From an uncultured Prolixibacteraceae bacterium (GTDB lineage: Bacteria > Bacteroidota > Bacteroidia > Bacteroidales > Prolixibacteraceae): a DNA stretch of 64,000 nucleotides. This document shows, one piece after another, positions 1 through 64,000 of the stretch (the first letter of the stretch is position 1; each line of letters opens with the position of its first letter). The notes under the pieces are model-generated. The model did not search any database, was not told the origin of the DNA, and saw only the letters and a program-made list of their open reading frames with translations. The stretch is taken from positions 2,021,719 through 2,085,718 of the forward strand of contig OW818695.1 in the NCBI GenBank assembly GCA_942493345.1. The letters are read 5' to 3'. The position numbers and the translations under genes are program-made.

Positions 1-832
1 CTTCGGTTTGCCCTCCCCACGGACGGTTGTTCAAAGTAGCTGTGATCACTTTCTGTCCGGCCTCTGCAAGCATTTTCATCAACGGACGCAAGGCGTTCCA
101 GTGAGCTTCCGACCATGGATCAACACCTTGTACTCGTGCCACAGAATAAGGATTTTGCCACAAGTCGAGATGAAAACTCCATTCCGAAGCAGGCGGAAGA
201 ACCCGGGGAAGAACCTCAACGTTAAAAGTAAAGGAACTATGTTTTTTACCGGCAGCAAATAATTGCATGGTGGAAGTATAGGTTCCGGGAGTCGTACCCG
301 AGGGGATGTCAATGGTTACCCAAACAGGCCGGGTGGTTTGCGGTTCCAGATCGAAACATTCCAATGGATCGAGCATGTCGGGACTAAGCGAGGACGCAAA
401 ATCTTCGGGTTGACGTTTTCCGCAGCCATTACCAAATTCATCGGTTAGCACGTATCGTACAAATCGTGCCTGCGCAACAGATGCCGGAAGGATTTCTCCT
501 CCGGAAGATTTGAAATCGGAAAATACACATTCGACCTGCTTGGTTACTTCCTTGCTCCAAAGAACCAACTGAGCTGAAACACGTTCTCCCTGCCATGCAG
601 CGCGTTCCCAACTGTTTTTTGTTACCCCGGTTGGAACTGAACTTTTGGCGTACAAGAGGTCGATTGATCCGACTGAAGCGTGAAGACCGGATCCTAATGC
701 ATTCCAGTCGGCCAGACTATCCGGCGAAGGATCAGCTGCTTCAACATAAGTTGGACAATCTTTAACCGGTCGTTGCGGTGTACATGCTGCTGTCACGACG
801 ATAGCGAAAAGAATAATAAAAACTTGTTTCAT
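1..832 (-). CDS. Secreted lipoprotein, glycoside-hydrolase-like (DUF4091/GH123-like guess), N-terminal part; the gene runs off the left window edge
   Basis: Absent from the ORF track because it has no stop inside the window. The reverse complement of 830-832 is ATG, followed by MKQVFIILFAIVVTAAC (lipobox). The frame then stays open to base 1 (...FHLDLWQNPYSVARVQGVDPWSEAHWNALRPLMKMLAEAGQKVITATLNNRPWGGQTE). The family call is from memory of similar Bacteroidota proteins. Confidence 0.55.
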   Translation of the reverse strand, partial: MKQVFIILFAIVVTAACTPQRPVKDCPTYVEAADPSPDSLADWNALGSGLHASVGSIDLLYAKSSVPTGVTKNSWERAAWQGERVSAQLVLWSKEVTKQVECVFSDFKSSGGEILPASVAQARFVRYVLTDEFGNGCGKRQPEDFASSLSPDMLDPLECFDLEPQTTRPVWVTIDIPSGTTPGTYTSTMQLFAAGKKHSSFTFNVEVLPRVLPPASEWSFHLDLWQNPYSVARVQGVDPWSEAHWNALRPLMKMLAEAGQKVITATLNNRPWGGQTE

Positions 833-906
833 AATTTGATTTTGTTTGGAAAGGTTTAATTCTATGGTTTGGTTTACAATTTATGTATTTTTATTTGCCT
901 CCTAAC

Positions 907-1049
907 AGGCTGTTCAAAAAGTAGAATTACTTTAATATTCAACTCTCTGTGAAAAACTCTGTTTAACTCTGTATTTTAATTACTCATACTTCACCACAGA
1001 GTGCCGCAGAGTAAAAAACACAGAGTTTCACGGAATTTTTGAACAGCCT
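907..1049. repeat. Hairpin (MITE-like) intergenic repeat, copy A
   Basis: A perfect 14-bp terminal inverted repeat: AGGCTGTTCAAAAA (907-920) and TTTTTGAACAGCCT (1036-1049). The interior is partly self-complementary, with CTCTGTG at 945-951 and CACAGAG at 995-1001 and 1019-1025. The terminal motif GCTGTnCAAAAGT...ACTTTTGnACAGC also occurs at 30429-30554 and 51257-51330. Confidence 0.7.
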
Positions 1050-1141
1050 CTTTTGGGCTTGCGTACATAGTGTTGGTTCATACTTCTTTGAACAAAGATT
1101 CTGAATTTTCAGAACAAATGAGATTTCCAATGTCATTTACT

Positions 1142-2212
1142 TCAATATGAAATGTCGTATTGGTCGAATGATTCGGTCCGCCAGGCCAAATGCCTTGTTG
1201 AAGGAGATGCCCAAAATAAAGGAGAGAAGGTACGTACCTTTATCGTTTTCTGATCGGGCAAAAATTCCAGGATACGGAGCCATCCGTCGCCGCCGTTGCC
1301 ATGCCAGCCCCCGCCTTCACGCTGGGCATTGAAAAGCATCTGATGCACTTTCTTACCGGCCAGGTTGTCGTCTTCCCGGTAGCTGACCATTCCTTCATGT
1401 GATTCCGTGTCAGCAATATGACCACAAAAAACGAACTTCATGTTTGCCGATGGTTGTACAAAATCATTCCAGATCGCGATTCCATAGTTTGCATCGACCA
1501 ACGCATACTTTTCATTGTCGATCCTCTGCCCTTTTGAATCCTGATAACTGTGCGTCAGCAGAACACCCAAATAGTCTTTATATTCAGGCCTCGCAGCCAC
1601 CTGTTTTGCCCATTCCAGCATTTCTGCCCGCGGGGCGAATTCGAGTGAAAGTACGAGGAATGATTGTCCGAACGGAGATTTCCATTGATAGCAGGCATTT
1701 TCAAGCGTTTTTACTCCTGTTGCATTCGGGGCCATTTCAACCAGCAGAGATTGTGTCAGCAGGTTTCCCTGCGGAGGAAAATAACTGTTGAACTGTGAGT
1801 ACCGGTTTTCGGCGCTTTTAATACCATAATCATGATTGCCCGTGCACAGAATATAGGGTATCCGATTGTTTAATTTACTGAAGGCCGACCCGGCTGCTTC
1901 CCATTGTTGAAGGCTGGTCTGGTCGCCATTCTTTCCGTCGGCAACAAGTATATTGTTCTGTTCAACAAGATCGCCGACACAAAGCACCAGTTGAATACTC
2001 AACTTGTCCTTTTGATCGGCAATCCAACCGGTAACCAGTTGAAACAGGGGCTGATTGCGTTCAAATTTATTGTAAGTCTGAGGATCGGGCAATAAAATCC
2101 AGGTGTACGAATTTGGATCGGAAAGTTTTGGCGCATTGTCCAGGGTTTGTTGCGCAAATAGTTGAAACCATGCCAACAGGAAGATAACGGAAGAAAGAAT
2201 CAGTTTCTTCAT
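1142..2212 (-). CDS. Secreted calcineurin-like metallophosphoesterase
   Basis: 356-aa ORF with a signal peptide (MKKLILSSVIFLLAWFQLFAQ). Metallophosphoesterase motifs present: VGDLVEQNN, CTGNHDYG, LLTHS, CGHIADTESHEG. Confidence 0.85.
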   Translation of the reverse strand: MKKLILSSVIFLLAWFQLFAQQTLDNAPKLSDPNSYTWILLPDPQTYNKFERNQPLFQLVTGWIADQKDKLSIQLVLCVGDLVEQNNILVADGKNGDQTSLQQWEAAGSAFSKLNNRIPYILCTGNHDYGIKSAENRYSQFNSYFPPQGNLLTQSLLVEMAPNATGVKTLENACYQWKSPFGQSFLVLSLEFAPRAEMLEWAKQVAARPEYKDYLGVLLTHSYQDSKGQRIDNEKYALVDANYGIAIWNDFVQPSANMKFVFCGHIADTESHEGMVSYREDDNLAGKKVHQMLFNAQREGGGWHGNGGDGWLRILEFLPDQKTIKVRTFSPLFWASPSTRHLAWRTESFDQYDISY

Positions 2213-2438
2213 GATGATAGTTGTTAGAGTTTATAATGAATAATGTCTGATAAAAATACAAGAAAGTAGCTTACCTGATTGCAAAACGAAATACAAATCG
2301 ATGATAAAAAGTAATAATCAATGCGAACCTCCCTGCCTAAGAGGTCTCTGAAATTCGTCGATGTATTTCTAATTAAAATGCACCAATAAAAGAACACAGC
2401 TTAACTGACGGACAATCAATCTGAGCTATAATTCGTTG

Positions 2439-2466
2439 TTGCATTTTTATAACAAGAAAAATGCAA
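2439..2466 (-). terminator. Stem-loop 21 nt downstream of the 2487-3713 gene
   Basis: Perfect 10-bp stem TTGCATTTTT / AAAAATGCAA with an 8-nt loop. The A/T tracts lie within the arms, so it could act in both directions. Confidence 0.45.
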
Positions 2467-2486
2467 TATAGAAATTATTTGTTGGG

Positions 2487-3713
2487 TTATAAATTTAAAG
2501 TACCGAGTGTTTCACCACGATCATCTATCATTTTAAGATTTAATGCCTGCCCGGTTATCTTTATATCGATAATGGTTCGATTTCCATCTTTTGGACCGCC
2601 ACCAATCACGATGGGATATTCATGCTGCCCTTTTACCGGTTGATGAATACCCGATTTGTGCGTATGACCGCATAACATCAAATCTATTTTTGAGACATTA
2701 AAAATAGGCCCCCATATCTCGTTATAATGTTCGGAAGCATGTGCATCGCCACCCAGATAATAAGCAGGAATATGCATAAATACTACTTTGTATTTTGCCT
2801 TTTTAAAGGATTTTTTCTGAACTTCTTTTTCCAGCCACTTACCTTGTTGTTCGCGGTAAGCATCAAAATCGATAATTCCTCCATTAACAGGATCTTCGTC
2901 GGATTTTGTTTCACCCGAATCTAAGACAATGCCATACATTGGGCCATATTGAAATGAATAGTAATATTTATTTTCTCCGCCATCAACGTATTTACCCAAC
3001 TCTCTGGCATAAGTACTCCATGTTTCGTGATTTCCTCTTGCAAAGAAAAAAGGAATTGTTGTTGCACCCAAGTCGGTAAGCGGATTTATCAAATGGTCAA
3101 CGATCTGATTCTCATCTTCCACCTTACTTAATATATCACCATTTAAGAGAACAAAATCCTTTTTGCCAGAGCTTTGTTTCATTAAAGCAGCAAATGATTC
3201 AGGACGATCGTGTAAATCGTTAAAAACAACAAATTCGACACTGTCCATATCCTTTGATAAGGTTGTAAAAGAATATACTTCGCTGTAACCGGGCTCACCA
3301 AACGATTGACGTTTCCGCTCCATATTCTCAGTTTTTCTGGAAACAGCCCTGTAATAATACGTTTTACCAGGCAACAGATTTGAAAGTGTAATCGCATGAA
3401 CCGTATTATCTACCTGAACCATGCCGTCTTCTGTTTGTTGAGCCTTCTGATTAAGTGTTTGAGGGTTTTCTCCATATTCAACCCAGCTATGGCACGGGCT
3501 ATTTGTGATCCAGCGTATGTTTATACGATCTGTTTTTACAGCCTGCAGATAAGGCTTACACTTCATGTTCCCGGTTGCCCCTTCTACTATTGGTGTAGTT
3601 TCCGAAAATCCTTTAAGAGGGCTAAAACCTACCGCCGCACCAATTAAACCAATGGAAGTTAAAAATTTTCTTCTGTTAAATTGTTGATTAATTTGCTCTT
3701 GCATACTATTCAT
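2487..3713 (-). CDS. Purple-acid-phosphatase-like metallophosphoesterase with a twin-arginine signal
   Basis: 408-aa ORF with a Tat-type N-terminus (NRRKFLTSIGLIGAAVG). Motifs present: FNDLHD, NGDILS, RGNHETW, FMHIP, CGHTHKSG. An N-terminal beta-domain precedes the catalytic core. Confidence 0.85.
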   Translation of the reverse strand: MNSMQEQINQQFNRRKFLTSIGLIGAAVGFSPLKGFSETTPIVEGATGNMKCKPYLQAVKTDRINIRWITNSPCHSWVEYGENPQTLNQKAQQTEDGMVQVDNTVHAITLSNLLPGKTYYYRAVSRKTENMERKRQSFGEPGYSEVYSFTTLSKDMDSVEFVVFNDLHDRPESFAALMKQSSGKKDFVLLNGDILSKVEDENQIVDHLINPLTDLGATTIPFFFARGNHETWSTYARELGKYVDGGENKYYYSFQYGPMYGIVLDSGETKSDEDPVNGGIIDFDAYREQQGKWLEKEVQKKSFKKAKYKVVFMHIPAYYLGGDAHASEHYNEIWGPIFNVSKIDLMLCGHTHKSGIHQPVKGQHEYPIVIGGGPKDGNRTIIDIKITGQALNLKMIDDRGETLGTLNL

Positions 3714-3999
3714 GTTTTTTTAAATCCTGCTGAAGGTACACTAATTTACTAATACTAAACTCCGTTCGACAGAAGATAAAAGTCGTTTGAATTTGGGGAA
3801 AGTCACAACGCTCCTGAGTAACAAAGTACCTAAGAAAAAAAGAAAGATCTATATTATGATCCTGATGAATCTATATTTTGTTCAAATTTCATTTACAACG
3901 AGATTTTTACTTTGTCACTCAGTAACTTTTGGACTTTGTTTCTTCTATTTTTTTAGATCGAACTCACGTTATTACTATAATTAACTTGATTAACGCTGG

Positions 4000-5625
4000 T
4001 TACTTTTTTAAATTATTTTCCAACGCCATCATTACTTTAGCCGGGTAAACCACACTGTTTAACCAGAAATTCATTGGATATTTAGTAAACATCGTTGGGT
4101 AATCTCCATTGTGTTCTTTTTGAACAAGGGTCAAGGCATTCGCAATTGATTTCGCTTTGGCAAGATAAATTTCCTTTTTTGTAGCGGCATAGGCCTCCCA
4201 ATATGTTTCAATCATCACGCCGGCAGTTCTTGTAACCGGCATAAAAAATCCATATTGTTCCTGAACCGAAGGGGTAATCCAGTTTTTAGAATTCCACCCG
4301 GGGCTTTGTTCCTTGTCTGGAGTATCGTGTATTATAATTGGCAGTGGTTTTTCCCAAATAACAAACTGATCTTCTGCAAAACGAATAAGCTCTTCCGCCA
4401 GTGAAATTTGTATATGGTTTTTCATAAGATATACGGCCATATCACATGCCTGTTCCCGACTGTGCCTCACATAGGGTGGCAATGCCTTAACATCTTCAAA
4501 TTGCGCCTGCCAGTTAAAAGTCTTCACTGGATTTTCCATTATCCAGTTTAAGGCATTTTTTGTAGGATTATCTAATCCGGCGACTCCGTAATTTTTCCGT
4601 AATCTGTCAAAATAATTTATAACAGCAGTAGGAATCGATATATTAGGAGCAGTAGGTTCGCCCGTTTCATAATCGGCGAATAAGTACCAGCTTCCGTTAT
4701 CCAATTGGTTTTTCAAATATGTATCAGAAATGCGTTTTGCAGCATCGAAATATTTTTTATCCCCGATAAGATCATATAAATCGAGGAAAGCATTGCCTGC
4801 ATCGGCACCCATCACAGTAAAATTATTTCTAAGATTCATGTGCGAACCGGGCTTATTTTTTATTCTGGGTCCAAAATATGTTGGAACGAAATATTCCCAA
4901 GCCGAACCTTTTTCATAGCTGATGTTAATCATATAATCTGCTACAATTTTTGCAAGTTCGACAGACCGTTTAGCGTCATCCGAATTCGCTTTCAACCTCG
5001 CATGTGTGACTGCACCAACAACAAGGGCACTGTATATCTTTGCTGGATACCTGTAATATTGATACTCATGATCAGGAGCCTTATCCTTAAGCCAGCATTC
5101 TATATAATCTTTATGCAACAGGTTATTCAGTGCAATTTTAGCACTTTCATCGTATGGCATTACTGCCTTATGGTATGGCCCGTTAAAATAAGCAGCTTTA
5201 TAATACTCCCCGCTTCCGGCCAAGCCTACACTGTCGCCATTCGCATTTAAAGCAATAACCTTTAAACTAAAAGTACCGGTGGGCATTGATGCCCAAACTT
5301 TACTTAAAGGAGAATAAGGCACTTTGCTTTCAAACGTATATTGGCTATTGTCTTCGGATTTGACTACATAGTTATACCTTGCTGCATTCTGGATTAATTT
5401 ATAATCAAAGGCCGGGGCGTAAATAAACTGATGGGCCTTCCCATTCCAGAACGGTGTTTTTCCAAGCTCTCCCGGGCGGATAGGAATAATCGATTCTTCT
5501 TTTGCTATTTCACCAAAAGTTTTCTCTTCTCCGGTTTTTACTCCAGTAAGTGATTTGCAGGAATATAACATCCCTGCAAATGTTATTAATGTGGCATAAA
5601 AGATTATACTTCTTTTCATTTTCAT
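4000..5625 (-). CDS. Secreted lipoprotein of unknown function, paralog 1 of a triplicated ~545-aa family
   Basis: 541-aa ORF with a lipobox (FAGMLYSCKS). It shares long motif blocks with 5697-7352 and 9064-10707: FIYAPAF, YYRYPAKI, GAVTxARLK, DAGNAxLDLYDL, NGSWY, SREQxCDMAxYL, LAEELIRFAEDQF, GDYPTxF. Confidence 0.85.
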   Translation of the reverse strand: MKMKRSIIFYATLITFAGMLYSCKSLTGVKTGEEKTFGEIAKEESIIPIRPGELGKTPFWNGKAHQFIYAPAFDYKLIQNAARYNYVVKSEDNSQYTFESKVPYSPLSKVWASMPTGTFSLKVIALNANGDSVGLAGSGEYYKAAYFNGPYHKAVMPYDESAKIALNNLLHKDYIECWLKDKAPDHEYQYYRYPAKIYSALVVGAVTHARLKANSDDAKRSVELAKIVADYMINISYEKGSAWEYFVPTYFGPRIKNKPGSHMNLRNNFTVMGADAGNAFLDLYDLIGDKKYFDAAKRISDTYLKNQLDNGSWYLFADYETGEPTAPNISIPTAVINYFDRLRKNYGVAGLDNPTKNALNWIMENPVKTFNWQAQFEDVKALPPYVRHSREQACDMAVYLMKNHIQISLAEELIRFAEDQFVIWEKPLPIIIHDTPDKEQSPGWNSKNWITPSVQEQYGFFMPVTRTAGVMIETYWEAYAATKKEIYLAKAKSIANALTLVQKEHNGDYPTMFTKYPMNFWLNSVVYPAKVMMALENNLKK

Positions 5626-5696
5626 TTTTCATTTAAAATTTTGGGCACTTCTAGTGATCGCTCTTTTTGCAAATCATATCGAACCATGAATGTTTC

Positions 5697-7352
5697 TTAT
5701 TTACTTAATTCCTTCAAATTATTTTCGAGCACCATCATCATCTTGGCAGGGTAAACCACACTGTTTAACCAAAAATTCGATTTGTAATTCGAAAATAAAG
5801 TTGGATAATCCCCGTCATGTTCGTTTTGTACAACCGTAAAGGTATTTGCAATGGACAGAGCCTTGGCTAGGTATAAATCTTTTTTTGTGACTTTATACGC
5901 CTCACGGTAAGTTTCCATCATAATACATGCAGCCCGGCCAACCGGTTCCCAAAAAACATATTGCTCCTGCACACCAGGGGTAATCCAATTTTCAGGATTC
6001 CATGCGGGACCTTGCCCTTTGTTCCCACTTTTAGGCGCAGGTTTTTCCCAAATTATAAACTGATCTTCAGCAAAACGAATCAATTCCTCCGCCAATTGCA
6101 GATTTTGCGGATTGCCATTAATATTCTTCAAAAGATACATTGCCATATCGCAAACCTGTTCCCGGCTTTGGTTCTTATAGGATGGCTTTGCAACAATATC
6201 TTCAAACTGGCCTTGCCAGTCATACGTTTTAACCGGGTTATCCATGATCCATTGCAACGCTTTTTTTGTAGCATTTTCAAGGTCTGAAATATTATAGTCG
6301 CGGCTCAATCGGTCAAAATAATTAATGGTTGACGTTGGAATCGCAATATTGGGAAGAGCGGGTTTGCCTGTATTGACATCGATGAACATGTACCAGCTCC
6401 CGTTGTCCAACTGCGTTTTCACATAGGTCCGTGCGATCCGTTCTGCCGCATCAAGGTATTTCTTGTCGGAAGTAAGGTCATATAAATCTAAATAAGCATT
6501 ACCGCCATCGGCAGCCGAAATAATAAGATCATTGTTCGTATTAATATAAGGAGTCACCTCTTTAAAAATTGCCTCGTATCCTCTATATGTTGGCGGAAAA
6601 TATTCCAACGGTGTTCCTTTCTCGAAACTGACACTAATCAAATAATCAGCAATAATACAGGCTAGTTCAGTATAACGTTTAGCATCGGGTGTGTTTGATT
6701 TTAACCTGGCCTGAGTGACTGCACCGATAACTAAAGCTCCCATGATTTTTGCAGGATATCTGTAATACTCATATCCAGGGTCGGGCGCTTTATGTGTAAA
6801 CCAGTAATTAACGAAATCCTTCTTCAGTAACTTATCCAAAGCAATCATGGCGCTTTTGTCATACGGCATTACTGGTTGATGATAGATTCCGTTAAAATAT
6901 GCAGCACGATAATATTTGCCTTCGCCGGCAACGCCTAATATTTGCCCGGTCGATGAAATCCCGGTTACTTTTAAAGTAAAACCCCCAACCGGGATTGAAG
7001 TCCAGACCATACTTAACGGGGCATAAGGAACCCTGCTCTCAAAATTGTACTTACTTGAATCTGTTAATGAAACAATTTCATACAGGTATTTATCGGATTT
7101 ATCAACGATTTTGTAGTTAAATGCTGGCGCGAAAATAAACTGGCGCGAAAATTCATTCCAAAATGAAATTTCACCCGGGATGCCCGGACGAACCGGAATA
7201 ATTGATTCCTGTAAGGCTTGTTGTCCATACATACTTTTACCGTCAAACTGGGCCTGAACTGATATATTAACAAAGCATATTAATCCCAAGAAGAATAAAC
7301 CTACTTTAATCTTTTGGGGAAGATTCACTGAAAAAAAAGAATAGTTATACAT
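5697..7352 (-). CDS. Secreted protein of unknown function, paralog 2 of the triplicated family
   Basis: 551-aa ORF with a signal peptide ending VQAQ and the same motif blocks as paralogs 1 and 3. Confidence 0.85.
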   Translation of the reverse strand: MYNYSFFSVNLPQKIKVGLFFLGLICFVNISVQAQFDGKSMYGQQALQESIIPVRPGIPGEISFWNEFSRQFIFAPAFNYKIVDKSDKYLYEIVSLTDSSKYNFESRVPYAPLSMVWTSIPVGGFTLKVTGISSTGQILGVAGEGKYYRAAYFNGIYHQPVMPYDKSAMIALDKLLKKDFVNYWFTHKAPDPGYEYYRYPAKIMGALVIGAVTQARLKSNTPDAKRYTELACIIADYLISVSFEKGTPLEYFPPTYRGYEAIFKEVTPYINTNNDLIISAADGGNAYLDLYDLTSDKKYLDAAERIARTYVKTQLDNGSWYMFIDVNTGKPALPNIAIPTSTINYFDRLSRDYNISDLENATKKALQWIMDNPVKTYDWQGQFEDIVAKPSYKNQSREQVCDMAMYLLKNINGNPQNLQLAEELIRFAEDQFIIWEKPAPKSGNKGQGPAWNPENWITPGVQEQYVFWEPVGRAACIMMETYREAYKVTKKDLYLAKALSIANTFTVVQNEHDGDYPTLFSNYKSNFWLNSVVYPAKMMMVLENNLKELSK

Positions 7353-7421
7353 GTGTATTAAATTTTAAAAATTAGAATAATAAATTCTCTTGAATAATAT
7401 CGTGTCGATAAACAATCATTC

Positions 7422-9026
7422 TTAATTACGTTCAGCAATGGTATATTTCCCTTTCTGAGTAAATTCCCTTCGAAACATATCGGTTGCTTTAACTTCAACG
7501 GTATGTTCACCTGCGGGCAAACTACTGTCAAGTCGAATCCACCATAAATGATCGCTTTGAGCTGGGCGTCCCGGTCTTCTTTTACCTGACAACAGAGTTT
7601 TGGTAGTATCCCACTTTAACATTGAATTTAAATAAGAAGGATCATAATCATTCTTTAATTCCATTTTTCCCCATTTTCCTCCATCAATACGATATTCGAC
7701 TTTATCACTTTCATATCCTATAAAAAAATTAGCATAAAGCCACCCTGCAACTTTTTCTTTTTTCTCAATAATTTTTGGCATCCATATCTCCATTTGATAA
7801 TCCTGTGGTTTTCCTGCTGCTTTGTAATCTATGGTATATTGGGTATCCGTAAAATTAATATAGGCATATCCCTTAAGTGTTCCATCTGCCATAGTAGAAA
7901 CAGGGATACCTTTTGCATCAAGCTCTCCCGAGTACCAGTTTCCGCAGGTTGTACCAACATTGTAATGATGATGAGGTTTTTCTTGCTTCCATCCGTCTGC
8001 TTTTGTAAAGAATTCCTGATACTGAATATGAGTATGGGCAGACAAGGATAGTGTATATGGGAAATCGGACAAAAGGTCAAATATACGTTGTTTGTATGCC
8101 GTTTCGACCTGTTCATTTCTACGCTGTAGAGGAGCATGCATAGCGAAAACAACCAGCTTGTTTTTGGGAACAAATTTCAAATCGTTTTCTATAAATTTGA
8201 GTTGGTCCTCTCGTAAATAATCATCTTTCTTATCTTCTCCTTTTGAATTGGGAAAAATAATATTATCAATAATGACGAAGTGCACATTGCTGTAATTAAA
8301 CGAATAATTGGCAGGGCCAAAATTAGCTTCAAAACTCTCGTCGGATAGACTATCTGCCGTTACGTCTTTATTCATATCATGATTTCCAAGCACATTATAC
8401 CAAGGAATACCTGCTCTGCTGACCGCCTTTTTATACGGTTCAAACATGTTTAAATTGTCGAAAGCCATATCGCCGAGGCTTAACCCGAAGGCCGTATTTT
8501 TTATGCCGGTAACTTCATTCATTATGCCCCGGGTAAAGAAGTCGACTTCTTCAAGGTTAGAAATCTGCGGATCACCGAAAACGAGTATAGTAAATTTCTC
8601 GTCTTCAACATTTGGAGTTAGAGCAAAGTCAATGTATTCGGGTAAATTTCCGGTAGGTGAAACACCTTTGTATTTAAGTCTTGGAGAACCTTGGGGCTTA
8701 TGAATGTAATAAAATTGGGGTAGATTATTTTCGTCTACATTAACTTTGTATCCGGATGGTTTAATTACAAATATGATATTGTCGTTATCTACAGGCAATT
8801 TATATTTTCCTTGTTTGTCGGTCAATACAACATCGTGTCCATTTGAAACTGCAACATTGCTAATGCCATTCTCCCGATATTCTTTCGTGTTGTTTCCGTT
8901 AGAATCTTCGAATACAAATCCAGTAACAAGGGATTGTGCATGAAGAGCGAAAACGATTAGCAAGTTTGCCATCAATAAGCATATTCTTTTATTGGATATG
9001 CGATTCATTTTTATCATTAAGTTCAT
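7422..9026 (-). CDS. Calcineurin-like phosphoesterase with N-terminal beta-sandwich and C-terminal accessory domains
   Basis: 534-aa ORF with a signal peptide. The N-terminal part has a GFVFEDSNGN...GKYKL pattern (carboxypeptidase-regulatory-like). Catalytic motifs present: VFGDPQ, LGDMAFDN, LGNHDMN, FAMHAPL, SAHTHIQ. The architecture matches 28902-30407. Confidence 0.85.
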   Translation of the reverse strand: MNLMIKMNRISNKRICLLMANLLIVFALHAQSLVTGFVFEDSNGNNTKEYRENGISNVAVSNGHDVVLTDKQGKYKLPVDNDNIIFVIKPSGYKVNVDENNLPQFYYIHKPQGSPRLKYKGVSPTGNLPEYIDFALTPNVEDEKFTILVFGDPQISNLEEVDFFTRGIMNEVTGIKNTAFGLSLGDMAFDNLNMFEPYKKAVSRAGIPWYNVLGNHDMNKDVTADSLSDESFEANFGPANYSFNYSNVHFVIIDNIIFPNSKGEDKKDDYLREDQLKFIENDLKFVPKNKLVVFAMHAPLQRRNEQVETAYKQRIFDLLSDFPYTLSLSAHTHIQYQEFFTKADGWKQEKPHHHYNVGTTCGNWYSGELDAKGIPVSTMADGTLKGYAYINFTDTQYTIDYKAAGKPQDYQMEIWMPKIIEKKEKVAGWLYANFFIGYESDKVEYRIDGGKWGKMELKNDYDPSYLNSMLKWDTTKTLLSGKRRPGRPAQSDHLWWIRLDSSLPAGEHTVEVKATDMFRREFTQKGKYTIAERN

Positions 9027-9063
9027 TGGGTTTACTTATTGTTTGAGGGATATATTCAGATAA

Positions 9064-10707
9064 TTATTTCTGTTTTGTAAGATTTTTTTGAAACGTCATC
9101 ATCACTTTGGCGGGATAGATGCTGTTGTTGATCCAAAAATTCATCGGGTACTGAGTAAACATCGTCGGATAATCGCCATTGTGTAGTTGCTGAACACGAG
9201 TAAAGTTATTTGCGATTGATATGGCTTTGGCCAGATAAACTTCTTTTTTGGTGGCCATATAGGCATGCCAATAAGTCTCAACCATGAGACCGGTGTTGCG
9301 GGCTGATGGCATCCAAAATCCATATTGCTCGTGAACGATGGGTGTCAACCAATTTTTAGAAAACCAGCCCGGGCCTACTTTGACCGTATCCGAAGCCGGA
9401 CGGATTGTTGTATTACCTACCACAACCAAATCTTCCATTTGCTCCCAAGTGATAAACTGATCTTCAGCAAAACGAATTAATTCTTCTGCCAATTCTATAT
9501 ATTTTGGCTTGCCGTTGCTGTTCTTGAACAAATAGATAGCCATGTCACACGCTTGTTCCCTGCTCATTCGTTGATAGGGAACAGACTTTCGCATATCTAC
9601 ATCTTCGTATTGAGCCTGCCAATAGAATGTCTCTACCGGATTAGCTATCGTCCAGTTAAAAGCATCTTTGGTGGCTTTTCCCAAGCCTTCCACTTTGTAA
9701 TCTTTTTTAAGACGATCGAAATAGTTAATGATTGCTGTAGGAATCGCTATTTTATCTGCCGTTGGTTTTCCGGTTTGAGTATCAACATATAAATACCAGC
9801 TTCCATTTTCCAGTTGCGTTTTCAGATAAGTATTTGCTATCTGTTTTGCCGCATAAAAATATTTTTTCTCTTTCGTAAGATCATAAAGATCGAGATAGGC
9901 ATTACCGGCATCGGCCGCAACAATAATCATATAATTATTCAGCTGCATGTGTGAGGTTTCCTTTTTACCAATCCTGCTTCCATAATAAGTAGGTGGAAAA
10001 TATTCCAATGGCGTACCTTCTTTAAAGCTGATATTTATAAGATAATCAGCCACAATCCGGGCAAGTTCAATCGATCGGGCAACCGTATCGGCTCCCGACT
10101 TTAACCTGGCATAAGTTACAGCACCCACAATCAGTGATCCGAAGATTTTAGCAGGATATCTGTAATATTGATAATCCGGAGCCGGAGCCTTATTTGTCAG
10201 CCAATATTCGACATAGTCTTTATACATGATTTTATCCAACGCAAGCACTGCACTCCTATCGTAAGGCATTACCGGTTTTAGATACGGTCCGTTAAATGGA
10301 GCCGCCCTGAAATATCGTCCTTCCCCTGCCAATCCCAGATATTCTTCCTGTTTTGAAATACCCGTCACTTTGAGGTCGAAACTACCTACCGGCACCAATG
10401 TCCAGACCGGGCTCAACGGAGCATAAGAAATTTCACTCTCAAAACTATATTTACTTGAATCTTTCAAACTCAGAATCTCATATTTATATCGCACTGCACC
10501 TTCAATGGGCTTGATATCAAATGCAGGGGCATAAATAAATCGTTTGGCAAACTTGTTCCAGAAAGGGGATTTACCCGGAAACCCCGGACGAATCGGATTA
10601 GCTGATTTCTCCCACTCGCTTTTGCCAAAATCCGTTTGAGCAAAAGAATTAAAGGGCTTTATTAACCCTGTAAACAAGGTTAATAAAGCACAAATTATTA
10701 TTTTCAT
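9064..10707 (-). CDS. Secreted protein of unknown function, paralog 3 of the triplicated family
   Basis: 547-aa ORF with a signal peptide ending SFAQT and the same motif blocks as paralogs 1 and 2. Confidence 0.85.
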   Translation of the reverse strand: MKIIICALLTLFTGLIKPFNSFAQTDFGKSEWEKSANPIRPGFPGKSPFWNKFAKRFIYAPAFDIKPIEGAVRYKYEILSLKDSSKYSFESEISYAPLSPVWTLVPVGSFDLKVTGISKQEEYLGLAGEGRYFRAAPFNGPYLKPVMPYDRSAVLALDKIMYKDYVEYWLTNKAPAPDYQYYRYPAKIFGSLIVGAVTYARLKSGADTVARSIELARIVADYLINISFKEGTPLEYFPPTYYGSRIGKKETSHMQLNNYMIIVAADAGNAYLDLYDLTKEKKYFYAAKQIANTYLKTQLENGSWYLYVDTQTGKPTADKIAIPTAIINYFDRLKKDYKVEGLGKATKDAFNWTIANPVETFYWQAQYEDVDMRKSVPYQRMSREQACDMAIYLFKNSNGKPKYIELAEELIRFAEDQFITWEQMEDLVVVGNTTIRPASDTVKVGPGWFSKNWLTPIVHEQYGFWMPSARNTGLMVETYWHAYMATKKEVYLAKAISIANNFTRVQQLHNGDYPTMFTQYPMNFWINNSIYPAKVMMTFQKNLTKQK

Positions 10708-10747
10708 TATCCGATCATTATTTTACCGAATAAACAGGTGCTAACTA

Positions 10748-12400
10748 TTAATTTCCAAGATTTGGATTAATATTAACTTCCGCTTGTGGTATAGGCCAAT
10801 ATTCATCAATCCCTTTGCGAAAACTTCGCGTTGTAACAAACCATCTTTTATACGGATCGGCAGGTGTTGAACTGCTCTTTTTGCGGATTGCTGTTTTTGA
10901 AACCGGATATGGGTGCCCGTAAAAATCATTTTTAAGTACCTGGTCAGCAATTCCCCATCTCAGTAAATCCCAAAGTCTGATTCCTTCCATTGCCAGTTCG
11001 ACACGGCGTTCATTGCGAAGAATAGGCCTCAATAAAGAAGCATCTGTTTGAGTTATTGGAGGCATATTAACCGACGCCCTTCCTCTCACCTTATTAATTG
11101 TTTCATTTAATAACGCCTGATCTATCGCCTGTCCTGCTTCAAGTTTTGCTTCCAGGTAACTTAATAAAATTTCGGAATACCTGATAACTGGGACATTACC
11201 TCCGTAGCCAGTTGTCGGGTTTCCGGTGAAGTTTTCTTCAATATACTTTTTCAAAATAAACCCTGTTTTTGAATTTAAGTTTTGAATACGGTCAACAGAT
11301 TTTGCAGAATCTGGGTGCGTATAAATATAAGAAGCTCGAAGGGGCGCACCATTATAATACATTGTATACTTTAACCTTGGATCGCGATTTTTGCCCATAT
11401 CTTTATAATCATACCGGGGATCAGAGTAGGAAAAAGTTGAGCCATCAGTGAATTGATATGCTTCCATCAAACTTCCAAGAGGGTTTACAAGAGTATATCC
11501 TCCGATTGTACGCGGAGATAATTGTTGGATAAGAGCACTGGCAAACAGATTCGGAATAAACTGTGTGCTGAATATATTTTCACGACTATTTTCATTCGAT
11601 TCCAGAAATATAGTACTGTAATTAGGGTCAATAATGTTATCCCCAAAATCAATAATTGTTTTATAGGTAATTGCTGCATCAGCAAATAATTTCTGTGCCA
11701 ATTGAATACGACCCAAAAATGCAAGACATGCCTGCTTACAGACCCTGCCCGTTTCTGTCGAAGGAATATCCTTAAAACGAGGTAAATCAACAGAGGCTTC
11801 CTGGAATTCAGTTGTTACAAAATCTACAAGTTCCTGATGAGAAGCTTTTGTTACTGTATTCGCTTCTTCAGGTGTGAGTGTTTTGGTAATTAAGGGTACA
11901 GAACCGAAATGCTGTGACATGTAGAAATACTGACATGCCCTGATAAATCTCACTTCTGCAATTATCCTTTTCTTACGTGTTTCATCCATTGTCACCTGAT
12001 CAATATTTTCCAGGAAATCGTTACTGCGGGCAATAACTTTATAAGACATGTTCCAGAAATTACCTAATAAACCCAGATTTGATGTCATCGTTCCGTTCGT
12101 CAATTTATGCCAGGTTGTATTATCTCCCTGCCCGTGGTAGGCATTATCTGTAGCTGCTTCAAGAAATATCAAAGCCTGATATGACCACCAGGATGTAGGT
12201 ACCTGTCCGCCGGTATTTACAGCCAGGTCTCCCCTGTAAACTGCCGTAAGTGCAAGCATCGCATTTGATTCACTAGTCCAGAAAGTTGCGTTATCAAATT
12301 CATCCAATGGTGATTTTTCCAGTTGGTCTTTGCAGGAGGTGGCTATTAATATAATAAGTAAAACAATAGTGAAATGCTTTAAATGATGTATGTGTTTCAT
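10748..12400 (-). CDS. SusD/RagB-family outer-membrane nutrient-binding lipoprotein
   Basis: 550-aa ORF with a lipobox (IATSCKD). It lies directly downstream of a SusC gene. The C-terminus is typical of SusD (WPIPQAEVNINPNLGN). Confidence 0.9.
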   Translation of the reverse strand: MKHIHHLKHFTIVLLIILIATSCKDQLEKSPLDEFDNATFWTSESNAMLALTAVYRGDLAVNTGGQVPTSWWSYQALIFLEAATDNAYHGQGDNTTWHKLTNGTMTSNLGLLGNFWNMSYKVIARSNDFLENIDQVTMDETRKKRIIAEVRFIRACQYFYMSQHFGSVPLITKTLTPEEANTVTKASHQELVDFVTTEFQEASVDLPRFKDIPSTETGRVCKQACLAFLGRIQLAQKLFADAAITYKTIIDFGDNIIDPNYSTIFLESNENSRENIFSTQFIPNLFASALIQQLSPRTIGGYTLVNPLGSLMEAYQFTDGSTFSYSDPRYDYKDMGKNRDPRLKYTMYYNGAPLRASYIYTHPDSAKSVDRIQNLNSKTGFILKKYIEENFTGNPTTGYGGNVPVIRYSEILLSYLEAKLEAGQAIDQALLNETINKVRGRASVNMPPITQTDASLLRPILRNERRVELAMEGIRLWDLLRWGIADQVLKNDFYGHPYPVSKTAIRKKSSSTPADPYKRWFVTTRSFRKGIDEYWPIPQAEVNINPNLGN

Positions 12401-12410
12401 GATTTCTTAA

Positions 12411-15400
12411 TTAAAAAGTTATGTCTATGCCAAGTGTATAGGTTGACATGATCGGATAAAATTCTCCGGTTCCATTAACTTCAGGATCCCAACCTTTTTC
12501 GTATTTGCTGAACGTATGAAGATTCTCTCCACTCATATATAATCTTGCATTCGAAATGCCGATATTTTTAAGGGCTTGCTTCGATATATTATACCCAATT
12601 TGAAGATTTTTTACTCTCAAATAAGAACCATCTAATATCCAATAAGAAGATAACAGGGTATTTGGAACTCCACCACCCGGAACTTTTTCTATGCGTGGAT
12701 AAATTGCATTCCTGTCTGGATTTTGCTCCGTCCAGCGACCTTCATATTGCCAGCGTTGTATATTTCCGGTATTCTGGTTCAAGGCCCAGCTTGCATAGCT
12801 TTGAAGTCTGCCTTTAACACCAGCAATACCTTGCAATAAAATACTTAAATCAAACCCTTTATATTTCACTCCAAGGTTAACACCATAGCTATATTTTGGG
12901 ATCTGGCTTCCCAGAACCACCCTGTCATAAGTAGCATTTACAATTCCGTCAGGAACCCCTTCCGGCCCACTTATATCTTTATACCGGATGTCGCCCGGTT
13001 TAGGATTTGGATTTATACTCTGTTGATCATTCGTCGTTTCATAATCGATGACATCCTGTGCATCAACATAAAGCCCATCGGCAACATAACCGTAATAAAG
13101 CGCATAACTACCATTCGAATTTGGATAACCTATAAAAAGGTCGCTACCATTACCAACCATTCCATTGGGCTGATTAATATTACCTACTCCCAAATCAAGA
13201 ACTTTATTGTTTACGATGGTAAAATTTGCACTAATATTATATGAGAATTCGCCCAGAGTATTACTATGATTTGCAGTAAATTCCCAACCCCGATTCTGCA
13301 ATTCTCCTGTGTTTTGCTGCGACAGGCCAAAACCTAAAACATTCGACACACTAGTAGCCGGGCTATATAAAATGTCATAAGTATACCGATCGAAATACGT
13401 TGCGGAAATATTCAATTTGTTTTCAAACACACTGATGTCCACACCAATATCTTTCGTACGGGTAGACTCCCAATGCAGAGTGCTATCAACCAACGTGGTG
13501 CGTGCAGCTCCAGGCGATATTCCACCACCAAAAGAATACGTTGTGCCGGTTGAAGAAATTAAGGTATTTTGATACGGATAATTGGAAATATTCTGATTCC
13601 CTAATACTCCCCATGAAGCCTTTATTTTCAATTCATTTATCCAGGATATATTATCTTTAATAAATTTTTCCTTGCCAATACTCCAGCCTGCAGCTAACGA
13701 AGGGAATACAGCATACTTCTGGCTGGTTGGAAAACGGGAAGATCCATCTCTTCTAACTACACCCTCTATTAAGTATTTACCTGCAAAATTATAGTTTGCA
13801 CGTGCAAATTGCGATTCTAATGCATATTCTGCGCCAGTTCCGTCCGACTGCTGATTATCAGGAGAACCGGTTTGCAATACTGTAAGATCATTACTTGGCA
13901 AATTATCACGATATGCTTCAAAGTTTTCGGCTGTATAATTTTCAAAAGAATAGCCTGCAAGAAAACTAATAAAATGTTTGTTGAATTGTTTTGAATAATC
14001 GGCCAACCCCTGTATGGTATAATATTCATTGTTTCCGGTTTCTTCTCTCAGGAAATTGGGGCCAACTGTTATATCGTTATTCAGTCGTTGCGTTGACCTG
14101 AAGGTTTTATCACGACTAATATTTTGCCTGTATCCTGCGATAAACGATAATTTCAAATCTTTTATCACTTTATAATCCAGTCTTATATTTCCAGTAAGAT
14201 TTAATTGTTTTCCCCAGTAAAAAGATTTGCTTGCAAGATCGGATACAGGAGTTCCGTTGCTGCTCAAACCTACACCAAAGTCTCCATTATCATATTGGCT
14301 AACAAATATATTAGGCAACCTGGCTGCCTGTTCAATCATATTGAGCATATTTCCCGAGCTTCCACCGGCCGGTGCTATAGGCTCGTTCACTTTTGAAGAT
14401 ATAGCCGCTAAGCGTGTAGTTAAACTAAATTTTGGACTAAAGGTGGTAACCATATTCAAACGTACGTTATAGCGTGAATAATCGTTCTTAATTACCATTC
14501 CGTCTTGGTATAAATATCCAAATGACAGATTATATTTATTCGTATTTGTACCGCCGCTTATATTAATATTATGACCGGTTTGCATACCATTTTTAGAAAT
14601 AATAGCATCCAAAAAGTTGGTGTTCGGATAATTAGGGTCATTTTGAGCTCTGTATTTCTCAACTTCATCCATCTGAGCCTGAGTTAATTGTGAAGTACCA
14701 TTTTCCGCTTCATAATACGCCTGTTGGTATTCCCACGAATTTACATATTCTGGCATCGCCGTAGGAACCTGACTGGCGACATAAGAACTTAGCGAAATTT
14801 GGGGCTTTCCCTCTTTCCCCGATTTTGTAGTCACAAGGATCACACCATTTGCGGCCCTGGATCCATAAATAGCCGCAGAAGAAGCATCTTTCAAAACAGA
14901 TATAGTTTCTACATCATTGGGGTCAATATCATTAAAATTATCTACCGGGGTTCCGTCCACCAAAATCAAAGCATTCGGCGCTGCGCCAAAAGAGCCCACA
15001 CCACGAACACTGATGGTTCCGCTGGAGACGCCTGGTCTGCCACCGCGTTGCGTAACAATTACACCTGCAAGTTGGCCCGTTAGAACATTCTTTAATTCAG
15101 ATACCGATCGGCTAGCAATTTTATCAGTCGACATCTGTGCGATTGAGCCAATTACATTTTCACGTTTTTGAGTGCCATATCCTACAACCACAATTTCCTC
15201 CAATCCTTTTACATCTTCGTCAAGGGTTACATTGATTATAGGTCGTCCATTTACAGCTATTTCCTGCGTCTTCATCCCGATAAACGAAAACACCAGCATG
15301 GCATCTCCCATTAAATCATTGAGCGCATAATTTCCTTCCGAATCAGTAATTGTCCCCTGTGCAGTACCTTGGATTGCAACCGTTGCTCCAGGAACAGGCT

Positions 15401-15845
15401 CTTGTCGAACATTTGTTACTTTCCCACTGACTTTTATTTTCTTTTGTGTCTGATAGGAATTACTCCTCAGAACAATCTGACGATCATGTATTTCATAGGA
15501 AACTTCGGTCCCCATAAAAACCAGGTTAAGTAATTCTTCCAACGACTTGTCTTTAATATTGATGTCAACCTTTCTGGTTACATCAACTTCTTCATTCTTA
15601 TACAAGAAAAAGAATTCGCTCTGGTCTTCAATATCCCGCAATACTTCTTTTACTGAAGCATTTTTCACAGAAACACTAAGCTGCGTTTGTTGCGAATAAA
15701 CACTTGCACTGACATGCACAAAGGCGATCATTAGAATAAACAAGGTTAATTTCATAATACGTAACCATTTAAACAAGGGACTAGAGTGTCCCCCGACATT
15801 TAACCACTTTTTTTTCATAAATTTGCAATTATTAGTGTTATACAA
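12411..15845 (-). CDS. SusC/RagA-family TonB-dependent transporter with an N-terminal anti-sigma signalling (STN-type) extension
   Basis: 1144-aa ORF. It has an N-terminal extension (VKEVLRDIEDQSEFFFLYKNEE), a carboxypeptidase-regulatory-like domain (GKVTNVRQEPVPGATVAIQG...TDSEGNYAL), a plug (VVVGYGTQKREN) and a barrel ending in ...GIDITF. The true start is probably the internal MKKKWLNV (15818). Confidence 0.92.
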   Translation of the reverse strand: MYNTNNCKFMKKKWLNVGGHSSPLFKWLRIMKLTLFILMIAFVHVSASVYSQQTQLSVSVKNASVKEVLRDIEDQSEFFFLYKNEEVDVTRKVDINIKDKSLEELLNLVFMGTEVSYEIHDRQIVLRSNSYQTQKKIKVSGKVTNVRQEPVPGATVAIQGTAQGTITDSEGNYALNDLMGDAMLVFSFIGMKTQEIAVNGRPIINVTLDEDVKGLEEIVVVGYGTQKRENVIGSIAQMSTDKIASRSVSELKNVLTGQLAGVIVTQRGGRPGVSSGTISVRGVGSFGAAPNALILVDGTPVDNFNDIDPNDVETISVLKDASSAAIYGSRAANGVILVTTKSGKEGKPQISLSSYVASQVPTAMPEYVNSWEYQQAYYEAENGTSQLTQAQMDEVEKYRAQNDPNYPNTNFLDAIISKNGMQTGHNINISGGTNTNKYNLSFGYLYQDGMVIKNDYSRYNVRLNMVTTFSPKFSLTTRLAAISSKVNEPIAPAGGSSGNMLNMIEQAARLPNIFVSQYDNGDFGVGLSSNGTPVSDLASKSFYWGKQLNLTGNIRLDYKVIKDLKLSFIAGYRQNISRDKTFRSTQRLNNDITVGPNFLREETGNNEYYTIQGLADYSKQFNKHFISFLAGYSFENYTAENFEAYRDNLPSNDLTVLQTGSPDNQQSDGTGAEYALESQFARANYNFAGKYLIEGVVRRDGSSRFPTSQKYAVFPSLAAGWSIGKEKFIKDNISWINELKIKASWGVLGNQNISNYPYQNTLISSTGTTYSFGGGISPGAARTTLVDSTLHWESTRTKDIGVDISVFENKLNISATYFDRYTYDILYSPATSVSNVLGFGLSQQNTGELQNRGWEFTANHSNTLGEFSYNISANFTIVNNKVLDLGVGNINQPNGMVGNGSDLFIGYPNSNGSYALYYGYVADGLYVDAQDVIDYETTNDQQSINPNPKPGDIRYKDISGPEGVPDGIVNATYDRVVLGSQIPKYSYGVNLGVKYKGFDLSILLQGIAGVKGRLQSYASWALNQNTGNIQRWQYEGRWTEQNPDRNAIYPRIEKVPGGGVPNTLLSSYWILDGSYLRVKNLQIGYNISKQALKNIGISNARLYMSGENLHTFSKYEKGWDPEVNGTGEFYPIMSTYTLGIDITF

Positions 15846-15896
15846 ATCCCGTAAGGGGTTATTTAACCTGATTTCATGTACCGCATGAAGTTTGAA

Positions 15897-15918
15897 GGAA
15901 AGTGTTCCCGCACTTTCC
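15897..15918 (-). promoter_or_regulatory. Conserved stem-loop between the FecR stop and the SusC start (copy 1)
   Basis: GGAAAGTG TTCCCG CACTTTCC, an 8-bp stem with a 6-nt loop. It lies 9 nt past the FecR stop codon. It matches 35761-35782 at 21 of 22 positions. Confidence 0.6.
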
Positions 15919-15926
15919 TTTTTTTA

Positions 15927-16892
15927 TCAGGGTTTACTGATCTTTACTATAGTTTCATTGATTTCATATTTCATATCTGATGTTAATGACAATACTTGCA
16001 GCATTTCGCGCAAACTTTCAGTTTTTATAGTTGTGGTGTATCGTTCGCTGATATCCAAGTTCTCGTCAACCACAATTTTGACATCATACCAGCGTTCCAT
16101 TTTTTTCAGTATTTCAGAAAGTGGGGCATTTTCAAAGCGCAATATATTTTCTTTCCAGGAAGTATATAATTCGGTATCGACTTTAAAAAGTTTTGGCGTT
16201 TTTGATTGTTTTGAAAACTCGAATTGTTCTCCGGGACTCAACTCGAATTTCTTATTGAGGCCCGAAAGAAAAATATTTACAGAACCTTCTTCCAGTGTTA
16301 TAAATATATCGTCTTCAGGATAGGAATATACATTAAATTTTGTTCCCAGCACCAAAACGTCTATTGCCCCGGCATGTACGTTAAACGGTTTTCTCTCGTC
16401 TTTTGCTACTTCGAAATAAGCTTCGCCTTCAACAAAAACATTTCGTTGCCGGCCATTAAATACAACCGGATATTTAAACGTTGTACCTGAATTGAGCCAC
16501 ACTTTGGTTCCGTCGTACAAAGTAACGACCGATTTTTCGCCATTAGGCACCAGTATCTCGTTATATTCTTCGGAAAGCTGATTGATTTGTTTTTGCCCGG
16601 TAAAGTAAAGAGACAAGGCCCCGATCAGAAACGCAAAAATAAAGACGGCAGCATATTTCAGGATTGAAAGCAACGGTTTAATACTTACCAATTTGGCAGA
16701 ATTTCCGTTTTCAAAGAATTTTTGAGAATGTTGAGGCTTCACCTCCTTTAAACCAGTAAGTACCCAGAGGTTTTTCAGCTCGTTGTATCTTTTTTGATTC
16801 AACTCTGAAGCGTCGATCCAATCCAGAATATCACGAACTTCATCGGCTGAGAGGATTGTGCCTTGAATGTATTGCATTAACTTTTCTTCCAT
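15927..16892 (-). CDS. FecR-family anti-sigma factor (transmembrane sensor)
   Basis: 321-aa ORF located between an ECF sigma gene and a SusC gene. It has a single central TM segment (YAAVFIFAFLIGALSLYF) and a periplasmic FecR-like domain. Confidence 0.88.
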   Translation of the reverse strand: MEEKLMQYIQGTILSADEVRDILDWIDASELNQKRYNELKNLWVLTGLKEVKPQHSQKFFENGNSAKLVSIKPLLSILKYAAVFIFAFLIGALSLYFTGQKQINQLSEEYNEILVPNGEKSVVTLYDGTKVWLNSGTTFKYPVVFNGRQRNVFVEGEAYFEVAKDERKPFNVHAGAIDVLVLGTKFNVYSYPEDDIFITLEEGSVNIFLSGLNKKFELSPGEQFEFSKQSKTPKLFKVDTELYTSWKENILRFENAPLSEILKKMERWYDVKIVVDENLDISERYTTTIKTESLREMLQVLSLTSDMKYEINETIVKISKP

Positions 16893-16955
16893 AGGACTGA
16901 AAGGTTTTATAAGTATAACCGAATGGAGATATTTTACCCTAACGCGAAAGGTGAA

Positions 16956-17543
16956 TTATTTCAGAAAAAATAAAATATAGAGCAGTGGAAGGTATTCTTT
17001 TAGTTCCATCCGAAGATGTTTAAGCGCTTTTGAAATATGGGCCTCTACTGTTTTGATACTGATTCCGAGTTCGTCGGCAATCTCCCTGTTCTTTTTATCT
17101 TCGTAACGGCTTTTTTCGAAAACAGTACGTACCGATAGCGATAACTTGGAAAGGGCTTCGTCAACTTTTTGTTGTAGCTCTTCGAACACAAAGTTGCTGG
17201 TGTCAAAATCAGAGAGGGATTTATAGTTGATTTCCATTTCTCGGACTCTTAAATAGTCACCATACCTTTGCTTCGTCCGTTCTTTGCTGATTTGCTTCAG
17301 CGACTTGTTCTTTGTAACCGTAAACAACCAAGCCTGAATATTCGTATCGTCCTGAAGGTTTTTCCGATGTTCCCAAAGTTCGGTAAAAACATCCTGTACC
17401 AAGCTATTAGCGGCCTCGGCGTCCAGCAAATACTGATTAGCGAAATACGACAATTTTGGGTAGAAAAAGCTGTACAAACCTTCAAACACAGGTTCATCGC
17501 CCGATTTAATTTTTTGTGCTATTTCCGATCCTGATAGGTTCAC
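16956..17543 (-). CDS. ECF-type RNA polymerase sigma-70 factor
   Basis: 195-aa ORF. Region 2 reads LVQDVFTELWEHRKNL and the region 4 HTH reads ELGISIKTVEAHISKALKHLR. Confidence 0.9.
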   Translation of the reverse strand: MNLSGSEIAQKIKSGDEPVFEGLYSFFYPKLSYFANQYLLDAEAANSLVQDVFTELWEHRKNLQDDTNIQAWLFTVTKNKSLKQISKERTKQRYGDYLRVREMEINYKSLSDFDTSNFVFEELQQKVDEALSKLSLSVRTVFEKSRYEDKKNREIADELGISIKTVEAHISKALKHLRMELKEYLPLLYILFFLK

Positions 17544-17875
17544 TTGCGTTTGGTCTTGCGAAATTAACTTGCTTCAACAAATCAAAAGTAGACAGAAAAA
17601 TTCATATTTGTGACTTCTGAACAGATTGCTTTTAGTCAAAGCATCCACATAAAAAAGAAATTGTTTATACAAATTCCGTTTTTTGAACTCCTCCCACATT
17701 CGCTTGTGCAAGATTTAGATTGCAGAAAAGAATCTCCTAAAATCTTTTTCAATAGTTGAGTTTTCTAAGGTGTTTTTCATATTTACTGGACACTCGTTAT
17801 TTGACTACAGATTTCACACAAAAATCAAAACTTTTTGCCGTAAATTGTCCTTCATAATAATTAAAACCGAATAAA

Positions 17876-18307
17876 ATGAAACTAGCAAACGAATTCAGGG
17901 ACTTTGCCATGCGTGGCAATGTGGTCGACATGGCTGTGGGTATCATTATTGGCGGGGCTTTCGGGAAAATTATCTCCTCGCTGGTAAACGATGTGATTAT
18001 GCCTCCTATCGGGCTTTTGGTTGGAGGAATCGATTTTAAAGATCTGAAAGTGATGATGACTGACGACGTACTTAACGCGGCAGGCGAAGTAGTTACCAAA
18101 GGGGCTACGCTCAATTACGGGATGTTTGTTCAAACGACTTTCGATTTTCTGATCATTGCTTTTGCCATTTTTATGGCTATAAAAATGATGAACAAGCTGA
18201 AACGCAGAGAGGAAGCGAAACCTGTTGCGGCACCGGAACCACCGGCCCCGACGCGCGAAGAAGAACTGCTGGCCGAAATTCGCGATTTGCTGAAAAACAA
18301 AGCATAA
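17876..18307 (+). CDS. mscL: Large-conductance mechanosensitive channel
   Basis: 143-aa ORF with the hallmark N-terminus [33 protein letters not shown] and two TM segments. Confidence 0.95.
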
Positions 18308-18361
18308 AATATCGTTTTGCCGTAATTCCGATTTCGTGTACCTTCGGCTTTTTAATTAACG

Positions 18362-19009
18362 ATGTCTCAATTTACGCATATTATTTTCGATCTCGACGGA
18401 ACGCTAACCGACAATACCCGGGGAATTGGCAAATCGCTGCAATACGCATTGCAGAAAATGAAGCTGGATGGTTATTCCGATGAACTTTTGAGAAATTTCA
18501 TTGGCCCGCCGTTGCAGCACGGATTTAAAACTCATTTTGGGCTGAACGAAAAAAATACAGCTCTGGCGGTCGATTATTTTCGCGAATATTACGGCGAAAA
18601 AGGTTGGTCCGACAATGTCCCTTATCCCGGAATTCGCGAGTTGCTCGAGGAACTTCATTTTGCAGGCAAGCAGGTTTTTGTAGCCACTTCGAAACTCGAA
18701 AAGTTTGCCCGGATGATTTTGCAGAAGTTCCAACTTGATAAATATCTTGTCGACCTGCAGGGAGCCGATTACGGGGGCAATCACTCGAAAGCCAGTCTGA
18801 TTCAGTTGCTGATGGACCGGAATCGCATTCAGCCGGGTAGCCGGGTTGCGATGATCGGCGATACGGTTTTCGACATGGAAGGAGCCCGGGAAACGCGAAT
18901 TGCGGCAATCGCGGTGGGGTATGGTTTCGGTAAAAAAGAAGATTTGCTGGCTGCAACCCCCGATTTTTATGCTGAAGACGTGGACGAATTGTACGAAATT
19001 TTAATCTGA
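18362..19009 (+). CDS. HAD-superfamily hydrolase (phosphoglycolate-phosphatase-like)
   Basis: 215 aa. Motif I is IIFDLDGTLTD; later motifs are VATSK and IGDTVFDMEGA. Confidence 0.85.
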   Translation: MSQFTHIIFDLDGTLTDNTRGIGKSLQYALQKMKLDGYSDELLRNFIGPPLQHGFKTHFGLNEKNTALAVDYFREYYGEKGWSDNVPYPGIRELLEELHFAGKQVFVATSKLEKFARMILQKFQLDKYLVDLQGADYGGNHSKASLIQLLMDRNRIQPGSRVAMIGDTVFDMEGARETRIAAIAVGYGFGKKEDLLAATPDFYAEDVDELYEILI

Positions 19010-19014
19010 ACACA

Positions 19015-19302
19015 ATGTACCAGGTAATTTGGGAATACAAAGCAAAACCGAAAACTGTTTCGAAATTTGAAGAATTCTATGGTCCGAAAGGAGAGAGAGT
19101 AAAACTTTTCAGCCAATCGAAAAGCTACCAGGGAACCGAACTTTTGTTGGACGATGAGGGCGATCTTTCGTACATCACCATCGATTTTTGGGACTCGGAA
19201 GAAGCCTATGATGATTTCATGAAAGCCAACAAAGAAAAATACGATCTTCTCGATCAGAAAGGAAATGTTTTTGTGAAAAGTAAAAAGCGGGTTTGGGCGT
19301 GA
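19015..19302 (+). CDS. Small ABM-like (antibiotic-biosynthesis-monooxygenase fold) protein
   Basis: 95-aa ORF starting 6 nt after the HAD gene. Its pattern (VIWEYKAK...ITIDFWDSEEAYDDF) resembles ABM/Dabb domains. This assignment is weak. Confidence 0.45.
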   Translation: MYQVIWEYKAKPKTVSKFEEFYGPKGERVKLFSQSKSYQGTELLLDDEGDLSYITIDFWDSEEAYDDFMKANKEKYDLLDQKGNVFVKSKKRVWA

Positions 19303-19432
19303 TCTCAGTTCAAAGAAATGGTTATTCAATCCGTTTTTTGCTGCATTAATTTCTTCAGAATACTGTTTTAGAAAAGAATTGGTTTTTGGTATTTCTGATT
19401 TCCGTATCTTCAGCTTGTTGTTTTAAAAACTG

Positions 19433-20395
19433 ATGGAAAGACAAAAAATCAACGATTGGGTGCTTATTCTAAACCCACATGCCGGAGCCGGGAAAGGGTC
19501 AAAAGATAAAGATAAAATAATCAGTTTGCTCGGAAAGAATGGTTTTGAAACTGAACTATTCATTTCAGAATACCCCAAACATATTATTTCCCTGACTGCC
19601 GGTTTAATTGCAAACGGACATCGAAAAATTATTATTGCGGGAGGCGATGGCAGCCTCAACGAGGTAGTGAATGGAATTTTCAGCCAGGCTGAAGTTTCTC
19701 CGGAAGAAATTATCGTGGGCATGATTCCCGTGGGAACTGGCAACGACTGGATCAAAACATTTGGCATTCCAAACGATTACAAAAAGGCGATCAAACGAAT
19801 CATAAAAGAGAAAACGATCCGGCAGGACGTTGGTAAAATCAGTTACGAAGAAAACGGGAAGCCGGCGGTCTGCTTTTTTGCAAACATGGCCGGGTTTGGC
19901 TTCGACGCGATGGTCGCGGAAAAGGCAAATGCCCTAAAAAACAAGGGACGAAGCGGGATTTTTGTCTATTTGCAAAGCCTGACAGCCAGTTTTATTCAAT
20001 TTCAGATTTCAAAAACCCGAATGCAAATCGATCAGGAAGAAATCAATGAATTGATTTTCTCAACCAGCATTGGAATCGGGAAATACAATGGCGGGGGCAT
20101 GATGCAGGCACCCGGGGCAATTCCTACCAACGGTGAATTTCAGGTCACTGTTATCCGCAAAATCGGGATTTGGGGTATTCTGCATAATATTGTTGGATTG
20201 TATGATGGAACTTTTATAAAAGACCGTCGCGTTTCAACTCATTCGGCAAAACATATAAAAATTAATTCGGGCTGCAGCATTGCCGGTGAAGCCGATGGTG
20301 AAATTTTGGGCAACCACAGTTTCGAAATTGAAATTATTCCGCAAAAGCTAAATGTGGTACGGGGTAAAAAACCGGAATTTACTTCTCCTCAATAA
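19433..20395 (+). CDS. Diacylglycerol-kinase-family lipid kinase (YegS/BmrU type)
   Basis: 320 aa with the motifs IIAGGDGSLNEVVNG and PVGTGNDW. Confidence 0.88.
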   Translation: MERQKINDWVLILNPHAGAGKGSKDKDKIISLLGKNGFETELFISEYPKHIISLTAGLIANGHRKIIIAGGDGSLNEVVNGIFSQAEVSPEEIIVGMIPVGTGNDWIKTFGIPNDYKKAIKRIIKEKTIRQDVGKISYEENGKPAVCFFANMAGFGFDAMVAEKANALKNKGRSGIFVYLQSLTASFIQFQISKTRMQIDQEEINELIFSTSIGIGKYNGGGMMQAPGAIPTNGEFQVTVIRKIGIWGILHNIVGLYDGTFIKDRRVSTHSAKHIKINSGCSIAGEADGEILGNHSFEIEIIPQKLNVVRGKKPEFTSPQ

Positions 20396-20454
20396 AAATC
20401 GCGGTTTTCATTTTTTTACTGAAGAGTTGTATCTTCATAATAAATTTTTGAAGA

Positions 20455-21363
20455 ATGCAGATTCCCCCATTTTTAAAATCAGGCGATCGTATTCGGGTTG
20501 TTTCCCCGGCCGGAAAAGTTTTGGCTGAAAAAGTAATGTCGGGTATCGAATTGCTTCGCGAACACGGTTTTGAAGTGTTGGTTGGCGAACATTTTTTTAC
20601 TGAAAATTTTCAATACGCGGGAACCGACCAACAACGGGCAGCCGATCTTCAACTTGCACTTGATGACCCGAAAACAAAAGCGATTCTCTGTGCACGCGGA
20701 GGCTACGGTTCTATTCGAATTCTGGAATATCTCAATTTTTCAGAAATAAAAAACAATCCGAAATGGCTGATCGGGTTTAGCGATATTACCGTTTTGCATT
20801 CGGTGTTTAATAAAATCGGGATTGCCTCTATTCACGGGCCAATGCCGGGATTTTTTGTGCAGGAAGGACAATCTTCGGGAAGTTTTTTGAAGTTGCTTGA
20901 TACAGTCACCGGCAAACCTTTGTTGTATAATTTTGTGGCTCACCCGCAAAACCGAAACGGTCAGGCTGTGGCTCAACTGGTTGGCGGAAACCTCTCCCTG
21001 TTATATAGTTTGAACGGAACTCCATACGATTTGGAACCCAACGACAAAATTTTGTTTATTGAAGATATTTCGGAATACCTGTATCATATCGACCGGATGA
21101 TGATGAACCTTCGGCTTTCAGGAAAACTGGAAAAGCTGGCCGGGTTGGTTGTTGGACGTTTTACCGAAATAAAAGACAGCGAAAACCCTTTTGGAAAATC
21201 AGTCCCGGAAATAATTATGGATGCGGTAAAAGATTATGATTTTCCGGTTTGTTTCGATTTTCCGGCCGGACATGTCAGTGGAAATATGCCGCTCGTATTG
21301 GGGGCAAATTATTTGCTTTCTGTCGATTCTTCCTGTAAACTCGAAATGCAAAACAATGGCTGA
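20455..21363 (+). CDS. LD-carboxypeptidase (peptidase S66)
   Basis: 302 aa with the catalytic Ser motif GFSDITVLH. The N-terminus (GDRIRVVSPAG) is typical of S66 peptidases. Confidence 0.85.
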   Translation: MQIPPFLKSGDRIRVVSPAGKVLAEKVMSGIELLREHGFEVLVGEHFFTENFQYAGTDQQRAADLQLALDDPKTKAILCARGGYGSIRILEYLNFSEIKNNPKWLIGFSDITVLHSVFNKIGIASIHGPMPGFFVQEGQSSGSFLKLLDTVTGKPLLYNFVAHPQNRNGQAVAQLVGGNLSLLYSLNGTPYDLEPNDKILFIEDISEYLYHIDRMMMNLRLSGKLEKLAGLVVGRFTEIKDSENPFGKSVPEIIMDAVKDYDFPVCFDFPAGHVSGNMPLVLGANYLLSVDSSCKLEMQNNG

Positions 21364-21724
21364 AAAACACGATTTAGGAAGGAAGGGCGAGGAATTGGCA
21401 ATAGCCCACTTGCGATCGTTGGGGTACGAAATCAGGGATGTCAACTGGCATTTTCTTCACCTTGAATTGGATATTGTTGCCCTCGATGGCGACGAACTGG
21501 TCATTGTGGAAGTAAAATCGAGGGGAAGTAATTCGTATGAACACCCGCTGGAAGCTATGTCGAACAAGAAAATCCGGTTTCTGGTGAACGCAGCCGATGC
21601 GTATATAACAGAACATAATATTGATCTGGAAACTCGTTTTGATGTAGTGTCAGTGATATTTTTCAGTAAAACCAATTTTAAATTGGAGCATTTCAAAAAT
21701 GCCTTTTATCCGACAATCAGCTAG
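21356..21724 (+). CDS. YraN-family (UPF0102) endonuclease-like protein
   Basis: MAEKHDLGRKGEELAIAHLRSLGYEIRDVNW...LDIVALDGDELVIVEVKSR. I place the start at the internal ATG 21356. The longer ORF from 21236 would overlap the preceding gene. Confidence 0.8.
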   Translation: MAEKHDLGRKGEELAIAHLRSLGYEIRDVNWHFLHLELDIVALDGDELVIVEVKSRGSNSYEHPLEAMSNKKIRFLVNAADAYITEHNIDLETRFDVVSVIFFSKTNFKLEHFKNAFYPTIS

Positions 21725-22112
21725 TCATGAAAATTTCTTCAATTCTTTCCATTAGAATTTCAATCTGAATCGGCTTTAAAAAATAGTCGGCACACCCTGC
21801 TTCTATTGCTTTTTGCCGTTCGTTATTAAAAGCATATGCGGTTTGTGCAATGATCGGTAAATCAGGCCTGAGTTTCTTTATTTGTCGGCTTGCTTCCAGT
21901 CCATCCATCTTCGGCAATTTAAGATCCATCAGCACTAAATCAATTTCCGGATGTTCTATAATCGTAGCGACAGCTTCTTCTCCATTGTGGGCCATAAGTA
22001 ACAACGATTCGGTGTTGCGTAGAGCAGACTGAAAAAATAAACAGCAAATTGGTTCATCTTCGACAAGGAGAATGACTTTATCTGCCCATTCATATGTAAA
22101 GCTGTCGTCCAT
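21717..22112 (-). CDS. Stand-alone response-regulator receiver domain (CheY-like)
   Basis: VILLVEDEP...DLVLMDLKLPKMDG...AQTAYAF...KP with no output domain. The probable start is MDDSFTYEW at 22112. Its 3' end overlaps the convergent YraN gene by 8 bp. Confidence 0.8.
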   Translation of the reverse strand: MDDSFTYEWADKVILLVEDEPICCLFFQSALRNTESLLLMAHNGEEAVATIIEHPEIDLVLMDLKLPKMDGLEASRQIKKLRPDLPIIAQTAYAFNNERQKAIEAGCADYFLKPIQIEILMERIEEIFMTS

Positions 22113-22559
22113 TATTATCGTAATTAAGCAAGCAAATTTAACTAAAAAAATTACTTTCGCATTACACTGCAATAGACTTTGATAAGATTTCGTAAAAATA
22201 TGTTGTAAAAGATATGTATTTCAAATTATAATCTATGACGTCGCCAGAGTGGAAAACTAAACTATTTTTCAGACAAAAAAAGAAGAACTAATAGCTATTG
22301 GGGTCGCTTTCTTTCAATTTTTTTACACTGTTTTTCCTTCAAAAATAACCTGATTTTTTTCAGTTTTTCAAATCCCGGAATAGACTTCATTTACCAGCAA
22401 AATAGAACGACAACACTTTACTAATTTTATGAGCTTGTATCGGAAACGAGCAAGTAATATTTCTAGACTAAATAGGTTAAGGCAGGCTATGAAAACCGTT
22501 CTGAAAAAGGACGGTTTTTTCATTTATCTTTACTCCCTGGAAACGGATGAAATCCAAAA

Positions 22560-23861
22560 GTGAAAAAAGTACTAATTATTACATATTACTGGCCTCCTTC
22601 CGGCGGAGCGGGAGTTCAGCGTTGGCTGAAGTTTGTAAAATATTTACCAGCTTTTGGGGTTCAGCCTGTTGTATTGACTGTTGATCCGGCTTATGCCAGC
22701 TATGCACAAACCGATGAAAGCCTGCAGAAAGAAGTGGCTCCTGAAGTGGAAGTGTACCGTACCCGAAGCTTTGAGTTGTACCAGCTTTACAGCCGCTTAT
22801 CGAAAAAAAAAGAGATCCCGTATGGAGGTTTTGCAAATGAAACACAGGCTTCGCTTTTTCAGAAAATAAGCCGGTTTGTGCGGGGCAATTTTTTACTGCC
22901 CGACCCACGAAAAGGATGGAACAAATTTGCCTACCGGAAAGCCATTGAATTGATCGCAGTCCATCAAATTGACACGGTTATTACAACCGGGCCGCCGCAT
23001 TCGACCCATCTGCTTGGTCTGAAACTTCAAAAGAAAACCGGTATCCGGTGGATTGCCGATTTGCGCGATCCCTGGACCGATATTTATTACTACAATCAGT
23101 TTTACCATACGGCTTTTGCCCGTCAGATCGATCGCCGGATGGAACGGCAGGTACTCGAAAAAGCCAATCACCTGATTACGGTGAGCAAAGATGTGATGCG
23201 CCTTTTTAGCCAAAAAACGGCCACTGATATCAGCCTGAAAACAAACATCCTTCCTAATGGTTTCGATGAGGATGATTTTGTCGGAAGGACGTTCAAGCCG
23301 GAAGAAAAATTTACGATCACCTATACGGGGACTATTTCTGAAACATACGATATTTCGAGCTTTACAGGCGCATTGGAAAAACTTGATAAATCAATTCTCA
23401 GCAAAATAAAAATTCGGTTTGTGGGGAAAGTACCGTCAGTGATTTCAACCCGCATAAAAAATAAATTTCCGGAGATGGAAGTGGAACTGGTTGGTTATGT
23501 CGATCATCTGAAGTCGGTTGATTATTTACTTCGCTCATCGCTTTTACTGCTTGTTATTCCGAAGGTTGAAAACAACGACGGAATACTCACCGGCAAATTT
23601 TTCGAGTACATGGCTTCGCGCAAACCGGTATTGGCCATCGGCCCGGTCAAAGGCGATCTGTCCGAAATCATCCGGGAAACCGGCAGTGGGCAAATCTTCG
23701 ACTATTCTGACGAGGAAGGAATCGGTAAGTTTATCAATGCTGCGTTTAATTCGGAACTGGAATCCGAAGCTAAAAATATTACGGATTACTCGCGAAAAGA
23801 CCTGACCGAAAAACTAAGTCGAATTATTATTTCAGCCGAAAACAAAACTAATTTTAGATAA
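22560..23861 (+). CDS. GT-B fold glycosyltransferase (GT4-like)
   Basis: 433-aa ORF with a GTG start. The N-terminus KKVLIITYYWPPSGGAGVQRWLKF is typical of this glycosyltransferase group. Confidence 0.75.
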   Translation: MKKVLIITYYWPPSGGAGVQRWLKFVKYLPAFGVQPVVLTVDPAYASYAQTDESLQKEVAPEVEVYRTRSFELYQLYSRLSKKKEIPYGGFANETQASLFQKISRFVRGNFLLPDPRKGWNKFAYRKAIELIAVHQIDTVITTGPPHSTHLLGLKLQKKTGIRWIADLRDPWTDIYYYNQFYHTAFARQIDRRMERQVLEKANHLITVSKDVMRLFSQKTATDISLKTNILPNGFDEDDFVGRTFKPEEKFTITYTGTISETYDISSFTGALEKLDKSILSKIKIRFVGKVPSVISTRIKNKFPEMEVELVGYVDHLKSVDYLLRSSLLLLVIPKVENNDGILTGKFFEYMASRKPVLAIGPVKGDLSEIIRETGSGQIFDYSDEEGIGKFINAAFNSELESEAKNITDYSRKDLTEKLSRIIISAENKTNFR

Positions 23862-23866
23862 AAAAA

Positions 23867-23901
23867 AGGAAATAGCCCGGAATCTTCCGTGACTATTTCC
23901 T
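23867..23901. terminator. Bidirectional stem-loop between convergent genes
   Basis: AGGAAATAG ... CTATTTCCT, a 9-bp perfect stem with an A-run upstream. It lies between the stops at 23861 (plus strand) and 23943 (minus strand). Confidence 0.5.
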
Positions 23902-23942
23902 TTGTGAAATTTCGTCATTAGAAATCTTTTTTCATATCAATA

Positions 23943-25322
23943 TCAAGGGCGCAGGTAGGCCCCTTTTGACAACAGTTCTTCGCGTAACTTTTCAACATTT
24001 ATTTTGGATGGGGCTATTCCGTCACGAACGGCCATTTTTGCTGCACGACCGGCTGCTTCGCCCATGGCCATGCAAGGAGCCATTACCCGTATTGCCGACA
24101 TTGCTTCATGTGTGGTTGATATGCTCCGTCCGGCAACCAGAAGATTTTCCACTTTTAGTGGAACCAGCGAACGATATGGTATATCGTAGCAGTCGCCACT
24201 CCATTCCAAGGTACATCCGCCGCCGTTCGGGTGATGCAAGTCGATCGGGTAGCTGGCAACTGCAATTGCGTCGTCGAATCTGCGGCAGCTTAAAATATCG
24301 TCGCGGGTCATTTCGTATTGACCGGAAATTCGTCTTGTTTCGCGAATACCGAGGAAGGGAGCCATCCGTGCAAAATGAGCTTTTTCAAAACCAGGCACAT
24401 AACCGATAAGGTATTTGATAATTACATCAACTTGTTTCCGGGCTTCGTATTCGCCATTGGTCAAACTAACGGGGTCTGTTCCATCAACTCCGCTGACGCG
24501 GCTCATGTTGATCCATGCTTCATCTTTTCTTACGCCTGTGATGATGATGGTGCGGTCTACTGTCAGTTTCAAGCCGTCGGCTTTGGCTTTTTGCATGATA
24601 TCTCTCAAACCAACCAATATAAAACGCGGGTTCTTCGCGTAATATTCGGCAGGAATGAAATCAGCAAAATAGGTTTCTGATTTTTCTGCCAGGCTTAGAC
24701 GAAGTTTTTCAATATCAACATTTCCCATGCTGAACATCAATGTTGGAGGTTGTACCCCGCCATTTTCATCGCCTTGCCCGCATGGAACGCCGGAACGCAA
24801 CGCAACGTCGGCGTCGCCGGTACAATCGATGATCACCTTGGCAAGGATCACTTCACGACCAGCTTTACTTTCAATGATAATTCCCTGTAACTGGTTCCCG
24901 TCCATAACGACTCCGGAACAGAATGTATAAAGCAATACCTCTACACCATTTTCTTTGAGAACCTCGAATGCAACCATTTTCACATCTTCCGGCTCGATGT
25001 ACGTGATGCTCATGTGAAGAGGGCATGGATGGTGTTTACTTGCACCTCCCCGTGCTTCCAACCGATCGATAAATTTCTGAGGAAGTCCCGCGATGATTTG
25101 GTTTCCTTTTTGTCCCAGAAAATCCAGGATTGGTAATCCGATGGTCAGGTTTCCACCTAAAAAGCTCCGGCTTTCTATCAGGGCAACGTTTAATCCATCT
25201 TCGGCCGCCGCCTGTGCTGCAATGATTCCCGATGGGCCTCCTCCTACCACCAGGACATCAACATTCATTCGTACCGGCAATCTTTTCTCCGGTTCAACGA
25301 TACTCATTATCTCTTTTCCCAT
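23943..25322 (-). CDS. FAD-dependent oxidoreductase
   Basis: 459 aa with an N-terminal dinucleotide-binding motif (DVLVVGGGPSGIIAAQAAAEDG). Confidence 0.85.
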   Translation of the reverse strand: MGKEIMSIVEPEKRLPVRMNVDVLVVGGGPSGIIAAQAAAEDGLNVALIESRSFLGGNLTIGLPILDFLGQKGNQIIAGLPQKFIDRLEARGGASKHHPCPLHMSITYIEPEDVKMVAFEVLKENGVEVLLYTFCSGVVMDGNQLQGIIIESKAGREVILAKVIIDCTGDADVALRSGVPCGQGDENGGVQPPTLMFSMGNVDIEKLRLSLAEKSETYFADFIPAEYYAKNPRFILVGLRDIMQKAKADGLKLTVDRTIIITGVRKDEAWINMSRVSGVDGTDPVSLTNGEYEARKQVDVIIKYLIGYVPGFEKAHFARMAPFLGIRETRRISGQYEMTRDDILSCRRFDDAIAVASYPIDLHHPNGGGCTLEWSGDCYDIPYRSLVPLKVENLLVAGRSISTTHEAMSAIRVMAPCMAMGEAAGRAAKMAVRDGIAPSKINVEKLREELLSKGAYLRP

Positions 25323-25487
25323 TTTCCTGTTTTTTTGTATCTGTCAAAACTAATTTTTTATACCTGTTATATCAACAGTTAAATAACACATATTGTCACT
25401 CCACGAAAGCGAAGAATCTTCGGTTCAACTCTAATTTACAACAGATTTTTCACTCCGTTCAGCATGACAAAACAATGTTGAGACACA

Positions 25488-26600
25488 CTACCAAAGTTTC
25501 ACTACCAACTGTTTATCTTGTCGGATCAGGCAATTGGTAAATGTTACGTTTGTTCCTGAAGGGATACTGACTTTTAATACTTTATTTGCGTACAAAGGAA
25601 TAGAATACACATAATTCAAAAACCTGATTTGGTATGTGATATCCGATTTATTGCAAATTTCTATTATTCCTTTTTCGCGGTTAACTATTTTTACTGAAAT
25701 TGACTTTTGGACAATTTCCTTGAGGTATTCTTCTTTTCCTGCCAGGCTATTCTCAAAATAGGCTACCGTTCTTCCTTCAAGAAGCGCCTCCTTGATGCCA
25801 TCGACAGAATGCTCTTTAACGAAAACCAATGTCATCGGGCGTTGAAGTTTTTCGCGGTAGGAATTCGCGCTGGCATAATGAAGGTCGGTATTGGCAAAAT
25901 AAGCAATTCCATATTCGTTGCACCAATCCAAAACCTTGGGATATAATTCAGACCCGTTGAATACCTCTACTCCACGTATTTTCTTTTGCGCGATCAGCTC
26001 TTTATGAATGGGGTACATCGTGCTGGTATCATTCGGCCATCCCGGATGGTTCCATACAAGATATGCCCCCTGGCTGACAGCTTCATTCACAGCGTCAAGT
26101 TCGTCGGGAACATTCAATTTATTTACATCCTGAATAAAAAGTGCATTGATGTGACCAAGCGGTTTCTTTCGAGTTATTTCGGCGCCCCGGACAACAAGCA
26201 TTCCCATTTCATTGCCCATTTCCTGTGCCATTTTTCCCGATTTGTTTAAATCAACGCGAACGATATCTTTGTATCTCTGGTTCTCAATGTGATCGGTAAT
26301 CGCGATGGCATCCAGCCCATCGGTCCACGCTTCGATTACCCGCATGGTTGGCAAAACCTGCCCATCGGAAAAGATTGTATGCATGTGAAAATCACATTTC
26401 AGCATTTCGTAGCCATCAATACTCGGAATGTTAATGTTGTACCGGTAGCTCATTAATTTCATCTGTTTCAGTCCCGGGTATTCATGAACATCCGCATTTT
26501 GGGTTTGGGCGCCTGCCTGCCAGAATATGCCTGAGAAGAAAACCGCGATCAGAACAGAGTGCATTTTTCTATGTCTCATATACTTAAAGTTTAAGGTCAT
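25488..26600 (-). CDS. Secreted PHP-domain phosphoesterase/phosphodiesterase
   Basis: 370 aa with a signal peptide. PHP metal-binding motifs are present (CDFHMHTIFSDGQ, AITDH, and later NTDLH). Confidence 0.8.
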   Translation of the reverse strand: MTLNFKYMRHRKMHSVLIAVFFSGIFWQAGAQTQNADVHEYPGLKQMKLMSYRYNINIPSIDGYEMLKCDFHMHTIFSDGQVLPTMRVIEAWTDGLDAIAITDHIENQRYKDIVRVDLNKSGKMAQEMGNEMGMLVVRGAEITRKKPLGHINALFIQDVNKLNVPDELDAVNEAVSQGAYLVWNHPGWPNDTSTMYPIHKELIAQKKIRGVEVFNGSELYPKVLDWCNEYGIAYFANTDLHYASANSYREKLQRPMTLVFVKEHSVDGIKEALLEGRTVAYFENSLAGKEEYLKEIVQKSISVKIVNREKGIIEICNKSDITYQIRFLNYVYSIPLYANKVLKVSIPSGTNVTFTNCLIRQDKQLVVKLW

Positions 26601-26615
26601 ATCTTTAATCTAAAA

Positions 26616-27566
26616 TCATTTTACTGGTATTACTAATTCGTTTTCGGTTTTTCCCGGAAAGGAAACCATAATCTGATTTTCCAGAAGCTTTATTTTTCGC
26701 CAGTTATTTGTACTTTGGGCCAGCGCACCCGTTTGAACCTGTACCATTTTTTTGTCTCCTTCGGAAGGGAAACTAGTAATCGTATTTTTATGGTTGTGTC
26801 CGGCAAAAATCAATTTGGCCGACGGATTCTTTGCCAGAGCAGAATAAAGTTCGTTGGAAGATCCTGGTTGAAGAACTTCCTCTGTTAAGGGAAGGTGCAT
26901 AAAAATAATTTCAATATCGTTTTCCGATTCATGTAATTGAGCATTCAACCAGTATAACTGGGGCTTGTCGATATATGGAATTTCGGTTGTATCGTCCGGA
27001 AGAAGTTGATAGAAACTATCGTCCAGAAAAATGAACCGGTAAGTTGTTTGGCCAACTTGAAACAACTGACTATAATAGGTCCCGTTTTTGAAGCAGGATA
27101 CGTTTTTTATCCAGGCAGCTCGTGCACGTCCGGAAAAATTCTGAGTATGTTTCAATTTGTTATTCTGCCAGTTGAACGAGAAAAGATCATGATTTCCGAG
27201 CGTAAGCAATACCGGAACCTGATAATTGCTGATGAGGTTGGAAAACTGTTCAGACTGGATATCCAGCATTTTTCCGTCCATTAACTCGGCCTCGAAGAAG
27301 TCGACCAGATCGCCGGTGGCAACCACCATGTTGCTGTTGGTTTTTTCGGGCATGGTTTGTAAAAATTGCCTCAACGAAATTTCGTCCGGCCTGTAATGGT
27401 TTCGGCTTTGTGCTAAATCATACTGGTAAATGTCCTGATGGAAAATTACATGCAAATCGGTGATATGCAGAAACGACAAAGTATCTGTCTGAGCCAAAAC
27501 GGTTCCGTTGATCAACAAAAAAAAGAAAAATGTCAATCGTTTTAATTTGAATTGCAATTTGTTCAT
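26616..27566 (-). CDS. Secreted metallophosphoesterase
   Basis: 316 aa with a signal peptide. Motifs present: ITDLHV, TGDLVD, LGNHDLF, FMHLPL, AGHNHKN. Confidence 0.85.
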   Translation of the reverse strand: MNKLQFKLKRLTFFFFLLINGTVLAQTDTLSFLHITDLHVIFHQDIYQYDLAQSRNHYRPDEISLRQFLQTMPEKTNSNMVVATGDLVDFFEAELMDGKMLDIQSEQFSNLISNYQVPVLLTLGNHDLFSFNWQNNKLKHTQNFSGRARAAWIKNVSCFKNGTYYSQLFQVGQTTYRFIFLDDSFYQLLPDDTTEIPYIDKPQLYWLNAQLHESENDIEIIFMHLPLTEEVLQPGSSNELYSALAKNPSAKLIFAGHNHKNTITSFPSEGDKKMVQVQTGALAQSTNNWRKIKLLENQIMVSFPGKTENELVIPVK

Positions 27567-27592
27567 GTCTGTTTTTTCTATTTAAATTTTTT

Positions 27593-28843
27593 CTATTTCG
27601 AAACAAGCGATTCTTTTGGAATCTCCGGTCGTATCATTTTCCACAAGATAAATAAAGCGAGAGGATGAAGAACGGCCATTACAATGAAAACCCAGGTAGT
27701 TCCCACACTTGTCATGTATTGCCCAATCAGATAATTAAAGATGACTGCGCCTGCGGCTCCAAATCCGCCTGCAATACCCAACACACTTGCCACATTGTTT
27801 ATCGGGAAAGTCTCGGCAATCAATACACTTTCAGTATATATCCAGCTCAGGGCTACGGCTGCCAAAATACTAAATTTAACGATGGTTACGGCAACGCCCA
27901 AGCTGTCAGGAATTAAAATTACCGGGGCTAAAAATGCCACATAACTTAACATGACTTTACGGGAACGCAAAGCAGGTTTTCCGCGACGGACCATCCAGTC
28001 GGACCATGCAGAAGAAGCAATTCCGCCCAAACTTGCCGCCATAAAAGGAATCCAGCCGATCATGCCCAGCTGGGAAAGGCTCAGTCCCGATTCTTCCATG
28101 AGAAATCCGGGAAGCCAGAATAAAATGAAATACCAGACCGGGTCGGTGGTAAAACGGATCAACACAATTCCCCACAAACTTCGTTTACTCCAGAGTTGCC
28201 CCCATGTAAAGGCGGGTGATTTTGCAGAATCACTTTCCGAAGATATTGTATCCTGGACATATCCGCGAGGCGGGTCTTTGTAAATCAGGAACCAAATCAA
28301 TGCAACAACAAGACCAACTACCCCCGGAATAATAAATGCTGCATGCCAGGAATAAGATATAACCAGCCAAGCGATTAAAGGCGGAGCGATAACGGAGCCA
28401 ATCGTGCCCCCTGCAACTGAAATGCTGTTGGCTGTTGCACGCAACCGCCCGGAAAACCATTTCGTAACTACCTTGATTTGGGCCGGGTAGGTTGTTGGTT
28501 CGGCCAAACCTAAAAGGCTTCTAAAAAAAGTAAATGGAAATAAAGTTCTTGCAATACCACTTCCGATTGAGCTTAACGACCACGTTATCACTCCCCAAAA
28601 CATGATTTTTCGGGCGCCAAATTTGTCAACCAGCCAGCCCGAAACAGGATACATCAGGGCATAACAAATAGTGAAAACATTAATAATTAAAGCGTATCCA
28701 ATATCGTCAAGCGAAAACTCCTCTTTCAGGATGGGTTTTAAAATTGAAACAACCTGCCTGTCCACATAGCTAAAAACAGTAATTATAAAAATTACCGCCA
28801 CAATAAACCATCGCCTTCTTTCAGGACTTAAGAATGATGACAT
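27593..28843 (-). CDS. MFS transporter, anion:cation-symporter-like (hexuronate or organophosphate type)
   Basis: 416 aa with about 12 hydrophobic segments. The N-terminal YVDRQVVSILKP motif is typical of the ACS/ExuT-like MFS subgroup. Confidence 0.8.
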   Translation of the reverse strand: MSSFLSPERRRWFIVAVIFIITVFSYVDRQVVSILKPILKEEFSLDDIGYALIINVFTICYALMYPVSGWLVDKFGARKIMFWGVITWSLSSIGSGIARTLFPFTFFRSLLGLAEPTTYPAQIKVVTKWFSGRLRATANSISVAGGTIGSVIAPPLIAWLVISYSWHAAFIIPGVVGLVVALIWFLIYKDPPRGYVQDTISSESDSAKSPAFTWGQLWSKRSLWGIVLIRFTTDPVWYFILFWLPGFLMEESGLSLSQLGMIGWIPFMAASLGGIASSAWSDWMVRRGKPALRSRKVMLSYVAFLAPVILIPDSLGVAVTIVKFSILAAVALSWIYTESVLIAETFPINNVASVLGIAGGFGAAGAVIFNYLIGQYMTSVGTTWVFIVMAVLHPLALFILWKMIRPEIPKESLVSK

Positions 28844-28901
28844 ATCTTTTTATTGATTGATTTTGAGTTCAGTTTATATTTTAAGTTGATGCTTATTCTA
28901 C

Positions 28902-30407
28902 TTATTCCTGTAAAGGAAGAGATTTTGTATAAATATTCCCAAACCGGTCGGTTACTTCTACTGTAATATTTCTGCCATTTTTCGATGGTTTCGCTGAAAA
29001 AAGATGTTCGGTCCGGGTCGGTTCCATACTACCTTTTTCTTCGGGCATACCGCTGCCATACATATTTTTATAAGCCAACGGATCGTATCCGGTATATTTT
29101 GCCATTTCACCTTTCTGGATTCCGTCTTCATACCATACAACTTTCCATCCGGAATCCCAGTTCCATACGTTGGCGATAATTTCATCGGGTCGGTCGGGAC
29201 TGCTGCCTTTTGGGTACAGCCTGAACTGATACGAAGGATCACCGCCTGTTGGTTTGTAATACCAGCGAATATCATTCCCGTTTACTTCATAGATGCCATA
29301 TCCGCCAGGTGTTCCATCGGTACAAATATCGCCGGTCCACCACGCGCTGCATACCGAGGCATGATTGTGTTCCATGCGGTTGTCGTGCTCTGCGGTTTCG
29401 TTGTAATGGGTGTGTCCCGACATAATATGTACCCGGTACGGTTCAATCAGCTTGTAAAGCTCGTTACGGTTGCCAACTGTCGCTGTTTCAAATTCTGTCC
29501 GGACAGCGCTTTTCAGATAAGTGATTTCATACGTAGGAATATGCAGGGATATAACCAGTGTACTTCCTTCGGGAACATATTGCAAATCTTTTTTCAGCCA
29601 TTGCAGTTGTTCTTTCGAAATATAACCAATGTATTTTCGTCGTTTATCTTTGTACGCTTCATCATCTCCCTTAAACAACACATCGTTTAACACCACGTAG
29701 TGTATTTTGCCCCGGTTAAAAGAATAATAGGTTGGCCCGAATGCATCACTGAATTGCTTTGTTGCCATACTTTTTGATGTCGCGGTATAATCAATATCGT
29801 GATTTCCGACAGCCTGAAAGAAGGGAATTCCCATCTGGGTTACGGCTGTGGCATAATCCGCATATAAATTAAATTTTTCAAACACAATATCACCACAGGT
29901 GATGCCGTGCACAGGGATGTTGCCCAGTGTTTTGATATGTGCGGCTGCATCCGGGGCTGATTCGGTTTGCATCCGGTGGACATCGATGTCTGTTTGTACC
30001 TGGGGATCGGCCCAAACGACAAAAGCGTGCCGGGTGTCGTCGATCTCATTTTTCTGTAAACTGAAATTGATTATCTGCTTTTCTTGGCCGGAAGCTATCG
30101 GTTCATAAAACTTTGCTATTCCTCCGATATTGGGAATTTTGTATCCGGATGGCAGGGAAATAAAAACAAAGTTAGCTCCATGATTAACTTTCAACCGGTA
30201 ATTCCCCGACTGATCGGTTTGTGTTGTTTCGTATCCATCGCTTACCACTACTCCGGAAATACCGGCTCTGTTGTTTCTTACATTTCCCTGAACGATGGAA
30301 TACGATTTTGCCCCTGTATTTTTATCAGGGTTGGGAAAAATAATAGATGAATAGGAAAACAGGACTAAAAAAAGCCAGATTCCTGTCAGAAAAGTTTTTC
30401 TCAACAT
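28902..30407 (-). CDS. Calcineurin-like phosphoesterase with N-terminal beta-sandwich and C-terminal accessory domains
   Basis: 501 aa with a signal peptide. The N-terminal part reads GVVVSDGYETTQTDQSGNYRL. Motifs present: VWADPQ, CGDIVFE, VGNHDIDY, SLHIPTY, SGHTHYNE. It is a homolog of 7422-9026. Confidence 0.85.
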   Translation of the reverse strand: MLRKTFLTGIWLFLVLFSYSSIIFPNPDKNTGAKSYSIVQGNVRNNRAGISGVVVSDGYETTQTDQSGNYRLKVNHGANFVFISLPSGYKIPNIGGIAKFYEPIASGQEKQIINFSLQKNEIDDTRHAFVVWADPQVQTDIDVHRMQTESAPDAAAHIKTLGNIPVHGITCGDIVFEKFNLYADYATAVTQMGIPFFQAVGNHDIDYTATSKSMATKQFSDAFGPTYYSFNRGKIHYVVLNDVLFKGDDEAYKDKRRKYIGYISKEQLQWLKKDLQYVPEGSTLVISLHIPTYEITYLKSAVRTEFETATVGNRNELYKLIEPYRVHIMSGHTHYNETAEHDNRMEHNHASVCSAWWTGDICTDGTPGGYGIYEVNGNDIRWYYKPTGGDPSYQFRLYPKGSSPDRPDEIIANVWNWDSGWKVVWYEDGIQKGEMAKYTGYDPLAYKNMYGSGMPEEKGSMEPTRTEHLFSAKPSKNGRNITVEVTDRFGNIYTKSLPLQE

Positions 30408-30428
30408 CGTCGATTTATTTATACAAAA

Positions 30429-30554
30429 GCTGTCTCAAAAGTTTTGTGCCAAGTGATCGTGAACTTGCTCCAGTATTTCAACGCATTGAACGTCGAACCC
30501 CGAAATAAATTCGGGGTTGATAGGTTCAATGCGTATAATGACTTTTGAGATAGC
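30429..30554. repeat. Hairpin (MITE-like) intergenic repeat, copy B
   Basis: The termini GCTGTCTCAAAAGT (30429-30442) and ACTTTTGAGATAGC (30541-30554) match at 13 of 14 positions. There are nested inner stems: ACGCATTGAAC/GTTCAATGCGT (30481-91 / 30524-34) and AACCCCGAA/TTCGGGGTT (30496-504 / 30510-18). Confidence 0.7.
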
Positions 30555-30565
30555 CCAGAGATCTT

Positions 30566-32317
30566 TTAGTAGCCTGGATTTTGCTCCAGATTTGGGTTGG
30601 TATCACGTTCCTGCTGAGGAATAGGCCACAACTCATCTTTGTTTGTTTTGAAAACAACCTGCTGTGTGGTAAAATATTTTATTGCCTCATCATATTTGTA
30701 TATTGGAGAATAGTTTTCATCAATTTCTGTCAATACTCCTTTTGTCCATGCATTACCAGCCCGGTTTAAATAGATATATCCATTCATAATCTGTGGTGCT
30801 ATATTCCATCTGCGGATATCATACCAACGTAATCCATCGTTACACAATTCTATTTTACGTTCATAACGCAATGCAGTACGTAACTGAGCTTGTGTCATAT
30901 TTCTTGTAAGTATTGGCATTCCTGCCCTTTTACGTACCAGGTCGATGGCATCGTATACAGTTGCATCAATACTGTTTGCCTCAATTTTTGCTTCAGCATA
31001 AAGAAGTAATAATTCGGCATAACGGAATATCCCCACATTCAGGTCGGAAACTCCTCTCGATGAATTTGTAAGATAATCGGCATTATCCGTATGTTTTCGC
31101 CAATAATACCCGCTAAATGTGCGATATGCATTGGTCGCATCGGTATTGGTTACCGATAACGGGATAGTGCTTTCGCCATTGATAACCGGCCAGTAATTGT
31201 TTACTTTTTTATACGTTGCATTTGGCTCGAATTGAAATTCCATTAAGCGTGAATGCGGGCGGGCACAGTACATATCGAGACGAGGATCCCTATTGATAAA
31301 CGGTTTTGTCGCATCATATAACGGCGATTGGTCGATAGGAAGTCCATCGAGGCATTGGTATGAATCAATGAGATTTTGAGTTGGCCCCCAGTAAGCACAA
31401 CCTTTTCCCAAGCGGGAAGCCATGTAATAACCTTGATTATGCGTGTTTCCGGTAATTGTCTGGTTATATTCAACGACCCAGATCCATTCCTTACTGCTGG
31501 CATATCCGGCATATCCAAATATATTTGAACATTCAGGTTCGCCAATATCATAGGTTTTATTACAATAGTTCAATGAATTATCGAACGGGGTCAAATCGTA
31601 AACTCCTTTTGACAAATCGATTGCTTTTGCAGCAGCAGTGGCTGCAACCGTATATTGTCCGCTGTATAATGCAACACGTGCCTTGAGCATATATGCAGCC
31701 ACGCTTCCAGCTCGCACATTGCCGTATGCTGTTTGAGATACCGGCAGATAGTCGGCAACAGCCGTCATTTCATTAATAATCCACTGTTGAATATCACCTT
31801 TAGGGGTGCGGGGTAAATCACTGTCGTTCAAGCCCAAAGATTTAAGAACCAAAGGGACATCTCCATACGTCTCGATTAGTTGAGAGTAACAATATGCACG
31901 CACCACTCGCAGCTCGGCATCAATCTGATTATATGAATCTTCCGGCATATCCGATTTAATATTTTCCAGGTTGTCGAGTACTGCATGGCACCGGGCAATT
32001 GTTTTGTAATGATAATTCCATGGACTTATGGCCAACGCATTGTCTGTCGTTAAAGAACTGGTAATTGGCGATGTATAATTGGTTCCCGGGCGTGCATAAC
32101 CGATATCCGTTATATTATCCATTACATGAAGAAACGGGGTACTTGAAGCATCGAGCAAAGAGAGTCCTTTATAAGCAGCATACAACCCCATTGTTGCTTC
32201 TTCCTCTGTTGCAGGGAAAGTTCCCGTGGTCGGTCCGTTTAAGGGAACGCGATCGAGATCACATCCTGTGAATAGCATGCTAATTAAAACTATTCCTAAA
32301 AATATATTTCTTTTCAT
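30566..32317 (-). CDS. SusD/RagB-family outer-membrane nutrient-binding lipoprotein
   Basis: 583 aa with a lipobox (LFTGCD). It lies downstream of a SusC gene. The C-terminus reads WPIPQQERDTNPNLEQNPGY. Confidence 0.9.
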   Translation of the reverse strand: MKRNIFLGIVLISMLFTGCDLDRVPLNGPTTGTFPATEEEATMGLYAAYKGLSLLDASSTPFLHVMDNITDIGYARPGTNYTSPITSSLTTDNALAISPWNYHYKTIARCHAVLDNLENIKSDMPEDSYNQIDAELRVVRAYCYSQLIETYGDVPLVLKSLGLNDSDLPRTPKGDIQQWIINEMTAVADYLPVSQTAYGNVRAGSVAAYMLKARVALYSGQYTVAATAAAKAIDLSKGVYDLTPFDNSLNYCNKTYDIGEPECSNIFGYAGYASSKEWIWVVEYNQTITGNTHNQGYYMASRLGKGCAYWGPTQNLIDSYQCLDGLPIDQSPLYDATKPFINRDPRLDMYCARPHSRLMEFQFEPNATYKKVNNYWPVINGESTIPLSVTNTDATNAYRTFSGYYWRKHTDNADYLTNSSRGVSDLNVGIFRYAELLLLYAEAKIEANSIDATVYDAIDLVRKRAGMPILTRNMTQAQLRTALRYERKIELCNDGLRWYDIRRWNIAPQIMNGYIYLNRAGNAWTKGVLTEIDENYSPIYKYDEAIKYFTTQQVVFKTNKDELWPIPQQERDTNPNLEQNPGY

Positions 32318-32332
32318 AACCGTCTTAGTCTT

Positions 32333-35300
32333 TTAAAATTTTAGATCAACACCAAACGAAAACACTTTAACTTGAGGATAATATGCACCACTTCCCAACG
32401 ATACTCCATCTTCTGCGCCTGCATTATAATTAATCTCGGGGTCATAACCATTCCAGAAATCGGTAAAGGTTAGCAGATTTTGTGCGTTTACATATACATA
32501 CAGATTACTGATTCCAAAATTGTCAAGCAAATTTTTAGGTAGATCATAACCTAACTGCAGGTTTTTTAATCTCATGTATGTAGCGCTCTTCATCCAGTAA
32601 TCTGAATTTTGAGTATTGTTCGTCGATGTAATTGAAGGCCTTGGAAATGCTGCATCTCTGTTTTCTTCAGTCCAGTAATCGAGTTGCCATGTTTTTATGG
32701 CGCTTGAGTTTGCACAAGGAATTACATAATGAGAACTCAGATAACCGTCAACCTTGCCAACACCCTGGAAAAAGGCATTCATTTTGAACCCTTTCCAAGC
32801 TAGGTTCAGGTTCATTCCATAGGTGTAGCGCGGAATCGTGTTTCCAATAATAGTTTTATCTTCATCGGTAATTTTTCCGTCAGCCATCGGGTTGTTATTT
32901 TCGTCGAATGCTCCGGCAATATCTTTGTATTTTATATCTCCCGGATGCAATGTTCCGAATTGCACAGATCCTGCATTAATTTCTTCCTGCGATTGATATA
33001 GTCCTTCCGAAATGTAGCCGTAGATGGAATTAACCGCATACCCTTCTTGTTGACGCAGCAATGTGCCGGAAGTTTGTCCGCGCATATCGGTAATAACATT
33101 TTTTACATCCGAGAAATTGAGTTCTACTCCCAGTTTAAAATCGCCCCATTGGTTATCGTAAGTTGCACCAAAATCCCATCCGGTATTGCGAACTTTTGCA
33201 GCATTCTGGTAGGGTGCGTTCAGCCCGGTCAGCTGAGAGGTGTATAATGTCAATAAAATTCCATCGGTGTCTTTTCGGTACCAATCGCCGGTAAGAGAAA
33301 AATGGTTGAATAAATTAATATCGATTCCGACTCCTGCCATTTGGGTTTCTTCCCATTTAAGATCGGGATTTGCCATGTCGTTTAAAGCCACCAATTGATA
33401 AATCTGTTTCCCCATTGAAATGCTTCCAACGGACAGTTGGGATATGTACGGGTAATAGGAGCTGCCAATATTTTGATTTCCAAGTTTACCCCATGATGCG
33501 CGCAATTTCAGATGATCGATATAATCTTTTGTTTTTTCCATAAATGGTTCTTCTGAGATGCGCCAAGCTGCAGAAAAAGAAGGGAATGTTGCCCATCGGT
33601 TATTGCTGCTAAACCGCGAAGAACCATCATATCTTAAGTTAGCCTCAAAAAGGTAACGGTCTTTGTAGTCGTAATTGAACCGGCCAAAGCCAGAAACCAG
33701 GATCCATTGGGCCTGAGTACCATTATTATCTTTTGTTTCGTTATCAGCGCCGGCAGCAAGTACCTCATACGTGTCATATGTATAGTCGCGCCTGTAACCC
33801 ATCAGGTATTTTTCATCATACGTTTCTCTTGATGTACCAACCATGAGTCCGAAAGAATGATCTTTATATTCTTTAACCGTATTCGCAAAAAACTGATAGT
33901 TCCCAAAGAAATAACGATAAGCGGTTTCGGTCAGGTCTGTATACGTATATGCTGCACCAGCTTCACTTCCGTCATCATTGTATGTCATTACACTTTTTGA
34001 AAAAGTATGTGCATTTCTTGTTCTGTACCTGGGTGCAATTACCCCTGTAAGAGTTATCCATTTAGCAGGTTTCAAATCAACCGAAAGATTGCCAAGAAAT
34101 TCGAGGTTGTTCGTTTTTCTGTTTCCTCCGTCTTCGATTAAGCCAATCGGATTAATTTTAACCCACCCTTCCGACCAAAGTCCATTCCGTCTGATCGGGA
34201 TATTGGTAGGCATACGTCCGAGATAATTCCAAACATCACCTTCTGTTGCAATTTGTAATCGATCGCTATTGCTGAACGATAAGTCAACTTTTATTGATAA
34301 TTTGTCATTTGGCTTAATGTCCATATTATTACGAAAGACGTAGCGTTCGAATCCTGTATTTTTTATTATACCGTCCTGACTGCTATAACTGAATGATGGC
34401 ATTATATGTATTTTATCTGAATTTGCCATTAACGAAATGAAATGATTGTGGGTAAACCCGGATCCACTAAGGGTTGCTTTTTGCCAATCATAGTTGGACG
34501 GATCTTCCGCATATTTTTCTCTAAATTCAGCAATTTCCGTTTCGCTATACAAATTATATCCATTGTCATTCATGTTTGCTGCGTTAAAAACATTCATAAA
34601 TGTTTCTCCATCAGTAACTTTGGGAATATCAGTCGCTTCCTGTTTCCCGATATACCCTTTGTAGTTGACTGCGAATTTATCTTTAGAAGCTCGTTTTGTT
34701 GTAACTAAAATAACTCCGTTGGCGGCACGTGAACCATAAATAGCTGCCGATGCTGCATCTTTCAATACCGAAATTGATTCAACAAGATTCGCATCAACCA
34801 TGTCGAGCGAACCGGCAATTCCATCGATTAGAACGAGAGGAGAGCAATCGGAACCTCCAAATGAATTGATCCCACGAATACGAATCTGTCCTCCATCACC
34901 TCCAGGCGAACCAGACTGAGTAGTAACAGTCACTCCCGGAGCCATTCCCTGCAATGTGGCAGATGTTGATAGAATAGGACGTCGTTCCAGTTGCTGAGCT
35001 CCAATTGAAGATACAGACCCGGTGAGGTTCACTTTCTTTTGTGTTCCATATCCAATTGCAACAACTTCTTCCAACCCAATGGTTTCCTCCTCCATTGTTA
35101 CGTTTACGATTGGTTGGCCGGTAAAAACGATTGACTGTGTTTGCATGCCGACAAATGAAAAGATGAGGGTTGCATCCGGAACAACAGCATTAAGCAAATA
35201 GTTTCCATCGGCATCCGTAATTGTGCCGTTGGTTGTGCCTTTTATTGACACTGAAACACCCGGCAGTGAAATTCCGGAAGAATCGGAGACCTTCCCTTTT

Positions 35301-35698
35301 ACTTGTTTCTGCTGTTGAATGGCCGACTGTTTTTCCGGCGACAGAAGCATGATATGACGATCTTCAATCTCATATTTTATACCAGTACCCGAAAATACCG
35401 TTTTCATGATTTCTTCGATGCCCTGATCTTGTATTGAAATGTTGATTTTCCGATCCAAATCAATGAATTCGGAACTATATGCAAATCGGTATTTACTTTG
35501 GTTCTCAATAGCCTGTAATACATCGCTTACCTTTACATTCTGCATGTCAAGGTTGAGTTTGGTACTTTGGCTGTACGAACTGGCAGTAACCTGCATAAGG
35601 CCCAGTAAGAGAAAGAAAAACGTAAGTCTCATAATCTTTCCTGTTTTAGTTTTAACAAAAGGGGGCCAGAAACCCCGGATCCCTGATTTTTTTTTCAT
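32333..35698 (-). CDS. SusC/RagA-family TonB-dependent transporter with an N-terminal anti-sigma signalling extension
   Basis: 1121 aa. It has an STN-like N-terminus (VSDVLQAIENQSKYRFAYSSE), a carboxypeptidase-regulatory-like domain, a plug (VAIGYGTQKKVN) and a barrel ending in GVDLKF. Confidence 0.92.
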   Translation of the reverse strand: MKKKSGIRGFWPPFVKTKTGKIMRLTFFFLLLGLMQVTASSYSQSTKLNLDMQNVKVSDVLQAIENQSKYRFAYSSEFIDLDRKINISIQDQGIEEIMKTVFSGTGIKYEIEDRHIMLLSPEKQSAIQQQKQVKGKVSDSSGISLPGVSVSIKGTTNGTITDADGNYLLNAVVPDATLIFSFVGMQTQSIVFTGQPIVNVTMEEETIGLEEVVAIGYGTQKKVNLTGSVSSIGAQQLERRPILSTSATLQGMAPGVTVTTQSGSPGGDGGQIRIRGINSFGGSDCSPLVLIDGIAGSLDMVDANLVESISVLKDAASAAIYGSRAANGVILVTTKRASKDKFAVNYKGYIGKQEATDIPKVTDGETFMNVFNAANMNDNGYNLYSETEIAEFREKYAEDPSNYDWQKATLSGSGFTHNHFISLMANSDKIHIMPSFSYSSQDGIIKNTGFERYVFRNNMDIKPNDKLSIKVDLSFSNSDRLQIATEGDVWNYLGRMPTNIPIRRNGLWSEGWVKINPIGLIEDGGNRKTNNLEFLGNLSVDLKPAKWITLTGVIAPRYRTRNAHTFSKSVMTYNDDGSEAGAAYTYTDLTETAYRYFFGNYQFFANTVKEYKDHSFGLMVGTSRETYDEKYLMGYRRDYTYDTYEVLAAGADNETKDNNGTQAQWILVSGFGRFNYDYKDRYLFEANLRYDGSSRFSSNNRWATFPSFSAAWRISEEPFMEKTKDYIDHLKLRASWGKLGNQNIGSSYYPYISQLSVGSISMGKQIYQLVALNDMANPDLKWEETQMAGVGIDINLFNHFSLTGDWYRKDTDGILLTLYTSQLTGLNAPYQNAAKVRNTGWDFGATYDNQWGDFKLGVELNFSDVKNVITDMRGQTSGTLLRQQEGYAVNSIYGYISEGLYQSQEEINAGSVQFGTLHPGDIKYKDIAGAFDENNNPMADGKITDEDKTIIGNTIPRYTYGMNLNLAWKGFKMNAFFQGVGKVDGYLSSHYVIPCANSSAIKTWQLDYWTEENRDAAFPRPSITSTNNTQNSDYWMKSATYMRLKNLQLGYDLPKNLLDNFGISNLYVYVNAQNLLTFTDFWNGYDPEINYNAGAEDGVSLGSGAYYPQVKVFSFGVDLKF

Positions 35699-35760
35699 AA
35701 TTTTGATCTGTTTTTAAAGGGTTGATAATATTGTCATTTGCCGATGACATTTTAACCTCA

Positions 35761-35782
35761 GGAAAGTGTTGCCGCACTTTCC
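35761..35782 (-). promoter_or_regulatory. Conserved stem-loop between the FecR stop and the SusC start (copy 2)
   Basis: GGAAAGTG TTGCCG CACTTTCC, 8 nt past the FecR stop codon. It differs from 15897-15918 by a single loop base. Confidence 0.6.
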
Positions 35783-35789
35783 TGTTTTT

Positions 35790-36773
35790 TTATTTTGCAC
35801 TTTTTAGTGGGTTATATTTAAGTTTTATTAGTTCACCTTCCTGTACTACCTTTATTGGTGCAATTTTTTTCATCATTAGGAGTACCTCTGGCAGCGATTC
35901 GCCTTCTATGCTGAAGGTAAACGGAATATTTCTCACCTGCGGATTGGCTTCAAATTTCTGATTGAATCTCTTTTCAAGTTTCAGGATCAACTGTTCCAGC
36001 GGCAGCTCGAAAATATGCATCGTCCCGTTGCGCCACGACGTGTAATGCACGGGATTAACTTTTATTTTTTCAATGGTCATTTCTTTTTTATTGAACCGGG
36101 CCATTTCTTCGGGGACTAGTTGTTCCAAAAGATTGCTGTTTTCCGAGCGAATGTTTACTGAACCTTCTTCCAGCACTACTTCCATTGTACCCGAATCGCC
36201 GTAATTTGAAACGCCGAATCGCGTTCCGGTAACCTCCACTTTTAACGGACCCATATCAACGATAAAAGGCATTTTTTTGTCTTTTGAAACAGAAAAAAAA
36301 GCTTCACCATCAACTTTTATATCCCGGTTATTTATGCCGTACAGGTTATTGTACCGGAGTTTTGTTCCTGCATTGATCCACACTTCCGAGCCATCAGGCA
36401 AAGTCATTCCGGAAACCTGCCCGTAATCGGTATATATTTCGGTATATTTCAGTTCTGTACGGGCATTGAACAAAGAGGTAACCGCCAGAATTCCGCCTAG
36501 TCCGATCACGAGCAAAACAATTGCGGCATATTTGTACAGCTGCATCAGTTTAAAATATTTCGAGGATTGTTGCTTTTCCTGAATCCTTCCGCCAAGCCTG
36601 ATTTGTGCAAGATCGTATTGCTGACTGGAGCTTCCGAAATTTTTTGTCCACCATTCATTTTTTATCGAATCGAAAACCGATTGATTATTCCCAATCCGGA
36701 GCCAATGAAGTAAGTCGCGTTGTTCTTCATTGGACAATTTTCCTTCCAGGTATTGTTGAATTTTCTTTTCCAT
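35790..36773 (-). CDS. FecR-family anti-sigma factor with no adjacent sigma gene
   Basis: 327 aa with one TM segment (YAAIVLLVIGLGGILAV) and a FecR-like periplasmic domain. The next upstream gene (36948, plus strand) is unrelated. Confidence 0.88.
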   Translation of the reverse strand: MEKKIQQYLEGKLSNEEQRDLLHWLRIGNNQSVFDSIKNEWWTKNFGSSSQQYDLAQIRLGGRIQEKQQSSKYFKLMQLYKYAAIVLLVIGLGGILAVTSLFNARTELKYTEIYTDYGQVSGMTLPDGSEVWINAGTKLRYNNLYGINNRDIKVDGEAFFSVSKDKKMPFIVDMGPLKVEVTGTRFGVSNYGDSGTMEVVLEEGSVNIRSENSNLLEQLVPEEMARFNKKEMTIEKIKVNPVHYTSWRNGTMHIFELPLEQLILKLEKRFNQKFEANPQVRNIPFTFSIEGESLPEVLLMMKKIAPIKVVQEGELIKLKYNPLKSAK

Positions 36774-36947
36774 ATAAATATGCTTTCATTACCAATACAC
36801 GAAAAAACGAAAATCCCTACCAGATTCTGGGGTTTTTATTTGTAAAAAATGCAATCAATCGATTGATATGCCAAAATCCATAAAACATTTCAATAAATTT
36901 GAGTTTTGTTTGTGGTTCGGAGTATGCACTAAATAGTTATTTATACT

Positions 36948-37301
36948 ATGAATATTGAAGAAATCAGAGAATATTGTATCTCAAAAAAAGGAGTTACGGA
37001 GAGTTTTCCATTCGACGAAACGACGCTGGTCTTCAAAGTCATGGCCAAAATGTTTGCCCTTACCGACCTGGTTGACGATTTAAGCCTGAACTTGAAATGC
37101 GACCCGGCCCGTGCCATCGAATTAAGGGAACAATATCCTGCAATTTTACCGGGGTATCACATGAACAAAAACCATTGGAACACAGTGATGGTTGATGGTT
37201 CGCTTAGCAAAGCCTTTATTTGTCAGTTAATTGACCACTCCTATGATTTGATTGTTGATAAATTGCCACGAAAAGTGCAAATCGAGCTGGCAAAACTTTA
37301 A
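36948..37301 (+). CDS. MmcQ/YjbR-family DNA-binding protein
   Basis: 117 aa. The N-terminus IREYCISKKGVTESFPFDETTLVFKVMAKMFAL is typical of this family. Confidence 0.8.
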   Translation: MNIEEIREYCISKKGVTESFPFDETTLVFKVMAKMFALTDLVDDLSLNLKCDPARAIELREQYPAILPGYHMNKNHWNTVMVDGSLSKAFICQLIDHSYDLIVDKLPRKVQIELAKL

Positions 37302-37327
37302 CTTTACTGACTACGAACCCTGTTTTT

Positions 37328-38410
37328 ATGAAGAAAGCGTTACAAGTACTACTTGTCCTTTTTGTTTCTCTTCAATTGGCCCAAGGCCAGGAGAAAGATA
37401 AAAAGTACAAAGAAATTATTCAGATTTCGGCAAGCCCGGTAAAAGATCAACAGAAAACTGGTACCTGCTGGAGTTTTGCGACTACCTCTTTTCTTGAATC
37501 AGAAATATTGAGGAAAGGAAAAGGCGAGTACGATTTATCCGAGATGTTTTTTGTGAGGCAGGCTTATTTGCAAAAGGCAAAGAAATATCTTTTATATCAC
37601 GGCCATGCCAATTTTGATGAAGGAGGACAGGCTCACGATGTGATAAATGCGATCCGTGAATCTGGAATTGTTCCGGAATTGGAATACACGGGAAAACCAA
37701 TTAATCCCGAGGGTCACGATCATGGCAACCTGGAAGAAGAATTGACCAAATTTATTGCGAAAACCAACAATGGTTTTAATAAGAAAAAAGCAGAAGAATG
37801 GGAAGACGGATTTAATCAGATTTTAGATACCTATCTGGGCAAACTTCCGCAGGAATTTGGAGTCAAAGGGCAGGCTTATTCTCCGTTAGGATTTACCACC
37901 TTTTTGGCGATTGACCCAGATGATTACCTGGAATTTACTTCGTATACACATCATCCGTTTTACGAACCGATTGACCTGGAAATCCCGGATAACTGGTCAC
38001 ACGACAAATACATCAATATTCCGATTGAAGAATTGGTGGAAATTATCGACAGCTCATTGTATCGCGGGTACACGGTTTGCTGGGACGGCGACACCAGCGA
38101 AAAAAGTTTCGACCATCGTAACGGAACTGCAATATTAAATGGCAATATTGCTAATTATCAGGTTGTCCGGCAAACTACCTTTTTCAATCGTGAAACCACC
38201 GATGACCATCTGATGCACATTACCGGCATTTCAGAAAACGAAAATGGAGAAAAGTTTTATCGTATAAAAAATTCATGGGGAACGGAAAAAAGCGAATACG
38301 ATGGGTATTTGTATATGTCGATACCTTATGTGAAATTGAAAACCATTGCCATATTCGTTCATAAAAATGCAGTTCCTCTGTTAATTATGAATAAAATAAA
38401 AAAATCATGA
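37328..38410 (+). CDS. Secreted C1-family cysteine peptidase (aminopeptidase C / bleomycin-hydrolase-like)
   Basis: 360 aa with a signal peptide. The catalytic Cys context is QQKTGTCWSFATTS. A later His (DDHLMHITG) and NSWG are also present. Confidence 0.8.
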   Translation: MKKALQVLLVLFVSLQLAQGQEKDKKYKEIIQISASPVKDQQKTGTCWSFATTSFLESEILRKGKGEYDLSEMFFVRQAYLQKAKKYLLYHGHANFDEGGQAHDVINAIRESGIVPELEYTGKPINPEGHDHGNLEEELTKFIAKTNNGFNKKKAEEWEDGFNQILDTYLGKLPQEFGVKGQAYSPLGFTTFLAIDPDDYLEFTSYTHHPFYEPIDLEIPDNWSHDKYINIPIEELVEIIDSSLYRGYTVCWDGDTSEKSFDHRNGTAILNGNIANYQVVRQTTFFNRETTDDHLMHITGISENENGEKFYRIKNSWGTEKSEYDGYLYMSIPYVKLKTIAIFVHKNAVPLLIMNKIKKS

Positions 38411-38613
38411 AAGAATATATACTGGAAGGGGAATATATCGAGTTGATTAAATTGCTGAAAATTCTGCATATCAGCGAATCGGGAGGGCAGGCAAAAATGA
38501 TGGTCGACGATGGCTTGGTGAAGCTAAACGGTATGACAGAATACCGGAAACGGGCAAAACTCCGGGCTGGGGATTCAATAAGCGTTTTGGGACAAACAAT
38601 TGTGATAAAATAA
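38407..38613 (+). CDS. Small RNA-binding S4-domain protein
   Basis: 68 aa. Its start overlaps the previous gene's stop in an ATGA arrangement. The KLLKILHISESGGQAKMMVDDGLVKLNG...KLRAGD pattern is S4-like. Confidence 0.7.
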   Translation: MKEYILEGEYIELIKLLKILHISESGGQAKMMVDDGLVKLNGMTEYRKRAKLRAGDSISVLGQTIVIK

Positions 38614-38616
38614 AAA

Positions 38617-38640
38617 AAGTCGGCAAGATTTTACCGACTT
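38617..38640 (+). terminator. Stem-loop just after the S4-domain gene
   Basis: AAGTCGG ... CCGACTT, a 7-bp stem with a 10-nt loop, 4 nt after the stop codon. The downstream T-run is weak. Confidence 0.4.
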
Positions 38641-38769
38641 CTGTGAAGCATTTTTTTATTCGGGGCGCTTCGGAATAGAGAAAAATTAAACGGAGGTGTG
38701 TGATCATTTATCGTTGATCTCAAAATTAAATATTCATTGTTTTCATGTGTTATCAAAAAACCGAAAATT

Positions 38770-38837
38770 CATGAAGACCCCTGTTTTTCTGATGAAATGA
38801 CATTGTGGGTACATGAAGACCCCGTTTTTCGTGATGA
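38770..38837. repeat. Two near-identical ~27-bp direct repeats, with weaker further copies to about 38925
   Basis: CATGAAGACCCCTGTTTTTCTGATGAA (38770-38796) and CATGAAGACCCCGTTTTTCGTGATGAA (38812-38837). Looser relatives follow, starting with TCATGAAAAAAGGCTCGTTTTGTTTAAC at about 38862. Confidence 0.6.
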
Positions 38838-38944
38838 ACGATTTTCAAAAAAGGCCTAAAATCATGAAAAAAGGCTCGTTTTGTTTAACAAAAAAAGACA
38901 TTCGCCGCGTGATGAATGCCTTTTTTTGAAAAGTTTTAACCGAA

Positions 38945-39193
38945 TCAATATTCTACGTATGCCCTTTCGTTGAGTAAAGTTAATGTATCATTAACCACTC
39001 TCATTTTTGAAATATCCCGGTCGGTTAAGCAGATTTGGAAAAAACTTTCCAGATAGTAAACGAATAGTGTCCAGTCCAACTGGTCAAACCGTAAATCATC
39101 GCTGTACGATGCATTCAGTTTGATGCTTTCCCGTCGGACTCCGGTTTTTCGCAAAACCCGGTACAGTGTTCTCTGCATTGATTTGTCTTCCAT
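38945..39193 (-). CDS. Small acyl-carrier-protein-like protein lacking the phosphopantetheinyl serine
   Basis: The ORF track gives 38945-39229. A TAnnTTTG-type -7 box (TATGTTTG on the minus strand, 39227-39234) argues for an internal start (MEDKSMQ 39193 or MQRTLY 39178). The stretch NASYSDDLRFDQLDWTLFVYYLESFF aligns by eye with ACP [26 protein letters not shown]. Confidence 0.45.
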   Translation of the reverse strand: MEDKSMQRTLYRVLRKTGVRRESIKLNASYSDDLRFDQLDWTLFVYYLESFFQICLTDRDISKMRVVNDTLTLLNERAYVEY

Positions 39194-39464
39194 ACAAATT
39201 TGTTTTCTCTGTTTCTGTTTTCGGCACAAACATACAAAATTTAATTTTTAAACTTTGGGCCGAATAGGTCAAAAAACCAGAAGCTATCCGCTTAGTTATC
39301 AGCGAATGACTCTAACTTTCATATAGAGAGACAAAAGAAAAACAGAAAAGATGCAAAGGCGATGAAAAAAAATATACGCCCAAAAGTTTCCTGAATTTAG
39401 GGATAGAAAAAATGAAGAAAAGGAAAGTTTCTGAAAGTGCTTTTTAAAGGGTAGGGGAGAATTG

Positions 39465-40016
39465 CTAAAAAAGGGATTCAATCCACTCTTTTTTCAGCAG
39501 GCTATAAACTTCGAGATCGATATATTTGCCGGTATGCCGTTCCCCGTCGCGTTCAACTCCTTCTAGTTTGAATCCCAGCTTTTTAGGAATTGCCGCACTT
39601 CGGGTATTTCCTATTCCGCAACGAATCTGGACCCGGTTCATATTTAAATTCCGGAAAGCAATATTGATCATTTTTTTTGTCGAACGAAGAGCAATTCCTT
39701 TTCCTGTCATTTTTTCGGCGAGCCAGTACCCGATTTCTGTTCTAAAATTCGAAAAATCGGCATCCTTAAAACCAATTAAACCAGCAAATTCTCCCTTGTA
39801 CCAAATTACAAATACATCATCGCGTTCGCCGTAAGGCTTGTCGATAATGGAACGAATAAACAATTCAGTGTCCCTTAATCTTTGTGTATAATCAATAAAC
39901 GGCAACCATTTTCGAAGGTTCTCCCGGTTTTCTTCGATGCAGTTAAAGATCATTTCTGCATGCATAAGTTTTATCTTTTCCAGGCTTAAATGCTCGTCGA
40001 TTATAAATTGATCCAT
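39465..40016 (-). CDS. GNAT-family N-acetyltransferase (RimJ/RimL-like)
   Basis: IGYWLAEKMTGKGIALRSTKKMINIAF...NTRSAAIPKKLGFKLEG. The ORF is open to 40124, but the usual family length fits the MDQFIIDEH start at 40016. Confidence 0.8.
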   Translation of the reverse strand: MDQFIIDEHLSLEKIKLMHAEMIFNCIEENRENLRKWLPFIDYTQRLRDTELFIRSIIDKPYGERDDVFVIWYKGEFAGLIGFKDADFSNFRTEIGYWLAEKMTGKGIALRSTKKMINIAFRNLNMNRVQIRCGIGNTRSAAIPKKLGFKLEGVERDGERHTGKYIDLEVYSLLKKEWIESLF

Positions 40017-40239
40017 ACGTGAAAAAATATTCGGTAACAGACATTCATCAAACGAAAAAACCGGATAAGCGATTTTTCCATCACAAAATAACATTTTTTT
40101 ACCTGAAACCCAGCCGCTCATCAATTTTCCTTTTTTTATCCGACTTCAAACCATTTTTTATACCTTTTCTGAAATAATTATATTTGTGGCGACACTTGGA
40201 AAAACAAGCCATGTGTTTTATTTTTCAAAGTTTCAAAAT

Positions 40240-41049
40240 ATGAAGAAGATCACATTTCTATTCATTTTTGTCTTTTTAATGATATTCACTTCTTGCGGGA
40301 AGCCAAATAAATATGTACTGATTGAAACCAGTTATGGCAACATAAAAGTCAGACTGTATAAAGAAACCCCGGAACACCAGAAGAATTTTATTAAGCTTGT
40401 AAAGCAAGGGTATTTTGACGAGCAACTTTTTCACCGGGTCATCCAAAATTTCATGATCCAGGGTGGCGATCCGAAATCGAAAAATGCTCAACCGGGTGTC
40501 CGATTGGGAGAAGGTGAACCGGGTTATACGATTTCGGCGGAAATCAACCAACAGCTTTTTCATAAAAGGGGCGCTCTGTCGGCAGCTCGTCAGAGCGATG
40601 AAATAAATCCCGAAAAACGGTCGTCGGGTTCGCAGTTTTTTATTGTTCAGGGGGAACCATTTACCAAAGAAGCACTTGATGCTATGCAGCAATCAAAAAA
40701 TTCGGAACGGGTACAGCGCATTTTCATCCGGTTATTTAATGAGAACAAGGAAGAAATAACGCAACTTCGCAAAAGTGGCGACAGAGAAAAATTCAATGCC
40801 CGCATTGACGAACTTCAGGAAAAAGCTGAAACCGAAGCAAAACAGGCGGGCGATTCTATTTTCAGTCCCGAACAGATTGAGGCGTATACAACGATCGGAG
40901 GTTGTCCTTCGCTCGATGGTGAATATACTGTTTTTGGCGAAGTTGTTGAAGGACTTAATGTAATTGACAAGATTGCCGCCGAAGCAACCGATCATTATGA
41001 CCGTCCCGAAAAGGATATAAAATTTAAAGTAACTGTCGTAAAAAAATAA
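40240..41049 (+). CDS. Cyclophilin-type peptidyl-prolyl isomerase, lipoprotein, with a coiled insert
   Basis: Lipobox IFTSCG, FHRVIQNFMIQGGDP, and a C-terminal FGEVVEGLNVIDKI. The start is taken at MKKITFLF (40240) inside the longer ORF from 40186. Confidence 0.88.
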   Translation: MKKITFLFIFVFLMIFTSCGKPNKYVLIETSYGNIKVRLYKETPEHQKNFIKLVKQGYFDEQLFHRVIQNFMIQGGDPKSKNAQPGVRLGEGEPGYTISAEINQQLFHKRGALSAARQSDEINPEKRSSGSQFFIVQGEPFTKEALDAMQQSKNSERVQRIFIRLFNENKEEITQLRKSGDREKFNARIDELQEKAETEAKQAGDSIFSPEQIEAYTTIGGCPSLDGEYTVFGEVVEGLNVIDKIAAEATDHYDRPEKDIKFKVTVVKK

Positions 41050-41050
41050 A

Positions 41051-41863
41051 GTGATACGGAAAATACAAAATACGATCCTTCTTGTTTTGCTGAGTTCCTT
41101 TGTTGGACTGGCGCAGGAAAGAATAGTGCTTATTTCAACCAATTTAGGCGATATGAAATTTCGTTTGTTCGATGACACACCTAAACACCGGGATGCATTT
41201 ATCCAGTTGGCTGAAGAATCGTATTACGACGGGACTTTATTTTACCGGGTCATTAAAAACTTTTTGATACAAGGCGGGTCAAGGTCGTCGCGTAATGCGC
41301 CGCCGGGAAAACGGATTGGCTACGGAGATCCGGATAAAACAGTGGATGATGAAATTATCTCTCATTATTTCCATAAAAAAGGGGCCTTGTGCGCACCACG
41401 GCAACCCGATGACGTGAACCCGTTCAAACAGTCGGATATCTCGCAATTTTATATTGTGAAAGGACAGGTTTTCACGCCGGGCAAGCTCGACACGATGCAA
41501 CTGGCAGTTAACCAGCCAATCCGAAAAAAAGTGTACAACCAGTTTATGACAACTTCGGTGAGGAATGAACTGAAACAACTGAAAGAAGAAAAAAAAGTTC
41601 AGGAATTTAAGAGTCTGGCCGAAAAAATAAAAAAAGATATTGAAGCTGAATATCACATGCAACCGGGTATTCTTGAGTTCTCAGAAGAGCAGCGAAGGGC
41701 ATATACAACCATTGGCGGATACCCTGATCTTGATGGAAAATATACCATTTTTGGTGAATGTATTGAAGGACTGGAAGTGATTGATAAAATTGCAGCTCTC
41801 GAAACCGATGAAAATGACCGACCGGTCAGGGATGTGAAGATAATTGTGAAAGTTTTAAAATGA
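41051..41863 (+). CDS. Cyclophilin-type peptidyl-prolyl isomerase, secreted, with a coiled insert
   Basis: 270 aa with a GTG start 1 nt after the previous stop. Motifs: FYRVIKNFLIQGGS and FGECIEGLEVIDKI. Confidence 0.85.
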   Translation: MIRKIQNTILLVLLSSFVGLAQERIVLISTNLGDMKFRLFDDTPKHRDAFIQLAEESYYDGTLFYRVIKNFLIQGGSRSSRNAPPGKRIGYGDPDKTVDDEIISHYFHKKGALCAPRQPDDVNPFKQSDISQFYIVKGQVFTPGKLDTMQLAVNQPIRKKVYNQFMTTSVRNELKQLKEEKKVQEFKSLAEKIKKDIEAEYHMQPGILEFSEEQRRAYTTIGGYPDLDGKYTIFGECIEGLEVIDKIAALETDENDRPVRDVKIIVKVLK

Positions 41864-41905
41864 ACATATTTCAAGCGACATCAAATACTTTTAAAAACAG
41901 AACCA

Positions 41906-43240
41906 GTGAAAAAAATCCTGACCTATTTATTTCTGATTGTTTTGCTGACAGGCTGCGGACAAGCTGGTCAAAAAAAAGCAGACAAGCCGGAGAAACCAGA
42001 AGAAACTGGAACGGTTCCCGAAAACCAGGAAAATTCCGGTTCGTATTCCGGCTTTTTATCTTCCATCGTGAAAATACAGACTTTCGATAAGGGGCGCATA
42101 CTGGAAACCGGTCAGGGTTTTTTTGTGGAAGAAGATGTGATTGTTATTCGCCTTTCGATGATGGATGGCTCCACCCATGCGGTTTTTACTCCTCTCGACG
42201 AGGATAAAAATTATACAGTTACAGGTTATTTGGCAATTGACCGTATTAACGATCTGATTCTTTTAAAAACGGATGGTGTCAAACGGATGCCAATCCCGCT
42301 TTATAAGGGAATTGCCCCGGATAGTGAAAAGACCATTTATGTAACCCCGTCGACAGGAAATACCATTCCTTTGCATCGGGGGAAAATACTTAGTTATTCG
42401 AATATTCAGGGGAACCCGCTTTATACTGTAACCAACCAGTTTCGCTCAACCAGTTTCGGAACTCCTGTGTTTGCTTCGAACCTGCAAACCATCGGGCTGG
42501 CTTTTTCTAAGATTGTTGATTACGAAGCCCGTTATTTTGTGATTCCTTCGACTTTTATTTCAGAATTAATGAAAAAGAAAGAATCCCGTCCGGTTGCCCT
42601 TGAGAATATAAAACAGGCCGATAAAACAATGTTTGAAGCGAATAAAAAAATCAAGGCACTGCTTATCGAAACCGATTTTGGGAACATTAAAATCCGCTTG
42701 TTTAACGAGACGCCGGCCTATCGCGATAATTTTATCAAACTGGTACGCGAACAGTATTTCAACGGTTTGTTGATTCACCGGGCGATTAAAGGTTTCTGCA
42801 TACAAAGCGGCGCTGCCGATACCCGCTATGCAACCAAAGATGACGTGGTTGGTTGGAAAGGGCCTGGCTACACGCTGCCCGCGCATATTGTTTCCGGGTT
42901 TTATCACCGGCGCGGCATGATCGGTTCGCCCCGCAAACCCGATACCGAAAATTCGAAACGGCGTTCCGATGGCTCTCAGTTTTACATTGTTACTGGCCGG
43001 GTTTACACCGATAAAGAATTAAATGAAATTGAAAAGCAAAATCAGGTAAAATTTACTGCAGAACAACGGCATACTTATAAAACAGAAGGCGGCGCCCCGC
43101 ATATTGATGGTACCTATACCATTTTTGGCGAAGTACTGGAAGGTATGGACGTGGCCGACCGGATTTCAAAAGTTGCGATCGGCAGTGAGTTCCGACCCGT
43201 TGATGATATTCGGATCAAGAGCATTCACATTCTGGAATAA
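41906..43240 (+). CDS. Lipoprotein fusing an N-terminal trypsin-like (probably non-catalytic) domain to a C-terminal cyclophilin PPIase
   Basis: 444 aa with a GTG start and a lipobox (LLTGCGQ). The N-terminal half reads GQGFFVEEDVIVI...INDLILLKTD...FGTPVF. The C-terminal half reads IHRAIKGFCIQSGA...FGEVLEGMDVADRI. Confidence 0.75.
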   Translation: MKKILTYLFLIVLLTGCGQAGQKKADKPEKPEETGTVPENQENSGSYSGFLSSIVKIQTFDKGRILETGQGFFVEEDVIVIRLSMMDGSTHAVFTPLDEDKNYTVTGYLAIDRINDLILLKTDGVKRMPIPLYKGIAPDSEKTIYVTPSTGNTIPLHRGKILSYSNIQGNPLYTVTNQFRSTSFGTPVFASNLQTIGLAFSKIVDYEARYFVIPSTFISELMKKKESRPVALENIKQADKTMFEANKKIKALLIETDFGNIKIRLFNETPAYRDNFIKLVREQYFNGLLIHRAIKGFCIQSGAADTRYATKDDVVGWKGPGYTLPAHIVSGFYHRRGMIGSPRKPDTENSKRRSDGSQFYIVTGRVYTDKELNEIEKQNQVKFTAEQRHTYKTEGGAPHIDGTYTIFGEVLEGMDVADRISKVAIGSEFRPVDDIRIKSIHILE

Positions 43241-43266
43241 TTATTTAACCAATTTTTTCAAAGTTA

Positions 43267-45705
43267 TTATGGCTTTGGTTGCACCAGATTTCTCACATTG
43301 ATGTAGAAAGAACCTGCATTGTCTTTATTTGTATTTATGGCCAGTATATTCGTGTACTTGTACTTCTGGCTTAAAGTGGAAGTAGTAGTCCAGGTCATTC
43401 CTGAAGAATCGGGTTTGGTTAGCATCATTTCCCTGATAACTTTTGGTTTGCCGGTTTTCAAATCAATGTCACATAGAAATAATTTGATGCCAGGGTCGAG
43501 CGATTTTACGATTGTCTCAACTTTAACTTCAGTGACGTTGGGGCCATCAAGCCGCAGTTTAATAATTTTTGCCGACAAGTGAGGTAATTCTTCTTTTACT
43601 TCCTGCGAGGTAAAACTTACAGGAACTTTGACTATTACATTATTTTGGCCATTCACCGGGTTAAACCGGATATATCTCGAATCTGTATTTTGGTAAGCCC
43701 ATTTGGCATATCCTTCAAACTCTTTTTCAATATTGGTGTCATATACCTTTTGTAACTTATTGTCGAGGATTGTTAGATAATCATTCTGGTCAAGATCAAG
43801 TCCTGCATGTTTTAGAAGATTAGCAATGTTAAATGTATATTTCGACCAGTAATTAGTAAGATAATAGAGAAAAAGACCTGCTTCATATAATTCCCCTTTA
43901 TCCCACGATTTACAAATTGAACTTTCTACACCTTGCCATTCTTTTGCTAATTTTTCACATTCCGGAAGCGGAAGGGCAGTTGTATCTTTTATACCGTATG
44001 CCATGGCATCTCCCTGAACAGCCAGAGCTTCATACCACCAGGTAGGCAGGGTATAAACTCTATCAGCCACAAAATTTGGCGCGTTAAATGCATCTGCAAT
44101 TTGTTTTGGGTCCAGCTCCATGAAGTAATAATTATCCTCTATCAGGTGCAAAAATTCGTGGGGTACAAGGCTTTTCAGGTTTAGGTATGGTTTAGCATGG
44201 GGTGATTTTTGATCATTATGAACATACATGCAATTGGCCCACGATCCGTATTCACCTTCAGATGCGCCTTTGTCTATGCTTTTTACATAAATATTGACTT
44301 TTCCTGTAGGGACCCACAATTTATGAGGTTCGTCCTGAAATGCTTTTTTTGCCACACTAAACCAATGGGCAATATCCTGAACCATATAGGGGGCATAGTA
44401 ATCTTTCTTTCTTTTTTCATCCCCTTCTTTAATATACCATTCCTCATTTTTAAAATCATTATATCCTGAATTTGGCATTGGCCGGTGTGTGTCATAAATG
44501 CTATAAAAAACAATACAGTCTTCATTTTCAAACTTCATCGAATAAAAGCCTGTCGTCAGAAACTCGAAAAGGCTAAGTGTTGTAAGATGTGAAGTTTTAA
44601 ACGAAATCGAACTTTCCTGCTCGTTTATAGAATAGTCCGGATAAGCAACCCACTGCTTTCTGTTCTCATCAAAATAAGCAGGCCTGATGTTTTCTGTAAC
44701 TCCGGGAACCGACAATTTGCTTTTATCGAAGAACATTTTAATTTCCAATGATTTTTGAAATAATTTACCACACGAAAGGGTCACATCCATTGCGTTCAGG
44801 ATGTTGATTTCATCGTATTTGTATTCTTTGGTTACTTTGTTGATCGTCAGTTTGGTTCCTGCCGGAGCAATCCCCTGCGGAATGGTAACTTCAATTTGTG
44901 AGTCGAGGCCAATTTTTGCCGGGGCTTGCGATGTGTTCACTGTTTCCTGAAGCGAACTTCCGCCCTTCATTGCTGATGGAGCTTGGGTTGTCTGTGTTTT
45001 TGCCGGTTGACTGGTTGGTGCAGGTTCGGGTTGAGCTACCGGTTGACTTGGTTTATTCTGATTTACTGAAGTTGAAGAAGCCTTTGCCGCTGGAACAGAA
45101 GCAACAATTACCCCACCATTCAGAACCAGCTGAATAGCCTGTTCCGGGTTTTTGTCAAACGCCGTGGCATGTCGCTGCCCGTTGCCTTCGATTATCAAAA
45201 CAATCGAATTGCCCGGTGTCCAATCGGGAAGATTGATGATTTCGGTTAATATTTTCGATATATCGGGCGATTTCATAATAGCGCCTGCTTCGTTCCATGC
45301 CTCAACATTATTCCAGTTGACCCGTGCAATGGTTCTTGCCCGCGATGAAATATTCCGGTCTATCGCTTGAAAAGGCTTTGCATTTCCGCTCTTTTCGCCT
45401 GTTATCGCCAACATCGAGATTTTGCTGGCTGGCTGGTCAACTTGGAAAGCCAGATAACAGTTTGAAAGGGCTGTCCCTTTCTGAAGCTGCACATTTGTGA
45501 ACCTCAGACCGACACATTGCTTCATATTTTTTGGGTTGGTCGGATCGGAGGTCAGGTCGATAACCGGACTGTTGAGGGTTACGATCGTATATCCGACAGA
45601 TTCTTCGGCATCGTCATCCGGCGAACTGATCTGGTAATTCTGTGCATGTATATGAAGTATGGCGAAAAAAAATAAAATGGAAAGAAACAGATATCCCCTT
45701 TTCAT
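43267..45705 (-). CDS. Large secreted protein of unknown function with an HExxH motif
   Basis: 812-aa ORF with a signal peptide (AILHIHAQ). It has a low-complexity P/Q/T/A linker (KPSQPVAQPEPAPTSQPAKTQTTQAPS) and a single HEFLH in the context SLVPHEFLHLIEDNYY. Confidence 0.75.
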   Translation of the reverse strand: MKRGYLFLSILFFFAILHIHAQNYQISSPDDDAEESVGYTIVTLNSPVIDLTSDPTNPKNMKQCVGLRFTNVQLQKGTALSNCYLAFQVDQPASKISMLAITGEKSGNAKPFQAIDRNISSRARTIARVNWNNVEAWNEAGAIMKSPDISKILTEIINLPDWTPGNSIVLIIEGNGQRHATAFDKNPEQAIQLVLNGGVIVASVPAAKASSTSVNQNKPSQPVAQPEPAPTSQPAKTQTTQAPSAMKGGSSLQETVNTSQAPAKIGLDSQIEVTIPQGIAPAGTKLTINKVTKEYKYDEINILNAMDVTLSCGKLFQKSLEIKMFFDKSKLSVPGVTENIRPAYFDENRKQWVAYPDYSINEQESSISFKTSHLTTLSLFEFLTTGFYSMKFENEDCIVFYSIYDTHRPMPNSGYNDFKNEEWYIKEGDEKRKKDYYAPYMVQDIAHWFSVAKKAFQDEPHKLWVPTGKVNIYVKSIDKGASEGEYGSWANCMYVHNDQKSPHAKPYLNLKSLVPHEFLHLIEDNYYFMELDPKQIADAFNAPNFVADRVYTLPTWWYEALAVQGDAMAYGIKDTTALPLPECEKLAKEWQGVESSICKSWDKGELYEAGLFLYYLTNYWSKYTFNIANLLKHAGLDLDQNDYLTILDNKLQKVYDTNIEKEFEGYAKWAYQNTDSRYIRFNPVNGQNNVIVKVPVSFTSQEVKEELPHLSAKIIKLRLDGPNVTEVKVETIVKSLDPGIKLFLCDIDLKTGKPKVIREMMLTKPDSSGMTWTTTSTLSQKYKYTNILAINTNKDNAGSFYINVRNLVQPKP

Positions 45706-45771
45706 GATTTCGGTTTTTTAAATTTAAAAACAAGTTATGCCATTTTTTGCAACCACACAAGACCGGTATTT

Positions 45772-47286
45772 TTACTCTTTTCCCTTGTCATACGTGGCTT
45801 CTCTTTGTTTTGCCTTTTCCTGCCATTGAGGTAACAGATTCCGTTTGAATTCCTGCTTTTCCTTTTTCAGTTGTTCCATGTTCAGCCCGATAAAAGCCTG
45901 CGCTTTGGCTTTTGTTTCAATTTCAGGATAAGGAACTTCCTTGTTGTATCCCAAATCGGCCAAAACACGGGCCAGTTTGATACGGGTATCCTGTGCAATA
46001 GTGATGCCGGTCGATATTATACGGCCAATCTCAATCGGCGAATGGAACGATGCTCCGTGACTTGCGGCCGAATAATCCCAGCGCCACTGTGCACGACGGA
46101 TTCCCTGGAGGATGTCTTTCATCTCGGTTTCTTTAGCTCCCAAGTCCCAGGCTTTTTTTGCTTCCATGTGGGCACGGACAAGCAATTCCTCAAGTTTGTT
46201 GCGGTTTTCAATAATTTTATCCTGACGGTCGTACACGTTTTTAACCAATTCCAGGGTTTCTTCGCGGTGGCAAACCTGGCACGAGTTGGCCACATTGTTC
46301 AACGGCGACTGAATGTGATGGTCGGTAAGTTTCTGCCCGCCTTCACTTTTGTATGGCATGTGGCAATCGGCACACGATACGCCCCGTTCGGCATGAATGC
46401 CGGTCAGGTGCACTTCGTAATCCGGATGTTGCGCCTTCAGCATTGGTGCCTTGCTGAGGGCATGTGTCCAATCTGAAAATTCAATTTCGTCGTAATATTT
46501 TTCCATTGCTTCGGGCGACATGCCTTTATCCCACGGAAATGTCAGGTATTCGGCGCCTTCTACCTTTTTCTTATTGAAATAATATTCAACATGGCATTGG
46601 GCACATACCAGGCTGCGCATTTCCTGATGGCTTGCATTTTGAATGTCTTTTCCTTGTCGTTCGAAGGCTTCAATTAGCGCCGGACGGGAAATATGCAGGT
46701 TCATGGTTTTTGCATCGTGACAGTCGGCACAACCAATCGGGTTCACCACTTCACCACCCAGACTGGCCCATTTTCCTGTATAAAAAGCGGCCACACCACA
46801 TTCGTGCATCAGTCGGGGCACATCGGGGCTTTTGCAGGTCCAGCAAGTAGATGGCGCTGGCCCGCTGTTGGCATCGGTGGGTGCGCCGGTGCGTAAAATA
46901 TTTATAATATCTTCCACAGCATGAGCATGTCCGCGGGACTGATTGTATTCTTTTGAAAAACTGTAACCCGCCCAAAGCACCACGAGCCGCGGATCAACGT
47001 CAAGCATATCAATCATCCGGCTTCCGTTGTATTTGCTCGCAAAAGTGGTGTCGACGGTTTGTTTGAATGAGTCGAATTCCCGTGGAAAAATCTCACCCCA
47101 AACTTCGTTTCGGGGTTCCCACTGCGAAACCTGTTTTTGGGGAATATTCACAAAAACAGCTTCGGCCCTCCGTTCAACTATTGACGACGCCAAAAGACCA
47201 ATGAAAAAAACAAAAACAACGGTGGCGAAAAAAATAAGCCATGCCATCCACGGGCGTTTTTCTATCAGGTTGAGTATACTTTTCAT
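45772..47286 (-). CDS. nrfA: Ammonia-forming pentaheme cytochrome c nitrite reductase
   Basis: Diagnostic CXXCK heme site (CWTCKSPDV) plus four CXXCH sites (CADCH, CAQCH, CADCH, CQVCH). The start is set at MKSILNLIEK (ATG 47286). The annotated ORF extension to 47520 overlaps nrfH and looks non-coding. Confidence 0.93.
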   Translation of the reverse strand: MKSILNLIEKRPWMAWLIFFATVVFVFFIGLLASSIVERRAEAVFVNIPQKQVSQWEPRNEVWGEIFPREFDSFKQTVDTTFASKYNGSRMIDMLDVDPRLVVLWAGYSFSKEYNQSRGHAHAVEDIINILRTGAPTDANSGPAPSTCWTCKSPDVPRLMHECGVAAFYTGKWASLGGEVVNPIGCADCHDAKTMNLHISRPALIEAFERQGKDIQNASHQEMRSLVCAQCHVEYYFNKKKVEGAEYLTFPWDKGMSPEAMEKYYDEIEFSDWTHALSKAPMLKAQHPDYEVHLTGIHAERGVSCADCHMPYKSEGGQKLTDHHIQSPLNNVANSCQVCHREETLELVKNVYDRQDKIIENRNKLEELLVRAHMEAKKAWDLGAKETEMKDILQGIRRAQWRWDYSAASHGASFHSPIEIGRIISTGITIAQDTRIKLARVLADLGYNKEVPYPEIETKAKAQAFIGLNMEQLKKEKQEFKRNLLPQWQEKAKQREATYDKGKE

Positions 47287-47291
47287 AGTCG

Positions 47292-47891
47292 TTATTTTTT
47301 TGATGTTTCGGTTTTTAACATTTTCTCGAGCCACGCGGGAACCGGACTTTCCGGAAGAGGCACGCGGGCATTGGGTACACTGCTCAGGCTGTTGACCCGG
47401 CCATGCGGTACTTCTCGGTGACATTCCCAGCAAACCCTGCCGGTTGCATGAGCTTCCTGGTTTTCCACGGTTGACACCAGTTTGGGATCGAGCAAAAGCG
47501 CACTGTGGCAGCGGATACAATTCGTATGAACTACGTTTCGTCCGGCTTCATGAATAAAAATTACCTGCGGTTCCATTCTTAGTGCAAATATGCTGGCATG
47601 GCGCATTCCATCTTTTGCCTTGAAAAAATATTTATTAAGCACATTATTGTGAGGCACATGACAGTCGTTGCAGTTTGTATATTCACGGTGTGAACTATGG
47701 CTCCAAGTGGCATATTGGGGAGCCATAATATGGCAATTGGTGCAGGTTTCAGGCTTGTCGGACAAATACGAATGGGCTTTGCTGATGTAAAACGAATACG
47801 CTGCAAGCCCCGCAATTATTCCGCATAAAAGCAATACCGGAAATCGCCATTCCCGGGGTGGAATAATTCGTTCGAATAACTTCATAAGCAA
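47292..47891 (-). CDS. nrfH: Tetraheme NapC/NirT-family quinol dehydrogenase, nitrite reductase small subunit
   Basis: 199 aa with an N-terminal TM helix and four CXXCH sites (CTNCH, CNDCH, CIRCH, CWECH). It lies 5 nt upstream of nrfA. Confidence 0.9.
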   Translation of the reverse strand: MLMKLFERIIPPREWRFPVLLLCGIIAGLAAYSFYISKAHSYLSDKPETCTNCHIMAPQYATWSHSSHREYTNCNDCHVPHNNVLNKYFFKAKDGMRHASIFALRMEPQVIFIHEAGRNVVHTNCIRCHSALLLDPKLVSTVENQEAHATGRVCWECHREVPHGRVNSLSSVPNARVPLPESPVPAWLEKMLKTETSKK

Positions 47892-48046
47892 CCGTTATTA
47901 TGCGTCCTGTAACCTGCAAAAATAGTTGAACTGTTATGCTCTTATTATCTACAAGTTAGAAGTATTCAGGCTGAAATCAATAATTACAAATGATGTTATA
48001 CAAAAGGAATTTTCGAACGTTTGTGGAACGTCAGGAGTATTTCAGT

Positions 48047-49150
48047 TTATTTATTCCGAGGGATTTTAAGTATTTCAACAATTTCGTGGCTTATTCGTCG
48101 GGCAATACGCAGCTGTCCCAAGTCGGTGAGATGTGTTCCGTCGATGGTCGTTTCGTGGTCTTTTCCGTTTAATTCATTGGAGGGAATATAATAAACCTGT
48201 TCAAAATTTTCAGTAAGCAGTTGTTCGTATACATTTCTGAACGACTCGTTTTGCTGGCGGACGCGAGTTCCGATTTCGAGATTCCAATTCCCCGTTTCCC
48301 GGAAAATACTTTCCACCATGAGGATTGGCGTACCGGGTTTCAGTATCCGTAGTTTTTTGATGAATGGGAGCGCTCTTTCCTTGATTTGTTCAGGAGATGT
48401 ATTCGGTACACAATCGAGAATATACAGATCGGCTGGTATTTTGGCTAGCAGATCAACGATTTCGATCTCCATTTTACCGGCCCCGCTAAATCCCAGGTTA
48501 AAAGTTTCGACATTCAGGTTGCGGGAAATGATCGAAGGATAAGCCATTCCCGGCCGGGAAGCCGATGCTCCCTGGGTGATACTCGACCCGTAGACCGCAA
48601 TCTTTTTTGATGGTATGTATTCCGGGCTGGCAGGTTTTATGGCAGCTTGTTCGTCCACCCCGATTTCGATCTCTGTCAGTTCGGAATAGAGGGGTAGGTA
48701 AATTCTGTAATGCCTCATTTTTCCATCGAGATTTTTAACCAGAGAGGCGATGTTTTTTTCTGATCCGGGACCGGCAGATGCTACAAATTGCCATGAATTG
48801 CCGTTCCACCCGTAAAGATCCAGACCGCCGATAGCTGTCGGGGTCATATTTGCCCTTGAGATGTATTTTCGTAAGTTCCATTTTACACCGATGTTCCGAG
48901 AATTGGTTTGAAACAGGATATTCAGCCCCGCCGAATTGGTTGATAAGTTTTTTACTTCGTTAGTCAATCCGATGCAGTTTAGTGAATCGATACGCTGAAA
49001 AAGACCGGAAGGAACAAAACCGGGCTGTCCGAAAACCGTGAGGTTTTCACCCCGAACATATTTTAGAGGAAGGTCTTCGCCTGCAACTGAAAAAAAAGAT
49101 AAAACGGGAATAAGAAGGACAAACAGATATTTTTTACAAATGGCATTCAT
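48047..49150 (-). CDS. Secreted SGNH/GDSL-family hydrolase (esterase) with an N-terminal beta-domain
   Basis: 367 aa with a signal peptide. Block I is AVYGSSITQG and block V is DGTHLTDLG. Confidence 0.8.
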   Translation of the reverse strand: MNAICKKYLFVLLIPVLSFFSVAGEDLPLKYVRGENLTVFGQPGFVPSGLFQRIDSLNCIGLTNEVKNLSTNSAGLNILFQTNSRNIGVKWNLRKYISRANMTPTAIGGLDLYGWNGNSWQFVASAGPGSEKNIASLVKNLDGKMRHYRIYLPLYSELTEIEIGVDEQAAIKPASPEYIPSKKIAVYGSSITQGASASRPGMAYPSIISRNLNVETFNLGFSGAGKMEIEIVDLLAKIPADLYILDCVPNTSPEQIKERALPFIKKLRILKPGTPILMVESIFRETGNWNLEIGTRVRQQNESFRNVYEQLLTENFEQVYYIPSNELNGKDHETTIDGTHLTDLGQLRIARRISHEIVEILKIPRNK

Positions 49151-49162
49151 TGAAAAATTAGT

Positions 49163-50104
49163 TTAACGGTTTTTATCGGCAACAATCCGGTTATACATCT
49201 GCTCATAGCATTCTTTAAGATCCTTCACATCTTTATATGCGCATTCAAACATAAACGGACCTTTGTAGCTTGCTTCGTTCAACGCCGACAAGATGTCTGT
49301 CCAGTTATTCTGTCCCTCGCCTGAACAGGGCAGGAAGTGACATTCTTTCTTCCCGTCGCCATCGGCTATGTGTAACGATTTCAAACGTTTTCCCATGGCC
49401 CGGATCAGTTTTTCAGGATCTTTGATGTGGTTGGTGTCTACCGCCGAAAAAATAGTTTTGGGCAAGCGGCTCATAATTTCCACTGTTTCCTCAACAGTGC
49501 GGCATAATGGGCGCTCGCGTTCAGCATCTACATTCAGTTCATACCCAAGCATATTTTCGATTACCATTGTTGCATTCATATCGCGTACGGTTTTATTCAG
49601 CTCAACAGCCGACTTAATCATCTGGTTTTTCCTGATTTCCCGTTCGTTCAGTCCTAAATAAAAACTGGGATGAAACAGAACAATTTCCGGCTGAAGGATG
49701 CGAAAAAAGCCCAACAATTTTTGGTGCAAGGCAACCACTTGCCGACGTTCTTCTTCATTGGCAAGGGAAAGATCGATATTCGGACCGAAAGGCATGTGAA
49801 TAGACCATATTTTTATGCCGGCCTCTTCTGCCGCATTTTTGGCCTTCTCCATTTTCTCAATCATTTCTTCATCGCTGAAATTGAAACTCCGGTCTTTGCT
49901 GACCAGCCCGTTGGGCGAAACCTCAATGTAATCAATTCCTACCGATTTGGCATATTTCATTTTCTCCGGATTTATCTTGTCAATTCCAATGGAATAACCC
50001 AGATCAAGAGGTTTTGGCGTTTTTGTATTTCTTCCCAAGGTATTGAAAGAGATTAAAAAGGAAGAGATAATAATAAGAAAGAGTAGCGATACATTTTTTT
50101 TCAT
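49163..50104 (-). CDS. Secreted sugar-phosphate isomerase/epimerase-like TIM-barrel protein (xylose-isomerase-like fold)
   Basis: 313 aa with a signal peptide. The alternating beta/alpha pattern, with conserved H and E residues (WSIHMPF, VIENM, LHIADG), is typical of the AP-endonuclease-2/xylose-isomerase-like family. Confidence 0.7.
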   Translation of the reverse strand: MKKNVSLLFLIIISSFLISFNTLGRNTKTPKPLDLGYSIGIDKINPEKMKYAKSVGIDYIEVSPNGLVSKDRSFNFSDEEMIEKMEKAKNAAEEAGIKIWSIHMPFGPNIDLSLANEEERRQVVALHQKLLGFFRILQPEIVLFHPSFYLGLNEREIRKNQMIKSAVELNKTVRDMNATMVIENMLGYELNVDAERERPLCRTVEETVEIMSRLPKTIFSAVDTNHIKDPEKLIRAMGKRLKSLHIADGDGKKECHFLPCSGEGQNNWTDILSALNEASYKGPFMFECAYKDVKDLKECYEQMYNRIVADKNR

Positions 50105-50115
50105 CCGAACAAATT

Positions 50116-50325
50116 TTAAAGTTTCTGATTTTCTATTGGTTTAAGTTTAGCTATATTATCAAGATATTCCACCGGATGGAACTGACATGCAGTTTGTTCA
50201 TTGGTGTTTCCCGAAATGTCGGGACAAGTTGTGCTTTTTGCAAGCCTGTTCGTTTCATAACATGATTGATTTAATGGGAAAAAGGCCAGCAACAGAAGGA
50301 TAAAAACTATTTCATTCGTGACCAT
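50116..50325 (-). CDS. Small hydrophobic-N-terminus protein, unknown function
   Basis: 69-aa ORF that exactly fills the gap between two operon genes. Its ATG lies 1 nt after the upstream stop, and the next start is 11 nt after its own stop. The N-terminus is signal-like (IVFILLLLAFFPLNQSC). Confidence 0.45.
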   Translation of the reverse strand: MVTNEIVFILLLLAFFPLNQSCYETNRLAKSTTCPDISGNTNEQTACQFHPVEYLDNIAKLKPIENQKL

Positions 50326-50326
50326 T

Positions 50327-51184
50327 TTATTCCGGAGTAATATAAAGAATACTTTTTACCGGACGTTCGTGTCCATCGGAAGGTACATTTACCACACCGT
50401 TGCCCTTTTCTCCTTTCACATAAAGGGTTGTCGAGCCACCGCCATCGAGGTTAATAACATCGGTACAGCCAATTGCTCGGGCAAAAATACGGAGTTCGGT
50501 CAGGTTCATTCCGGCGGCACGTTCCGACGCCCTTCCATCAACAGCAACAAGGAGGAGACATTCGTTGGAAAAAGCGGCGAACGAACGCGGGTGTCTGCTG
50601 TGAACAAACGAATTGTTCCACATGTCTATATTTTTGTCATCATCGATAACCAACGGGCCTGAAACTACTGCATATTCTGCGTTTTCTGCATTTCCGGTTT
50701 CTTTTTCCTTATTCCATGTTGAAATATCGATGCGGTTTTTTGTAACCGTAAATATGCCGGTTGCCCGGGTTCTGAACTCTTTTTCCTCGGTTTGGGCGAT
50801 AACTTGGTTGTTTATTTTAACGAAGTGACGACTGTATCCTTCCTCAATGTTAAAATACGAGCCATTGATTGCGATAATTGCATTCTGAAGAGCCGCTTGG
50901 GTGCTTGTTGTTGCAAGCATTTCCGGCATGCCTACGAAATAATTTACATTGGCTTTAGCTGTGTCTATTTCAATCATGAAAATAGCCTGGGGCGAATCGA
51001 AAATATTGATGTTGGCTGTTTTTAGTTTTATGCCCTTGCTGACATTTTTCACATTCCACTTGATATTGGCTATTTTTTCCGAATCGGATAATTTTTTTTT
51101 CGGAATGTTGTCACTTGCCTCACAACTGAAAAATAGAATAATTGTCAGAAAAAATAGAAGTCTGATAAATCGGATATTCATCAT
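50327..51184 (-). CDS. Secreted phosphodiester glycosidase family protein (NAGPA / uncovering-enzyme-like, DUF2233)
   Basis: 285 aa with a lipobox-like signal (LFFSCEA). The INGSYF and NLDGGGSTTLYV motifs are typical of this family. Confidence 0.75.
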   Translation of the reverse strand: MMNIRFIRLLFFLTIILFFSCEASDNIPKKKLSDSEKIANIKWNVKNVSKGIKLKTANINIFDSPQAIFMIEIDTAKANVNYFVGMPEMLATTSTQAALQNAIIAINGSYFNIEEGYSRHFVKINNQVIAQTEEKEFRTRATGIFTVTKNRIDISTWNKEKETGNAENAEYAVVSGPLVIDDDKNIDMWNNSFVHSRHPRSFAAFSNECLLLVAVDGRASERAAGMNLTELRIFARAIGCTDVINLDGGGSTTLYVKGEKGNGVVNVPSDGHERPVKSILYITPE

Positions 51185-51256
51185 TTTGTAAGATTATTAG
51201 CGATTTTTAAGAATCTTTCTTTGAGTAAACTATTTCAAAGATATGTGAAAATTGGA

Positions 51257-51330
51257 GCTGTACAAAAAGTCAGAATATTGAGATCCCAAAGCAGGTTCGG
51301 AATGACTTGGGAAAAGACTTTTTGCACAGC
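51257..51330. repeat. Hairpin (MITE-like) intergenic repeat, copy C (short form)
   Basis: The termini GCTGTACAAAAAGTC (51257-51271) and GACTTTTTGCACAGC (51316-51330) match at 14 of 15 positions. An inner TCCCAA/TTGGGA pairing is also present. Confidence 0.65.
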
Positions 51331-51358
51331 CTCATAACTTTAAATCAACAAAAATTTG

Positions 51359-51448
51359 TTACCAGCCGGGATTCTGCACCAGGTTCCCGTTCAGGTTTAT
51401 ACCTTCCTGTGGAATTGGGTAATAGTAATCCTTGCTTTCGTCAAATGT
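51359..51448 (-). pseudogene. C-terminal remnant of a SusD-family gene
   Basis: The tail of ORF 51359-51652 reads ...FDESKDYYYPIPQEGINLNGNLVQNPGW. This matches the C-termini of both intact SusD genes in this window (WPIPQ...NPNL..NPGY). Upstream of it there is no SusD-like sequence. Confidence 0.55.
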
Positions 51449-51867
51449 TACAGCTTCTAAACAATTTAAATCGAATGACAAAAATGCCATCGACAGCTTG
51501 TATGCTATACAGTCGAAGACTATATAAATTTGTATTTGTTTATTTGAAAACCGGGAAGGTGTTCTCGGTGTAGTACAGGATGTTTTCATCAGTTTGGGGA
51601 CAAACGAAATGCGCTGAAAGAAGACAAGAGCTGATAGAGCTGCTTCCAACACAGCGAAGATTGATTTTCAGGATGAGCAAAGAAAAAGGTCAAAGCAACA
51701 AATTGATTGCCGAGGAACCGGGTATTTCTGTAAAAACGGTTGAGGACCATATTACCAAAGCCCGGCGTTTCATTAAAGAACACATGAAGAGTACGGATTG
51801 GTTGTTTTGCTGTTTTACGAGTTGTTTGTATAGAATGACTCTGTTATTCCAAACTTCGATTTATTGA
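51445..51867 (+). pseudogene. Disrupted ECF sigma factor gene (frameshifts, in-frame stop, internal deletion)
   Basis: Three sigma-like pieces. Frame 1 reads MLQLLNNLNR..MLYSRRLYKFVFVYLKTGK and then hits TAG at 51571. A shifted frame reads VVQDVFISLGTNEMR (region 2, compare LVQDVFTELWEHR in the intact sigma). Frame 1 then resumes with ELIELLPTQRRLIFRMSKEKGQSNKLIAEEPGISVKTVEDHITKARRFI (region 4). About 60 residues between regions 2 and 4 are missing. Confidence 0.6.
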
Positions 51868-51892
51868 CCGGTCACCTGAAATTGACCGGTCA
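51865..51892. terminator. Strong stem-loop built from two copies of the palindrome TGACCGGTCA
   Basis: TGACCGGTCA at 51865-51874 and at 51883-51892, separated by an 8-nt spacer, giving a 10-bp perfect stem. It lies between the sigma relic (plus strand) and the stop of the 51946-53142 gene (minus strand). Confidence 0.45.
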
Positions 51893-51945
51893 ATAAAGTT
51901 GTTTCAATTTTACCTGATGGCACTATTGATTTTAGTTATCCTTTT

Positions 51946-53142
51946 TTATACCGTTGCTGGCATGTCCGGATGGTTCGGTCCAAAATGTTTAAGTATGACC
52001 ATCGGTTGAAATTTGCTTTCGTTGGTAATAACCACGCCGTCTTTTGCCGCGGCCTCGCTCACGAAATACTCGTCGTTACTTGGTTGTCCATAGCGTAAAA
52101 TGACAGAAGCTTCGGCATCGTAAACTCCAAACTTTCCATGACCTTGTATGATAATGCATCCATAGGCAGCCTCATCCTTAATCGTAACGGTTTGTCCGGG
52201 CATAATCCGTAGTTCCTTTGCTCCGACATAATCGTTGGCATAAGAAATCCACTTTTCGGTGAATTGTTCATTCGATTGAGGGCAAAGAATTGGGGCGCGG
52301 AAATAAGTCTTTTTATAGTGCGGATCAATATTTTTCTCCCAGTCCATAAGGCTTAAAACATAATCGATGTTGCGCTTTTTATCTTCAGGGCAATTCTCTA
52401 CCAGAAACTCGTAAGGGTAAATTTCATTCGAGGTGATATTCTCATAAACCGAATTTACATCGCTGTTCCATTGAGGTTCATAAGTCAGGTACGAACCCGG
52501 GGCATGGATCACACCCGGAGGGGTATACCAGCCGGTGCCAAGTTGTATGCGATATGCACGCGAAAGTTCAGTGATGCGGGTATCGCCTTCTTCATACTTT
52601 AACAGCCGTTCTCTCACCATGTCTTTGGTAACATCTGGATCGAATCCAAAATAGGTAACCGGAAAGTCTCCGCCGTAGTTATTCATTTCCGGTGGAAAAT
52701 AATACGCTTCGGGTTTCCCTAACCGACCTACTTTTGCTGCGGCATCGAAGCCGAGATGCAAGTGATGAAAAAGAGGAGCTCCAAAATCGAAGAACTTAGA
52801 GTACATTGGCCAGCCACCATATTTTTGCATAAGTTCTGTTCCTACAATTTGTTCACCAAAAAAATCGACAGTTTCCTTTAATGTAAACTTTTCAGATAAT
52901 TTCTCGCTGAACGGTAAAACATAACTTAATCCTTCATCAGCCGGTGCAAGCGGTCCATTCATACAAGTAATAACCGATGCAAACCAACGTTCTTTGATTG
53001 AACCACGCTTTGTTCCCAGAGCATAGTAATCGTCAGGATGAAGGCGAAGCCGATAACCTGCCTTGCTAAATCTTCTTGGTACAAAAACCGGGATTAACCG
53101 AAGAATCCCTTTCCCTTGTTCAAATGTTTCTTTAATTTTCAT
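51946..53142 (-). CDS. Cupin-fold protein resembling type I phosphomannose isomerase; candidate aldose-ketose isomerase
   Basis: 398-aa ORF and the last gene of the sugar operon. The stretch FHHLHLGFDAAAKVGRLGKPEAYYF resembles the PMI metal-site/KPE region. This assignment is tentative. Confidence 0.4.
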   Translation of the reverse strand: MKIKETFEQGKGILRLIPVFVPRRFSKAGYRLRLHPDDYYALGTKRGSIKERWFASVITCMNGPLAPADEGLSYVLPFSEKLSEKFTLKETVDFFGEQIVGTELMQKYGGWPMYSKFFDFGAPLFHHLHLGFDAAAKVGRLGKPEAYYFPPEMNNYGGDFPVTYFGFDPDVTKDMVRERLLKYEEGDTRITELSRAYRIQLGTGWYTPPGVIHAPGSYLTYEPQWNSDVNSVYENITSNEIYPYEFLVENCPEDKKRNIDYVLSLMDWEKNIDPHYKKTYFRAPILCPQSNEQFTEKWISYANDYVGAKELRIMPGQTVTIKDEAAYGCIIIQGHGKFGVYDAEASVILRYGQPSNDEYFVSEAAAKDGVVITNESKFQPMVILKHFGPNHPDMPATV

Positions 53143-53167
53143 TTCAAAGTATTTTTATAGTTTTTGA

Positions 53168-53539
53168 TTACATGTTCTTTTTTACTTCGTAGACTTTTTC
53201 CATTCTTACCCATTCCAGCTTATGCCCCGGAAGTGCTTGCTGGTAGTTTTGCATGAGAGTTTCCCAGGCCGGATTTTTTTCTCCTTTGTTCATTTCTATC
53301 CATGCTTTGTCAAAATCCACATCAACCTGCATTTCACAAATCATGAACAGGCGGTTATCCACATTATATATTTCCATTTCTATACCCACATTGCGGGTGC
53401 CAGCTTTAATTTCCTGCCAGATCCCTTCGTCGGTGTGGTAATACCTGTACTTAGCGATCAAATCCGGGTCATTTTTTAAATCCAAAGCCAAACAATATCT
53501 TTTAATTTGACCGGTAATTTCTGAATTATTAGAAGACAT
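53168..53539 (-). CDS. rhaM: L-rhamnose mutarotase family protein
   Basis: 123 aa. RYCLALDLKNDPDLIAKYRYYHTDEGIWQEIKAG...GIEMEIYNVDNRLFMICEM is a typical RhaM/DUF718 pattern. Confidence 0.8.
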   Translation of the reverse strand: MSSNNSEITGQIKRYCLALDLKNDPDLIAKYRYYHTDEGIWQEIKAGTRNVGIEMEIYNVDNRLFMICEMQVDVDFDKAWIEMNKGEKNPAWETLMQNYQQALPGHKLEWVRMEKVYEVKKNM

Positions 53540-53559
53540 ATTCTTTAATCTTTTAGAAT

Positions 53560-54888
53560 TTATAATTGATGATGAATAAATTTATCGACCTCTTCTTTTG
53601 CAATTTTTGTCCACTCTACCACATTTTCAGGACGATTTCCAATGGTGTGGTTATCTTTCATGATAATCTCAACCACACACCCATTCATGGTTTGGAGAAT
53701 GTTCTGAATCTGTTTTCGAATAGCATCTTTATTGATATCAGGAGATGATATGATAACCGGACTTGGTTTTACTGAGGCAATATAATTTCTGCCCAAATAT
53801 TCGGCCATTTTTCCTAGGTCTGCCCATGCCGAACAGGAAACACGGCGCAGATTATGATGCTTTTTCACAACATGCCAACGCGTATCCAGGGGTTCGCAGC
53901 ATCCATAGCAAGTAAGGCCAAAGCGGTCCATAATTGGTTTTTCGTATGGGAAAATAAATTCCTCATACATTTCAGGCGAAACGCCAACTGTTTCCTGACT
54001 TTCGGTGAACCCCCACATATCGGCACAACGTACTTTTCCATTAAAATCTGACAAAGGCAGTTCATTTGTATACCCATAACCACCCGATCCCACGTAGGTT
54101 CCATCGTTATTTAAGGAGAGCAGATTGTTTTTCTCCAGGTAATCAAGTTTATTCATAAATCCTTTGGAAATAATGGACATCAGTTCTTTTACTTCGTCGG
54201 GATAAACCATGAAATCCATGAAAAGGTTTTCCATGCCACGAAGAAGTATTGCCGGATAAGACATGCCCATTGACCACCACCACACACCTTTCATCCGGAC
54301 CGAAAGAATACCATCGAATACTTCATTGGCGACTTCGAGACAAGCATTTGTTGTTTTCCAGTCAATCTCGAAAGTCAACGGATGCAGTTTTTTGAGATCT
54401 TTGTCATAGTCCTGAATGGGCGATTTCCAAACGAATGATCCTAATTCCGATATTTTATGTCGTACGATTTCAACGCCCCAGTTGTCGGATGACACCGTAT
54501 ATGGAACATTGAAGAATGGTTCAACCGGTCTGTCGTCGCCCATTTCTTCACCCCAAAAAATCTCCTTGCGCAAATTCATTTCCCACCTGCGGGCCAGCTT
54601 CGATTTGCATTGAATCTGGGCATCTGTAATAATTTCGTTCCATCCATTCTCCGGATCGCAGAAAACCACCGGCTGTAAGGTCTGCAACTTGTTGTGCATA
54701 AGCCATAGCTTTCGTTTTACGTCCATCTCTGGTTTATGCGCAAGCTCTGCTACTTTTCGCGCCAATGACCTGAGAATTTCTACTTCAAATTTTTCGATGG
54801 CAATATCCGTCTGTCTAAAACCTGTTTCAATATTTTCAGAAACGGTTTGTTCCAAACCAATTGAGTTTCCTTGTCCATAATTTTCCAT
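53560..54888 (-). CDS. Cytoplasmic protein of unknown function in the sugar operon
   Basis: 442-aa ORF with no signal peptide. It has a Cys-rich segment (LTCYGCCEPLD) and a possible URO-D-like/TIM-barrel character. I did not recognise a family. Confidence 0.6.
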   Translation of the reverse strand: MENYGQGNSIGLEQTVSENIETGFRQTDIAIEKFEVEILRSLARKVAELAHKPEMDVKRKLWLMHNKLQTLQPVVFCDPENGWNEIITDAQIQCKSKLARRWEMNLRKEIFWGEEMGDDRPVEPFFNVPYTVSSDNWGVEIVRHKISELGSFVWKSPIQDYDKDLKKLHPLTFEIDWKTTNACLEVANEVFDGILSVRMKGVWWWSMGMSYPAILLRGMENLFMDFMVYPDEVKELMSIISKGFMNKLDYLEKNNLLSLNNDGTYVGSGGYGYTNELPLSDFNGKVRCADMWGFTESQETVGVSPEMYEEFIFPYEKPIMDRFGLTCYGCCEPLDTRWHVVKKHHNLRRVSCSAWADLGKMAEYLGRNYIASVKPSPVIISSPDINKDAIRKQIQNILQTMNGCVVEIIMKDNHTIGNRPENVVEWTKIAKEEVDKFIHHQL

Positions 54889-54897
54889 CGGCTTTAA

Positions 54898-56259
54898 CTA
54901 TTTTAAATAATCATGTTCAATTTGTTCCAGTGTTTTGCCTTTTGTTTCCACCAGGTATTTCAGAACAAAAAGGAAACAAGGAATGCACATCACCGCATAT
55001 ATCAGGAATGTAAATCCACCGCCTATATATTTCAGTAAAATAGGGAGCGAGTAAGAAATAGCAAAGTTGGCTGCCCACATCGCAAAGATTGAAATAGAAA
55101 CGCCCCTGCTTCGAACCCTGTTGGGGAAAATTTCTCCAATCAATACCCATACAATAGGACCGAGTGAAAGAGCAAAAAAAGCGAGGTATCCCATCACGAA
55201 AAATAATATCATGCCCGGATTTTGGAAGTTGTTCGTGAAAAAGGCAATCGAGATTGCAAACATGAATGCTGCCATACCAGTGGAGCCAATAAGCAGCAAT
55301 TTCTTTCTTCCCATCTTTTCAATTAAAGAAATAGACAAAATCGTAAAAGCCAGGTTCACCAAGCCCATAATCATGGTCATCAAAAACGCTTTTTCTTCCG
55401 GGACTCCTGTTAAGCTGAAAATTTTTGGGGCATAGTACATCAGAACATTTATTCCGGTAACCTGTTGGAAAATAGCCATCATTACACCAATAATAAGTAT
55501 TTTGAACATCTTCCCCTTAAATAAATCGGAGAATTTGCTTGTAACTACATGTTCAACGGAGTAAAGAATGTCTTGCAGTGCAGTCGCTGCACTTTCCTTG
55601 CTGTCCATTTTTTCAAGCACTTTCAGGGCTTTATCACTTTTCCCGTTTATCACTAGCCATCTGGGGCTTTCCGGAACAAAAATCAGGAAAATTAAAAACA
55701 GACCAGATGGTATAATCATAACACCCAGCATATAGCGCCACACATCGTCGCAACCATAGCTGCCAATCGTGTGCTGGTATTTGCAGACAAAGTCGTAAAG
55801 AAACTTGTTGGAAACAAATGCGAGCGCTTGTCCGGTGAACGTGGCAAGCTGGTTGAAAGAAACCAATTTTCCGCGCCACTTGGCAGGAGCAATTTCTGAA
55901 ATATACAAGGGTGAAAGCATTGATGCCGCCCCGACAGAAACACCTGCAATCATTCTGAATACAACAAAAAAGTAAAAGTCGGTAGCTAAAGCACAGCCCA
56001 ATGTTGAGGTAAGGAATATAAATGCCGTTACAAGCAACATTTTTTTACGCCCGTAAATCTGGCTTGGTTTTCCGCAAAAAATAGCGCCTAACATGCAACC
56101 TACGAGAATGCTTCCAACGGCCCAACCTTCCTCGAACTCATTTAATCCGAATTGTGGTTTTAAAGTAACCATTGCTCCGGAAATAACAGAGGTGTCGAAT
56201 CCAAAAAGGAAGCCTCCGATAGCAGCTACAAGACTGACGAGAATTAAGTATAGTTTCAT
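54898..56259 (-). CDS. MFS sugar porter (XylE/GalP-like sugar:H+ symporter)
   Basis: 453 aa with 12 TM segments. Signature motifs present: GRKKMLL and VPESPRWL. Confidence 0.9.
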   Translation of the reverse strand: MKLYLILVSLVAAIGGFLFGFDTSVISGAMVTLKPQFGLNEFEEGWAVGSILVGCMLGAIFCGKPSQIYGRKKMLLVTAFIFLTSTLGCALATDFYFFVVFRMIAGVSVGAASMLSPLYISEIAPAKWRGKLVSFNQLATFTGQALAFVSNKFLYDFVCKYQHTIGSYGCDDVWRYMLGVMIIPSGLFLIFLIFVPESPRWLVINGKSDKALKVLEKMDSKESAATALQDILYSVEHVVTSKFSDLFKGKMFKILIIGVMMAIFQQVTGINVLMYYAPKIFSLTGVPEEKAFLMTMIMGLVNLAFTILSISLIEKMGRKKLLLIGSTGMAAFMFAISIAFFTNNFQNPGMILFFVMGYLAFFALSLGPIVWVLIGEIFPNRVRSRGVSISIFAMWAANFAISYSLPILLKYIGGGFTFLIYAVMCIPCFLFVLKYLVETKGKTLEQIEHDYLK

Positions 56260-56281
56260 TTAGTCGATTGGTATTTTTAGT

Positions 56282-57343
56282 TTATAAATTTAAGATTTGT
56301 GACGTTTCCAACTCTACTTCGTAGGTTCTGGTTTCGTTCGGTTGAATATAAATGAGAGTCCCATCTTTTTGAGCAGCAGCTCTGCCCATAGGCGGATGTG
56401 TACCCGGTTCAACTCCCGTTACGTATTCATTTTTTCCGAAGTGTTGCCAGTTGGTTAAAAAGGGCAACTGTTTTTTTTGAAATCGCATGGTAATTTTCAA
56501 TCCCAGGCTGGTATTTTGCAGGCCACATTCACACATTCCTGCGGCATCAGCGTCAAGGTCTATAATACCTACAGATTCTCCGGTTCCAAAATGTTCTTTA
56601 ATCGGGGGCAGGCACTTTTTAAGGTTTGGAAAGTTCTTTTCATTAAAAATAAAATCGTTGTCTTTGCCGCCACGCGATTGCCATTTGCCCTTCCAGATTA
56701 TATCTGTTCCCTCGTCAACCAAAGGCCAGCCAAAGTTGAAGTGGTAAAGCAGCATGTGTGGAGCTGGTGTATTTCCCAGATTGGTAACTTCGTCGGTTAT
56801 TTTAAAAGAGGAAGAACCAAGCCGGGCAGAAATCGTTCGTTTAAGTTCCAAATGAGGGCCGCCCACCGCAACGGATTGTACTACTTTCCCTGTGATACTC
56901 ATCTCCGGGCAGTCACTTCGTAAGTCGGGCTGGGTTATAGAAACAAGACTTGCCGGAATATTACCAATCCGGTCGTGCAGACCACGTTCCCCGTTTTCAT
57001 CCTTTTCAGGGGGGCCGATATGCGTAAGTCCGCAGGTCGTGAGAAGTCCGCCACCAAAACTGCTCAACCAATTAACACCAGCCGATGTGCACGGGTTTGG
57101 AGCAGTAACTCCAAGATGACTTATCCATGCCAGGCTATGTTGGTTGAAAAATGCCTCGGCAATATCCATTCCGCGATCGAGCACCACTTTGAAACGCAGA
57201 CCGCTTCCGGTGTTAACCCACGCAATACGGCATCCATGACCGTGTCCATTATCTAAAGTCGACAGTTCAATGCCACCTAATTGTGCAGGATTTGAAATTT
57301 TATCTTTCCATGATTTATTGTCCATAGTATGCTTCCTCCCCAT
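56282..57343 (-). CDS. Aldose-1-epimerase-like protein (DUF4432 type)
   Basis: 353 aa. [39 protein letters not shown]...[11 protein letters not shown] is a typical DUF4432 pattern. Its 5' end overlaps the araD stop, so an internal start (MDNKSW, 57325) is possible. Confidence 0.7.
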
Positions 57344-58004
57344 GTTTTCTGAAGAAATGTTTCTTCAGTAGCTCCGATTGCATTTCGTTTATATTTGTTC
57401 CCATTAAAATTCTTGTATTGAAAGCCATTTTGGCCACTTCTTCCAGCACCACTGCATTATGCACTGCGTCGTGCGCATTTTTGCCCCAGGTAAAAGGACC
57501 ATGTGAATGAACCAATACGCCAGGAATATGATCTGGGTTGAGATCGTTGAATCTTTCCACAATCACCCGGCCGGTTTCCAACTCGTACTCACCGGCAATT
57601 TCTGCCGGGGTCATTTTGCGGGTAACAGGCACTTCACCTGCAAAGTAGTCAGCATGAGTAGTTCCGAAAGCCGGTACAGGTAAACCTGCCTGAGCAAAAG
57701 TAGTAGCCCATGTTGAATGGGTATGCACAATACCACCTATATTTTTAAAGTTACGGTAAAGTTCTAGGTGTGTCGCAGTATCTGATGATGGCTTCAGTTT
57801 CCCATCGATACTTTTTCCTGATAAATCCACAACCACCATGTCCGAAACTTTCATTGTTTCGTAGGCAACCCCTGAAGGTTTGATCACCACCAACCCGGTT
57901 TCCCTGTCGATGGCAGATACATTTCCCCAAGTAAAAGTTATCAACCCATATTTGGGAAGAAGCATATTTGCCTCGAAAACTTCTTGTTTCAATTTTTGCA
58001 ACAT
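57315..58004 (-). CDS. araD: L-ribulose-5-phosphate 4-epimerase
   Basis: 229 aa. [42 protein letters not shown] and HTHSTWAT are class II aldolase/AraD-SgbE hallmarks. Confidence 0.92.
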
Positions 58005-58010
58005 ATTCTT

Positions 58011-59534
58011 TTACATTAATTTTTGCATGTTGTCCCATATCCCGTCCAATGCTGAAATTACCTGCTTGTATAAGGCATATTTCTTTTCGTAGATCGCTAC
58101 GTTGTTTGGATCTGGCTCTATCCTTTGCTTCACCTTGATCATGCTACTGGCAGCTTCTTCAAAGTTTTTAAATTCACCGACAGCCACCGCTGCTGTCATT
58201 GCACAGCCCAATGCACCGGTTTCTCCAATATCAACTGTTTCAAAGGGGTATTTCATTACATCGGCAAATATCTGGGTCCATTCTTTTGAATTTGCCACGC
58301 CACCTGCCAAACGAATTTCTCTAACCGGTTTATTTCGTGTGGCGAGAAGTTTATCGAAATGATACCTGTGGCTAAAAGCGATGCCTTCGTATATGCTACG
58401 CATAATATGTGCACGGGTATGGTAATTACTCAACCCCACAAAACTTGCTTTGGCGTTGGGATGCACGTTGCTTGCCATGAGAAAAGGCAAGAATATTGGG
58501 CAGAATTCCTCCACTGGAATTGAAGCTACCATTGCGTTTACCAACTCATAAATTGATTTTCCCTCCTGCTTTGCCTGCGCTTTTAACTCGGGTAGCAGGG
58601 TGTTTATAAACCACTCGTTATTGCCTGCCGAAGTCGGACTGCACTCCTCAATAAGGTAATATTCCGGGAGGCAGAAAATCGAATTCATCATGACACTACC
58701 ATCGGTTACGGCCTGTCGACGAATATACTCGTTAATGCTCCAAGTGCCTGCAATCATACATACGCGTTCCTCGTGAGCTGCATCCACGGCAATGGCGCAG
58801 GCATCGATATCGAACATTCCACCGGCTACAGGTGTACCAGCTTTCAAGCCGGTTAGTTTTGCAACTTCCTCTGTAATATACCCGCAGATATCCGTGGAGT
58901 TTTTGAGTGGCGGAAGCATCTCCATGGCAAATTCCAGGCCGAAAAGTTTCAGGAGATCGGCATCGTACCGGCGGGTTTGAAGGTTTAGCAAATTTGCGCC
59001 CGAATAATCTGTAATTTCGCCATACGCTTCGCCGGTAAGCATGAAACGCACGTAGTCCTTGCACTCGAATATCCATCGGATATTTTTTATGCTGCCGGGT
59101 TCATTATCCCTAATCCAGGCCAACAAGGAAACGGGTTGGCACGACAGTATTTTTTGATACGATAATTCAAATACTTTTTGGGCAGTGCCATCTTCCTCCC
59201 ATTTCATAGGATATTCGTAAGCACGGTTATCAGTAGAAATGATGCCGTTGCGCACTGGTTTATTATTCTTGCCCCAGAGATAAAGGCCCTTGCCATGCCC
59301 GCAACAGGCAATCCCTGCAACATTGGCAGCGTCGATCTTTGTTTTGAATAGAAGATCTTTCAGCACTTTGCAGTTCGCCTGCCACATCTCATCCATGTCG
59401 CGCTCAGTAAATCCGGGCTTTGGAGTAATCATTTTTGTTTCGACAGAGCAAACGCCAAGTTCTGTTCCAGTCGAAGTATAAAGTGCGGCTTTGGTCATCG
59501 TTCCGCCATTGTCCAGTCCAATATAGTACCTCAT
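58011..59534 (-). CDS. FGGY-family carbohydrate kinase, L-xylulose/3-keto-L-gulonate-kinase-like
   Basis: 507 aa with the N-terminus YYIGLDNGGTMTKAALY. It sits between a UlaE/SgbU-like gene and an AraD/SgbE-like gene, as lyxK does in E. coli. Confidence 0.8.
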   Translation of the reverse strand: MRYYIGLDNGGTMTKAALYTSTGTELGVCSVETKMITPKPGFTERDMDEMWQANCKVLKDLLFKTKIDAANVAGIACCGHGKGLYLWGKNNKPVRNGIISTDNRAYEYPMKWEEDGTAQKVFELSYQKILSCQPVSLLAWIRDNEPGSIKNIRWIFECKDYVRFMLTGEAYGEITDYSGANLLNLQTRRYDADLLKLFGLEFAMEMLPPLKNSTDICGYITEEVAKLTGLKAGTPVAGGMFDIDACAIAVDAAHEERVCMIAGTWSINEYIRRQAVTDGSVMMNSIFCLPEYYLIEECSPTSAGNNEWFINTLLPELKAQAKQEGKSIYELVNAMVASIPVEEFCPIFLPFLMASNVHPNAKASFVGLSNYHTRAHIMRSIYEGIAFSHRYHFDKLLATRNKPVREIRLAGGVANSKEWTQIFADVMKYPFETVDIGETGALGCAMTAAVAVGEFKNFEEAASSMIKVKQRIEPDPNNVAIYEKKYALYKQVISALDGIWDNMQKLM

Positions 59535-59552
59535 AATTCGTATCTTTTATCC

Positions 59553-60425
59553 TTAATTTTTAGACGTATTTTCAACTGCCAAATCATATTTTTCCCGGAC
59601 AAATCGTTGTGCTTCCCTGATCGCTTCCACACTGTCTATTTCCGGGTCGTTCCACATTTCGATCAGATAAGGACCTTTATAATTGAGCTGTTCCAACTTG
59701 GCAAAGCATTTTACAAAGTCCACACAACCGGTACCAAAAGGGACACATTTGAATTTTCCGGGATAGGCGCTGGTTACAGCTTTTGTTTCTTTGATGTGTA
59801 CCGCAACGATGCTTGATATTCCTTTTTCCAATTCCATTTCAACATCGTTCCTCCATGCGGTTAGGTTCCCCAAATCGGGGTAGACCTTATACCAGGGCGA
59901 TTTTATTTGTTCTTCGTACCAAAGGTGCTTGGTAATCGAGTTCATAAAAGGGGTATCCATGATTTCCATGGCTAGCATCACCTGATGTTTCTCTGCTAAT
60001 TTGGCCGCCCATTTCATCCCTTCCATGAAAGCTTCTGTACTTTGCGCTGTCGAAGGTTCATAGTAAACATCATATCCGGCAAGTTGTATAACATGAATGC
60101 CCAAATCTTCAGCAAAAACAATGGCGCGTTCCATCAGCTCATAAGCTTTATCACGCAGTTTGACATCGGCACTGCCAAAGGGAAACCGGCGGTGAGTACT
60201 AAGGCACATTGAACGCAAGGGCATTTCTAATCTTTTGCAATCCATGAGCAAGTTCATGCGTTGCATTTTGTCCCAATACAGACGTTCAATCCGTTCATCA
60301 GTTTCGTCAATAGAAATTTCCATGAACTCAAACCCCAGCTTTTTGGAAGCGCTAAGCCGTTTTTCCCAGCTCCACTCGGGAGGCAGCGCTTTTTCATATA
60401 GTCCCAACAGATGTCCGTGTATCAT
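59553..60425 (-). CDS. L-ribulose-5-phosphate 3-epimerase (UlaE/SgbU family)
   Basis: 290 aa. LGLYEKALPPEWSWEKRL...GFEFMEISIDETDERIERL closely follows the SgbU/UlaE N-terminal signature. Confidence 0.85.
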   Translation of the reverse strand: MIHGHLLGLYEKALPPEWSWEKRLSASKKLGFEFMEISIDETDERIERLYWDKMQRMNLLMDCKRLEMPLRSMCLSTHRRFPFGSADVKLRDKAYELMERAIVFAEDLGIHVIQLAGYDVYYEPSTAQSTEAFMEGMKWAAKLAEKHQVMLAMEIMDTPFMNSITKHLWYEEQIKSPWYKVYPDLGNLTAWRNDVEMELEKGISSIVAVHIKETKAVTSAYPGKFKCVPFGTGCVDFVKCFAKLEQLNYKGPYLIEMWNDPEIDSVEAIREAQRFVREKYDLAVENTSKN

Positions 60426-60735
60426 TCCTATGTAACTTACTGATAAATAATTAATTGATCAAAGAAATACGAATTCCCAACTTCTATTTTTGTAAATGAA
60501 GGTATTGTTCTCAAAATTGAAGAGATATAAGAGCCAAATCCATTAATATCTAATCCAATACTGATACTATTTTAATGTTTTTAATTTCTATATTTACCGA
60601 ATAAAGTATCAGATGTATAAAACGAGTCACGAGAGAATTGCCTCTCACACAAGAGTGTGAATTAAAACAAGGTGGAAATCCCTGAAACGAATATATAAGT
60701 GAGTTCTAAAGTCAATAAAAAAACAAATTACAGAT

Positions 60736-61593
60736 ATGAAACCTACTTTTGAGAAAGTACCATTATCGGGTTCTCCATTTCTAATGAAAGAAGAATCGTT
60801 TACCCATTTTGATGTTTCATGGCACATTCATCCGGAATTTGAGCTGACTTTGATCCTTTCAGGTCAGGGGAAAAGACATATTGGCAACAGTATCGAAGAT
60901 TTAGATTTTGAAGAATTGATCTTTATTGGCCCCAATCTACCACATAGCTGGTATGGAAGTAAAAACAACGAGGTCAACTCAAAAAAGAAAGTCAGCCAGA
61001 TAGTCATCCAGTTTTCGATTGACTTTTTAGGGAAAGATTTTTTTGAAAAGCCCGCATTTGTTAATATTCTTCAATTATTAAAACGAGCCCAACTGGGTAT
61101 CTGCTTTTACGGCGAAACCCGGAAATTTGCCAAAAAGAAAATGAATTCGATGCTTCAAATGAATGGGTTCGATCAAACAATGAAACTTTTAAACTTACTT
61201 AACCGACTTTCTGGTTCTCAGGAATATAGATACCTTTCGTGTATCGGATTTACAGAAACATTGAATGAAGCAGATACCGACAGGATGAACAAGATTTATC
61301 AATTCATCATGGAGCATTTCAGGGAACACATCACATTAAATCAACTTGCCACTTTCGCCAATATGACCCCCCAGTCTTTCTGTAAATATTTCAAGACCAG
61401 AACAAAAAAGACATTCTCTTTCTTTCTGAACGAAGTGAAAATTAGTTATGCGTGTCGATTGCTCACAGAAAAAAACTTAAACATACTTCAGATATGTTAT
61501 GAGTCAGGATTTAATAATCTTTCAAATTTTAATCGGAAGTTTAAGCAAATCAATAAAATGACACCGATGGAGTACAAAAAAAGTTTGCAGTAA
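60736..61593 (+). CDS. AraC-family transcriptional regulator (cupin sensor plus HTH)
   Basis: 285 aa, divergent from the sugar operon. The C-terminal double-HTH pattern includes LNQLATFANMTPQSFCKYFK and GFNNLSNFNRKFK. Confidence 0.88.
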   Translation: MKPTFEKVPLSGSPFLMKEESFTHFDVSWHIHPEFELTLILSGQGKRHIGNSIEDLDFEELIFIGPNLPHSWYGSKNNEVNSKKKVSQIVIQFSIDFLGKDFFEKPAFVNILQLLKRAQLGICFYGETRKFAKKKMNSMLQMNGFDQTMKLLNLLNRLSGSQEYRYLSCIGFTETLNEADTDRMNKIYQFIMEHFREHITLNQLATFANMTPQSFCKYFKTRTKKTFSFFLNEVKISYACRLLTEKNLNILQICYESGFNNLSNFNRKFKQINKMTPMEYKKSLQ

Positions 61594-61628
61594 GCTGATT
61601 TCATTTGCTTTATAATAAAGCCGAGATT

Positions 61629-61660
61629 AAAGAATCCATCTTTTTGAGGATGGATTCTTT
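61629..61660. terminator. Bidirectional stem-loop between convergent genes
   Basis: AAAGAATCCATC / GATGGATTCTTT, a 12-bp perfect stem with an 8-nt loop. It lies between the stops at 61593 (plus strand) and 61669 (minus strand). Confidence 0.65.
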
Positions 61661-61668
61661 AATTATCC

Positions 61669-63552
61669 TTACAGATTACCGCCAGAGGAATTGCCTGTTA
61701 TTTTTAAACAGATAATTTTCCCGTCGCCTGTTGATACATAAATTTCCTTTTCACTAACGGGTAAAACCATGTTGATGGAAGAACTGGTTATTTTATATTT
61801 CCAAAGAGTTTGACTTGTTTTCCTGGAAACAGCAATTATTGTCCCTTCTTTAGAAGATATATAAACGATGTTTTCGCCAGCATAAACGGGTGTTGGAGAA
61901 CCATCGTCATCAAGATCAACCGATGCTTCCCAAACAATTTTCATTGAATCGGCTGATGTGGATACTCCAACTCCTTTATTATTCCTCGTTTTAACAAAAA
62001 ACGTTAAACTATCGGTAGACAGCCCCCTTGAAAAATTGACCGGTACTTCCGGATTTGTTTCGCGCCAGATGATTTTGCCTGTTTTTGCTTCAATGCAGGT
62101 GATATAATTATCGGGCGAAACAACAAATACCCGGTTGTTTACTGCGACAGGGGCGACCGCGGCGGGCGACCTTCCGTTCGACATATTATTGCTCCATTTC
62201 CATAGTAACTCTCCATTACGCTGATTCAGCGCATACAAATACGAGTTCCATGCCCCAAAAAAAACATTCCCGTTGTACAATAGCGAGGCTTGGACAAAAC
62301 CTCCTTCAATTTGATTATAATCCCAGATCAAAGCTCCATTTCTCAAATCCAGACACCGGAAAGAACCGTCAGAAAAACCTACAAATACCTTGTCGTTCTT
62401 GATTTCAGGAGAAGAAACTACCGCTTTTTTAGTCTTGAATGTCCATAATAGCTTTCCCTTTAGCGAGAGACAATAAACATTTCCATTTGTCGATGTAAAA
62501 ACAATCCTATCGTCGGAAACGGCAGGAATTGAATAAATTCTTCCGCCTGCATGATAAGACCATTCCTCTTTTCCGGTTGATTTTTTTAATGCGATTAAAT
62601 CACCATTCGAGTTTCCAGAGTAAATTAGATCATTATGAATTGTAAATCCGCCCGGTATGTCGTATTTATTCGTGTATTTCCAATTTATTTTTACCATGTT
62701 ATACCTGGCATTTGCAGAATAATCAGGTTCTATAATTTTGATAGAATCTTTCGGAATTTTGGTTAATGAAACTTTTGTCCACGGAGGAAGCAACGAGTTG
62801 GTATCCGGAATTCTTTCACTAAAAGAGGCAACACCGTCATGAATTTTCACGATCGTATATCCGCTTTCTATTTTCTTTTCCTCCACTGGCAAGTTTGATC
62901 TGCACATGATTCCGGGAATGCCATTAAAATTGAATTTTCTATTTTGGTGTCCGTGTCCGCAGATCATTAACTGGATATTCCGGGTTTTCAGGCACCTGAT
63001 CATTTCATAATTATTATCCACCATCGCATTCATTGGATAATGATTGACAGAGATGATGGGCATATCTTTATTTTTCATGTTGTGTAATGTTTCATCAAGC
63101 CACATGAGTTGTTCTTTCGGCACATGAGCAAGCCCCCACCGTAACATGGAACCACAATCGGTTCCGATGAATAAGTAGCCCGAATTCTCAAAGAAAAACC
63201 GGTCGGTGCCAAATATTGATGAAAAGAAAGTTCCTCCGCTTGACGACCAAACATCTTCGTGATTTCCGGGGATTGCATAGTACTTTTTCGTCGATTTGTC
63301 TAACAATTCTTTTGCCTTTAAAAGCTGTTCTTCACATCCATTTGTGGATAAATCGCCCGAAACCAACACAAAGTCGATTTCCGGATTATTATTAATATCA
63401 TTTATTGTACTAATTAATGATTCAACAGATTGTTTTCCACCAATGTGAATATCTGTTACAACAGCAAACGTCAAATCTTTTGTTTGGCCGTTGCCATGCA
63501 ATGAAAAAATACAAACAAAAAGTATTATTATCAGAGAATAACGTGTTTTCAT
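61669..63552 (-). CDS. Secreted metallophosphoesterase fused to a PQQ-like/BamB-like beta-propeller
   Basis: 627 aa with a signal peptide. The N-terminal ~260 aa carry VTDIHIGG, SGDLSTNG, PGNHEDV, NHYP and CGHGHQN. The C-terminal ~350 aa consist of repeated beta-propeller blades (e.g. GELLWKW, GKIIWRE, SQTLWKY). Confidence 0.8.
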   Translation of the reverse strand: MKTRYSLIIILFVCIFSLHGNGQTKDLTFAVVTDIHIGGKQSVESLISTINDINNNPEIDFVLVSGDLSTNGCEEQLLKAKELLDKSTKKYYAIPGNHEDVWSSSGGTFFSSIFGTDRFFFENSGYLFIGTDCGSMLRWGLAHVPKEQLMWLDETLHNMKNKDMPIISVNHYPMNAMVDNNYEMIRCLKTRNIQLMICGHGHQNRKFNFNGIPGIMCRSNLPVEEKKIESGYTIVKIHDGVASFSERIPDTNSLLPPWTKVSLTKIPKDSIKIIEPDYSANARYNMVKINWKYTNKYDIPGGFTIHNDLIYSGNSNGDLIALKKSTGKEEWSYHAGGRIYSIPAVSDDRIVFTSTNGNVYCLSLKGKLLWTFKTKKAVVSSPEIKNDKVFVGFSDGSFRCLDLRNGALIWDYNQIEGGFVQASLLYNGNVFFGAWNSYLYALNQRNGELLWKWSNNMSNGRSPAAVAPVAVNNRVFVVSPDNYITCIEAKTGKIIWRETNPEVPVNFSRGLSTDSLTFFVKTRNNKGVGVSTSADSMKIVWEASVDLDDDGSPTPVYAGENIVYISSKEGTIIAVSRKTSQTLWKYKITSSSINMVLPVSEKEIYVSTGDGKIICLKITGNSSGGNL

Positions 63553-63611
63553 CTTCGAAATGTTTTATAAAATTTTAGAGGCAACAATGCGAACTGCGTC
63601 CGTGTAATCTT

Positions 63612-64000
63612 TTATTGATATTGAACTTTAATTTCTCCCTGTTTCCCGCTGAGATTATTAATCCAAATCCATTGGCTATCGCCTGAATTAAGTTTTTCGA
63701 AAGCCACTTTTTTACCATTAAAAGTTGCATTGAAAATTCTTTTACCGACAGGAATTGGGCCCAATCTTAAACTCATGTTTTTAACCGGATTTTGCAACCC
63801 GTATTTGAATACCTGTCCTTTCTCATCACGAACGTATGAGTATTTAATATTTTGCCTTTTATTTCCTGTCAATACCGGGAAATCGCTTATTTCCATTTGA
63901 TCCCACGACAAGGGAAACCTTGGAACCAGACGAAGATGATCCGAATTGTTGTCATCGATACCCAGCATGAGGCGAAGGGCTTTCTGGCTGTCAGCTAAAT
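63612..64000 (-). CDS. C-terminal part of a protein of unknown function; the gene continues beyond the right window edge
   Basis: The frame stays open upstream of the listed Met (63968) to base 64000 (...LADSQKALRLMLGIDDNN...). The beta-rich C-terminus could be the tail of a glycan-active enzyme, but I cannot assign it. Confidence 0.5.
   Translation of the reverse strand, partial: LADSQKALRLMLGIDDNNSDHLRLVPRFPLSWDQMEISDFPVLTGNKRQNIKYSYVRDEKGQVFKYGLQNPVKNMSLRLGPIPVGKRIFNATFNGKKVAFEKLNSGDSQWIWINNLSGKQGEIKVQYQ

Follow-up and report, generated by a model that had tools for sequence, protein, structure and literature searches.

A SusC/SusD locus of an uncultured Prolixibacteraceae bacterium combines secreted metallophosphoesterases with a candidate six-hairpin glycan-enzyme family

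A SusC/SusD locus that carries secreted phosphoesterases raises the question of what it takes up: a polymer joined by phosphodiester bonds, an organophosphate used for its phosphate, or a glycan that bears phosphate. The locus lies in a 64,000-nucleotide stretch of contig OW818695.1 from an uncultured Prolixibacteraceae bacterium, which is the window referred to throughout. Pfam, NCBIfam and the ORF list identify an ECF sigma factor, a FecR protein, a SusC with an STN domain, a SusD, three paralogs of one protein and three metallophosphoesterases. An earlier note had described these genes as one minus-strand array, and all 10 of its ORFs, from the sigma gene to the third metallophosphoesterase, are confirmed.

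16956..17543, minus strand: ECF sigma factor, Bacteroidetes subfamily (TIGR02985; Sigma70_r2/r4_2)
15927..16892, minus strand: FecR-type anti-sigma factor (FecR and FecR_C in Pfam; hydropathy)
12411..15845, minus strand: SusC/RagA TonB-dependent transporter with an N-terminal STN signalling domain (TIGR04056; STN; CarbopepD_reg_2; Plug)
10748..12400, minus strand: SusD-family surface lipoprotein (SusD_RagB, E = 1.6e-42)
9064..10707, minus strand: six-hairpin paralog 1 (AF2; Foldseek; profile against PDB)
7422..9026, minus strand: periplasmic MetallophosN/Metallophos/MetallophosC enzyme (Pfam; AF2; Foldseek)
5697..7352, minus strand: six-hairpin paralog 2 (identity to paralog 1; sub-threshold six-hairpin clan matches)
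4000..5625, minus strand: six-hairpin paralog 3, a lipoprotein (identity to paralog 1; sequence)
2487..3713, minus strand: Tat-exported PAP-like metallophosphoesterase (Pur_ac_phosph_N and Metallophos)
2432..2473, minus strand: AT-rich hairpin just 3' of the PAP-like gene (sequence)
1142..2212, minus strand: third secreted metallophosphoesterase (Metallophos, E = 1.8e-7)

The genes from the sigma factor through paralog 3 are separated by 10-81 bp; 286 bp lie upstream of the PAP-like gene and 274 bp upstream of the last phosphoesterase gene. All cargo proteins begin with a hydrophobic N-terminal stretch, and lipoboxes are found in SusD (ATSC) and paralog 3 (MLYSC), in agreement with the signal peptide or lipobox that the earlier note gave to all cargo. 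The sigma factor scores 161.9 bits against TIGR02985 (cutoff 126.4), and a motif scan of the intergenic gaps of the locus returned a single TAnnTTTG -7-like box at 17583-17590, upstream of the sigma gene. The anti-sigma protein contains FecR (E = 1.4e-17) and FecR_C (E = 1.7e-18) domains and one transmembrane segment predicted from hydropathy at about residues 77-95. SusC matches TIGR04056 with E = 7.9e-272, and its STN domain (residues 80-128, E = 3.5e-11) is followed by CarbopepD_reg_2 and Plug. The SusC ORF opens at TTG, and an ATG 9 codons downstream (MKKKW...) is the more likely start. This domain content and gene order support a trans-envelope-signalling SusC/SusD system that carries an unusual number of secreted phosphoesterases. 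By analogy with established STN/FecR/ECF behaviour, an oligomer bound by SusC/SusD would signal via the STN domain to FecR, and the ECF sigma factor would then be released to direct transcription of the operon.

The cargo had been described as containing no CAZyme. This holds at curated family thresholds, where no GH or PL model of Pfam or NCBIfam reaches its cutoff and matches to the six-hairpin clan are sub-threshold, but it does not hold for the fold of the triplicated protein. The three paralogs share 57-59% identity (57% for paralog 2 and 59% for paralog 3, each against paralog 1), and paralogs 1 and 2 have SPI-type signal peptides. They match no Pfam, NCBIfam or PDB family, and phmmer finds no PDB match at E ≤ 10. 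The AF2 model of paralog 1 (pLDDT 92.8) consists of an N-terminal β-sandwich and an (α/α)6 six-hairpin barrel, and its Foldseek matches are glycan-active (α/α)6 families and AGE epimerases and nothing else. The nearest fold relatives are GH76 enzymes, with GH47, GH88, PL27 and the AGE epimerases more distant, and the best PDB match of the paralog-family profile is the GH76 protein BT2949 (E = 1.7e-4). Membership of GH76 was rejected because PF03663 falls below cutoff and the GH76 Foldseek match reaches only about TM 0.5. The paralogs share their fold, repeated hairpin signature and secreted PUL location with the six-hairpin superfamily (GH76, GH47, GH88, GH127, GH144, PL27, AGE), but they lack a family-level sequence match and carry the extra N-terminal β-sandwich. 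Among 85 homologs of 23-66% identity, conservation reaches at least 95% at five acidic residues (E368, D369, E415, D416 and E460 in paralog 1) and at about eight Trp. The paralogs look like candidate glycan-cleaving enzymes; the family could alternatively comprise lyases, epimerase-like enzymes or binding proteins. This six-hairpin candidate CAZyme family is the chief novelty of the locus.

The family comprises 362 clusters (50% identity) at E ≤ 1e-30, and its members are spread over glycan-degrading phyla. Its neighbours include GH43 (7 loci), GDSL esterases (6), GH127 (5) and GH20 (4), with DUF4838 and a GH67N-like protein as further partners, and members are fused to GH78, GH20, GH2, glucuronyl esterase and AXE domains. 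A sugar-acid catabolic gene set (SDR/TauE/DHDPS/MR_MLE/SMP-30/FAH) recurs near the family in relatives and is absent from the window. SusC/SusD pairs orthologous to the present one (62-80% identity; 62-74% for SusD) occur in eight other loci and are always accompanied by the family, which is the conserved partner of this SusC/SusD orthogroup. The fold of the paralogs and the glycoside hydrolases, carbohydrate esterases and sugar-acid genes around and within the family contradict the earlier view that glycoside-active cargo is absent and phosphoester cleavage the sole chemistry.

The MetallophosN/C enzyme is encoded between paralogs 1 and 2 with gaps of 37-69 bp. In its AF2 model (pLDDT 87), the β-sandwich domains MetallophosN (PF16371) and MetallophosC (PF16370) flank a catalytic core that resembles class III phosphodiesterases, with Foldseek matches to Rv0805 (TMt 0.70), Lmo2642 and lupin PPD1. 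The core superposes on Rv0805 and keeps the binuclear-metal ligands. It differs from Rv0805, GpdQ and PPD1 in motif I (GDxQ, not DxH), in overall sequence (13-16% identity), in being secreted and in the two flanking domains. Its motifs are GD152-P-Q154, GD186, GNHD214-217, H297 and AH331-T-H333, and the ligand positions are kept in 79 homologs. The PAP-like protein has the organization of a secreted purple acid phosphatase, with an FN3-like Pur_ac_phosph_N domain (E = 2.1e-13) preceding the Metallophos domain (E = 1.7e-19). It differs from purple acid phosphatases in its Tat export (twin-arginine motif RRKFL), in a motif I of DxH rather than GDxG and in a Ser that replaces the chromophoric Tyr of GDxxY (alignment to 1xzw), and its metal-ligand motifs are complete (DxH/GD/GNHE/H/GHTH). 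The ligand motifs are intact in these two main phosphoesterases. The claim that all three enzymes keep every motif stands for the PAP-like protein, but the MetallophosN/C enzyme has Gln for the motif-I His and the last enzyme (DPQ/GD/GNHD/H/GHIA) has GHIA in place of GHxH.

On balance, the locus appears to be a substrate-inducible PUL-type system whose target is a glycan or glycoconjugate that is anionic and decorated with phosphate. Because the paralogs look like sugar-cleaving enzymes placed beside phosphate removers, such a glycan is probable over a purely phosphodiester-linked polymer. The three paralogs, one lipid-anchored and two soluble in the periplasm, would cleave glycosidic bonds as hydrolases or lyases, and the secreted metallophosphoesterases would strip phosphate groups that otherwise block them, freeing phosphate. 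We infer both this substrate and a division of labour in which the phosphodiesterase-like core of the MetallophosN/C enzyme would act on diesters and the Tat-exported PAP-like enzyme would be the likely monoesterase. The arrangement is like that of the yeast α-mannan PULs of Bacteroides thetaiotaomicron, in which Cuskin et al. reportedly described GH76, GH92, GH99 and GH125 enzymes with mannose-6-phosphatases in 2015; there too, six-hairpin endo-enzymes (GH76) stand beside accessory phosphatases that dephosphorylate the glycan. Those phosphatases are said to be EEP-family enzymes, not metallophosphoesterases. The present locus also differs in that its paralogs are not GH76 and it has no GH92, GH99, GH125 or GH38.

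Phosphoesterases are recurrent but optional partners of the six-hairpin family. MetallophosN/C orthologs adjoin six-hairpin homologs in loci L081 and L011, and the L081 ortholog (76% identity) occupies the same position. PAP-like orthologs (58-73% identity) adjoin them in all three related contigs inspected (L165, L166 and L167), and L165 contains an EEP phosphatase. Two homologs are themselves fusions, one to a GDPD phosphodiesterase and one to Y_phosphatase3, of the tyrosine-phosphatase family. Metallophosphoesterases are rare near the family as a whole (8 of 722 ORFs at 73 loci). Roughly one in two loci that have an orthologous SusC/SusD show no phosphoesterase in the available sequence, and the substrate may accordingly bear phosphate only variably or as a minor feature.

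The gene set had been thought unprecedented, but ECF-controlled SusCD systems are already paired with phosphoesterases in Pus1 and Pus2 of Flavobacterium johnsoniae, which combine an ECF sigma/anti-sigma pair, SusCD-like PusCD and calcineurin-like or PI-PLC phosphodiesterases and have been described as CAZyme-poor and induced by phosphate starvation (PMC8115612; bioRxiv 10.64898/2026.09.03.749221). Growth on phosphatidylinositol/GroPI depends on Pus1, and the authors of that work suggest that it takes up GlcA-containing inositol phosphoglycans (PMC8115612; bioRxiv 10.64898/2026.09.03.749221; PMC11496612). The present locus shares with them the SusC/SusD-like pair, the ECF sigma/anti-sigma control, co-localised secreted phosphodiesterases or phosphomonoesterases, a calcineurin-like (PF00149) enzyme and a proposed phosphorylated sugar-like ligand. 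It differs in its three six-hairpin copies, in having no PI-PLC and in a SusC/SusD orthogroup that accompanies GH-like and sugar-acid catabolic genes. It is possible, though rather unlikely, that the locus likewise scavenges phosphorus, importing an organophosphate mainly for its phosphate (for example a glycerophospho-glycan, or an inositol phosphoglycan derived from the GIPC sphingolipids of plants or fungi) while the six-hairpin enzymes merely trim the headgroup. Besides the Pus1 precedent and the GDPD fusion, MetallophosN/C homologs are the sole cargo of four minimal sigma/FecR/SusCD loci (L082, L086, L090 and L092), which is consistent with a pure organophosphate role, and the window has metallophosphoesterase motifs in 6 of 53 ORFs and a second FecR/SusCD/phosphoesterase locus at 23943-36773. 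However, conservation ties the SusC/SusD orthogroup to the six-hairpin family and to GH-like proteins but not to phosphoesterases, and carbon-catabolic genes adjoin the locus in relatives. The MetallophosN/C core is similar to phosphodiesterases of the cyclic-nucleotide type, and no sphingomyelinase-like enzyme occurs among its 50 best Foldseek matches.

On the earlier note's reading, the phosphoesterases would instead depolymerise a phosphodiester-linked polymer (a teichoic-acid-like polyol phosphate, phosphomannan side chains, a phosphosugar capsule or a nucleic acid), and the triplicated protein would have a non-glycosidic role. A phosphate-bearing substrate is reasonable, since phosphoesterases adjoin or fuse with the family, but a nucleic acid or simple polyol phosphate is at odds with the conserved partners of glycan type, and Pfam finds no nuclease among the locus ORFs. 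In favour of such depolymerisation are the three secreted phosphoesterases, of which two have complete ligand motifs, the phosphodiesterase-like MetallophosN/C fold, the GDPD fusion and the sub-cutoff GH/PL models. It is doubtful given the six-hairpin fold and conserved acidic pairs of the triplicated protein, the glycoside hydrolases and carbohydrate esterases that neighbour or fuse with its family and the many orthologous loci with no phosphoesterase in the sequence available.

That the operon ends at paralog 3 or the PAP-like gene, with the downstream phosphoesterase(s) independent and sharing no substrate, is improbable: the two long gaps, the hairpin, the elevated GC of the final gene, the single weak homolog of its product near the family elsewhere and a generally phosphoesterase-rich genome region favour it, but the MetallophosN/C gene lies closely between paralogs in a position kept in L081, PAP-like orthologs adjoin family members in three other contigs, and the gaps contain neither a canonical terminator nor a TAnnTTTG box. 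In the AT-rich hairpin at 2432-2473, the core pairs perfectly over 10 bp and a T-tract is missing; the terminator scan did not report this hairpin, which is not a canonical terminator. Locus membership is least certain for the last phosphoesterase because of the 274-bp gap, the hairpin and its GC content of 0.466, compared with 0.37-0.41 in the rest of the locus. Its gene may form a separate transcription unit, and a single weak homolog lies near a six-hairpin gene elsewhere (L019).

ORF listing and Pfam and NCBIfam scans reproduced the gene order and coordinates of the array at 1142-17543 as first described, with all genes on the minus strand.

Genes of the locus (coordinates, strand, assignment)
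16956-17543, minus, ECF sigma factor (TIGR02985, 161.9 bits, cutoff 126.4)
15927-16892, minus, FecR anti-sigma factor (FecR and FecR_C; one transmembrane segment, residues 77-95)
12411-15845, minus, SusC (TIGR04056, E 7.9e-272; STN at residues 80-128, E 3.5e-11; CarbopepD_reg_2; Plug)
10748-12400, minus, SusD (SusD_RagB, E 1.6e-42)
9064-10707, minus, paralog 1 of the unclassified 545-aa protein
7422-9026, minus, MetallophosN/Metallophos/MetallophosC protein (MetallophosN/C enzyme)
5697-7352, minus, paralog 2
4000-5625, minus, paralog 3
2487-3713, minus, Pur_ac_phosph_N and Metallophos domains, RRKFL Tat motif (PAP-like enzyme)
1142-2212, minus, third Metallophos protein

The susC and susD genes are adjacent, as in a PUL, with 10 bp between them, and the ECF sigma factor, FecR, and the STN domain on SusC constitute a dedicated regulator. 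The STN transporter, single-TM FecR, and ECF sigma factor are the components of FecIR-type trans-envelope signalling in its Bacteroidetes PUL variant. Intergenic gaps measure 10-81 bp from the sigma gene to paralog 3, followed by gaps of 286 bp and 274 bp. A motif scan of the intergenic gaps of the locus picked up a single TAnnTTTG box, upstream of the sigma gene, and between the downstream genes the terminator and motif scans found neither a terminator nor a promoter of canonical type. The stem-loop noted earlier lies at 2432-2473 as an AT-rich hairpin, but it has no T-tract and is absent from the terminator scan output. Rfam and tRNA scans of the whole window were empty. Each cargo protein has a hydrophobic N-terminal leader and lipoboxes are found on SusD and paralog 3, in agreement with the secretion signals assigned earlier. 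The last gene has a GC content of 0.466 compared with 0.37-0.41 in the rest of the locus. Its neighbor is the N-terminal part of a GH123 (β-N-acetylgalactosaminidase family) gene at 2-832 on the minus strand that runs off the window, and the GC of this fragment and the 1142-2212 gene is 0.47-0.49.

The three paralogs share 57-59% identity and could not be assigned to a known family, all Pfam and NCBIfam matches being sub-threshold. These weak matches all fall within the six-hairpin clan (GH47, GH127, C5-epim_C, GlcNAc_2-epim, and Pectate_lyase_2 (PL2)); PF25840 (Ulvan_lyase_N) is a faint precomputed match. The AlphaFold2 model, built on 47 homologs (pLDDT 92.8, pTM 0.91), has a β-sandwich at the amino terminus followed by an α/α barrel. 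Foldseek comparison with the PDB returned only (α/α)6 proteins with modest TM-scores, drawn from GH76, the AGE-family epimerases, PL27, GH47, GH88, and GH144, and the best match was GH76 (6u4z, E 3.7e-10, TMq 0.47; 4v1s, TMt 0.64). A phmmer search of the PDB found no chain at E ≤ 10, and the sole match in a profile search was the GH76 protein BT2949 (E 1.7e-4), which arose from the repeated hairpin motif. The phmmer and profile results therefore leave the protein, as modelled, as a six-hairpin protein outside every family with a solved member, the newly solved GH192-194 included. The earlier statement that the locus contains no CAZyme stands to the extent that no curated Pfam or NCBIfam GH or PL model matches at its cutoff, but the fold of the paralogs and their genomic context are CAZyme-like.

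The predicted model shares the (α/α)6 fold of the GH76 α-1,6-mannanases in Foldseek, but by sequence the paralogs are not members of GH76 (PF03663): the family model does not match the window paralogs and reaches one homolog at E 0.02, below the cutoff, and the BT2949 profile match goes no lower than E 1.7e-4. The family keeps two adjacent acid pairs, E368-D369 and E415-D416, either of which might correspond to the adjacent catalytic Asp-Asp pair of GH76. The Foldseek match to GH144 and the phosphoglycerol carried by β-1,2-glucans prompted a β-1,2-glucanase reading (GH144, GH162, and GH192-194, clan GH-S, as described in PMC12102758), which was dismissed as a family assignment, as only GH144 5z06 was matched (rank 26, TMq 0.37) and there was no sequence match. 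Residues conserved in at least 95% of 85 homologs (23-66% identity) are E368-D369, E415-D416-Q417, E460-Q461, R412, K494, and about eight tryptophans, a pattern that suggests a catalytic site lying on a surface that binds sugars. The family comprises 362 clusters (50% identity) at E ≤ 1e-30 and extends across Bacteroidota, Verrucomicrobiota, Planctomycetota, Lentisphaerota, Kiritimatiellales, Chloroflexota, and gut Firmicutes.

Orthologs of the window SusC and SusD (62-80% identity) co-occur with one to four six-hairpin copies in the loci L024/L001 (Sphingobacteriaceae), L006 (Daejeonella), L012 (Christiangramia), L014, L080, L081, L165, and L167, and in L080 there is also a FecR gene and the SusC bears an STN domain. 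What these loci conserve is thus the combination of SusCD with the six-hairpin family. The variable companions of this core are an orthologous GH67N-like protein (714-754 aa), DUF4838-like proteins (the DUF4838 domain is the catalytic one in GH163 and GH185; PMC10570127), GDSL and BD-FAE esterases, and sulfatases. Genes for SDR, TauE, DHDPS-family, SSF, MR_MLE dehydratase, SMP-30 lactonase, a second SDR, and FAH hydrolase recur as a catabolic block that looks like a non-phosphorylative route for a sugar acid, uronate, or 6-deoxy-sugar. A sulfoquinovose (sulfo-ED) interpretation of the SDR, TauE, lactonase, dehydratase, and aldolase genes draws solely on their co-occurrence and was set aside, an oxidative uronate or 6-deoxy-sugar route fitting equally. 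The triad of SDR, TauE/SafE-family permease, and DHDPS-family genes is tightly linked to six-hairpin genes in L006, L011, L012, L014, L078, L080, and L167. Neighbors in distant loci include GH43 (seven loci), GH127 (five), and GH20 (four), and the fusion partners found among 38 long family members include GH78, GH20, GH2, DUF4838, glucuronyl esterase, and AXE1. These neighbors and fusion partners place the family, as far as gene context can, in glycan breakdown, contrary to the earlier reading of the locus as one without glycan-active cargo.

PF00149 scores above its gathering cutoff of 21.5 bits in all three phosphoesterase genes (28.5, 71.5, and 32.2 bits). The motifs had been described as intact in all three, and this is correct for the PAP-like enzyme (full DxH/GD/GNHE/H/GHxH), but the motif-I His is replaced by Gln in the MetallophosN/C enzyme and the last enzyme has DPQ and GHIA, the latter missing the second His of motif V. 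All ligands of the MetallophosN/C enzyme other than the motif-I Gln are conserved among 79 homologs. In its model (pLDDT 87) the catalytic core comes closest in Foldseek to Rv0805, a class III phosphodiesterase (TMt 0.70), followed by Lmo2642 and the lupin PAP-type PPD1. The MetallophosN/C family is very common in Bacteroidota, and in 80 metagenomic loci retrieved with homologs 40-58% identical, an adjacent SusC is present in 16 and an ECF sigma factor in 11. Minimal sigma/FecR/SusC/SusD/MetallophosN-C loci are represented by L082, L086, and L090, and L092 has the SusC/SusD/MetallophosN-C core. The MetallophosN/C enzyme is therefore a habitual SusCD cargo by itself. The PAP-like enzyme has an FN3-like PF16656 domain in its N-terminal part (E 2.1e-13, 51.1 bits, cutoff 30). 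Purple acid phosphatases have an Fe(III)-tyrosinate center formed by the Tyr of GDxxY, whereas this enzyme lacks the Tyr (GDILS aligns with GDLSY of 1xzw) and is otherwise intact.

Phosphoesterases and six-hairpin genes are physically associated in several loci. The MetallophosN/C enzyme is paired with six-hairpin genes in L081, where a 76% ortholog occupies the same position between two paralogs, and in L011 (54%). Close homologs of the PAP-like enzyme (58-73% identity) adjoin a six-hairpin gene in each of the three contigs inspected.

Contigs with adjoining PAP-like and six-hairpin genes, and a fusion ORF
L165, SusC, SusD, GH67N-like, six-hairpin, PAP-like, esterase, EEP phosphatase, sulfatase
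L166, six-hairpin gene adjoining PAP-like gene
L167, SusC, SusD, PAP-like, six-hairpin, further genes, the last of them SDR, TauE, DHDPS
L162, 10001-12400, P0125 fusion ORF

P0125 is a six-hairpin homolog (40% identical) that continues in a single ORF into a C-terminal GDPD phosphodiesterase, and a second homolog, P0257, is fused to a CX5R tyrosine-phosphatase-family domain (Y_phosphatase3). Among the L162 neighbors of P0125 are genes for sulfatase, aldose epimerase, and HpcH aldolase. Metallophosphoesterases were not enriched near the six-hairpin family as a whole in 73 loci, and about half of the orthologous loci have no phosphoesterase in the sequence available. Because only 8 of 722 ORFs around family members in those 73 loci carry the metallophosphoesterase motif, the phosphoesterase link does not go beyond the subclade that has orthologous SusC/SusD, plus a few fusions. 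We conclude from these gene associations that phosphate removal is probably a genuine but accessory, lineage-variable function of the system.

Phosphatases inside glycan PULs are known from the mannan PULs of B. thetaiotaomicron. The earlier note had taken the gene set as an unestablished PUL specificity; this no longer holds, since SusCD loci with phosphoesterase cargo have been published as the phosphate utilisation systems (Pus) of Flavobacterium johnsoniae (PMC8115612). Pus1 and Pus2 carry ECF sigma/anti-sigma pairs, and the products of Pus1 include a PI-PLC and a calcineurin-like phosphodiesterase (bioRxiv 10.64898/2026.09.03.749221). The likeness is one of gene content: Pus combine a SusCD-like pair with secreted phosphomono- or diesterases, and the locus has three secreted PF00149 proteins after SusD on the same strand. 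What sets it apart from both Pus and the mannan PULs is that it unites the two themes and adds a six-hairpin family that is triplicated and unclassified. Searching the literature for a teichoic-acid PUL gave no relevant result. SusCD with phosphoesterase cargo is already known, and the most valuable element of the locus is the candidate new CAZyme family.

By analogy with the established behavior of this architecture, ligand-bound SusC would signal via STN to FecR and free the sigma factor. Oligomers would be imported by SusCD, and the glycan would be cleaved by the lipid-anchored paralog and two soluble paralogs. The phosphodiesterase-like MetallophosN/C enzyme may then take off phosphodiester-linked phosphate, and the Tat-exported PAP-like enzyme monoester phosphate. 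Candidate substrates are the GlcA-containing inositol phosphoglycans of GIPC sphingolipids, bacterial wall polysaccharides decorated with glycerophosphate, fungal phosphomannan, and other anionic heteroglycans. A stronger proposal, which we regard as rather doubtful, is that the 545-aa proteins are a new CAZyme family for phosphate-bearing glycans (candidates being GIPC inositol phosphoglycans and glycerophosphate-decorated bacterial wall polysaccharides) that has on several occasions recruited phosphoesterases unrelated to one another (metallophosphoesterases, GDPD, PTP-like, and EEP), and that the locus is the first example of a "phosphoglycan utilisation locus", with obligate coupling of glycosidic to phosphoester cleavage under a single SusCD importer controlled by an ECF sigma factor. 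If the mechanism outlined before this stronger proposal is right, the locus points to a moderately sized, uncharacterised family of candidate glycan enzymes in Bacteroidota, Verrucomicrobiota, Planctomycetota, and gut Firmicutes, whose secreted, multi-copy, SusCD-linked members offer a clear experimental handle. The locus would stand between carbon-oriented classical PULs and phosphorus-oriented Pus systems and would suggest a continuum of SusCD importers taking phosphorylated glycoconjugates for both carbon and phosphorus, with a bearing on how phosphoglycans of microbial and plant cell envelopes are turned over in soils and sediments.

The window shows a strong enrichment in phosphoesterases, with the metallophosphoesterase motif GD...GNH[DE] in 6 of its 53 ORFs and PHP, HAD (18362-19009), and NAGPA domains besides. 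A second locus at 23943-36773 on the minus strand has no six-hairpin gene and no sigma gene was found adjoining it.

Genes of the second locus (coordinates, strand, assignment)
35790-36773, minus, FecR
32333-35698, minus, SusC
30566-32317, minus, SusD
28902-30407, minus, MetallophosN/C
27593-28843, minus, DgoT-like sugar-acid MFS symporter
26616-27566, minus, Metallophos protein with a weak GpdQ match
25488-26600, minus, PHP-domain protein
23943-25322, minus, PF12831 FAD oxidoreductase

This second locus looks like a purer organophosphate/sugar-acid system. A NAGPA "phosphodiester glycosidase" of the uncovering-enzyme family is encoded at 50327-51184 on the minus strand, next to a xylose-isomerase-like TIM barrel (49163-50104, minus) and a GxDLY/SGNH esterase (48047-49150, minus), and this group (48047-51184) is a further hint of sugar-phosphodiester chemistry in the genome. 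A secreted 627-aa protein at 61669-63552 (minus) has a Metallophos domain fused to a PQQ/BamB-like β-propeller. The sugar catabolic cluster at 51946-61593 contains a divergent AraC regulator, RhaM mutarotase, MFS sugar transporter, DUF4432, class II aldolase, FGGY kinase, xylose-isomerase-like TIM barrel, and two proteins (398 and 442 aa) without a Pfam match. Its AraC is 34-36% identical to AraC genes inside the six-hairpin loci L012, L014, L017, L021, and L022, and the 398-aa protein is 48% identical to one encoded roughly 4 kb away from the L039 six-hairpin gene. Three cyclophilin-type peptidyl-prolyl isomerase genes lie in a row at 40186-43240 on the plus strand, at least two of them with a signal peptide or lipoprotein signal, and at 43267-47520 (minus) a secreted 812-aa protein without a Pfam match adjoins an NrfA-type cytochrome c552 nitrite reductase.

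Follow-up and report, generated by a model that had tools for sequence, protein, structure and literature searches.

The window analysed here is a 64,000-nt stretch of DNA from an uncultured Prolixibacteraceae bacterium. It carries a PUL in which an ECF sigma factor, a FecR-type anti-sigma factor, SusC, SusD and the downstream genes all lie on one strand, the minus strand. The ECF sigma factor (16956..17543; Pfam Sigma70_r2, Sigma70_r4_2 and Sigma70_ECF) is the likely regulator of the locus. It is followed by the anti-sigma factor (15927..16892; Pfam FecR and FecR_C), a SusC-like TonB-dependent transporter (12411..15845) and a SusD-like lipoprotein (10748..12400; Pfam SusD_RagB, 1.6e-42, and SusD-like_3), the last two 64% and 74% identical to the SusC and SusD of a Sphingobacteriaceae PUL, L026. 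After SusD come, in this order, paralog A (9064..10707, 547 aa), a metallophosphoesterase with flanking MetallophosN and MetallophosC domains (7422..9026; Pfam 7.4e-17, 2.6e-06 and 2.7e-48), paralog B (5697..7352, 551 aa) and paralog C (4000..5625, 541 aa). From the ECF sigma gene through copy C the intergenic gaps are 11-82 nt. This is the gene order given in a preliminary description of the DNA, which placed three related genes right after SusD with a phosphoesterase interleaved. The interleaved phosphoesterase is 54% identical to the equivalent gene after SusD in another locus (L014), and no relative of it was found in the PDB. Beyond copy C, after a 287-nt gap, lies a purple-acid-phosphatase-like metallophosphoesterase (2487..3713; Pfam Metallophos 1.7e-19, Pur_ac_phosph_N 2.1e-13) with a weak TAT-like N-terminus whose TAT motif is sub-threshold. 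A third secreted metallophosphoesterase (1142..2212; Pfam Metallophos 1.8e-07), related to an 808-aa protein in a sulfatase-rich locus (L022), is of uncertain operon membership because of a 275-nt gap and a higher GC (0.458 in positions 1-2000 vs about 0.38 in the PUL). The final gene of the locus is possibly a GH123-like beta-N-acetylgalactosaminidase, represented by its N-terminal part (1..832; Pfam Glyco_hydro_123_N_2 4.9e-44, GH123_cat 1.6e-16), as the ORF extends past the window edge. Scanning the locus for promoters, terminators and Rfam families gave no informative result.

The three paralogs are collinear from end to end in a MAFFT alignment, and the ORF list places them at the coordinates first described. 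Copies A and B are 56% identical, their identity to copy C is 58-59% and the mean column identity is 73%, which agrees with the estimate by eye that half or more of the positions are common to the copies. Matches in homolog searches reach E=0 with bit scores exceeding 650, so the triplication is far above chance. The conserved blocks quoted in the preliminary description are all present: IRPG..G...FWN, F(I)YAPAF, YYRYPAKI, GAVTxARLK, DxGNAxLDLYDL, (D/E)NGSWY, WQxQ(F/Y)ED, SREQxCDMAxYL, LAEELIRFAEDQF, GDYPTxF and YPAKxMM, together with IVADYxINIS, DAGNA and IPTAxINYFDRL, the three in which copy B deviates by 1-2 residues. The N-termini, judged by eye, are consistent with the one lipoprotein and two SPI signals proposed earlier: copy C has a lipobox-like ...AGMLYS-C (lipoprotein-like signal MLYSC), and copies A (...NSFA-Q) and B (...VQA-Q) show SPI-like signals. 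The whole PUL is orthologous to L026, which has five copies of the family. The best homolog of copy A (P0002) is 76% identical to it, copy B is 70% identical to an L026 protein (L026|9947-11590), and copy C is 77.6% identical to P0056 (L012|10001-11608). Since these foreign orthologs (70-78%) are closer than the siblings within the genome (56-59%), we conclude that A, B and C are old paralogs.

To assign the family we searched single sequences and profiles of 3 and 80 sequences against Pfam, NCBIfam and the PDB. None of the Pfam matches of the window copies (GH47, GH127, PL2, C5-epimerase and AGE) attains the gathering score, NCBIfam returns zero matches for the paralogs, and the PDB profile matches are confined to generic helix-hairpin segments. 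A profile built from the copies likewise gives sub-threshold or hairpin-level matches, so the initial failure to recognise a family holds against these databases. The longest of the sub-threshold Pfam alignments, spanning about 240 residues at 19-23 bits, is to GH47. The window paralogs reach 17.2-19.0 bits vs a gathering score of 22.9; of three homologs, P0002 just attains that score (23.1 bits) and the other two are below it. GH127 was considered and rejected: GH127/GH146 enzymes rely on a nucleophilic Cys in a Cys3-Glu zinc site, and this site is missing here (Pfam 12-19 bits vs a cutoff of 24.9). The sole Cys invariant in the close subfamily is C387, and none is conserved family-wide. Searches of the literature on PF25840, on TauE with SusC/SusD and on sulfoquinovosidase/sulfoglycosidase families turned up no publication about the A/B/C proteins. 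Judged against Pfam, NCBIfam and the PDB, they make a good candidate for a carbohydrate-enzyme family that is new.

The AF2 model of paralog A has a pLDDT of 94.3 at full length and 95.8 for the barrel alone. It predicts an N-terminal beta-sandwich (residues ~35-135) and an (alpha/alpha)6 barrel (~149-546) of thirteen helices in a paired arrangement (pLDDT 94-96). Foldseek returns 115-158 PDB matches at E<=1e-3 for the full-length and barrel-only models. The significant barrel-only matches listed are all carbohydrate-active (alpha/alpha)6-7 proteins (GH76, GH47, GH88, AGE epimerases), and the full-length model adds PL27 and GH144 and, at the fold level, complement C3/C5 and other thioester-containing proteins. 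These relatives are fold-level only (TM at most 0.66, identity 10-13%, rmsd mostly 6-7 A), and with the full model as with the barrel alone no single family is prominent. AGE epimerases score equal to glycoside hydrolases. The model thus places A, B and C in the glycan-active (alpha/alpha)6-barrel fold class. This bears out the alpha/alpha-toroid guess made from the letters in its glycan-active form; the prenyltransferase or terpene-cyclase form of the guess is rejected, structural matches of that kind being absent.

Several known enzymes have related folds. GH47 and GH88/GH105 are glycan enzymes with an alpha/alpha barrel, as is predicted for the A/B/C family; GH47 is a Ca-dependent (alpha/alpha)7 enzyme, in contrast to the predicted (alpha/alpha)6 barrel, and matches it at TM 0.47-0.53 and rmsd ~9 A. 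The GH76 enzymes (BT3792, 4c1s; BT2949, 4v1r; 6u4z) are closer in kind: (alpha/alpha)6 barrels, exported, and found in Bacteroidota PULs. The copies could be highly divergent GH76-type alpha-mannanases on fungal phosphomannan, the phosphoesterases of the locus clipping mannose-1-phosphate side chains. The top full-length Foldseek match is 6u4z (E 6.8e-10), 4c1s has the highest barrel TM (0.62/0.66), BT2949 is the top PDB profile match (E 6.4e-05), and GH76 enzymes have an adjacent catalytic Asp-Asp pair at a conserved barrel position, to which the pairs E368-D369 and E415-D416 of the family may correspond. Yet PF03663 is absent even at E<=1 from the three paralogs and three homologs, the PDB matches are short, out-of-register helix hairpins, and the mannan partners GH92, GH125, GH99 and GH38 are absent from all 76 loci with family members that we examined. 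GH76 also differs by low identity (10-13%) and an rmsd above 6 A, by lacking the conserved N-terminal beta-sandwich of the A/B/C family, and by its genomic partners. We regard this explanation as highly improbable.

The AGE superfamily (cellobiose 2-epimerase, GlcNAc 2-epimerase, YihS sulfoquinovose isomerase) also has the (alpha/alpha)6 barrel and scores comparably in Foldseek; it shares with the family the helix-hairpin motif 'a.a.L.lYd.T.d..YL..A..i'. Cellobiose, glucose and GlcNAc 2-epimerases have the lowest barrel-only Foldseek E-values, C5-epim_C and GlcNAc_2-epim are near-threshold Pfam matches, and one UniRef member is named 'D-glucuronyl C5-epimerase C-terminal domain-containing protein'. 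AGE-superfamily or C5-epimerase-like epimerases/isomerases would modify a glycan rather than cleave it. AGE enzymes carry two catalytic histidines on inner-helix ends; this pair has no counterpart in the family, in which no His is invariant or at least 90% conserved among 80 close (alignment A2) or 104 distant members, and an AGE isomerase is rejected on that ground. Carboxylate pairs and lysines stand in place of the His pair. Moreover, AGE enzymes are cytoplasmic whereas the family is exported in Gram-negatives, the structural matches are at TM 0.5-0.6, rmsd 6-7 A and 10-12% identity, and the Pfam matches cover just 35-55 residues (GlcNAc_2-epim, PF07221: 13.6-18.9 bits vs a cutoff of 23.4, over ~35-40 residues). 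An epimerase role is therefore very unlikely. Glycoside phosphorylases were rejected as well, the proteins being exported.

The family is large. It comprises 1152 clusters (50% identity) at E<=1e-3, or 359 at E<=1e-30. Its members come from at least 7 phyla and were detected in Bacteroidota, Verrucomicrobiota, Planctomycetota, Chloroflexi, Paenibacillus, Oscillospiraceae, KSB1 and elsewhere. Among members 26-50% identical to copy A, the segments QFED (366-369), EDQF (415-418) and E460-Q461 are at least 90% kept, as are K187, K494, Y184, Y241, W525 and N527; A, B and C each retain all the family-conserved residues. Members are fused to CAZyme domains (LacZ-type GH2, DUF4838 in P0196 with E 6e-86, Hepar_II_III_C, GH43-like) and, in P0049, to a GDSL esterase. 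Signal peptides are missing from the members in Gram-positives and Chloroflexi, which places those proteins inside the cell.

These observations bear on whether the copies degrade or bind the substrate, which the preliminary description left open. As non-catalytic, SGBP-like glycan-binding proteins of the surface or periplasm they would catch substrate for SusCD, and the phosphoesterases would be the sole enzymes of a phosphate-scavenging locus. Flavobacterium Pus loci do co-localise SusCD with secreted phosphomono- and diesterases (PMC8115612), and the window resembles them in having two SusCD loci with phosphoesterases, the second of which (28902-36773) has phosphoesterases only. The copies follow directly after SusD, one is a lipoprotein, and their own catalytic assignment is putative. 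However, Pus loci are without CAZyme-like genes, whereas this locus has three glycan-enzyme-like copies and ECF-sigma/anti-sigma control. SGBPs are poorly conserved, yet the carboxylate pairs are kept across at least 7 phyla; further points against binding are the signal-less intracellular members in Firmicutes and Chloroflexi, the fusions to GH2, DUF4838 and GH43-like catalytic domains, the occurrence of the family in non-SusCD organisms and its place as sole candidate depolymerase of several PULs. The evidence favours catalysis over binding, and we consider a purely binding role very improbable. SusE/F-type proteins in particular, which are lipoproteins of Ig-like or beta-sandwich fold, confined to PULs, poorly conserved and non-catalytic, are rejected given the alpha-barrel, the conserved carboxylates, the intracellular Gram-positive members and the GH fusions.

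The neighbourhoods of family members are heterogeneous, so that no single substrate stands out. Multiple copies of the family occur in 16 of the 76 loci. Neighbours elsewhere include sulfatases (33 genes across 15 loci), hexosaminidase-like enzymes, lyase-like proteins (heparinase-II/III-like in 8 loci), GH43 and GH127. An operon of the form SDR-TauE-DHDPS-SSF-MR_MLE-SMP30-FAH recurs near close homologs; the oxidative sugar-acid pathway is found in 11 loci and TauE in 7 and in L082, and the pathway is absent from the 64-kb window. Metallophosphoesterases occur in just 3 of the 76 loci (the window locus, L014 and L022), vs 15 with sulfatases and 11 with the oxidative pathway, and the link to phosphorylated glycans drawn earlier is thus a local one, not a family trait. 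In three Flavobacteriaceae PULs (L015, L017, L023), two family members are the sole candidate glycan-cleaving enzymes and adjoin SusCD and a complete sugar-acid pathway. DUF4838 genes are interleaved with the family in L026 and L082. The DUF4838 hexosaminidases (GH163/GH185), which include 6-sulfo-GlcNAcases (PMC10570127), are frequent partners and not relatives of the family, having an unrelated GH20-like TIM-barrel fold. Their partnership suggests that both act on one HexNAc-containing, anionic substrate.

Some of these neighbours would also suit a PL family not yet defined, with an (alpha/alpha)6 fold, or GH88/GH105-like unsaturated-uronyl hydrolases, acting on a uronic-acid-containing anionic polysaccharide. 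The heparinase-II/III-like neighbours and the Hepar_II_III_C fusion point this way, as do weak matches to Pectate_lyase_2 and 'Ulvan_lyase_N' (PF25840), the presence of PL27 and GH88 among the Foldseek matches, and SDR/MR_MLE/DHDPS neighbours that look like an oxidative uronate route; with Y184, Y241, K187 and K494 conserved, a Tyr/Lys/Arg mechanism is conceivable. Toroid lyases neutralise the carboxylate of their substrate, and five conserved carboxylates with zero conserved His are atypical of them. The lyase matches stay below threshold and are restricted to the generic helix hairpin, KduI and KdgK/KdgA-type genes do not recur nearby, and the locus of copies A, B and C has no lyase-like gene. 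We consider either of these roles unlikely.

We propose instead that A, B and C are old, diverged paralogs of a large uncharacterised glycan-cleaving family, probably glycoside hydrolases on anionic glycans. An anionic substrate is suggested because sulfatases, TauE, heparinase-II/III-like proteins and phosphoesterases lie near members. From their conservation, our guess is that E368/D369, E415/D416 and E460 would include the catalytic residues, and K187 and K494, with subfamily arginines, may hold the anionic group. In the locus, the ECF-sigma/anti-sigma pair would control the SusC/SusD importer. Copies A and B would work in the periplasm, and the lipoprotein copy C either there or on the cell surface, with each copy perhaps specialised for its own linkage or chain length within a single anionic heteroglycan. 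Phosphate (di)ester decorations would be stripped by the three metallophosphoesterases and beta-HexNAc by the GH123-like enzyme. The earlier idea of core enzymes with sub-specialisation fits the divergence of the copies from each other relative to their orthologs, and the place of family members as sole candidate glycan-cleaving enzymes in several foreign PULs.

A more specific form of this proposal, which we put forward tentatively and think unlikely, is a new GH family of anionic-sugar glycosidases that free a galacto-configured monosaccharide still bearing its sulfonate, sulfate or phosphate group, with no de-esterification step beforehand. In many Bacteroidota this sugar would enter an as yet undescribed oxidative pathway of the Entner-Doudoroff-like kind (SDR dehydrogenase, SMP30 lactonase, MR_MLE dehydratase, DHDPS-type enzyme, SDR+FAH branch), with TauE exporting a sulfur-bearing C3 product; loci with sulfatases or metallophosphoesterases, such as that of the window, would be an ester-stripping variant. 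The sulfo-ED/sulfofucolytic ED pathway, which is proteobacterial with an HpcH-type aldolase and an ABC importer (PMC12421959), resembles the homolog-linked operon in its SDR dehydrogenase, lactonase, MR_MLE dehydratase, aldolase-type enzyme and TauE exporter, and differs in having no associated member of the family. NCBIfam matches for the linked pathway are all below equivalog cutoffs and indicate no specific sugar. The closest PDB relative of the DHDPS-type enzyme is L-KDA dehydratase; those of the MR_MLE enzyme are unassigned enolases, and those of the SMP30 enzyme regucalcin and xylonolactonase.

Large families without any characterised member are a major gap for reading PULs and for predicting environmental glycan use, and this one is widespread in soil, freshwater, marine and gut lineages. 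Assigning an activity would annotate more than 1000 sequence clusters and probably define a new CAZy family. The tight linkage to an orphan, TauE-bearing oxidative pathway, and to sulfatases or phosphoesterases, points to the turnover of sulfated, sulfonated or phosphorylated glycans, about which little is mapped within the cycles of carbon, sulfur and phosphorus, and the three paralogs with their orthologs are a ready set in which to compare specificities. The current names of cluster members are uninformative ('hypothetical', or the C5-epimerase-domain label), and the JGI label, 'maltose/maltodextrin transport system substrate-binding protein', is evidently wrong.

The three genes downstream of SusC and SusD lie on the minus strand at 9064-10707 (copy A, 547 aa), 5697-7352 (copy B, 551 aa) and 4000-5625 (copy C, 541 aa); our ORF list agrees exactly with the preliminary description. 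In a MAFFT alignment the proteins are collinear end to end, with 58-59% identity to copy C, 56% between A and B, and a mean column identity of 73%. All of the motifs quoted earlier are found, copy B deviating in some by one or two residues. Read by eye, the signal of copy C is of the lipoprotein type and those of A and B are of the SPI type. ORFs and Pfam matches place the genes in one single-strand array, all minus, that includes an ECF sigma gene (16956-17543), a FecR anti-sigma gene (15927-16892), SusC (12411-15845), SusD (10748-12400) followed by copy A, a MetallophosN/Metallophos/MetallophosC phosphoesterase (7422-9026) between copies A and B, a purple-acid-phosphatase-like metallophosphoesterase (2487-3713) after copy C, a third metallophosphoesterase (1142-2212) and, at the array end, the start of a GH123-like gene (1-832). 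From the sigma gene through copy C, neighbouring genes are separated by 11-82 nt, and beyond it by about 280-310 nt, and the GC fraction is 0.458 in positions 1-2000 versus about 0.37-0.39 across the remaining polysaccharide utilisation locus (PUL), which makes the membership of the last two or three genes uncertain. The third metallophosphoesterase and the GH123-like gene could form a unit of their own or have been acquired later.

No Pfam or NCBIfam model reaches threshold for the three copies; a single homolog (P0002) just reaches the GH47 Pfam cutoff. The weak Pfam matches are all to (alpha/alpha)-barrel families (GH47, GH127, PL2, the C5-epimerase C-terminal domain and GlcNAc 2-epimerase), and profile searches against PDB sequences find only the generic helix-hairpin repeat of GH76, GlcNAc 2-epimerase-type (AGE) and LanC-like proteins, out of register. 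For copy A, AlphaFold2 with an 80-sequence alignment predicts (pLDDT 94.3, pTM 0.91) a beta-sandwich (about residues 35-135) followed by thirteen paired helices (149-546); modelled alone, the barrel has a pLDDT of 95.8. Foldseek against the PDB gives 115-158 significant matches. With the barrel only, every match listed is a carbohydrate-active alpha/alpha barrel; the full-length model also brings in complement C3/C5 and other thioester-containing proteins. The best TM scores, 0.60-0.66, are to GH76 (4c1s and 6u4z) and cellobiose 2-epimerase (5zig), at an rmsd of 6-7 A and 10-13% identity, and none of the PDB matches is a close structural relative. A divergent GH76 acting on phosphomannan, to which the GH76 structures might point, is the least probable reading we considered, as the GH76 profile is not matched and mannan partners are absent from the 76 family loci. 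An epimerase, which the 5zig match could suggest, is highly improbable, since the AGE His pair is missing. GH47, GH88, PL27 and GH144 come next in Foldseek; we regard a lyase or unsaturated-uronyl hydrolase as unlikely. The earlier guess of an alpha/alpha toroid thus holds for the glycan-active (alpha/alpha)6 class, and so does the statement that no known family fits. Literature searches found no publication on the family. The copies would be (alpha/alpha)6 PUL enzymes, a kind already known, from a family itself unplaced and uncharacterised and hence, set apart by the Pfam, NCBIfam, PDB and Foldseek comparisons, a candidate new CAZy family.

The family has at least 475 close homologs, nearly all labelled 'hypothetical', and an exhaustive profile search, with clustering at 50% identity, gives 1152 clusters for E<=1e-3, 744 for 1e-10 and 359 for 1e-30. 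Genome loci come from Bacteroidota, Verrucomicrobiota, Planctomycetota, Chloroflexi, Paenibacillus, Oscillospiraceae/Acutalibacteraceae, KSB1, Calditrichia, Sumerlaeota, Ignavibacteria and others. Among 104 members that share only 26-50% identity with copy A, the positions conserved at >=90% are W50, N51, P61, Y74 and W102 in the N-domain and, in the barrel, Y184, K187, Y241, G302, Q366-F-E368-D369, E415-D416-Q417-F418, W421 and, C-terminally, P456, E460-Q461, K494, Q506, G511, W525 and N527. None of the conserved residues in these 104 members is a His or Cys, and copies A, B and C keep all of the polar ones. Fusions to GH2 LacZ-type, DUF4838, Hepar_II_III_C or GH43-like domains occur in some members, and P0049 is fused to a GDSL esterase. 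Members from Firmicutes and Chloroflexi lack a signal peptide. Conservation, fusions, location, size and spread together argue for an enzyme and against a binding protein. A non-catalytic binding protein in a locus like the Pi-scavenging Pus clusters of Flavobacterium (PMC8115612) is very unlikely against this evidence. Several members, P0013, P0055, P0056 and P0087 among them, carry the JGI label 'maltose/maltodextrin transport system substrate-binding protein', and one, P0121, the UniRef label 'D-glucuronyl C5-epimerase C-terminal domain-containing protein'; both names look artefactual, stemming from weak matches. A precomputed weak match to PF25840 'Ulvan_lyase_N' is attached to many members.

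We propose that the copies are probably exported glycan-cleaving enzymes, namely glycoside hydrolases. Two of the conserved carboxylates would carry out catalysis, an anionic substituent of the substrate would be bound by the conserved Lys residues and by Arg residues of the subfamily, and the pocket would be closed off by the conserved N-domain loop (FWN). Copy C would act at the membrane, and A and B would process imported oligosaccharides in the periplasm. Decorations would be taken off by the phosphoesterases and the GH123-like enzyme.

We called and clustered ORFs in 76 non-redundant family loci. Sulfatases occur in 15 of the 76 (33 genes), SusC in 12 and SusD in 13, SDR in 11, MR_MLE dehydratase in 9, DHDPS-family enzymes and heparinase-II/III-like proteins in 8 each, TauE in 7, SMP30 lactonase and SSF symporter in 6 each, FAH hydrolase and GH43 in 5 each, and GH127, GH20, GDSL esterases and aldose epimerase in 4 each; GH109 and DUF4838 also lie near family members. 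Two to five family copies are present in 16/76 loci. Three loci from Oscillospiraceae/Acutalibacteraceae MAGs (L064, L067, L070) have members without a signal peptide. The Oscillospiraceae locus L064 includes a glycyl-radical enzyme, its activase, an aldose epimerase and a fucose-isomerase-like gene, a gene set with which gut anaerobes typically ferment 6-deoxyhexoses or organosulfonates.

Close homologs occur in a conserved operon (FAM stands for a family member), SusC SusD SDR TauE DHDPS SSF MR_MLE SMP30 AraC(-) FAM SDR FAH FAM, present in L015, L017, L020 and L023, where the two family members are the sole candidate glycan-cleaving enzymes. Two further loci link that pathway to the window's PUL: L014 (SusC SusD MetallophosN/C GH20 FAM SDR TauE DHDPS SSF MR_MLE SDR), whose phosphoesterase is of the window's type (54% identity), and L082, which carries a 74%-identical homolog (SusC SusD DUF4838 FAM SSF SDR TauE DHDPS ... 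MR_MLE). The pathway enzymes have no equivalog match in NCBIfam. The DHDPS-type protein is nearest L-2-keto-3-deoxyarabonate dehydratase (E 3e-39), the MR_MLE protein nearest unassigned enolases and galactonate dehydratase, and the SMP30 lactonase nearest regucalcin and the Smp-30/Cgr1 family protein 7plb, which we take to be the Caulobacter xylonolactonase. As enzyme classes, SDR, lactonase, MR_MLE dehydratase, aldolase and TauE are shared with the sulfo-ED pathway and the recently described sulfofucose pathway (PMC12421959), and by this analogy an anionic, galacto-configured sugar is our leading guess. The SDR-TauE-DHDPS-SSF-MR_MLE-SMP30 operon with its SDR-FAH pair and AraC, always adjoining family members (L015, L017, L020, L023, L014, L009, L082), is apparently undescribed.

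The SusC and SusD of the copies' locus share 64% and 74% identity with their counterparts in a Sphingobacteriaceae MAG PUL (L026/L002) with the order SusC SusD FAM DUF4838 FAM FAM FAM DUF4838 DUF4838-like FAM. Individual copies in that PUL match copy C at 77.6% and copy B at 70% identity; for copy A, identity is 76% with a metagenomic protein and 65% with Opitutales proteins. Foreign orthologs (70-77.6%) are closer than paralogs in the same genome (56-59%), so the triplication predates this lineage, with the copies kept as distinct orthologous groups, the pattern that the suggested sub-specialisation predicts.

In the window's PUL, phosphoesterases and a GH123-like gene stand in place of the DUF4838 proteins of the Sphingobacteriaceae PUL. 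The GH163 and GH185 hexosaminidases, 6-sulfo-GlcNAcases among them, fall under DUF4838 (PMC10570127). Metallophosphoesterases occur in only 3/76 loci, and this difference indicates that the link to phosphorylated glycans, put forward in the preliminary description, belongs to a few loci and is not a family trait. The window has a second ECF/FecR-type SusC/SusD locus, all minus (28902-36773 and 23943-28843), with FecR (35790-36773), SusC (32333-35698), SusD (30566-32317) and, downstream, a MetallophosN/C protein (28902-30407), a Metallophos protein (26616-27566), an MFS transporter, a PHP-domain protein and a FAD_oxidored (PF12831) protein. It contains no CAZyme-like gene; at 28902-36773 only phosphoesterase-type genes stand beside SusC/SusD, and the locus resembles the Flavobacterium Pus clusters. 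Some role of the copies' own locus in organophosphate acquisition is plausible. Six calcineurin-like metallophosphoesterases lie at 1142, 2487, 7422, 26616, 28902 and 61669 within 64 kb, the last a Metallophos and PQQ/beta-propeller fusion (61669-63552, 627 aa); this unusual density suggests heavy investment in organophosphate ester hydrolysis.

Elsewhere in the window, an 812-aa minus-strand ORF (43267-45705), with no Pfam match at E<=1e-3, adjoins an nrfA-like cytochrome c552 nitrite reductase gene (45772-47520). A minus-strand sugar catabolic cluster (51946-61593) includes a xylose-isomerase-like TIM barrel, an FGGY kinase, a class II aldolase, DUF4432, a sugar MFS transporter and two ORFs without a Pfam match (398 and 442 aa). 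Its divergent AraC regulator (60736-61593) shares 36% identity with the AraC encoded in the family-linked pathway loci.

Follow-up and report, generated by a model that had tools for sequence, protein, structure and literature searches.

Introduction

Loci in which a SusCD pair is accompanied by phosphoesterases have already been published under the name 'Pus' (PMC8115612; bioRxiv 10.64898/2026.09.03.749221). In these systems, known since 2020 and with experimental proof for phosphoinositol lipids following in 2026, organophosphates enter through SusCD-like PusCD complexes and undergo hydrolysis in the periplasm, and Pus1 of Flavobacterium johnsoniae combines ECF/anti-sigma genes and PusCD with a calcineurin-like phosphoesterase said to resemble GIPC-PLC (PMC8115612; 10.64898/2026.09.03.749221). 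The definition of the type, a SusCD-like pair with exported phosphomono- or phosphodiesterases and no CAZymes (PMC8115612), also describes the gene set analysed here, in which three phosphoesterases with signal peptides lie downstream of SusCD.

This gene set, locus 2, belongs to a window (the whole stretch of DNA analysed, 64,000 nucleotides) that holds another SusC/SusD locus, locus 1. Locus 2 is probably an anti-sigma/STN-controlled SusCD organophosphate utilisation locus, Pus-like and distinct from a classical glycan PUL, in which a phosphodiester cargo, perhaps a polyol-phosphate diester, would be cleaved in the periplasm, imported by an MFS transporter and oxidised by a flavoprotein. Nutrients linked by phosphodiester bonds, and not ordinary polysaccharides, are its most likely target.

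Gene content and layout

Eight co-directional minus-strand genes span positions 23943-36773 (ORF calls; domains by Pfam and NCBIfam). Together with the associated non-coding elements, they are as follows:

35790-36773, minus strand: FecR-type anti-sigma factor, 327 aa, one transmembrane segment (PF04773, 7.5e-16; PF16344)
35760-35783, minus strand: 24-nt hairpin AGGAAAGTG-N6-CACTTTCCT in the FecR-SusC gap, conserved in related loci L006, L008 and L019
32333-35698, minus strand: SusC/RagA TonB-dependent transporter, 1121 aa (TIGR04056, 917 bits), with STN, CarboxypepD_reg (CarbopepD_reg_2), Plug and barrel
30566-32317, minus strand: SusD-family surface lipoprotein, 583 aa (PF07980, 3e-50; PF14322), signal peptide ending in LFTGC with the lipobox Cys
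30481-30534, minus strand: long stem-loop in the 158-nt spacer between the SusD and MetNC genes (spacer MFE -52.1 kcal/mol, z -6.3)
28902-30407, minus strand: MetallophosN/Metallophos/MetallophosC phosphoesterase (MetNC), 501 aa, signal peptide, predicted periplasmic (PF16371, PF16370)
27593-28843, minus strand: inner-membrane MFS transporter, probably of the anion:cation symporter (ACS) type, 416 aa (TIGR00893, 1e-61)
26616-27566, minus strand: binuclear metallophosphoesterase (Met316), 316 aa, signal peptide, predicted periplasmic (PF00149, 7e-18)
25488-26600, minus strand: two-domain PHP-like metal-dependent phosphoesterase, 370 aa, signal peptide, predicted periplasmic (PDB 3E38, 2.4e-69)
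23943-25322, minus strand: PF12831 FAD-dependent oxidoreductase, 459 aa, no signal peptide, predicted cytoplasmic (PF12831, 6e-123)
23857-23903, minus strand: terminator-like hairpin (outer stem of 11 bp, then a T8 run), closing the predicted operon and common to a convergent GT4 gene

The array given in the preliminary description (FecR, SusC with STN, SusD, MetallophosN/C, MFS, metallophosphoesterase, PHP, FAD) was recovered in full, with all eight ORFs in place on the minus strand and domains that agree with their labels, as were the hairpin 3' of SusD and the terminator 3' of the FAD gene. The reported absence of glycoside hydrolases and lyases likewise stands, as neither Pfam nor NCBIfam returned a GH, PL or CE (carbohydrate esterase) match for any of the eight proteins. 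The same statement is less safe for locus 1, because three paralogues of 541-551 aa there show sub-threshold GH47/C5-epimerase matches.

The single-strand arrangement, intergenic gaps of 15-165 nt and the closing hairpin, which a consensus terminator scan missed because of its long loop, constitute an operon-like layout, from which we infer a common transcript. A gap of 15 nt separates susC from susD, and the larger spacers lie after SusD (158 nt, with the strong hairpin) and before FAD (165 nt). The stem-loop after SusD is kept in orthologous loci L006 and L008 and is probably an attenuator or an mRNA-stabilising hairpin.

Regulation

Two parts of a trans-envelope signalling route are found, namely an N-terminal STN domain on SusC (PF07660, 3e-10) and the FecR-type anti-sigma factor, which shares 30% identity with its counterpart in locus 1. 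No ECF sigma gene adjoins the locus 2 FecR, there being no minus-strand ORF of at least 80 aa upstream, and tblastn of the window with related sigma factors gave a sole match at 16986-17513, in locus 1. A sigma gene beside the anti-sigma gene is also missing in orthologous loci L006 and L008, and is present in related loci L005, L019, L020 and L032. The FecR-SusC hairpin recurs at 15896-15919, in the corresponding gap of locus 1 (two matches against 0.02 expected by chance).

Phosphoesterases

MetNC, an accessory gene showing clean presence/absence and missing from the closest orthologous locus (L006), has 4210 homologues, weak PDB matches to purple acid phosphatase and a first metal motif, DPQ, as in purple acid phosphatases. 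Its proposed homology to the protein encoded at 7422-9026 was borne out (26% identity, E 1e-44). In Met316, the five metal motifs DxH/GD/GNH(D/E)/H/GHxH are complete (D37-x-H39, G85-D86, G124-N125-H126-D127, H224, G256-H257-x-H259) and invariant among 31 sequences. A Foldseek search with its AF2 model (pLDDT 90.4) returned Lmo2642 as the top match, together with PAPs, Rv0805, GpdQ and acid sphingomyelinase; the closest folds are those of the phosphodiesterases Lmo2642 (a cyclic-nucleotide phosphodiesterase), Rv0805 and GpdQ.

The PHP protein is a clear homologue, over residues 53-327, of PDB 3E38, a Bacteroides two-domain PHP-like phosphoesterase from structural genomics that supplies the fold but no function, and its N-terminal H-M-H metal motif (CDFHMHT) aligns to that structure. 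It scores 25.4 bits against PF02811 (cut-off 26.4) and 1.4e-17 for a CehA/McbA metallohydrolase domain (NCBIfam), and six related loci have the gene at the equivalent place. Weak NCBIfam matches were to SpdA (a 2',3'-cyclic nucleotide phosphodiesterase), to RNase RNM and to a nucleoside bisphosphate phosphatase.

Transporter and flavoprotein

The best family for the MFS transporter is TIGR00893 (ACS), at 209 bits against a curated cut-off of 395, and its best PDB match is the ACS-type D-galactonate:H+ symporter DgoT (6E9N, 6e-37). The coupling and anion-binding triad of DgoT, D46/R47 in TM1 and E133 in TM4, corresponds to D28/R29/E115 and is kept in all type-A orthologues. Unlike DgoT, the transporter carries an extra conserved TM7 pair, R230/D234, and galactonate pathway genes are absent from locus 2. 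The proposed uptake of a small anionic product by this permease is thus supported by its proximity to DgoT, the retained triad, and the signal peptides that all three phosphoesterases have and the flavoprotein lacks. An assignment as a GlpT/UhpT organophosphate:Pi antiporter was rejected, since GlpT residues K80/H165/R269 align to Y/G/W, while true GlpT-like paralogues in L007, L012, L013 and L026 retain all three. In some loci a GlpT-like transporter co-occurs with the ACS-type protein, and the cargo of the latter is therefore not glycerol-3-phosphate there.

The flavoprotein is the most conserved component of the locus, exceeding 70% identity between Bacteroidota classes, covering positions 1-416 of 416 in the PF12831 profile with 411.6 bits (cut-off 27) and carrying its GxGxxG dinucleotide motif as G27-G-G-P-S-G32. 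Searches by sequence and fold found no close PDB relative and no characterised one.

Conserved synteny and neighbouring genes

The MFS-Met316-(PHP)-FAD module adjoins SusC/SusD in about 15 loci across four Bacteroidota classes, which upholds the earlier claim of a dedicated pathway over chance association and supplies the synteny whose absence elsewhere would have spoken against it. The order SusC-SusD-[MetNC]-MFS-[Met316]-[PHP]-FAD-[EEP] recurs in Mariniphaga, Gaoshiqia (two copies), Draconibacterium and several Prolixibacteraceae MAGs, and also in Niastella, Flavisolibacter and Sinomicrobium. Identities across loci are 69-78% for FAD and 60-95% for MFS, against 23-90% for the SusCD pairs; by this comparison, the module is conserved while SusCD pairs are swapped. 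In other genomes, the cassette itself includes families also present in locus 1 (the Met356 or 'c9' type and MetallophosN/C).

Neighbours in related loci include GDPD and Exo_endo_phos (EEP) proteins (11 loci each), a DeoR/GlpR-type regulator (5 loci, with GlpD in 4), a true GlpT-like antiporter adjoining GDPD, an RbtT/DalT polyol transporter (9 loci; TIGR00897, 556 bits), a G1P-dehydrogenase-like Fe-ADH_2, a ribulokinase (NF003154, 722 bits) and, in L013, a Zn-ADH with ribulose-phosphate 3-epimerase. The EEP, GDPD and c9 enzymes there are predicted to be lipoproteins or Tat/Sec-exported, and the FAD protein cytoplasmic.

Proposed function and alternative explanations

In the mechanism we favour, SusD and SusC would capture a soluble phosphodiester-containing compound, imported with TonB-derived energy and probably either small or a flexible oligomer, since locus 2 encodes no surface endo-enzyme; the STN domain would signal, via FecR, to an ECF sigma factor whose gene lies elsewhere. 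The Sec-exported, metal-dependent MetNC, Met316 and PHP proteins would cleave phosphoester bonds in the periplasm, an H+-coupled DgoT-like symporter would carry the anionic organic product into the cytoplasm, and the flavoprotein would oxidise it there, a step best read as a placeholder because this protein has no characterised relative. Our best guess at the substrate class, where the preliminary description named no substrate, is glycerol-phosphate or ribitol-phosphate diesters, be it polyol-phosphate polymers of the teichoic-acid type or glycerophosphodiester head groups. Its basis is the orthologous cassettes of other genomes, as none of their polyol or glycerol-phosphate genes occurs within the 64-kb window. 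A bolder proposal, which we regard as tentative and rather doubtful, is that the conserved pair of ACS-type MFS and PF12831 flavoprotein lies at the heart of a so far undescribed pathway, spread across the phylum Bacteroidota, that consumes the polyol-phosphate polymers (wall and lipoteichoic acids) of Gram-positive walls; the flavoprotein would then perform a new oxidation of an imported polyol-phosphate-derived anion, and diverse SusCD pairs and esterase sets (MetNC, Met316, PHP, EEP, GDPD) would be tuned to differing teichoic-acid chemistries. Literature searches turned up no link between teichoic acids and SusCD systems, and such a pathway, if real, would be the first 'teichoic-acid utilisation locus'.

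Among the alternatives, a target of phospho(inositol)lipid or sphingolipid head groups like those of Pus1/Pus2 (glycerophosphoinositol, GIPC inositol-phosphoglycans or other glycerophosphodiesters), with the metallophosphoesterases acting as PLC/PLD-type enzymes, is rather unlikely. The parallel with Pus1, with its ECF/anti-sigma genes, PusCD and GIPC-PLC-like calcineurin-like phosphoesterase, speaks for it; glycerophosphodiesters would account just as well for the GDPD, GlpD and GlpT-like neighbours, Met316 has acid sphingomyelinase among its structural matches, the neighbouring Exo_endo_phos proteins belong to a family that includes sphingomyelinase-type enzymes, and the Niastella cassette has a ceramidase gene 7 kb away. 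However, neither PI-PLC (PF16670) nor PhoA occurs in locus 2 or in related cassettes, inositol catabolic genes are found in none of about 30 related loci, and the ribitol-type genes (RbtT, ribulokinase, RPE) would be left unexplained. Improbable in our judgement is the joint processing, with locus 1, of phosphorylated glycans, for example phosphomannan from yeasts or fungi or polymers containing GlcNAc-1-P, with glycosidases supplied in trans: most cassette-bearing loci lack any glycosidase, and the three paralogues of locus 1, a locus 7-20 kb away, have no supra-threshold GH assignment, PDB match or NCBIfam match, despite their sub-threshold matches, an NAGPA phosphodiester glycosidase at 50327-51184, a GH123 upstream of MFS in one related locus and the hairpin common to both loci.

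Oligonucleotide import for nucleic-acid scavenging, with metallophosphoesterase, PHP and EEP-type nucleases and nucleotidases as the degrading enzymes, appears very improbable. The PHP, Metallophos and Exo_endo_phos superfamilies all include nucleases and nucleotidases, and the weak SpdA, RNase RNM and bisphosphate phosphatase matches and the Lmo2642 fold point the same way, but no related locus carries a nucleoside transporter, nucleoside phosphorylase or ribose genes, the neighbours being glycerol-phosphate and polyol genes, and an ACS-type anion symporter and a flavoprotein would have no obvious role in nucleoside salvage. Hardly credible, finally, is a chance association of SusCD with functionally unrelated downstream transcription units; the two larger spacers and the Pseudopedobacter genome, in which an MFS-FAD-EEP module lacks a SusCD pair within 10 kb, are compatible with it, yet adjacency is kept in the four classes despite differing SusCD pairs, all genes share one strand, and the PHP-FAD spacer is only 33-39 nt in orthologous loci, so that conserved synteny has, on present comparisons, already largely refuted it.

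Comparison with known systems

Locus 2 shares with the classical ECF-sigma/anti-sigma PULs of Bacteroides that target host glycans the order of FecR-type anti-sigma factor, SusC with an STN domain and SusD lipoprotein, and likewise a hairpin following susD. It carries phosphoesterases in place of any CAZy-type glycoside hydrolase, lyase or esterase, and for this lack of CAZymes it was rejected as a classical PUL despite its well-supported, adjacent susC and susD. Related cassettes also resemble the GlpQ (GDPD)/GlpT/GlpD route that salvages teichoic acids and glycerophosphodiesters, carrying GDPD, a GlpT-like antiporter, GlpD and a GlpR-type repressor beside the module; GlpQ is reportedly a stereospecific teichoicase. 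These genes are absent from the window, and the glp systems of Gram-positive bacteria or E. coli have nothing equivalent to outer-membrane import by SusCD or to the MFS/flavoprotein pair.

A close likeness is to Pus1/Pus2 of F. johnsoniae, which have a SusCD-like pair beside phosphoesterases exported by Sec in place of CAZymes, control of the ECF/anti-sigma type and the same model of outer-membrane import followed by periplasmic phosphoester hydrolysis. Orthology was nevertheless rejected on enzyme content, as locus 2 has neither PI-PLC nor the PhoA-GDPD fusion and relies on MetallophosN/C, Met316 and PHP esterases. It further differs in that its sigma factor is not adjacent and in its conserved ACS-type MFS and cytoplasmic PF12831 flavoprotein, additions that therefore suggest catabolism of the organic moiety, beyond phosphate release.

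Gene content of locus 2

The second SusC/SusD locus of the window, locus 2, comprises eight co-directional open reading frames on the minus strand spanning 23943-36773, separated from FecR to the FAD protein by gaps of 91, 15, 158, 58, 26, 15 and 165 nt and presumably co-transcribed. The domain labels proposed in the preliminary description were each confirmed by Pfam and NCBIfam for all eight proteins, as follows in gene order.

Locus 2, minus strand: FecR anti-sigma factor (Pfam/NCBIfam)
Locus 2, minus strand: SusC with STN, CarboxypepD_reg and Plug domains (TIGR04056, 917 bits)
Locus 2, minus strand: SusD (Pfam/NCBIfam), with a lipobox at its N-terminus
28902-30407, minus strand: MetNC, a 501-aa MetallophosN/C protein (Pfam/NCBIfam) with a Sec signal peptide
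Locus 2, minus strand: MFS transporter, best family the ACS subfamily TIGR00893 (1e-61)
Locus 2, minus strand: Met316, a 316-aa Metallophos protein (Pfam/NCBIfam) with a Sec signal peptide
Locus 2, minus strand: PHP-like protein with a Sec signal peptide, a clear homologue of structural-genomics entry 3E38 (2.4e-69)
23943-25322, minus strand: PF12831 FAD-dependent oxidoreductase (full-length match, 412 bits), without a signal peptide

All three phosphoesterases thus carry Sec signal peptides as read from their N-termini. The proposed homology of MetNC to the metallophosphoesterase of the other SusC/SusD locus (locus 1, 7422-9026) was borne out at 26% identity (E 1e-44), as was the reported lack of glycoside hydrolases and lyases, such domains being found by Pfam and NCBIfam in none of the eight proteins. 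The terminator suggested after the FAD gene corresponds to a hairpin followed by T8 downstream of the stop codon. No ECF sigma gene adjoins the locus 2 FecR gene, an Rfam scan of 23-38 kb returned no known RNA family, and a sigma-70 promoter scan did not rise above shuffled background.

A conserved catabolic module with variable SusCD pairs

Approximately 30 related loci were gathered from a genome-collection scan with alignment of the 316-aa esterase, look-ups of MetNC and FAD homologues, and tblastn with ORF clustering. The closest named homologues of locus 2 proteins belong to Mariniphaga and other Prolixibacteraceae, and the nearest locus, L006 of the Prolixibacteraceae MAG UBA12447, shares flanking genes with the window and is 90% identical in SusC/SusD, 95% in the MFS, 80% in the PHP protein and 78% in the FAD protein. 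The MetallophosN/C gene is present in another related locus, L008, and absent from L006 (window 28902-30407 versus L006 8543-8738), where the SusD-MFS spacer joins the 5' part of the window SusD-MetNC spacer to the 3' part of the MetNC-MFS spacer; MetNC is therefore an accessory gene with clean presence or absence, situated after the post-SusD hairpin and ahead of the MFS leader.

Across the collection, the recurrent array reads SusC-SusD-[MetNC]-MFS-[Met316]-[PHP]-FAD-[Exo_endo_phos], with the following carriers.

Mariniphaga anaerophila
Gaoshiqia hydrogeniformans, two copies
Draconibacterium orientale
About eight Prolixibacteraceae/Bacteroidales MAGs
Niastella and Flavisolibacter (Chitinophagia)
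Sinomicrobium (Flavobacteriia), the MFS being replaced by a Na+/solute symporter

In Pseudopedobacter (Sphingobacteriia), an MFS-EEP-FAD-EEP module (EEP, Exo_endo_phos) lies beside three glycerophosphodiester phosphodiesterase (GDPD) genes and lacks a SusCD pair within 10 kb. The cassette thereby spans four Bacteroidota classes, and its recurrence in synteny with SusCD upholds the earlier proposal of a dedicated rather than chance association. Identities across these loci range from 69 to 78% for the flavoprotein and from 60 to 95% for the MFS, as against 23% to 90% for the SusC/SusD pairs; since flavoprotein and MFS are far more alike than the SusCD pairs, the catabolic module is the conserved unit, to which varied SusCD pairs are attached. 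PusD, from the SusCD-type phosphate utilisation (Pus) loci of Flavobacterium johnsoniae, has likewise been reported to be polyphyletic (10.64898/2026.09.03.749221).

Phosphoesterases, transporter and flavoprotein

All five binuclear metal motifs of Met316 are invariant among 31 homologues, and its confident AF2 model (pLDDT 90.4) is nearest in fold to Lmo2642, purple acid phosphatases, Rv0805, GpdQ and acid sphingomyelinase (TM 0.5-0.63), so that the model places it as a generic metallophosphodiesterase fold with no specific assignment. Its family is small (257 matches); that of MetNC, whose first motif, DPQ, is purple-acid-phosphatase-like, is large (4210 matches).

The core MFS aligns best with DgoT and retains D46, R47 and E133. 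A GlpT-like identity was rejected for this protein, as the phosphate-binding residues K80, H165 and R269 are missing in an alignment with a GlpT reference sequence. The GlpT-like antiporter proper is a second MFS, distinct from the core DgoT-like one, that adjoins GDPD in related loci; in the same comparison, it keeps K80/H165/R269 in L007 (14714-), L012 (10130-), L013 (6249-) and L026 (16149-), and these residues mark it in all four as a predicted true organophosphate:Pi antiporter. Where this transporter and the ACS-type MFS co-occur, the cargo of the latter must be some anion different from glycerol-3-phosphate.

The flavoprotein had no PDB relative by sequence beyond the Rossmann motif, and a Foldseek search of its AF2 model (pLDDT 74.8) against PDB retrieved only generic two-domain flavoproteins (TM < 0.5) and no functional analogue; no literature on it was found. 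Its invariant features comprise H97-x2-C100-x2-H103, H363-H364...C370 and many arginines, together with a nearly invariant C378, the His/Cys motifs (residues 97-103 and 363-378) falling within low-confidence loops of the model. These residues would suit an anionic substrate and perhaps a metal site; within this PF12831 subfamily, the His/Cys motifs may constitute a site for metal binding or redox chemistry. A 665-aa homologue, P0126, was considered as a Rosetta-stone fusion and rejected, being an internal duplication or chimera of the N-terminal half.

Neighbouring genes and substrate

GDPD and Exo_endo_phos phosphoesterases each occur beside the module in 11 loci, the latter as lipoproteins or Tat-exported proteins that matched only uncharacterised PDB entries. 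Further recurrent neighbours include a DeoR/GlpR-type repressor with GlpD; a glycerol-1-phosphate-dehydrogenase-like Fe-ADH_2 protein and a HAD-IIA phosphatase; an RbtT/DalT/CsbX polyol transporter in nine loci (556 bits, above cut-off); a ribulokinase (722 bits, above cut-off); and a block of a 2-hydroxyacid dehydrogenase, two FGGY kinases and a His_Phos_1 protein, while L013 holds a Zn-dependent polyol dehydrogenase and a ribulose-phosphate 3-epimerase. The theme common to these neighbours is phosphodiesterase-fed metabolism of glycerol phosphate and pentitols (ribitol-type). Teichoic-acid-type polymers have this composition, and glycerophosphodiester lipid head groups share it in part.

None of these polyol or glycerol-phosphate accessory genes lies within the window, and any substrate assignment therefore reaches locus 2 through orthology of the core cassette. 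That its substrates are specifically polyol phosphates of the teichoic-acid type is accordingly a tentative proposal, and one we consider rather doubtful.

Hairpins and the link between the two loci

The hairpin described after SusD is a strong stem-loop in the SusD-MetNC spacer (-52 kcal/mol, z -6.3), but it occurs once in the window and its description as a repeat was rejected. The actual repeat is a 24-nt hairpin, AGGAAAGTG-N6-CACTTTCCT, which follows an A-run on the coding strand and is present between FecR and SusC in each locus (15896-15919 and 35760-35783). These are its two matches in 64 kb, where chance predicts 0.02; the hairpin is also conserved at the corresponding junctions of the related loci L006, L008 and L019, and may serve both loci as a common regulatory or terminator element.

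Between the two loci, FecR and SusC are 30% and 34% identical, respectively. Locus 1 has its own sigma gene, which locus 2 lacks, and its families Met356 ("c9") and MetallophosN/C are integral to the cassette in other genomes. These observations support a functional link between the loci, and a sigma factor common to both is possible.

The PHP-FAD spacer (25323-25487) is 165 nt long in the window as compared with 33-39 nt in L006, L008, L009 and L019, and contains small hairpins; some 24 nt before the FAD start codon it also has a TAGTTTTG motif, which could be a Bacteroidetes-type -7 box.

Other features of the window

Within locus 1, three paralogous proteins of 541-551 aa are encoded on the minus strand (4000-5625, 5697-7352 and 9064-10707; DNA repeats D1-D5). 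Their Pfam matches, to GH47 and the C5-epimerase C-terminal domain, are all sub-threshold, and PDB and NCBIfam yielded none; the proteins may represent an unassigned (alpha/alpha)6-type glycan-active family, which leaves the absence of glycoside hydrolases uncertain for locus 1. Outside both SusCD loci, a NAGPA-family "phosphodiester glycosidase" (50327-51184, minus strand; PF09992, 1.6e-30) is a third phosphodiester-related function of the window. A separate sugar-catabolic cluster (54898-59534, minus strand) contains a Sugar_tr MFS (PF00083), a DUF4432 protein and an FGGY kinase; at 22% identity, the last is no more than a distant relative of the FGGY kinases found with the cassette in other genomes. 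Three tandem cyclophilin-type peptidyl-prolyl isomerase genes (40186-43240, plus strand), the third with a lipoprotein signal, show internal DNA similarity corresponding to repeat family D3, and a cytochrome c552 gene (NrfA-type nitrite reductase; 45772-47520, minus strand; PF02335, 1.6e-177) points to a capacity of the organism for respiring nitrite to ammonium.

Proposed mechanism and significance

In the general model, which we consider probable, a soluble phosphodiester compound would be imported by SusD/SusC, with STN and FecR passing a signal to an ECF sigma factor whose gene lies elsewhere; the compound would then be hydrolysed by the three periplasmic metal-dependent phosphoesterases, and an anionic organic product would enter via the H+-coupled MFS to be oxidised by the flavoprotein. 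The analysis demonstrates the genes present, their predicted localisation, intact motifs, the type of transporter and the conserved linkage, and from these co-transcription, the sequence of steps, the class of substrate and the chemistry of the flavoprotein are inferred.

Much phosphorus and carbon in sediments, soils and guts is present as organic phosphodiesters, among them teichoic acids, nucleic acids and the head groups of lipids. SusCD systems were long regarded as glycan importers. To our knowledge, organophosphate import has been shown for one SusCD system only, PusCD1/2, the SusCD-like pairs of the Pus loci. The present cassette is unlike PusCD1/2 in content, its best-conserved parts being a flavoenzyme without assigned function and an anion symporter, a phylum-wide and uncharacterised MFS/PF12831 module for which teichoic-acid-type polymers are a possibility. 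Knowing the substrate of this pair would give function to a large PF12831 subfamily and to 3E38-type PHP proteins, and would uncover the route by which Bacteroidota recycle an important class of anionic polymers; the cultured carriers (Mariniphaga, Gaoshiqia, Draconibacterium, Niastella and Flavisolibacter) make the question directly testable.

Comparison with known systems

The term Pus locus was introduced in 2020 for SusCD-like pairs in linkage with phosphoesterases (PMC8115612), and in 2026 growth on phosphatidylinositol and glycerophosphoinositol was shown to depend on PusCD1/2, hydrolysis being periplasmic (10.64898/2026.09.03.749221). The cassette itself is not described in the literature found on PF12831, on teichoic acid with SusC/SusD or on the gene combination, and a GIPC-PLC paper (PMC11496612) gave no usable domain information for comparison. 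Locus 2 lacks the CAZymes of a classical PUL and is a Pus-type organophosphate SusCD locus, which by analogy would operate in a mode similar to that of Pus1/Pus2. Unlike these, it has neither PI-PLC nor PhoA and is not their orthologue, whereas it carries the conserved transporter/flavoprotein pair that is missing from both.
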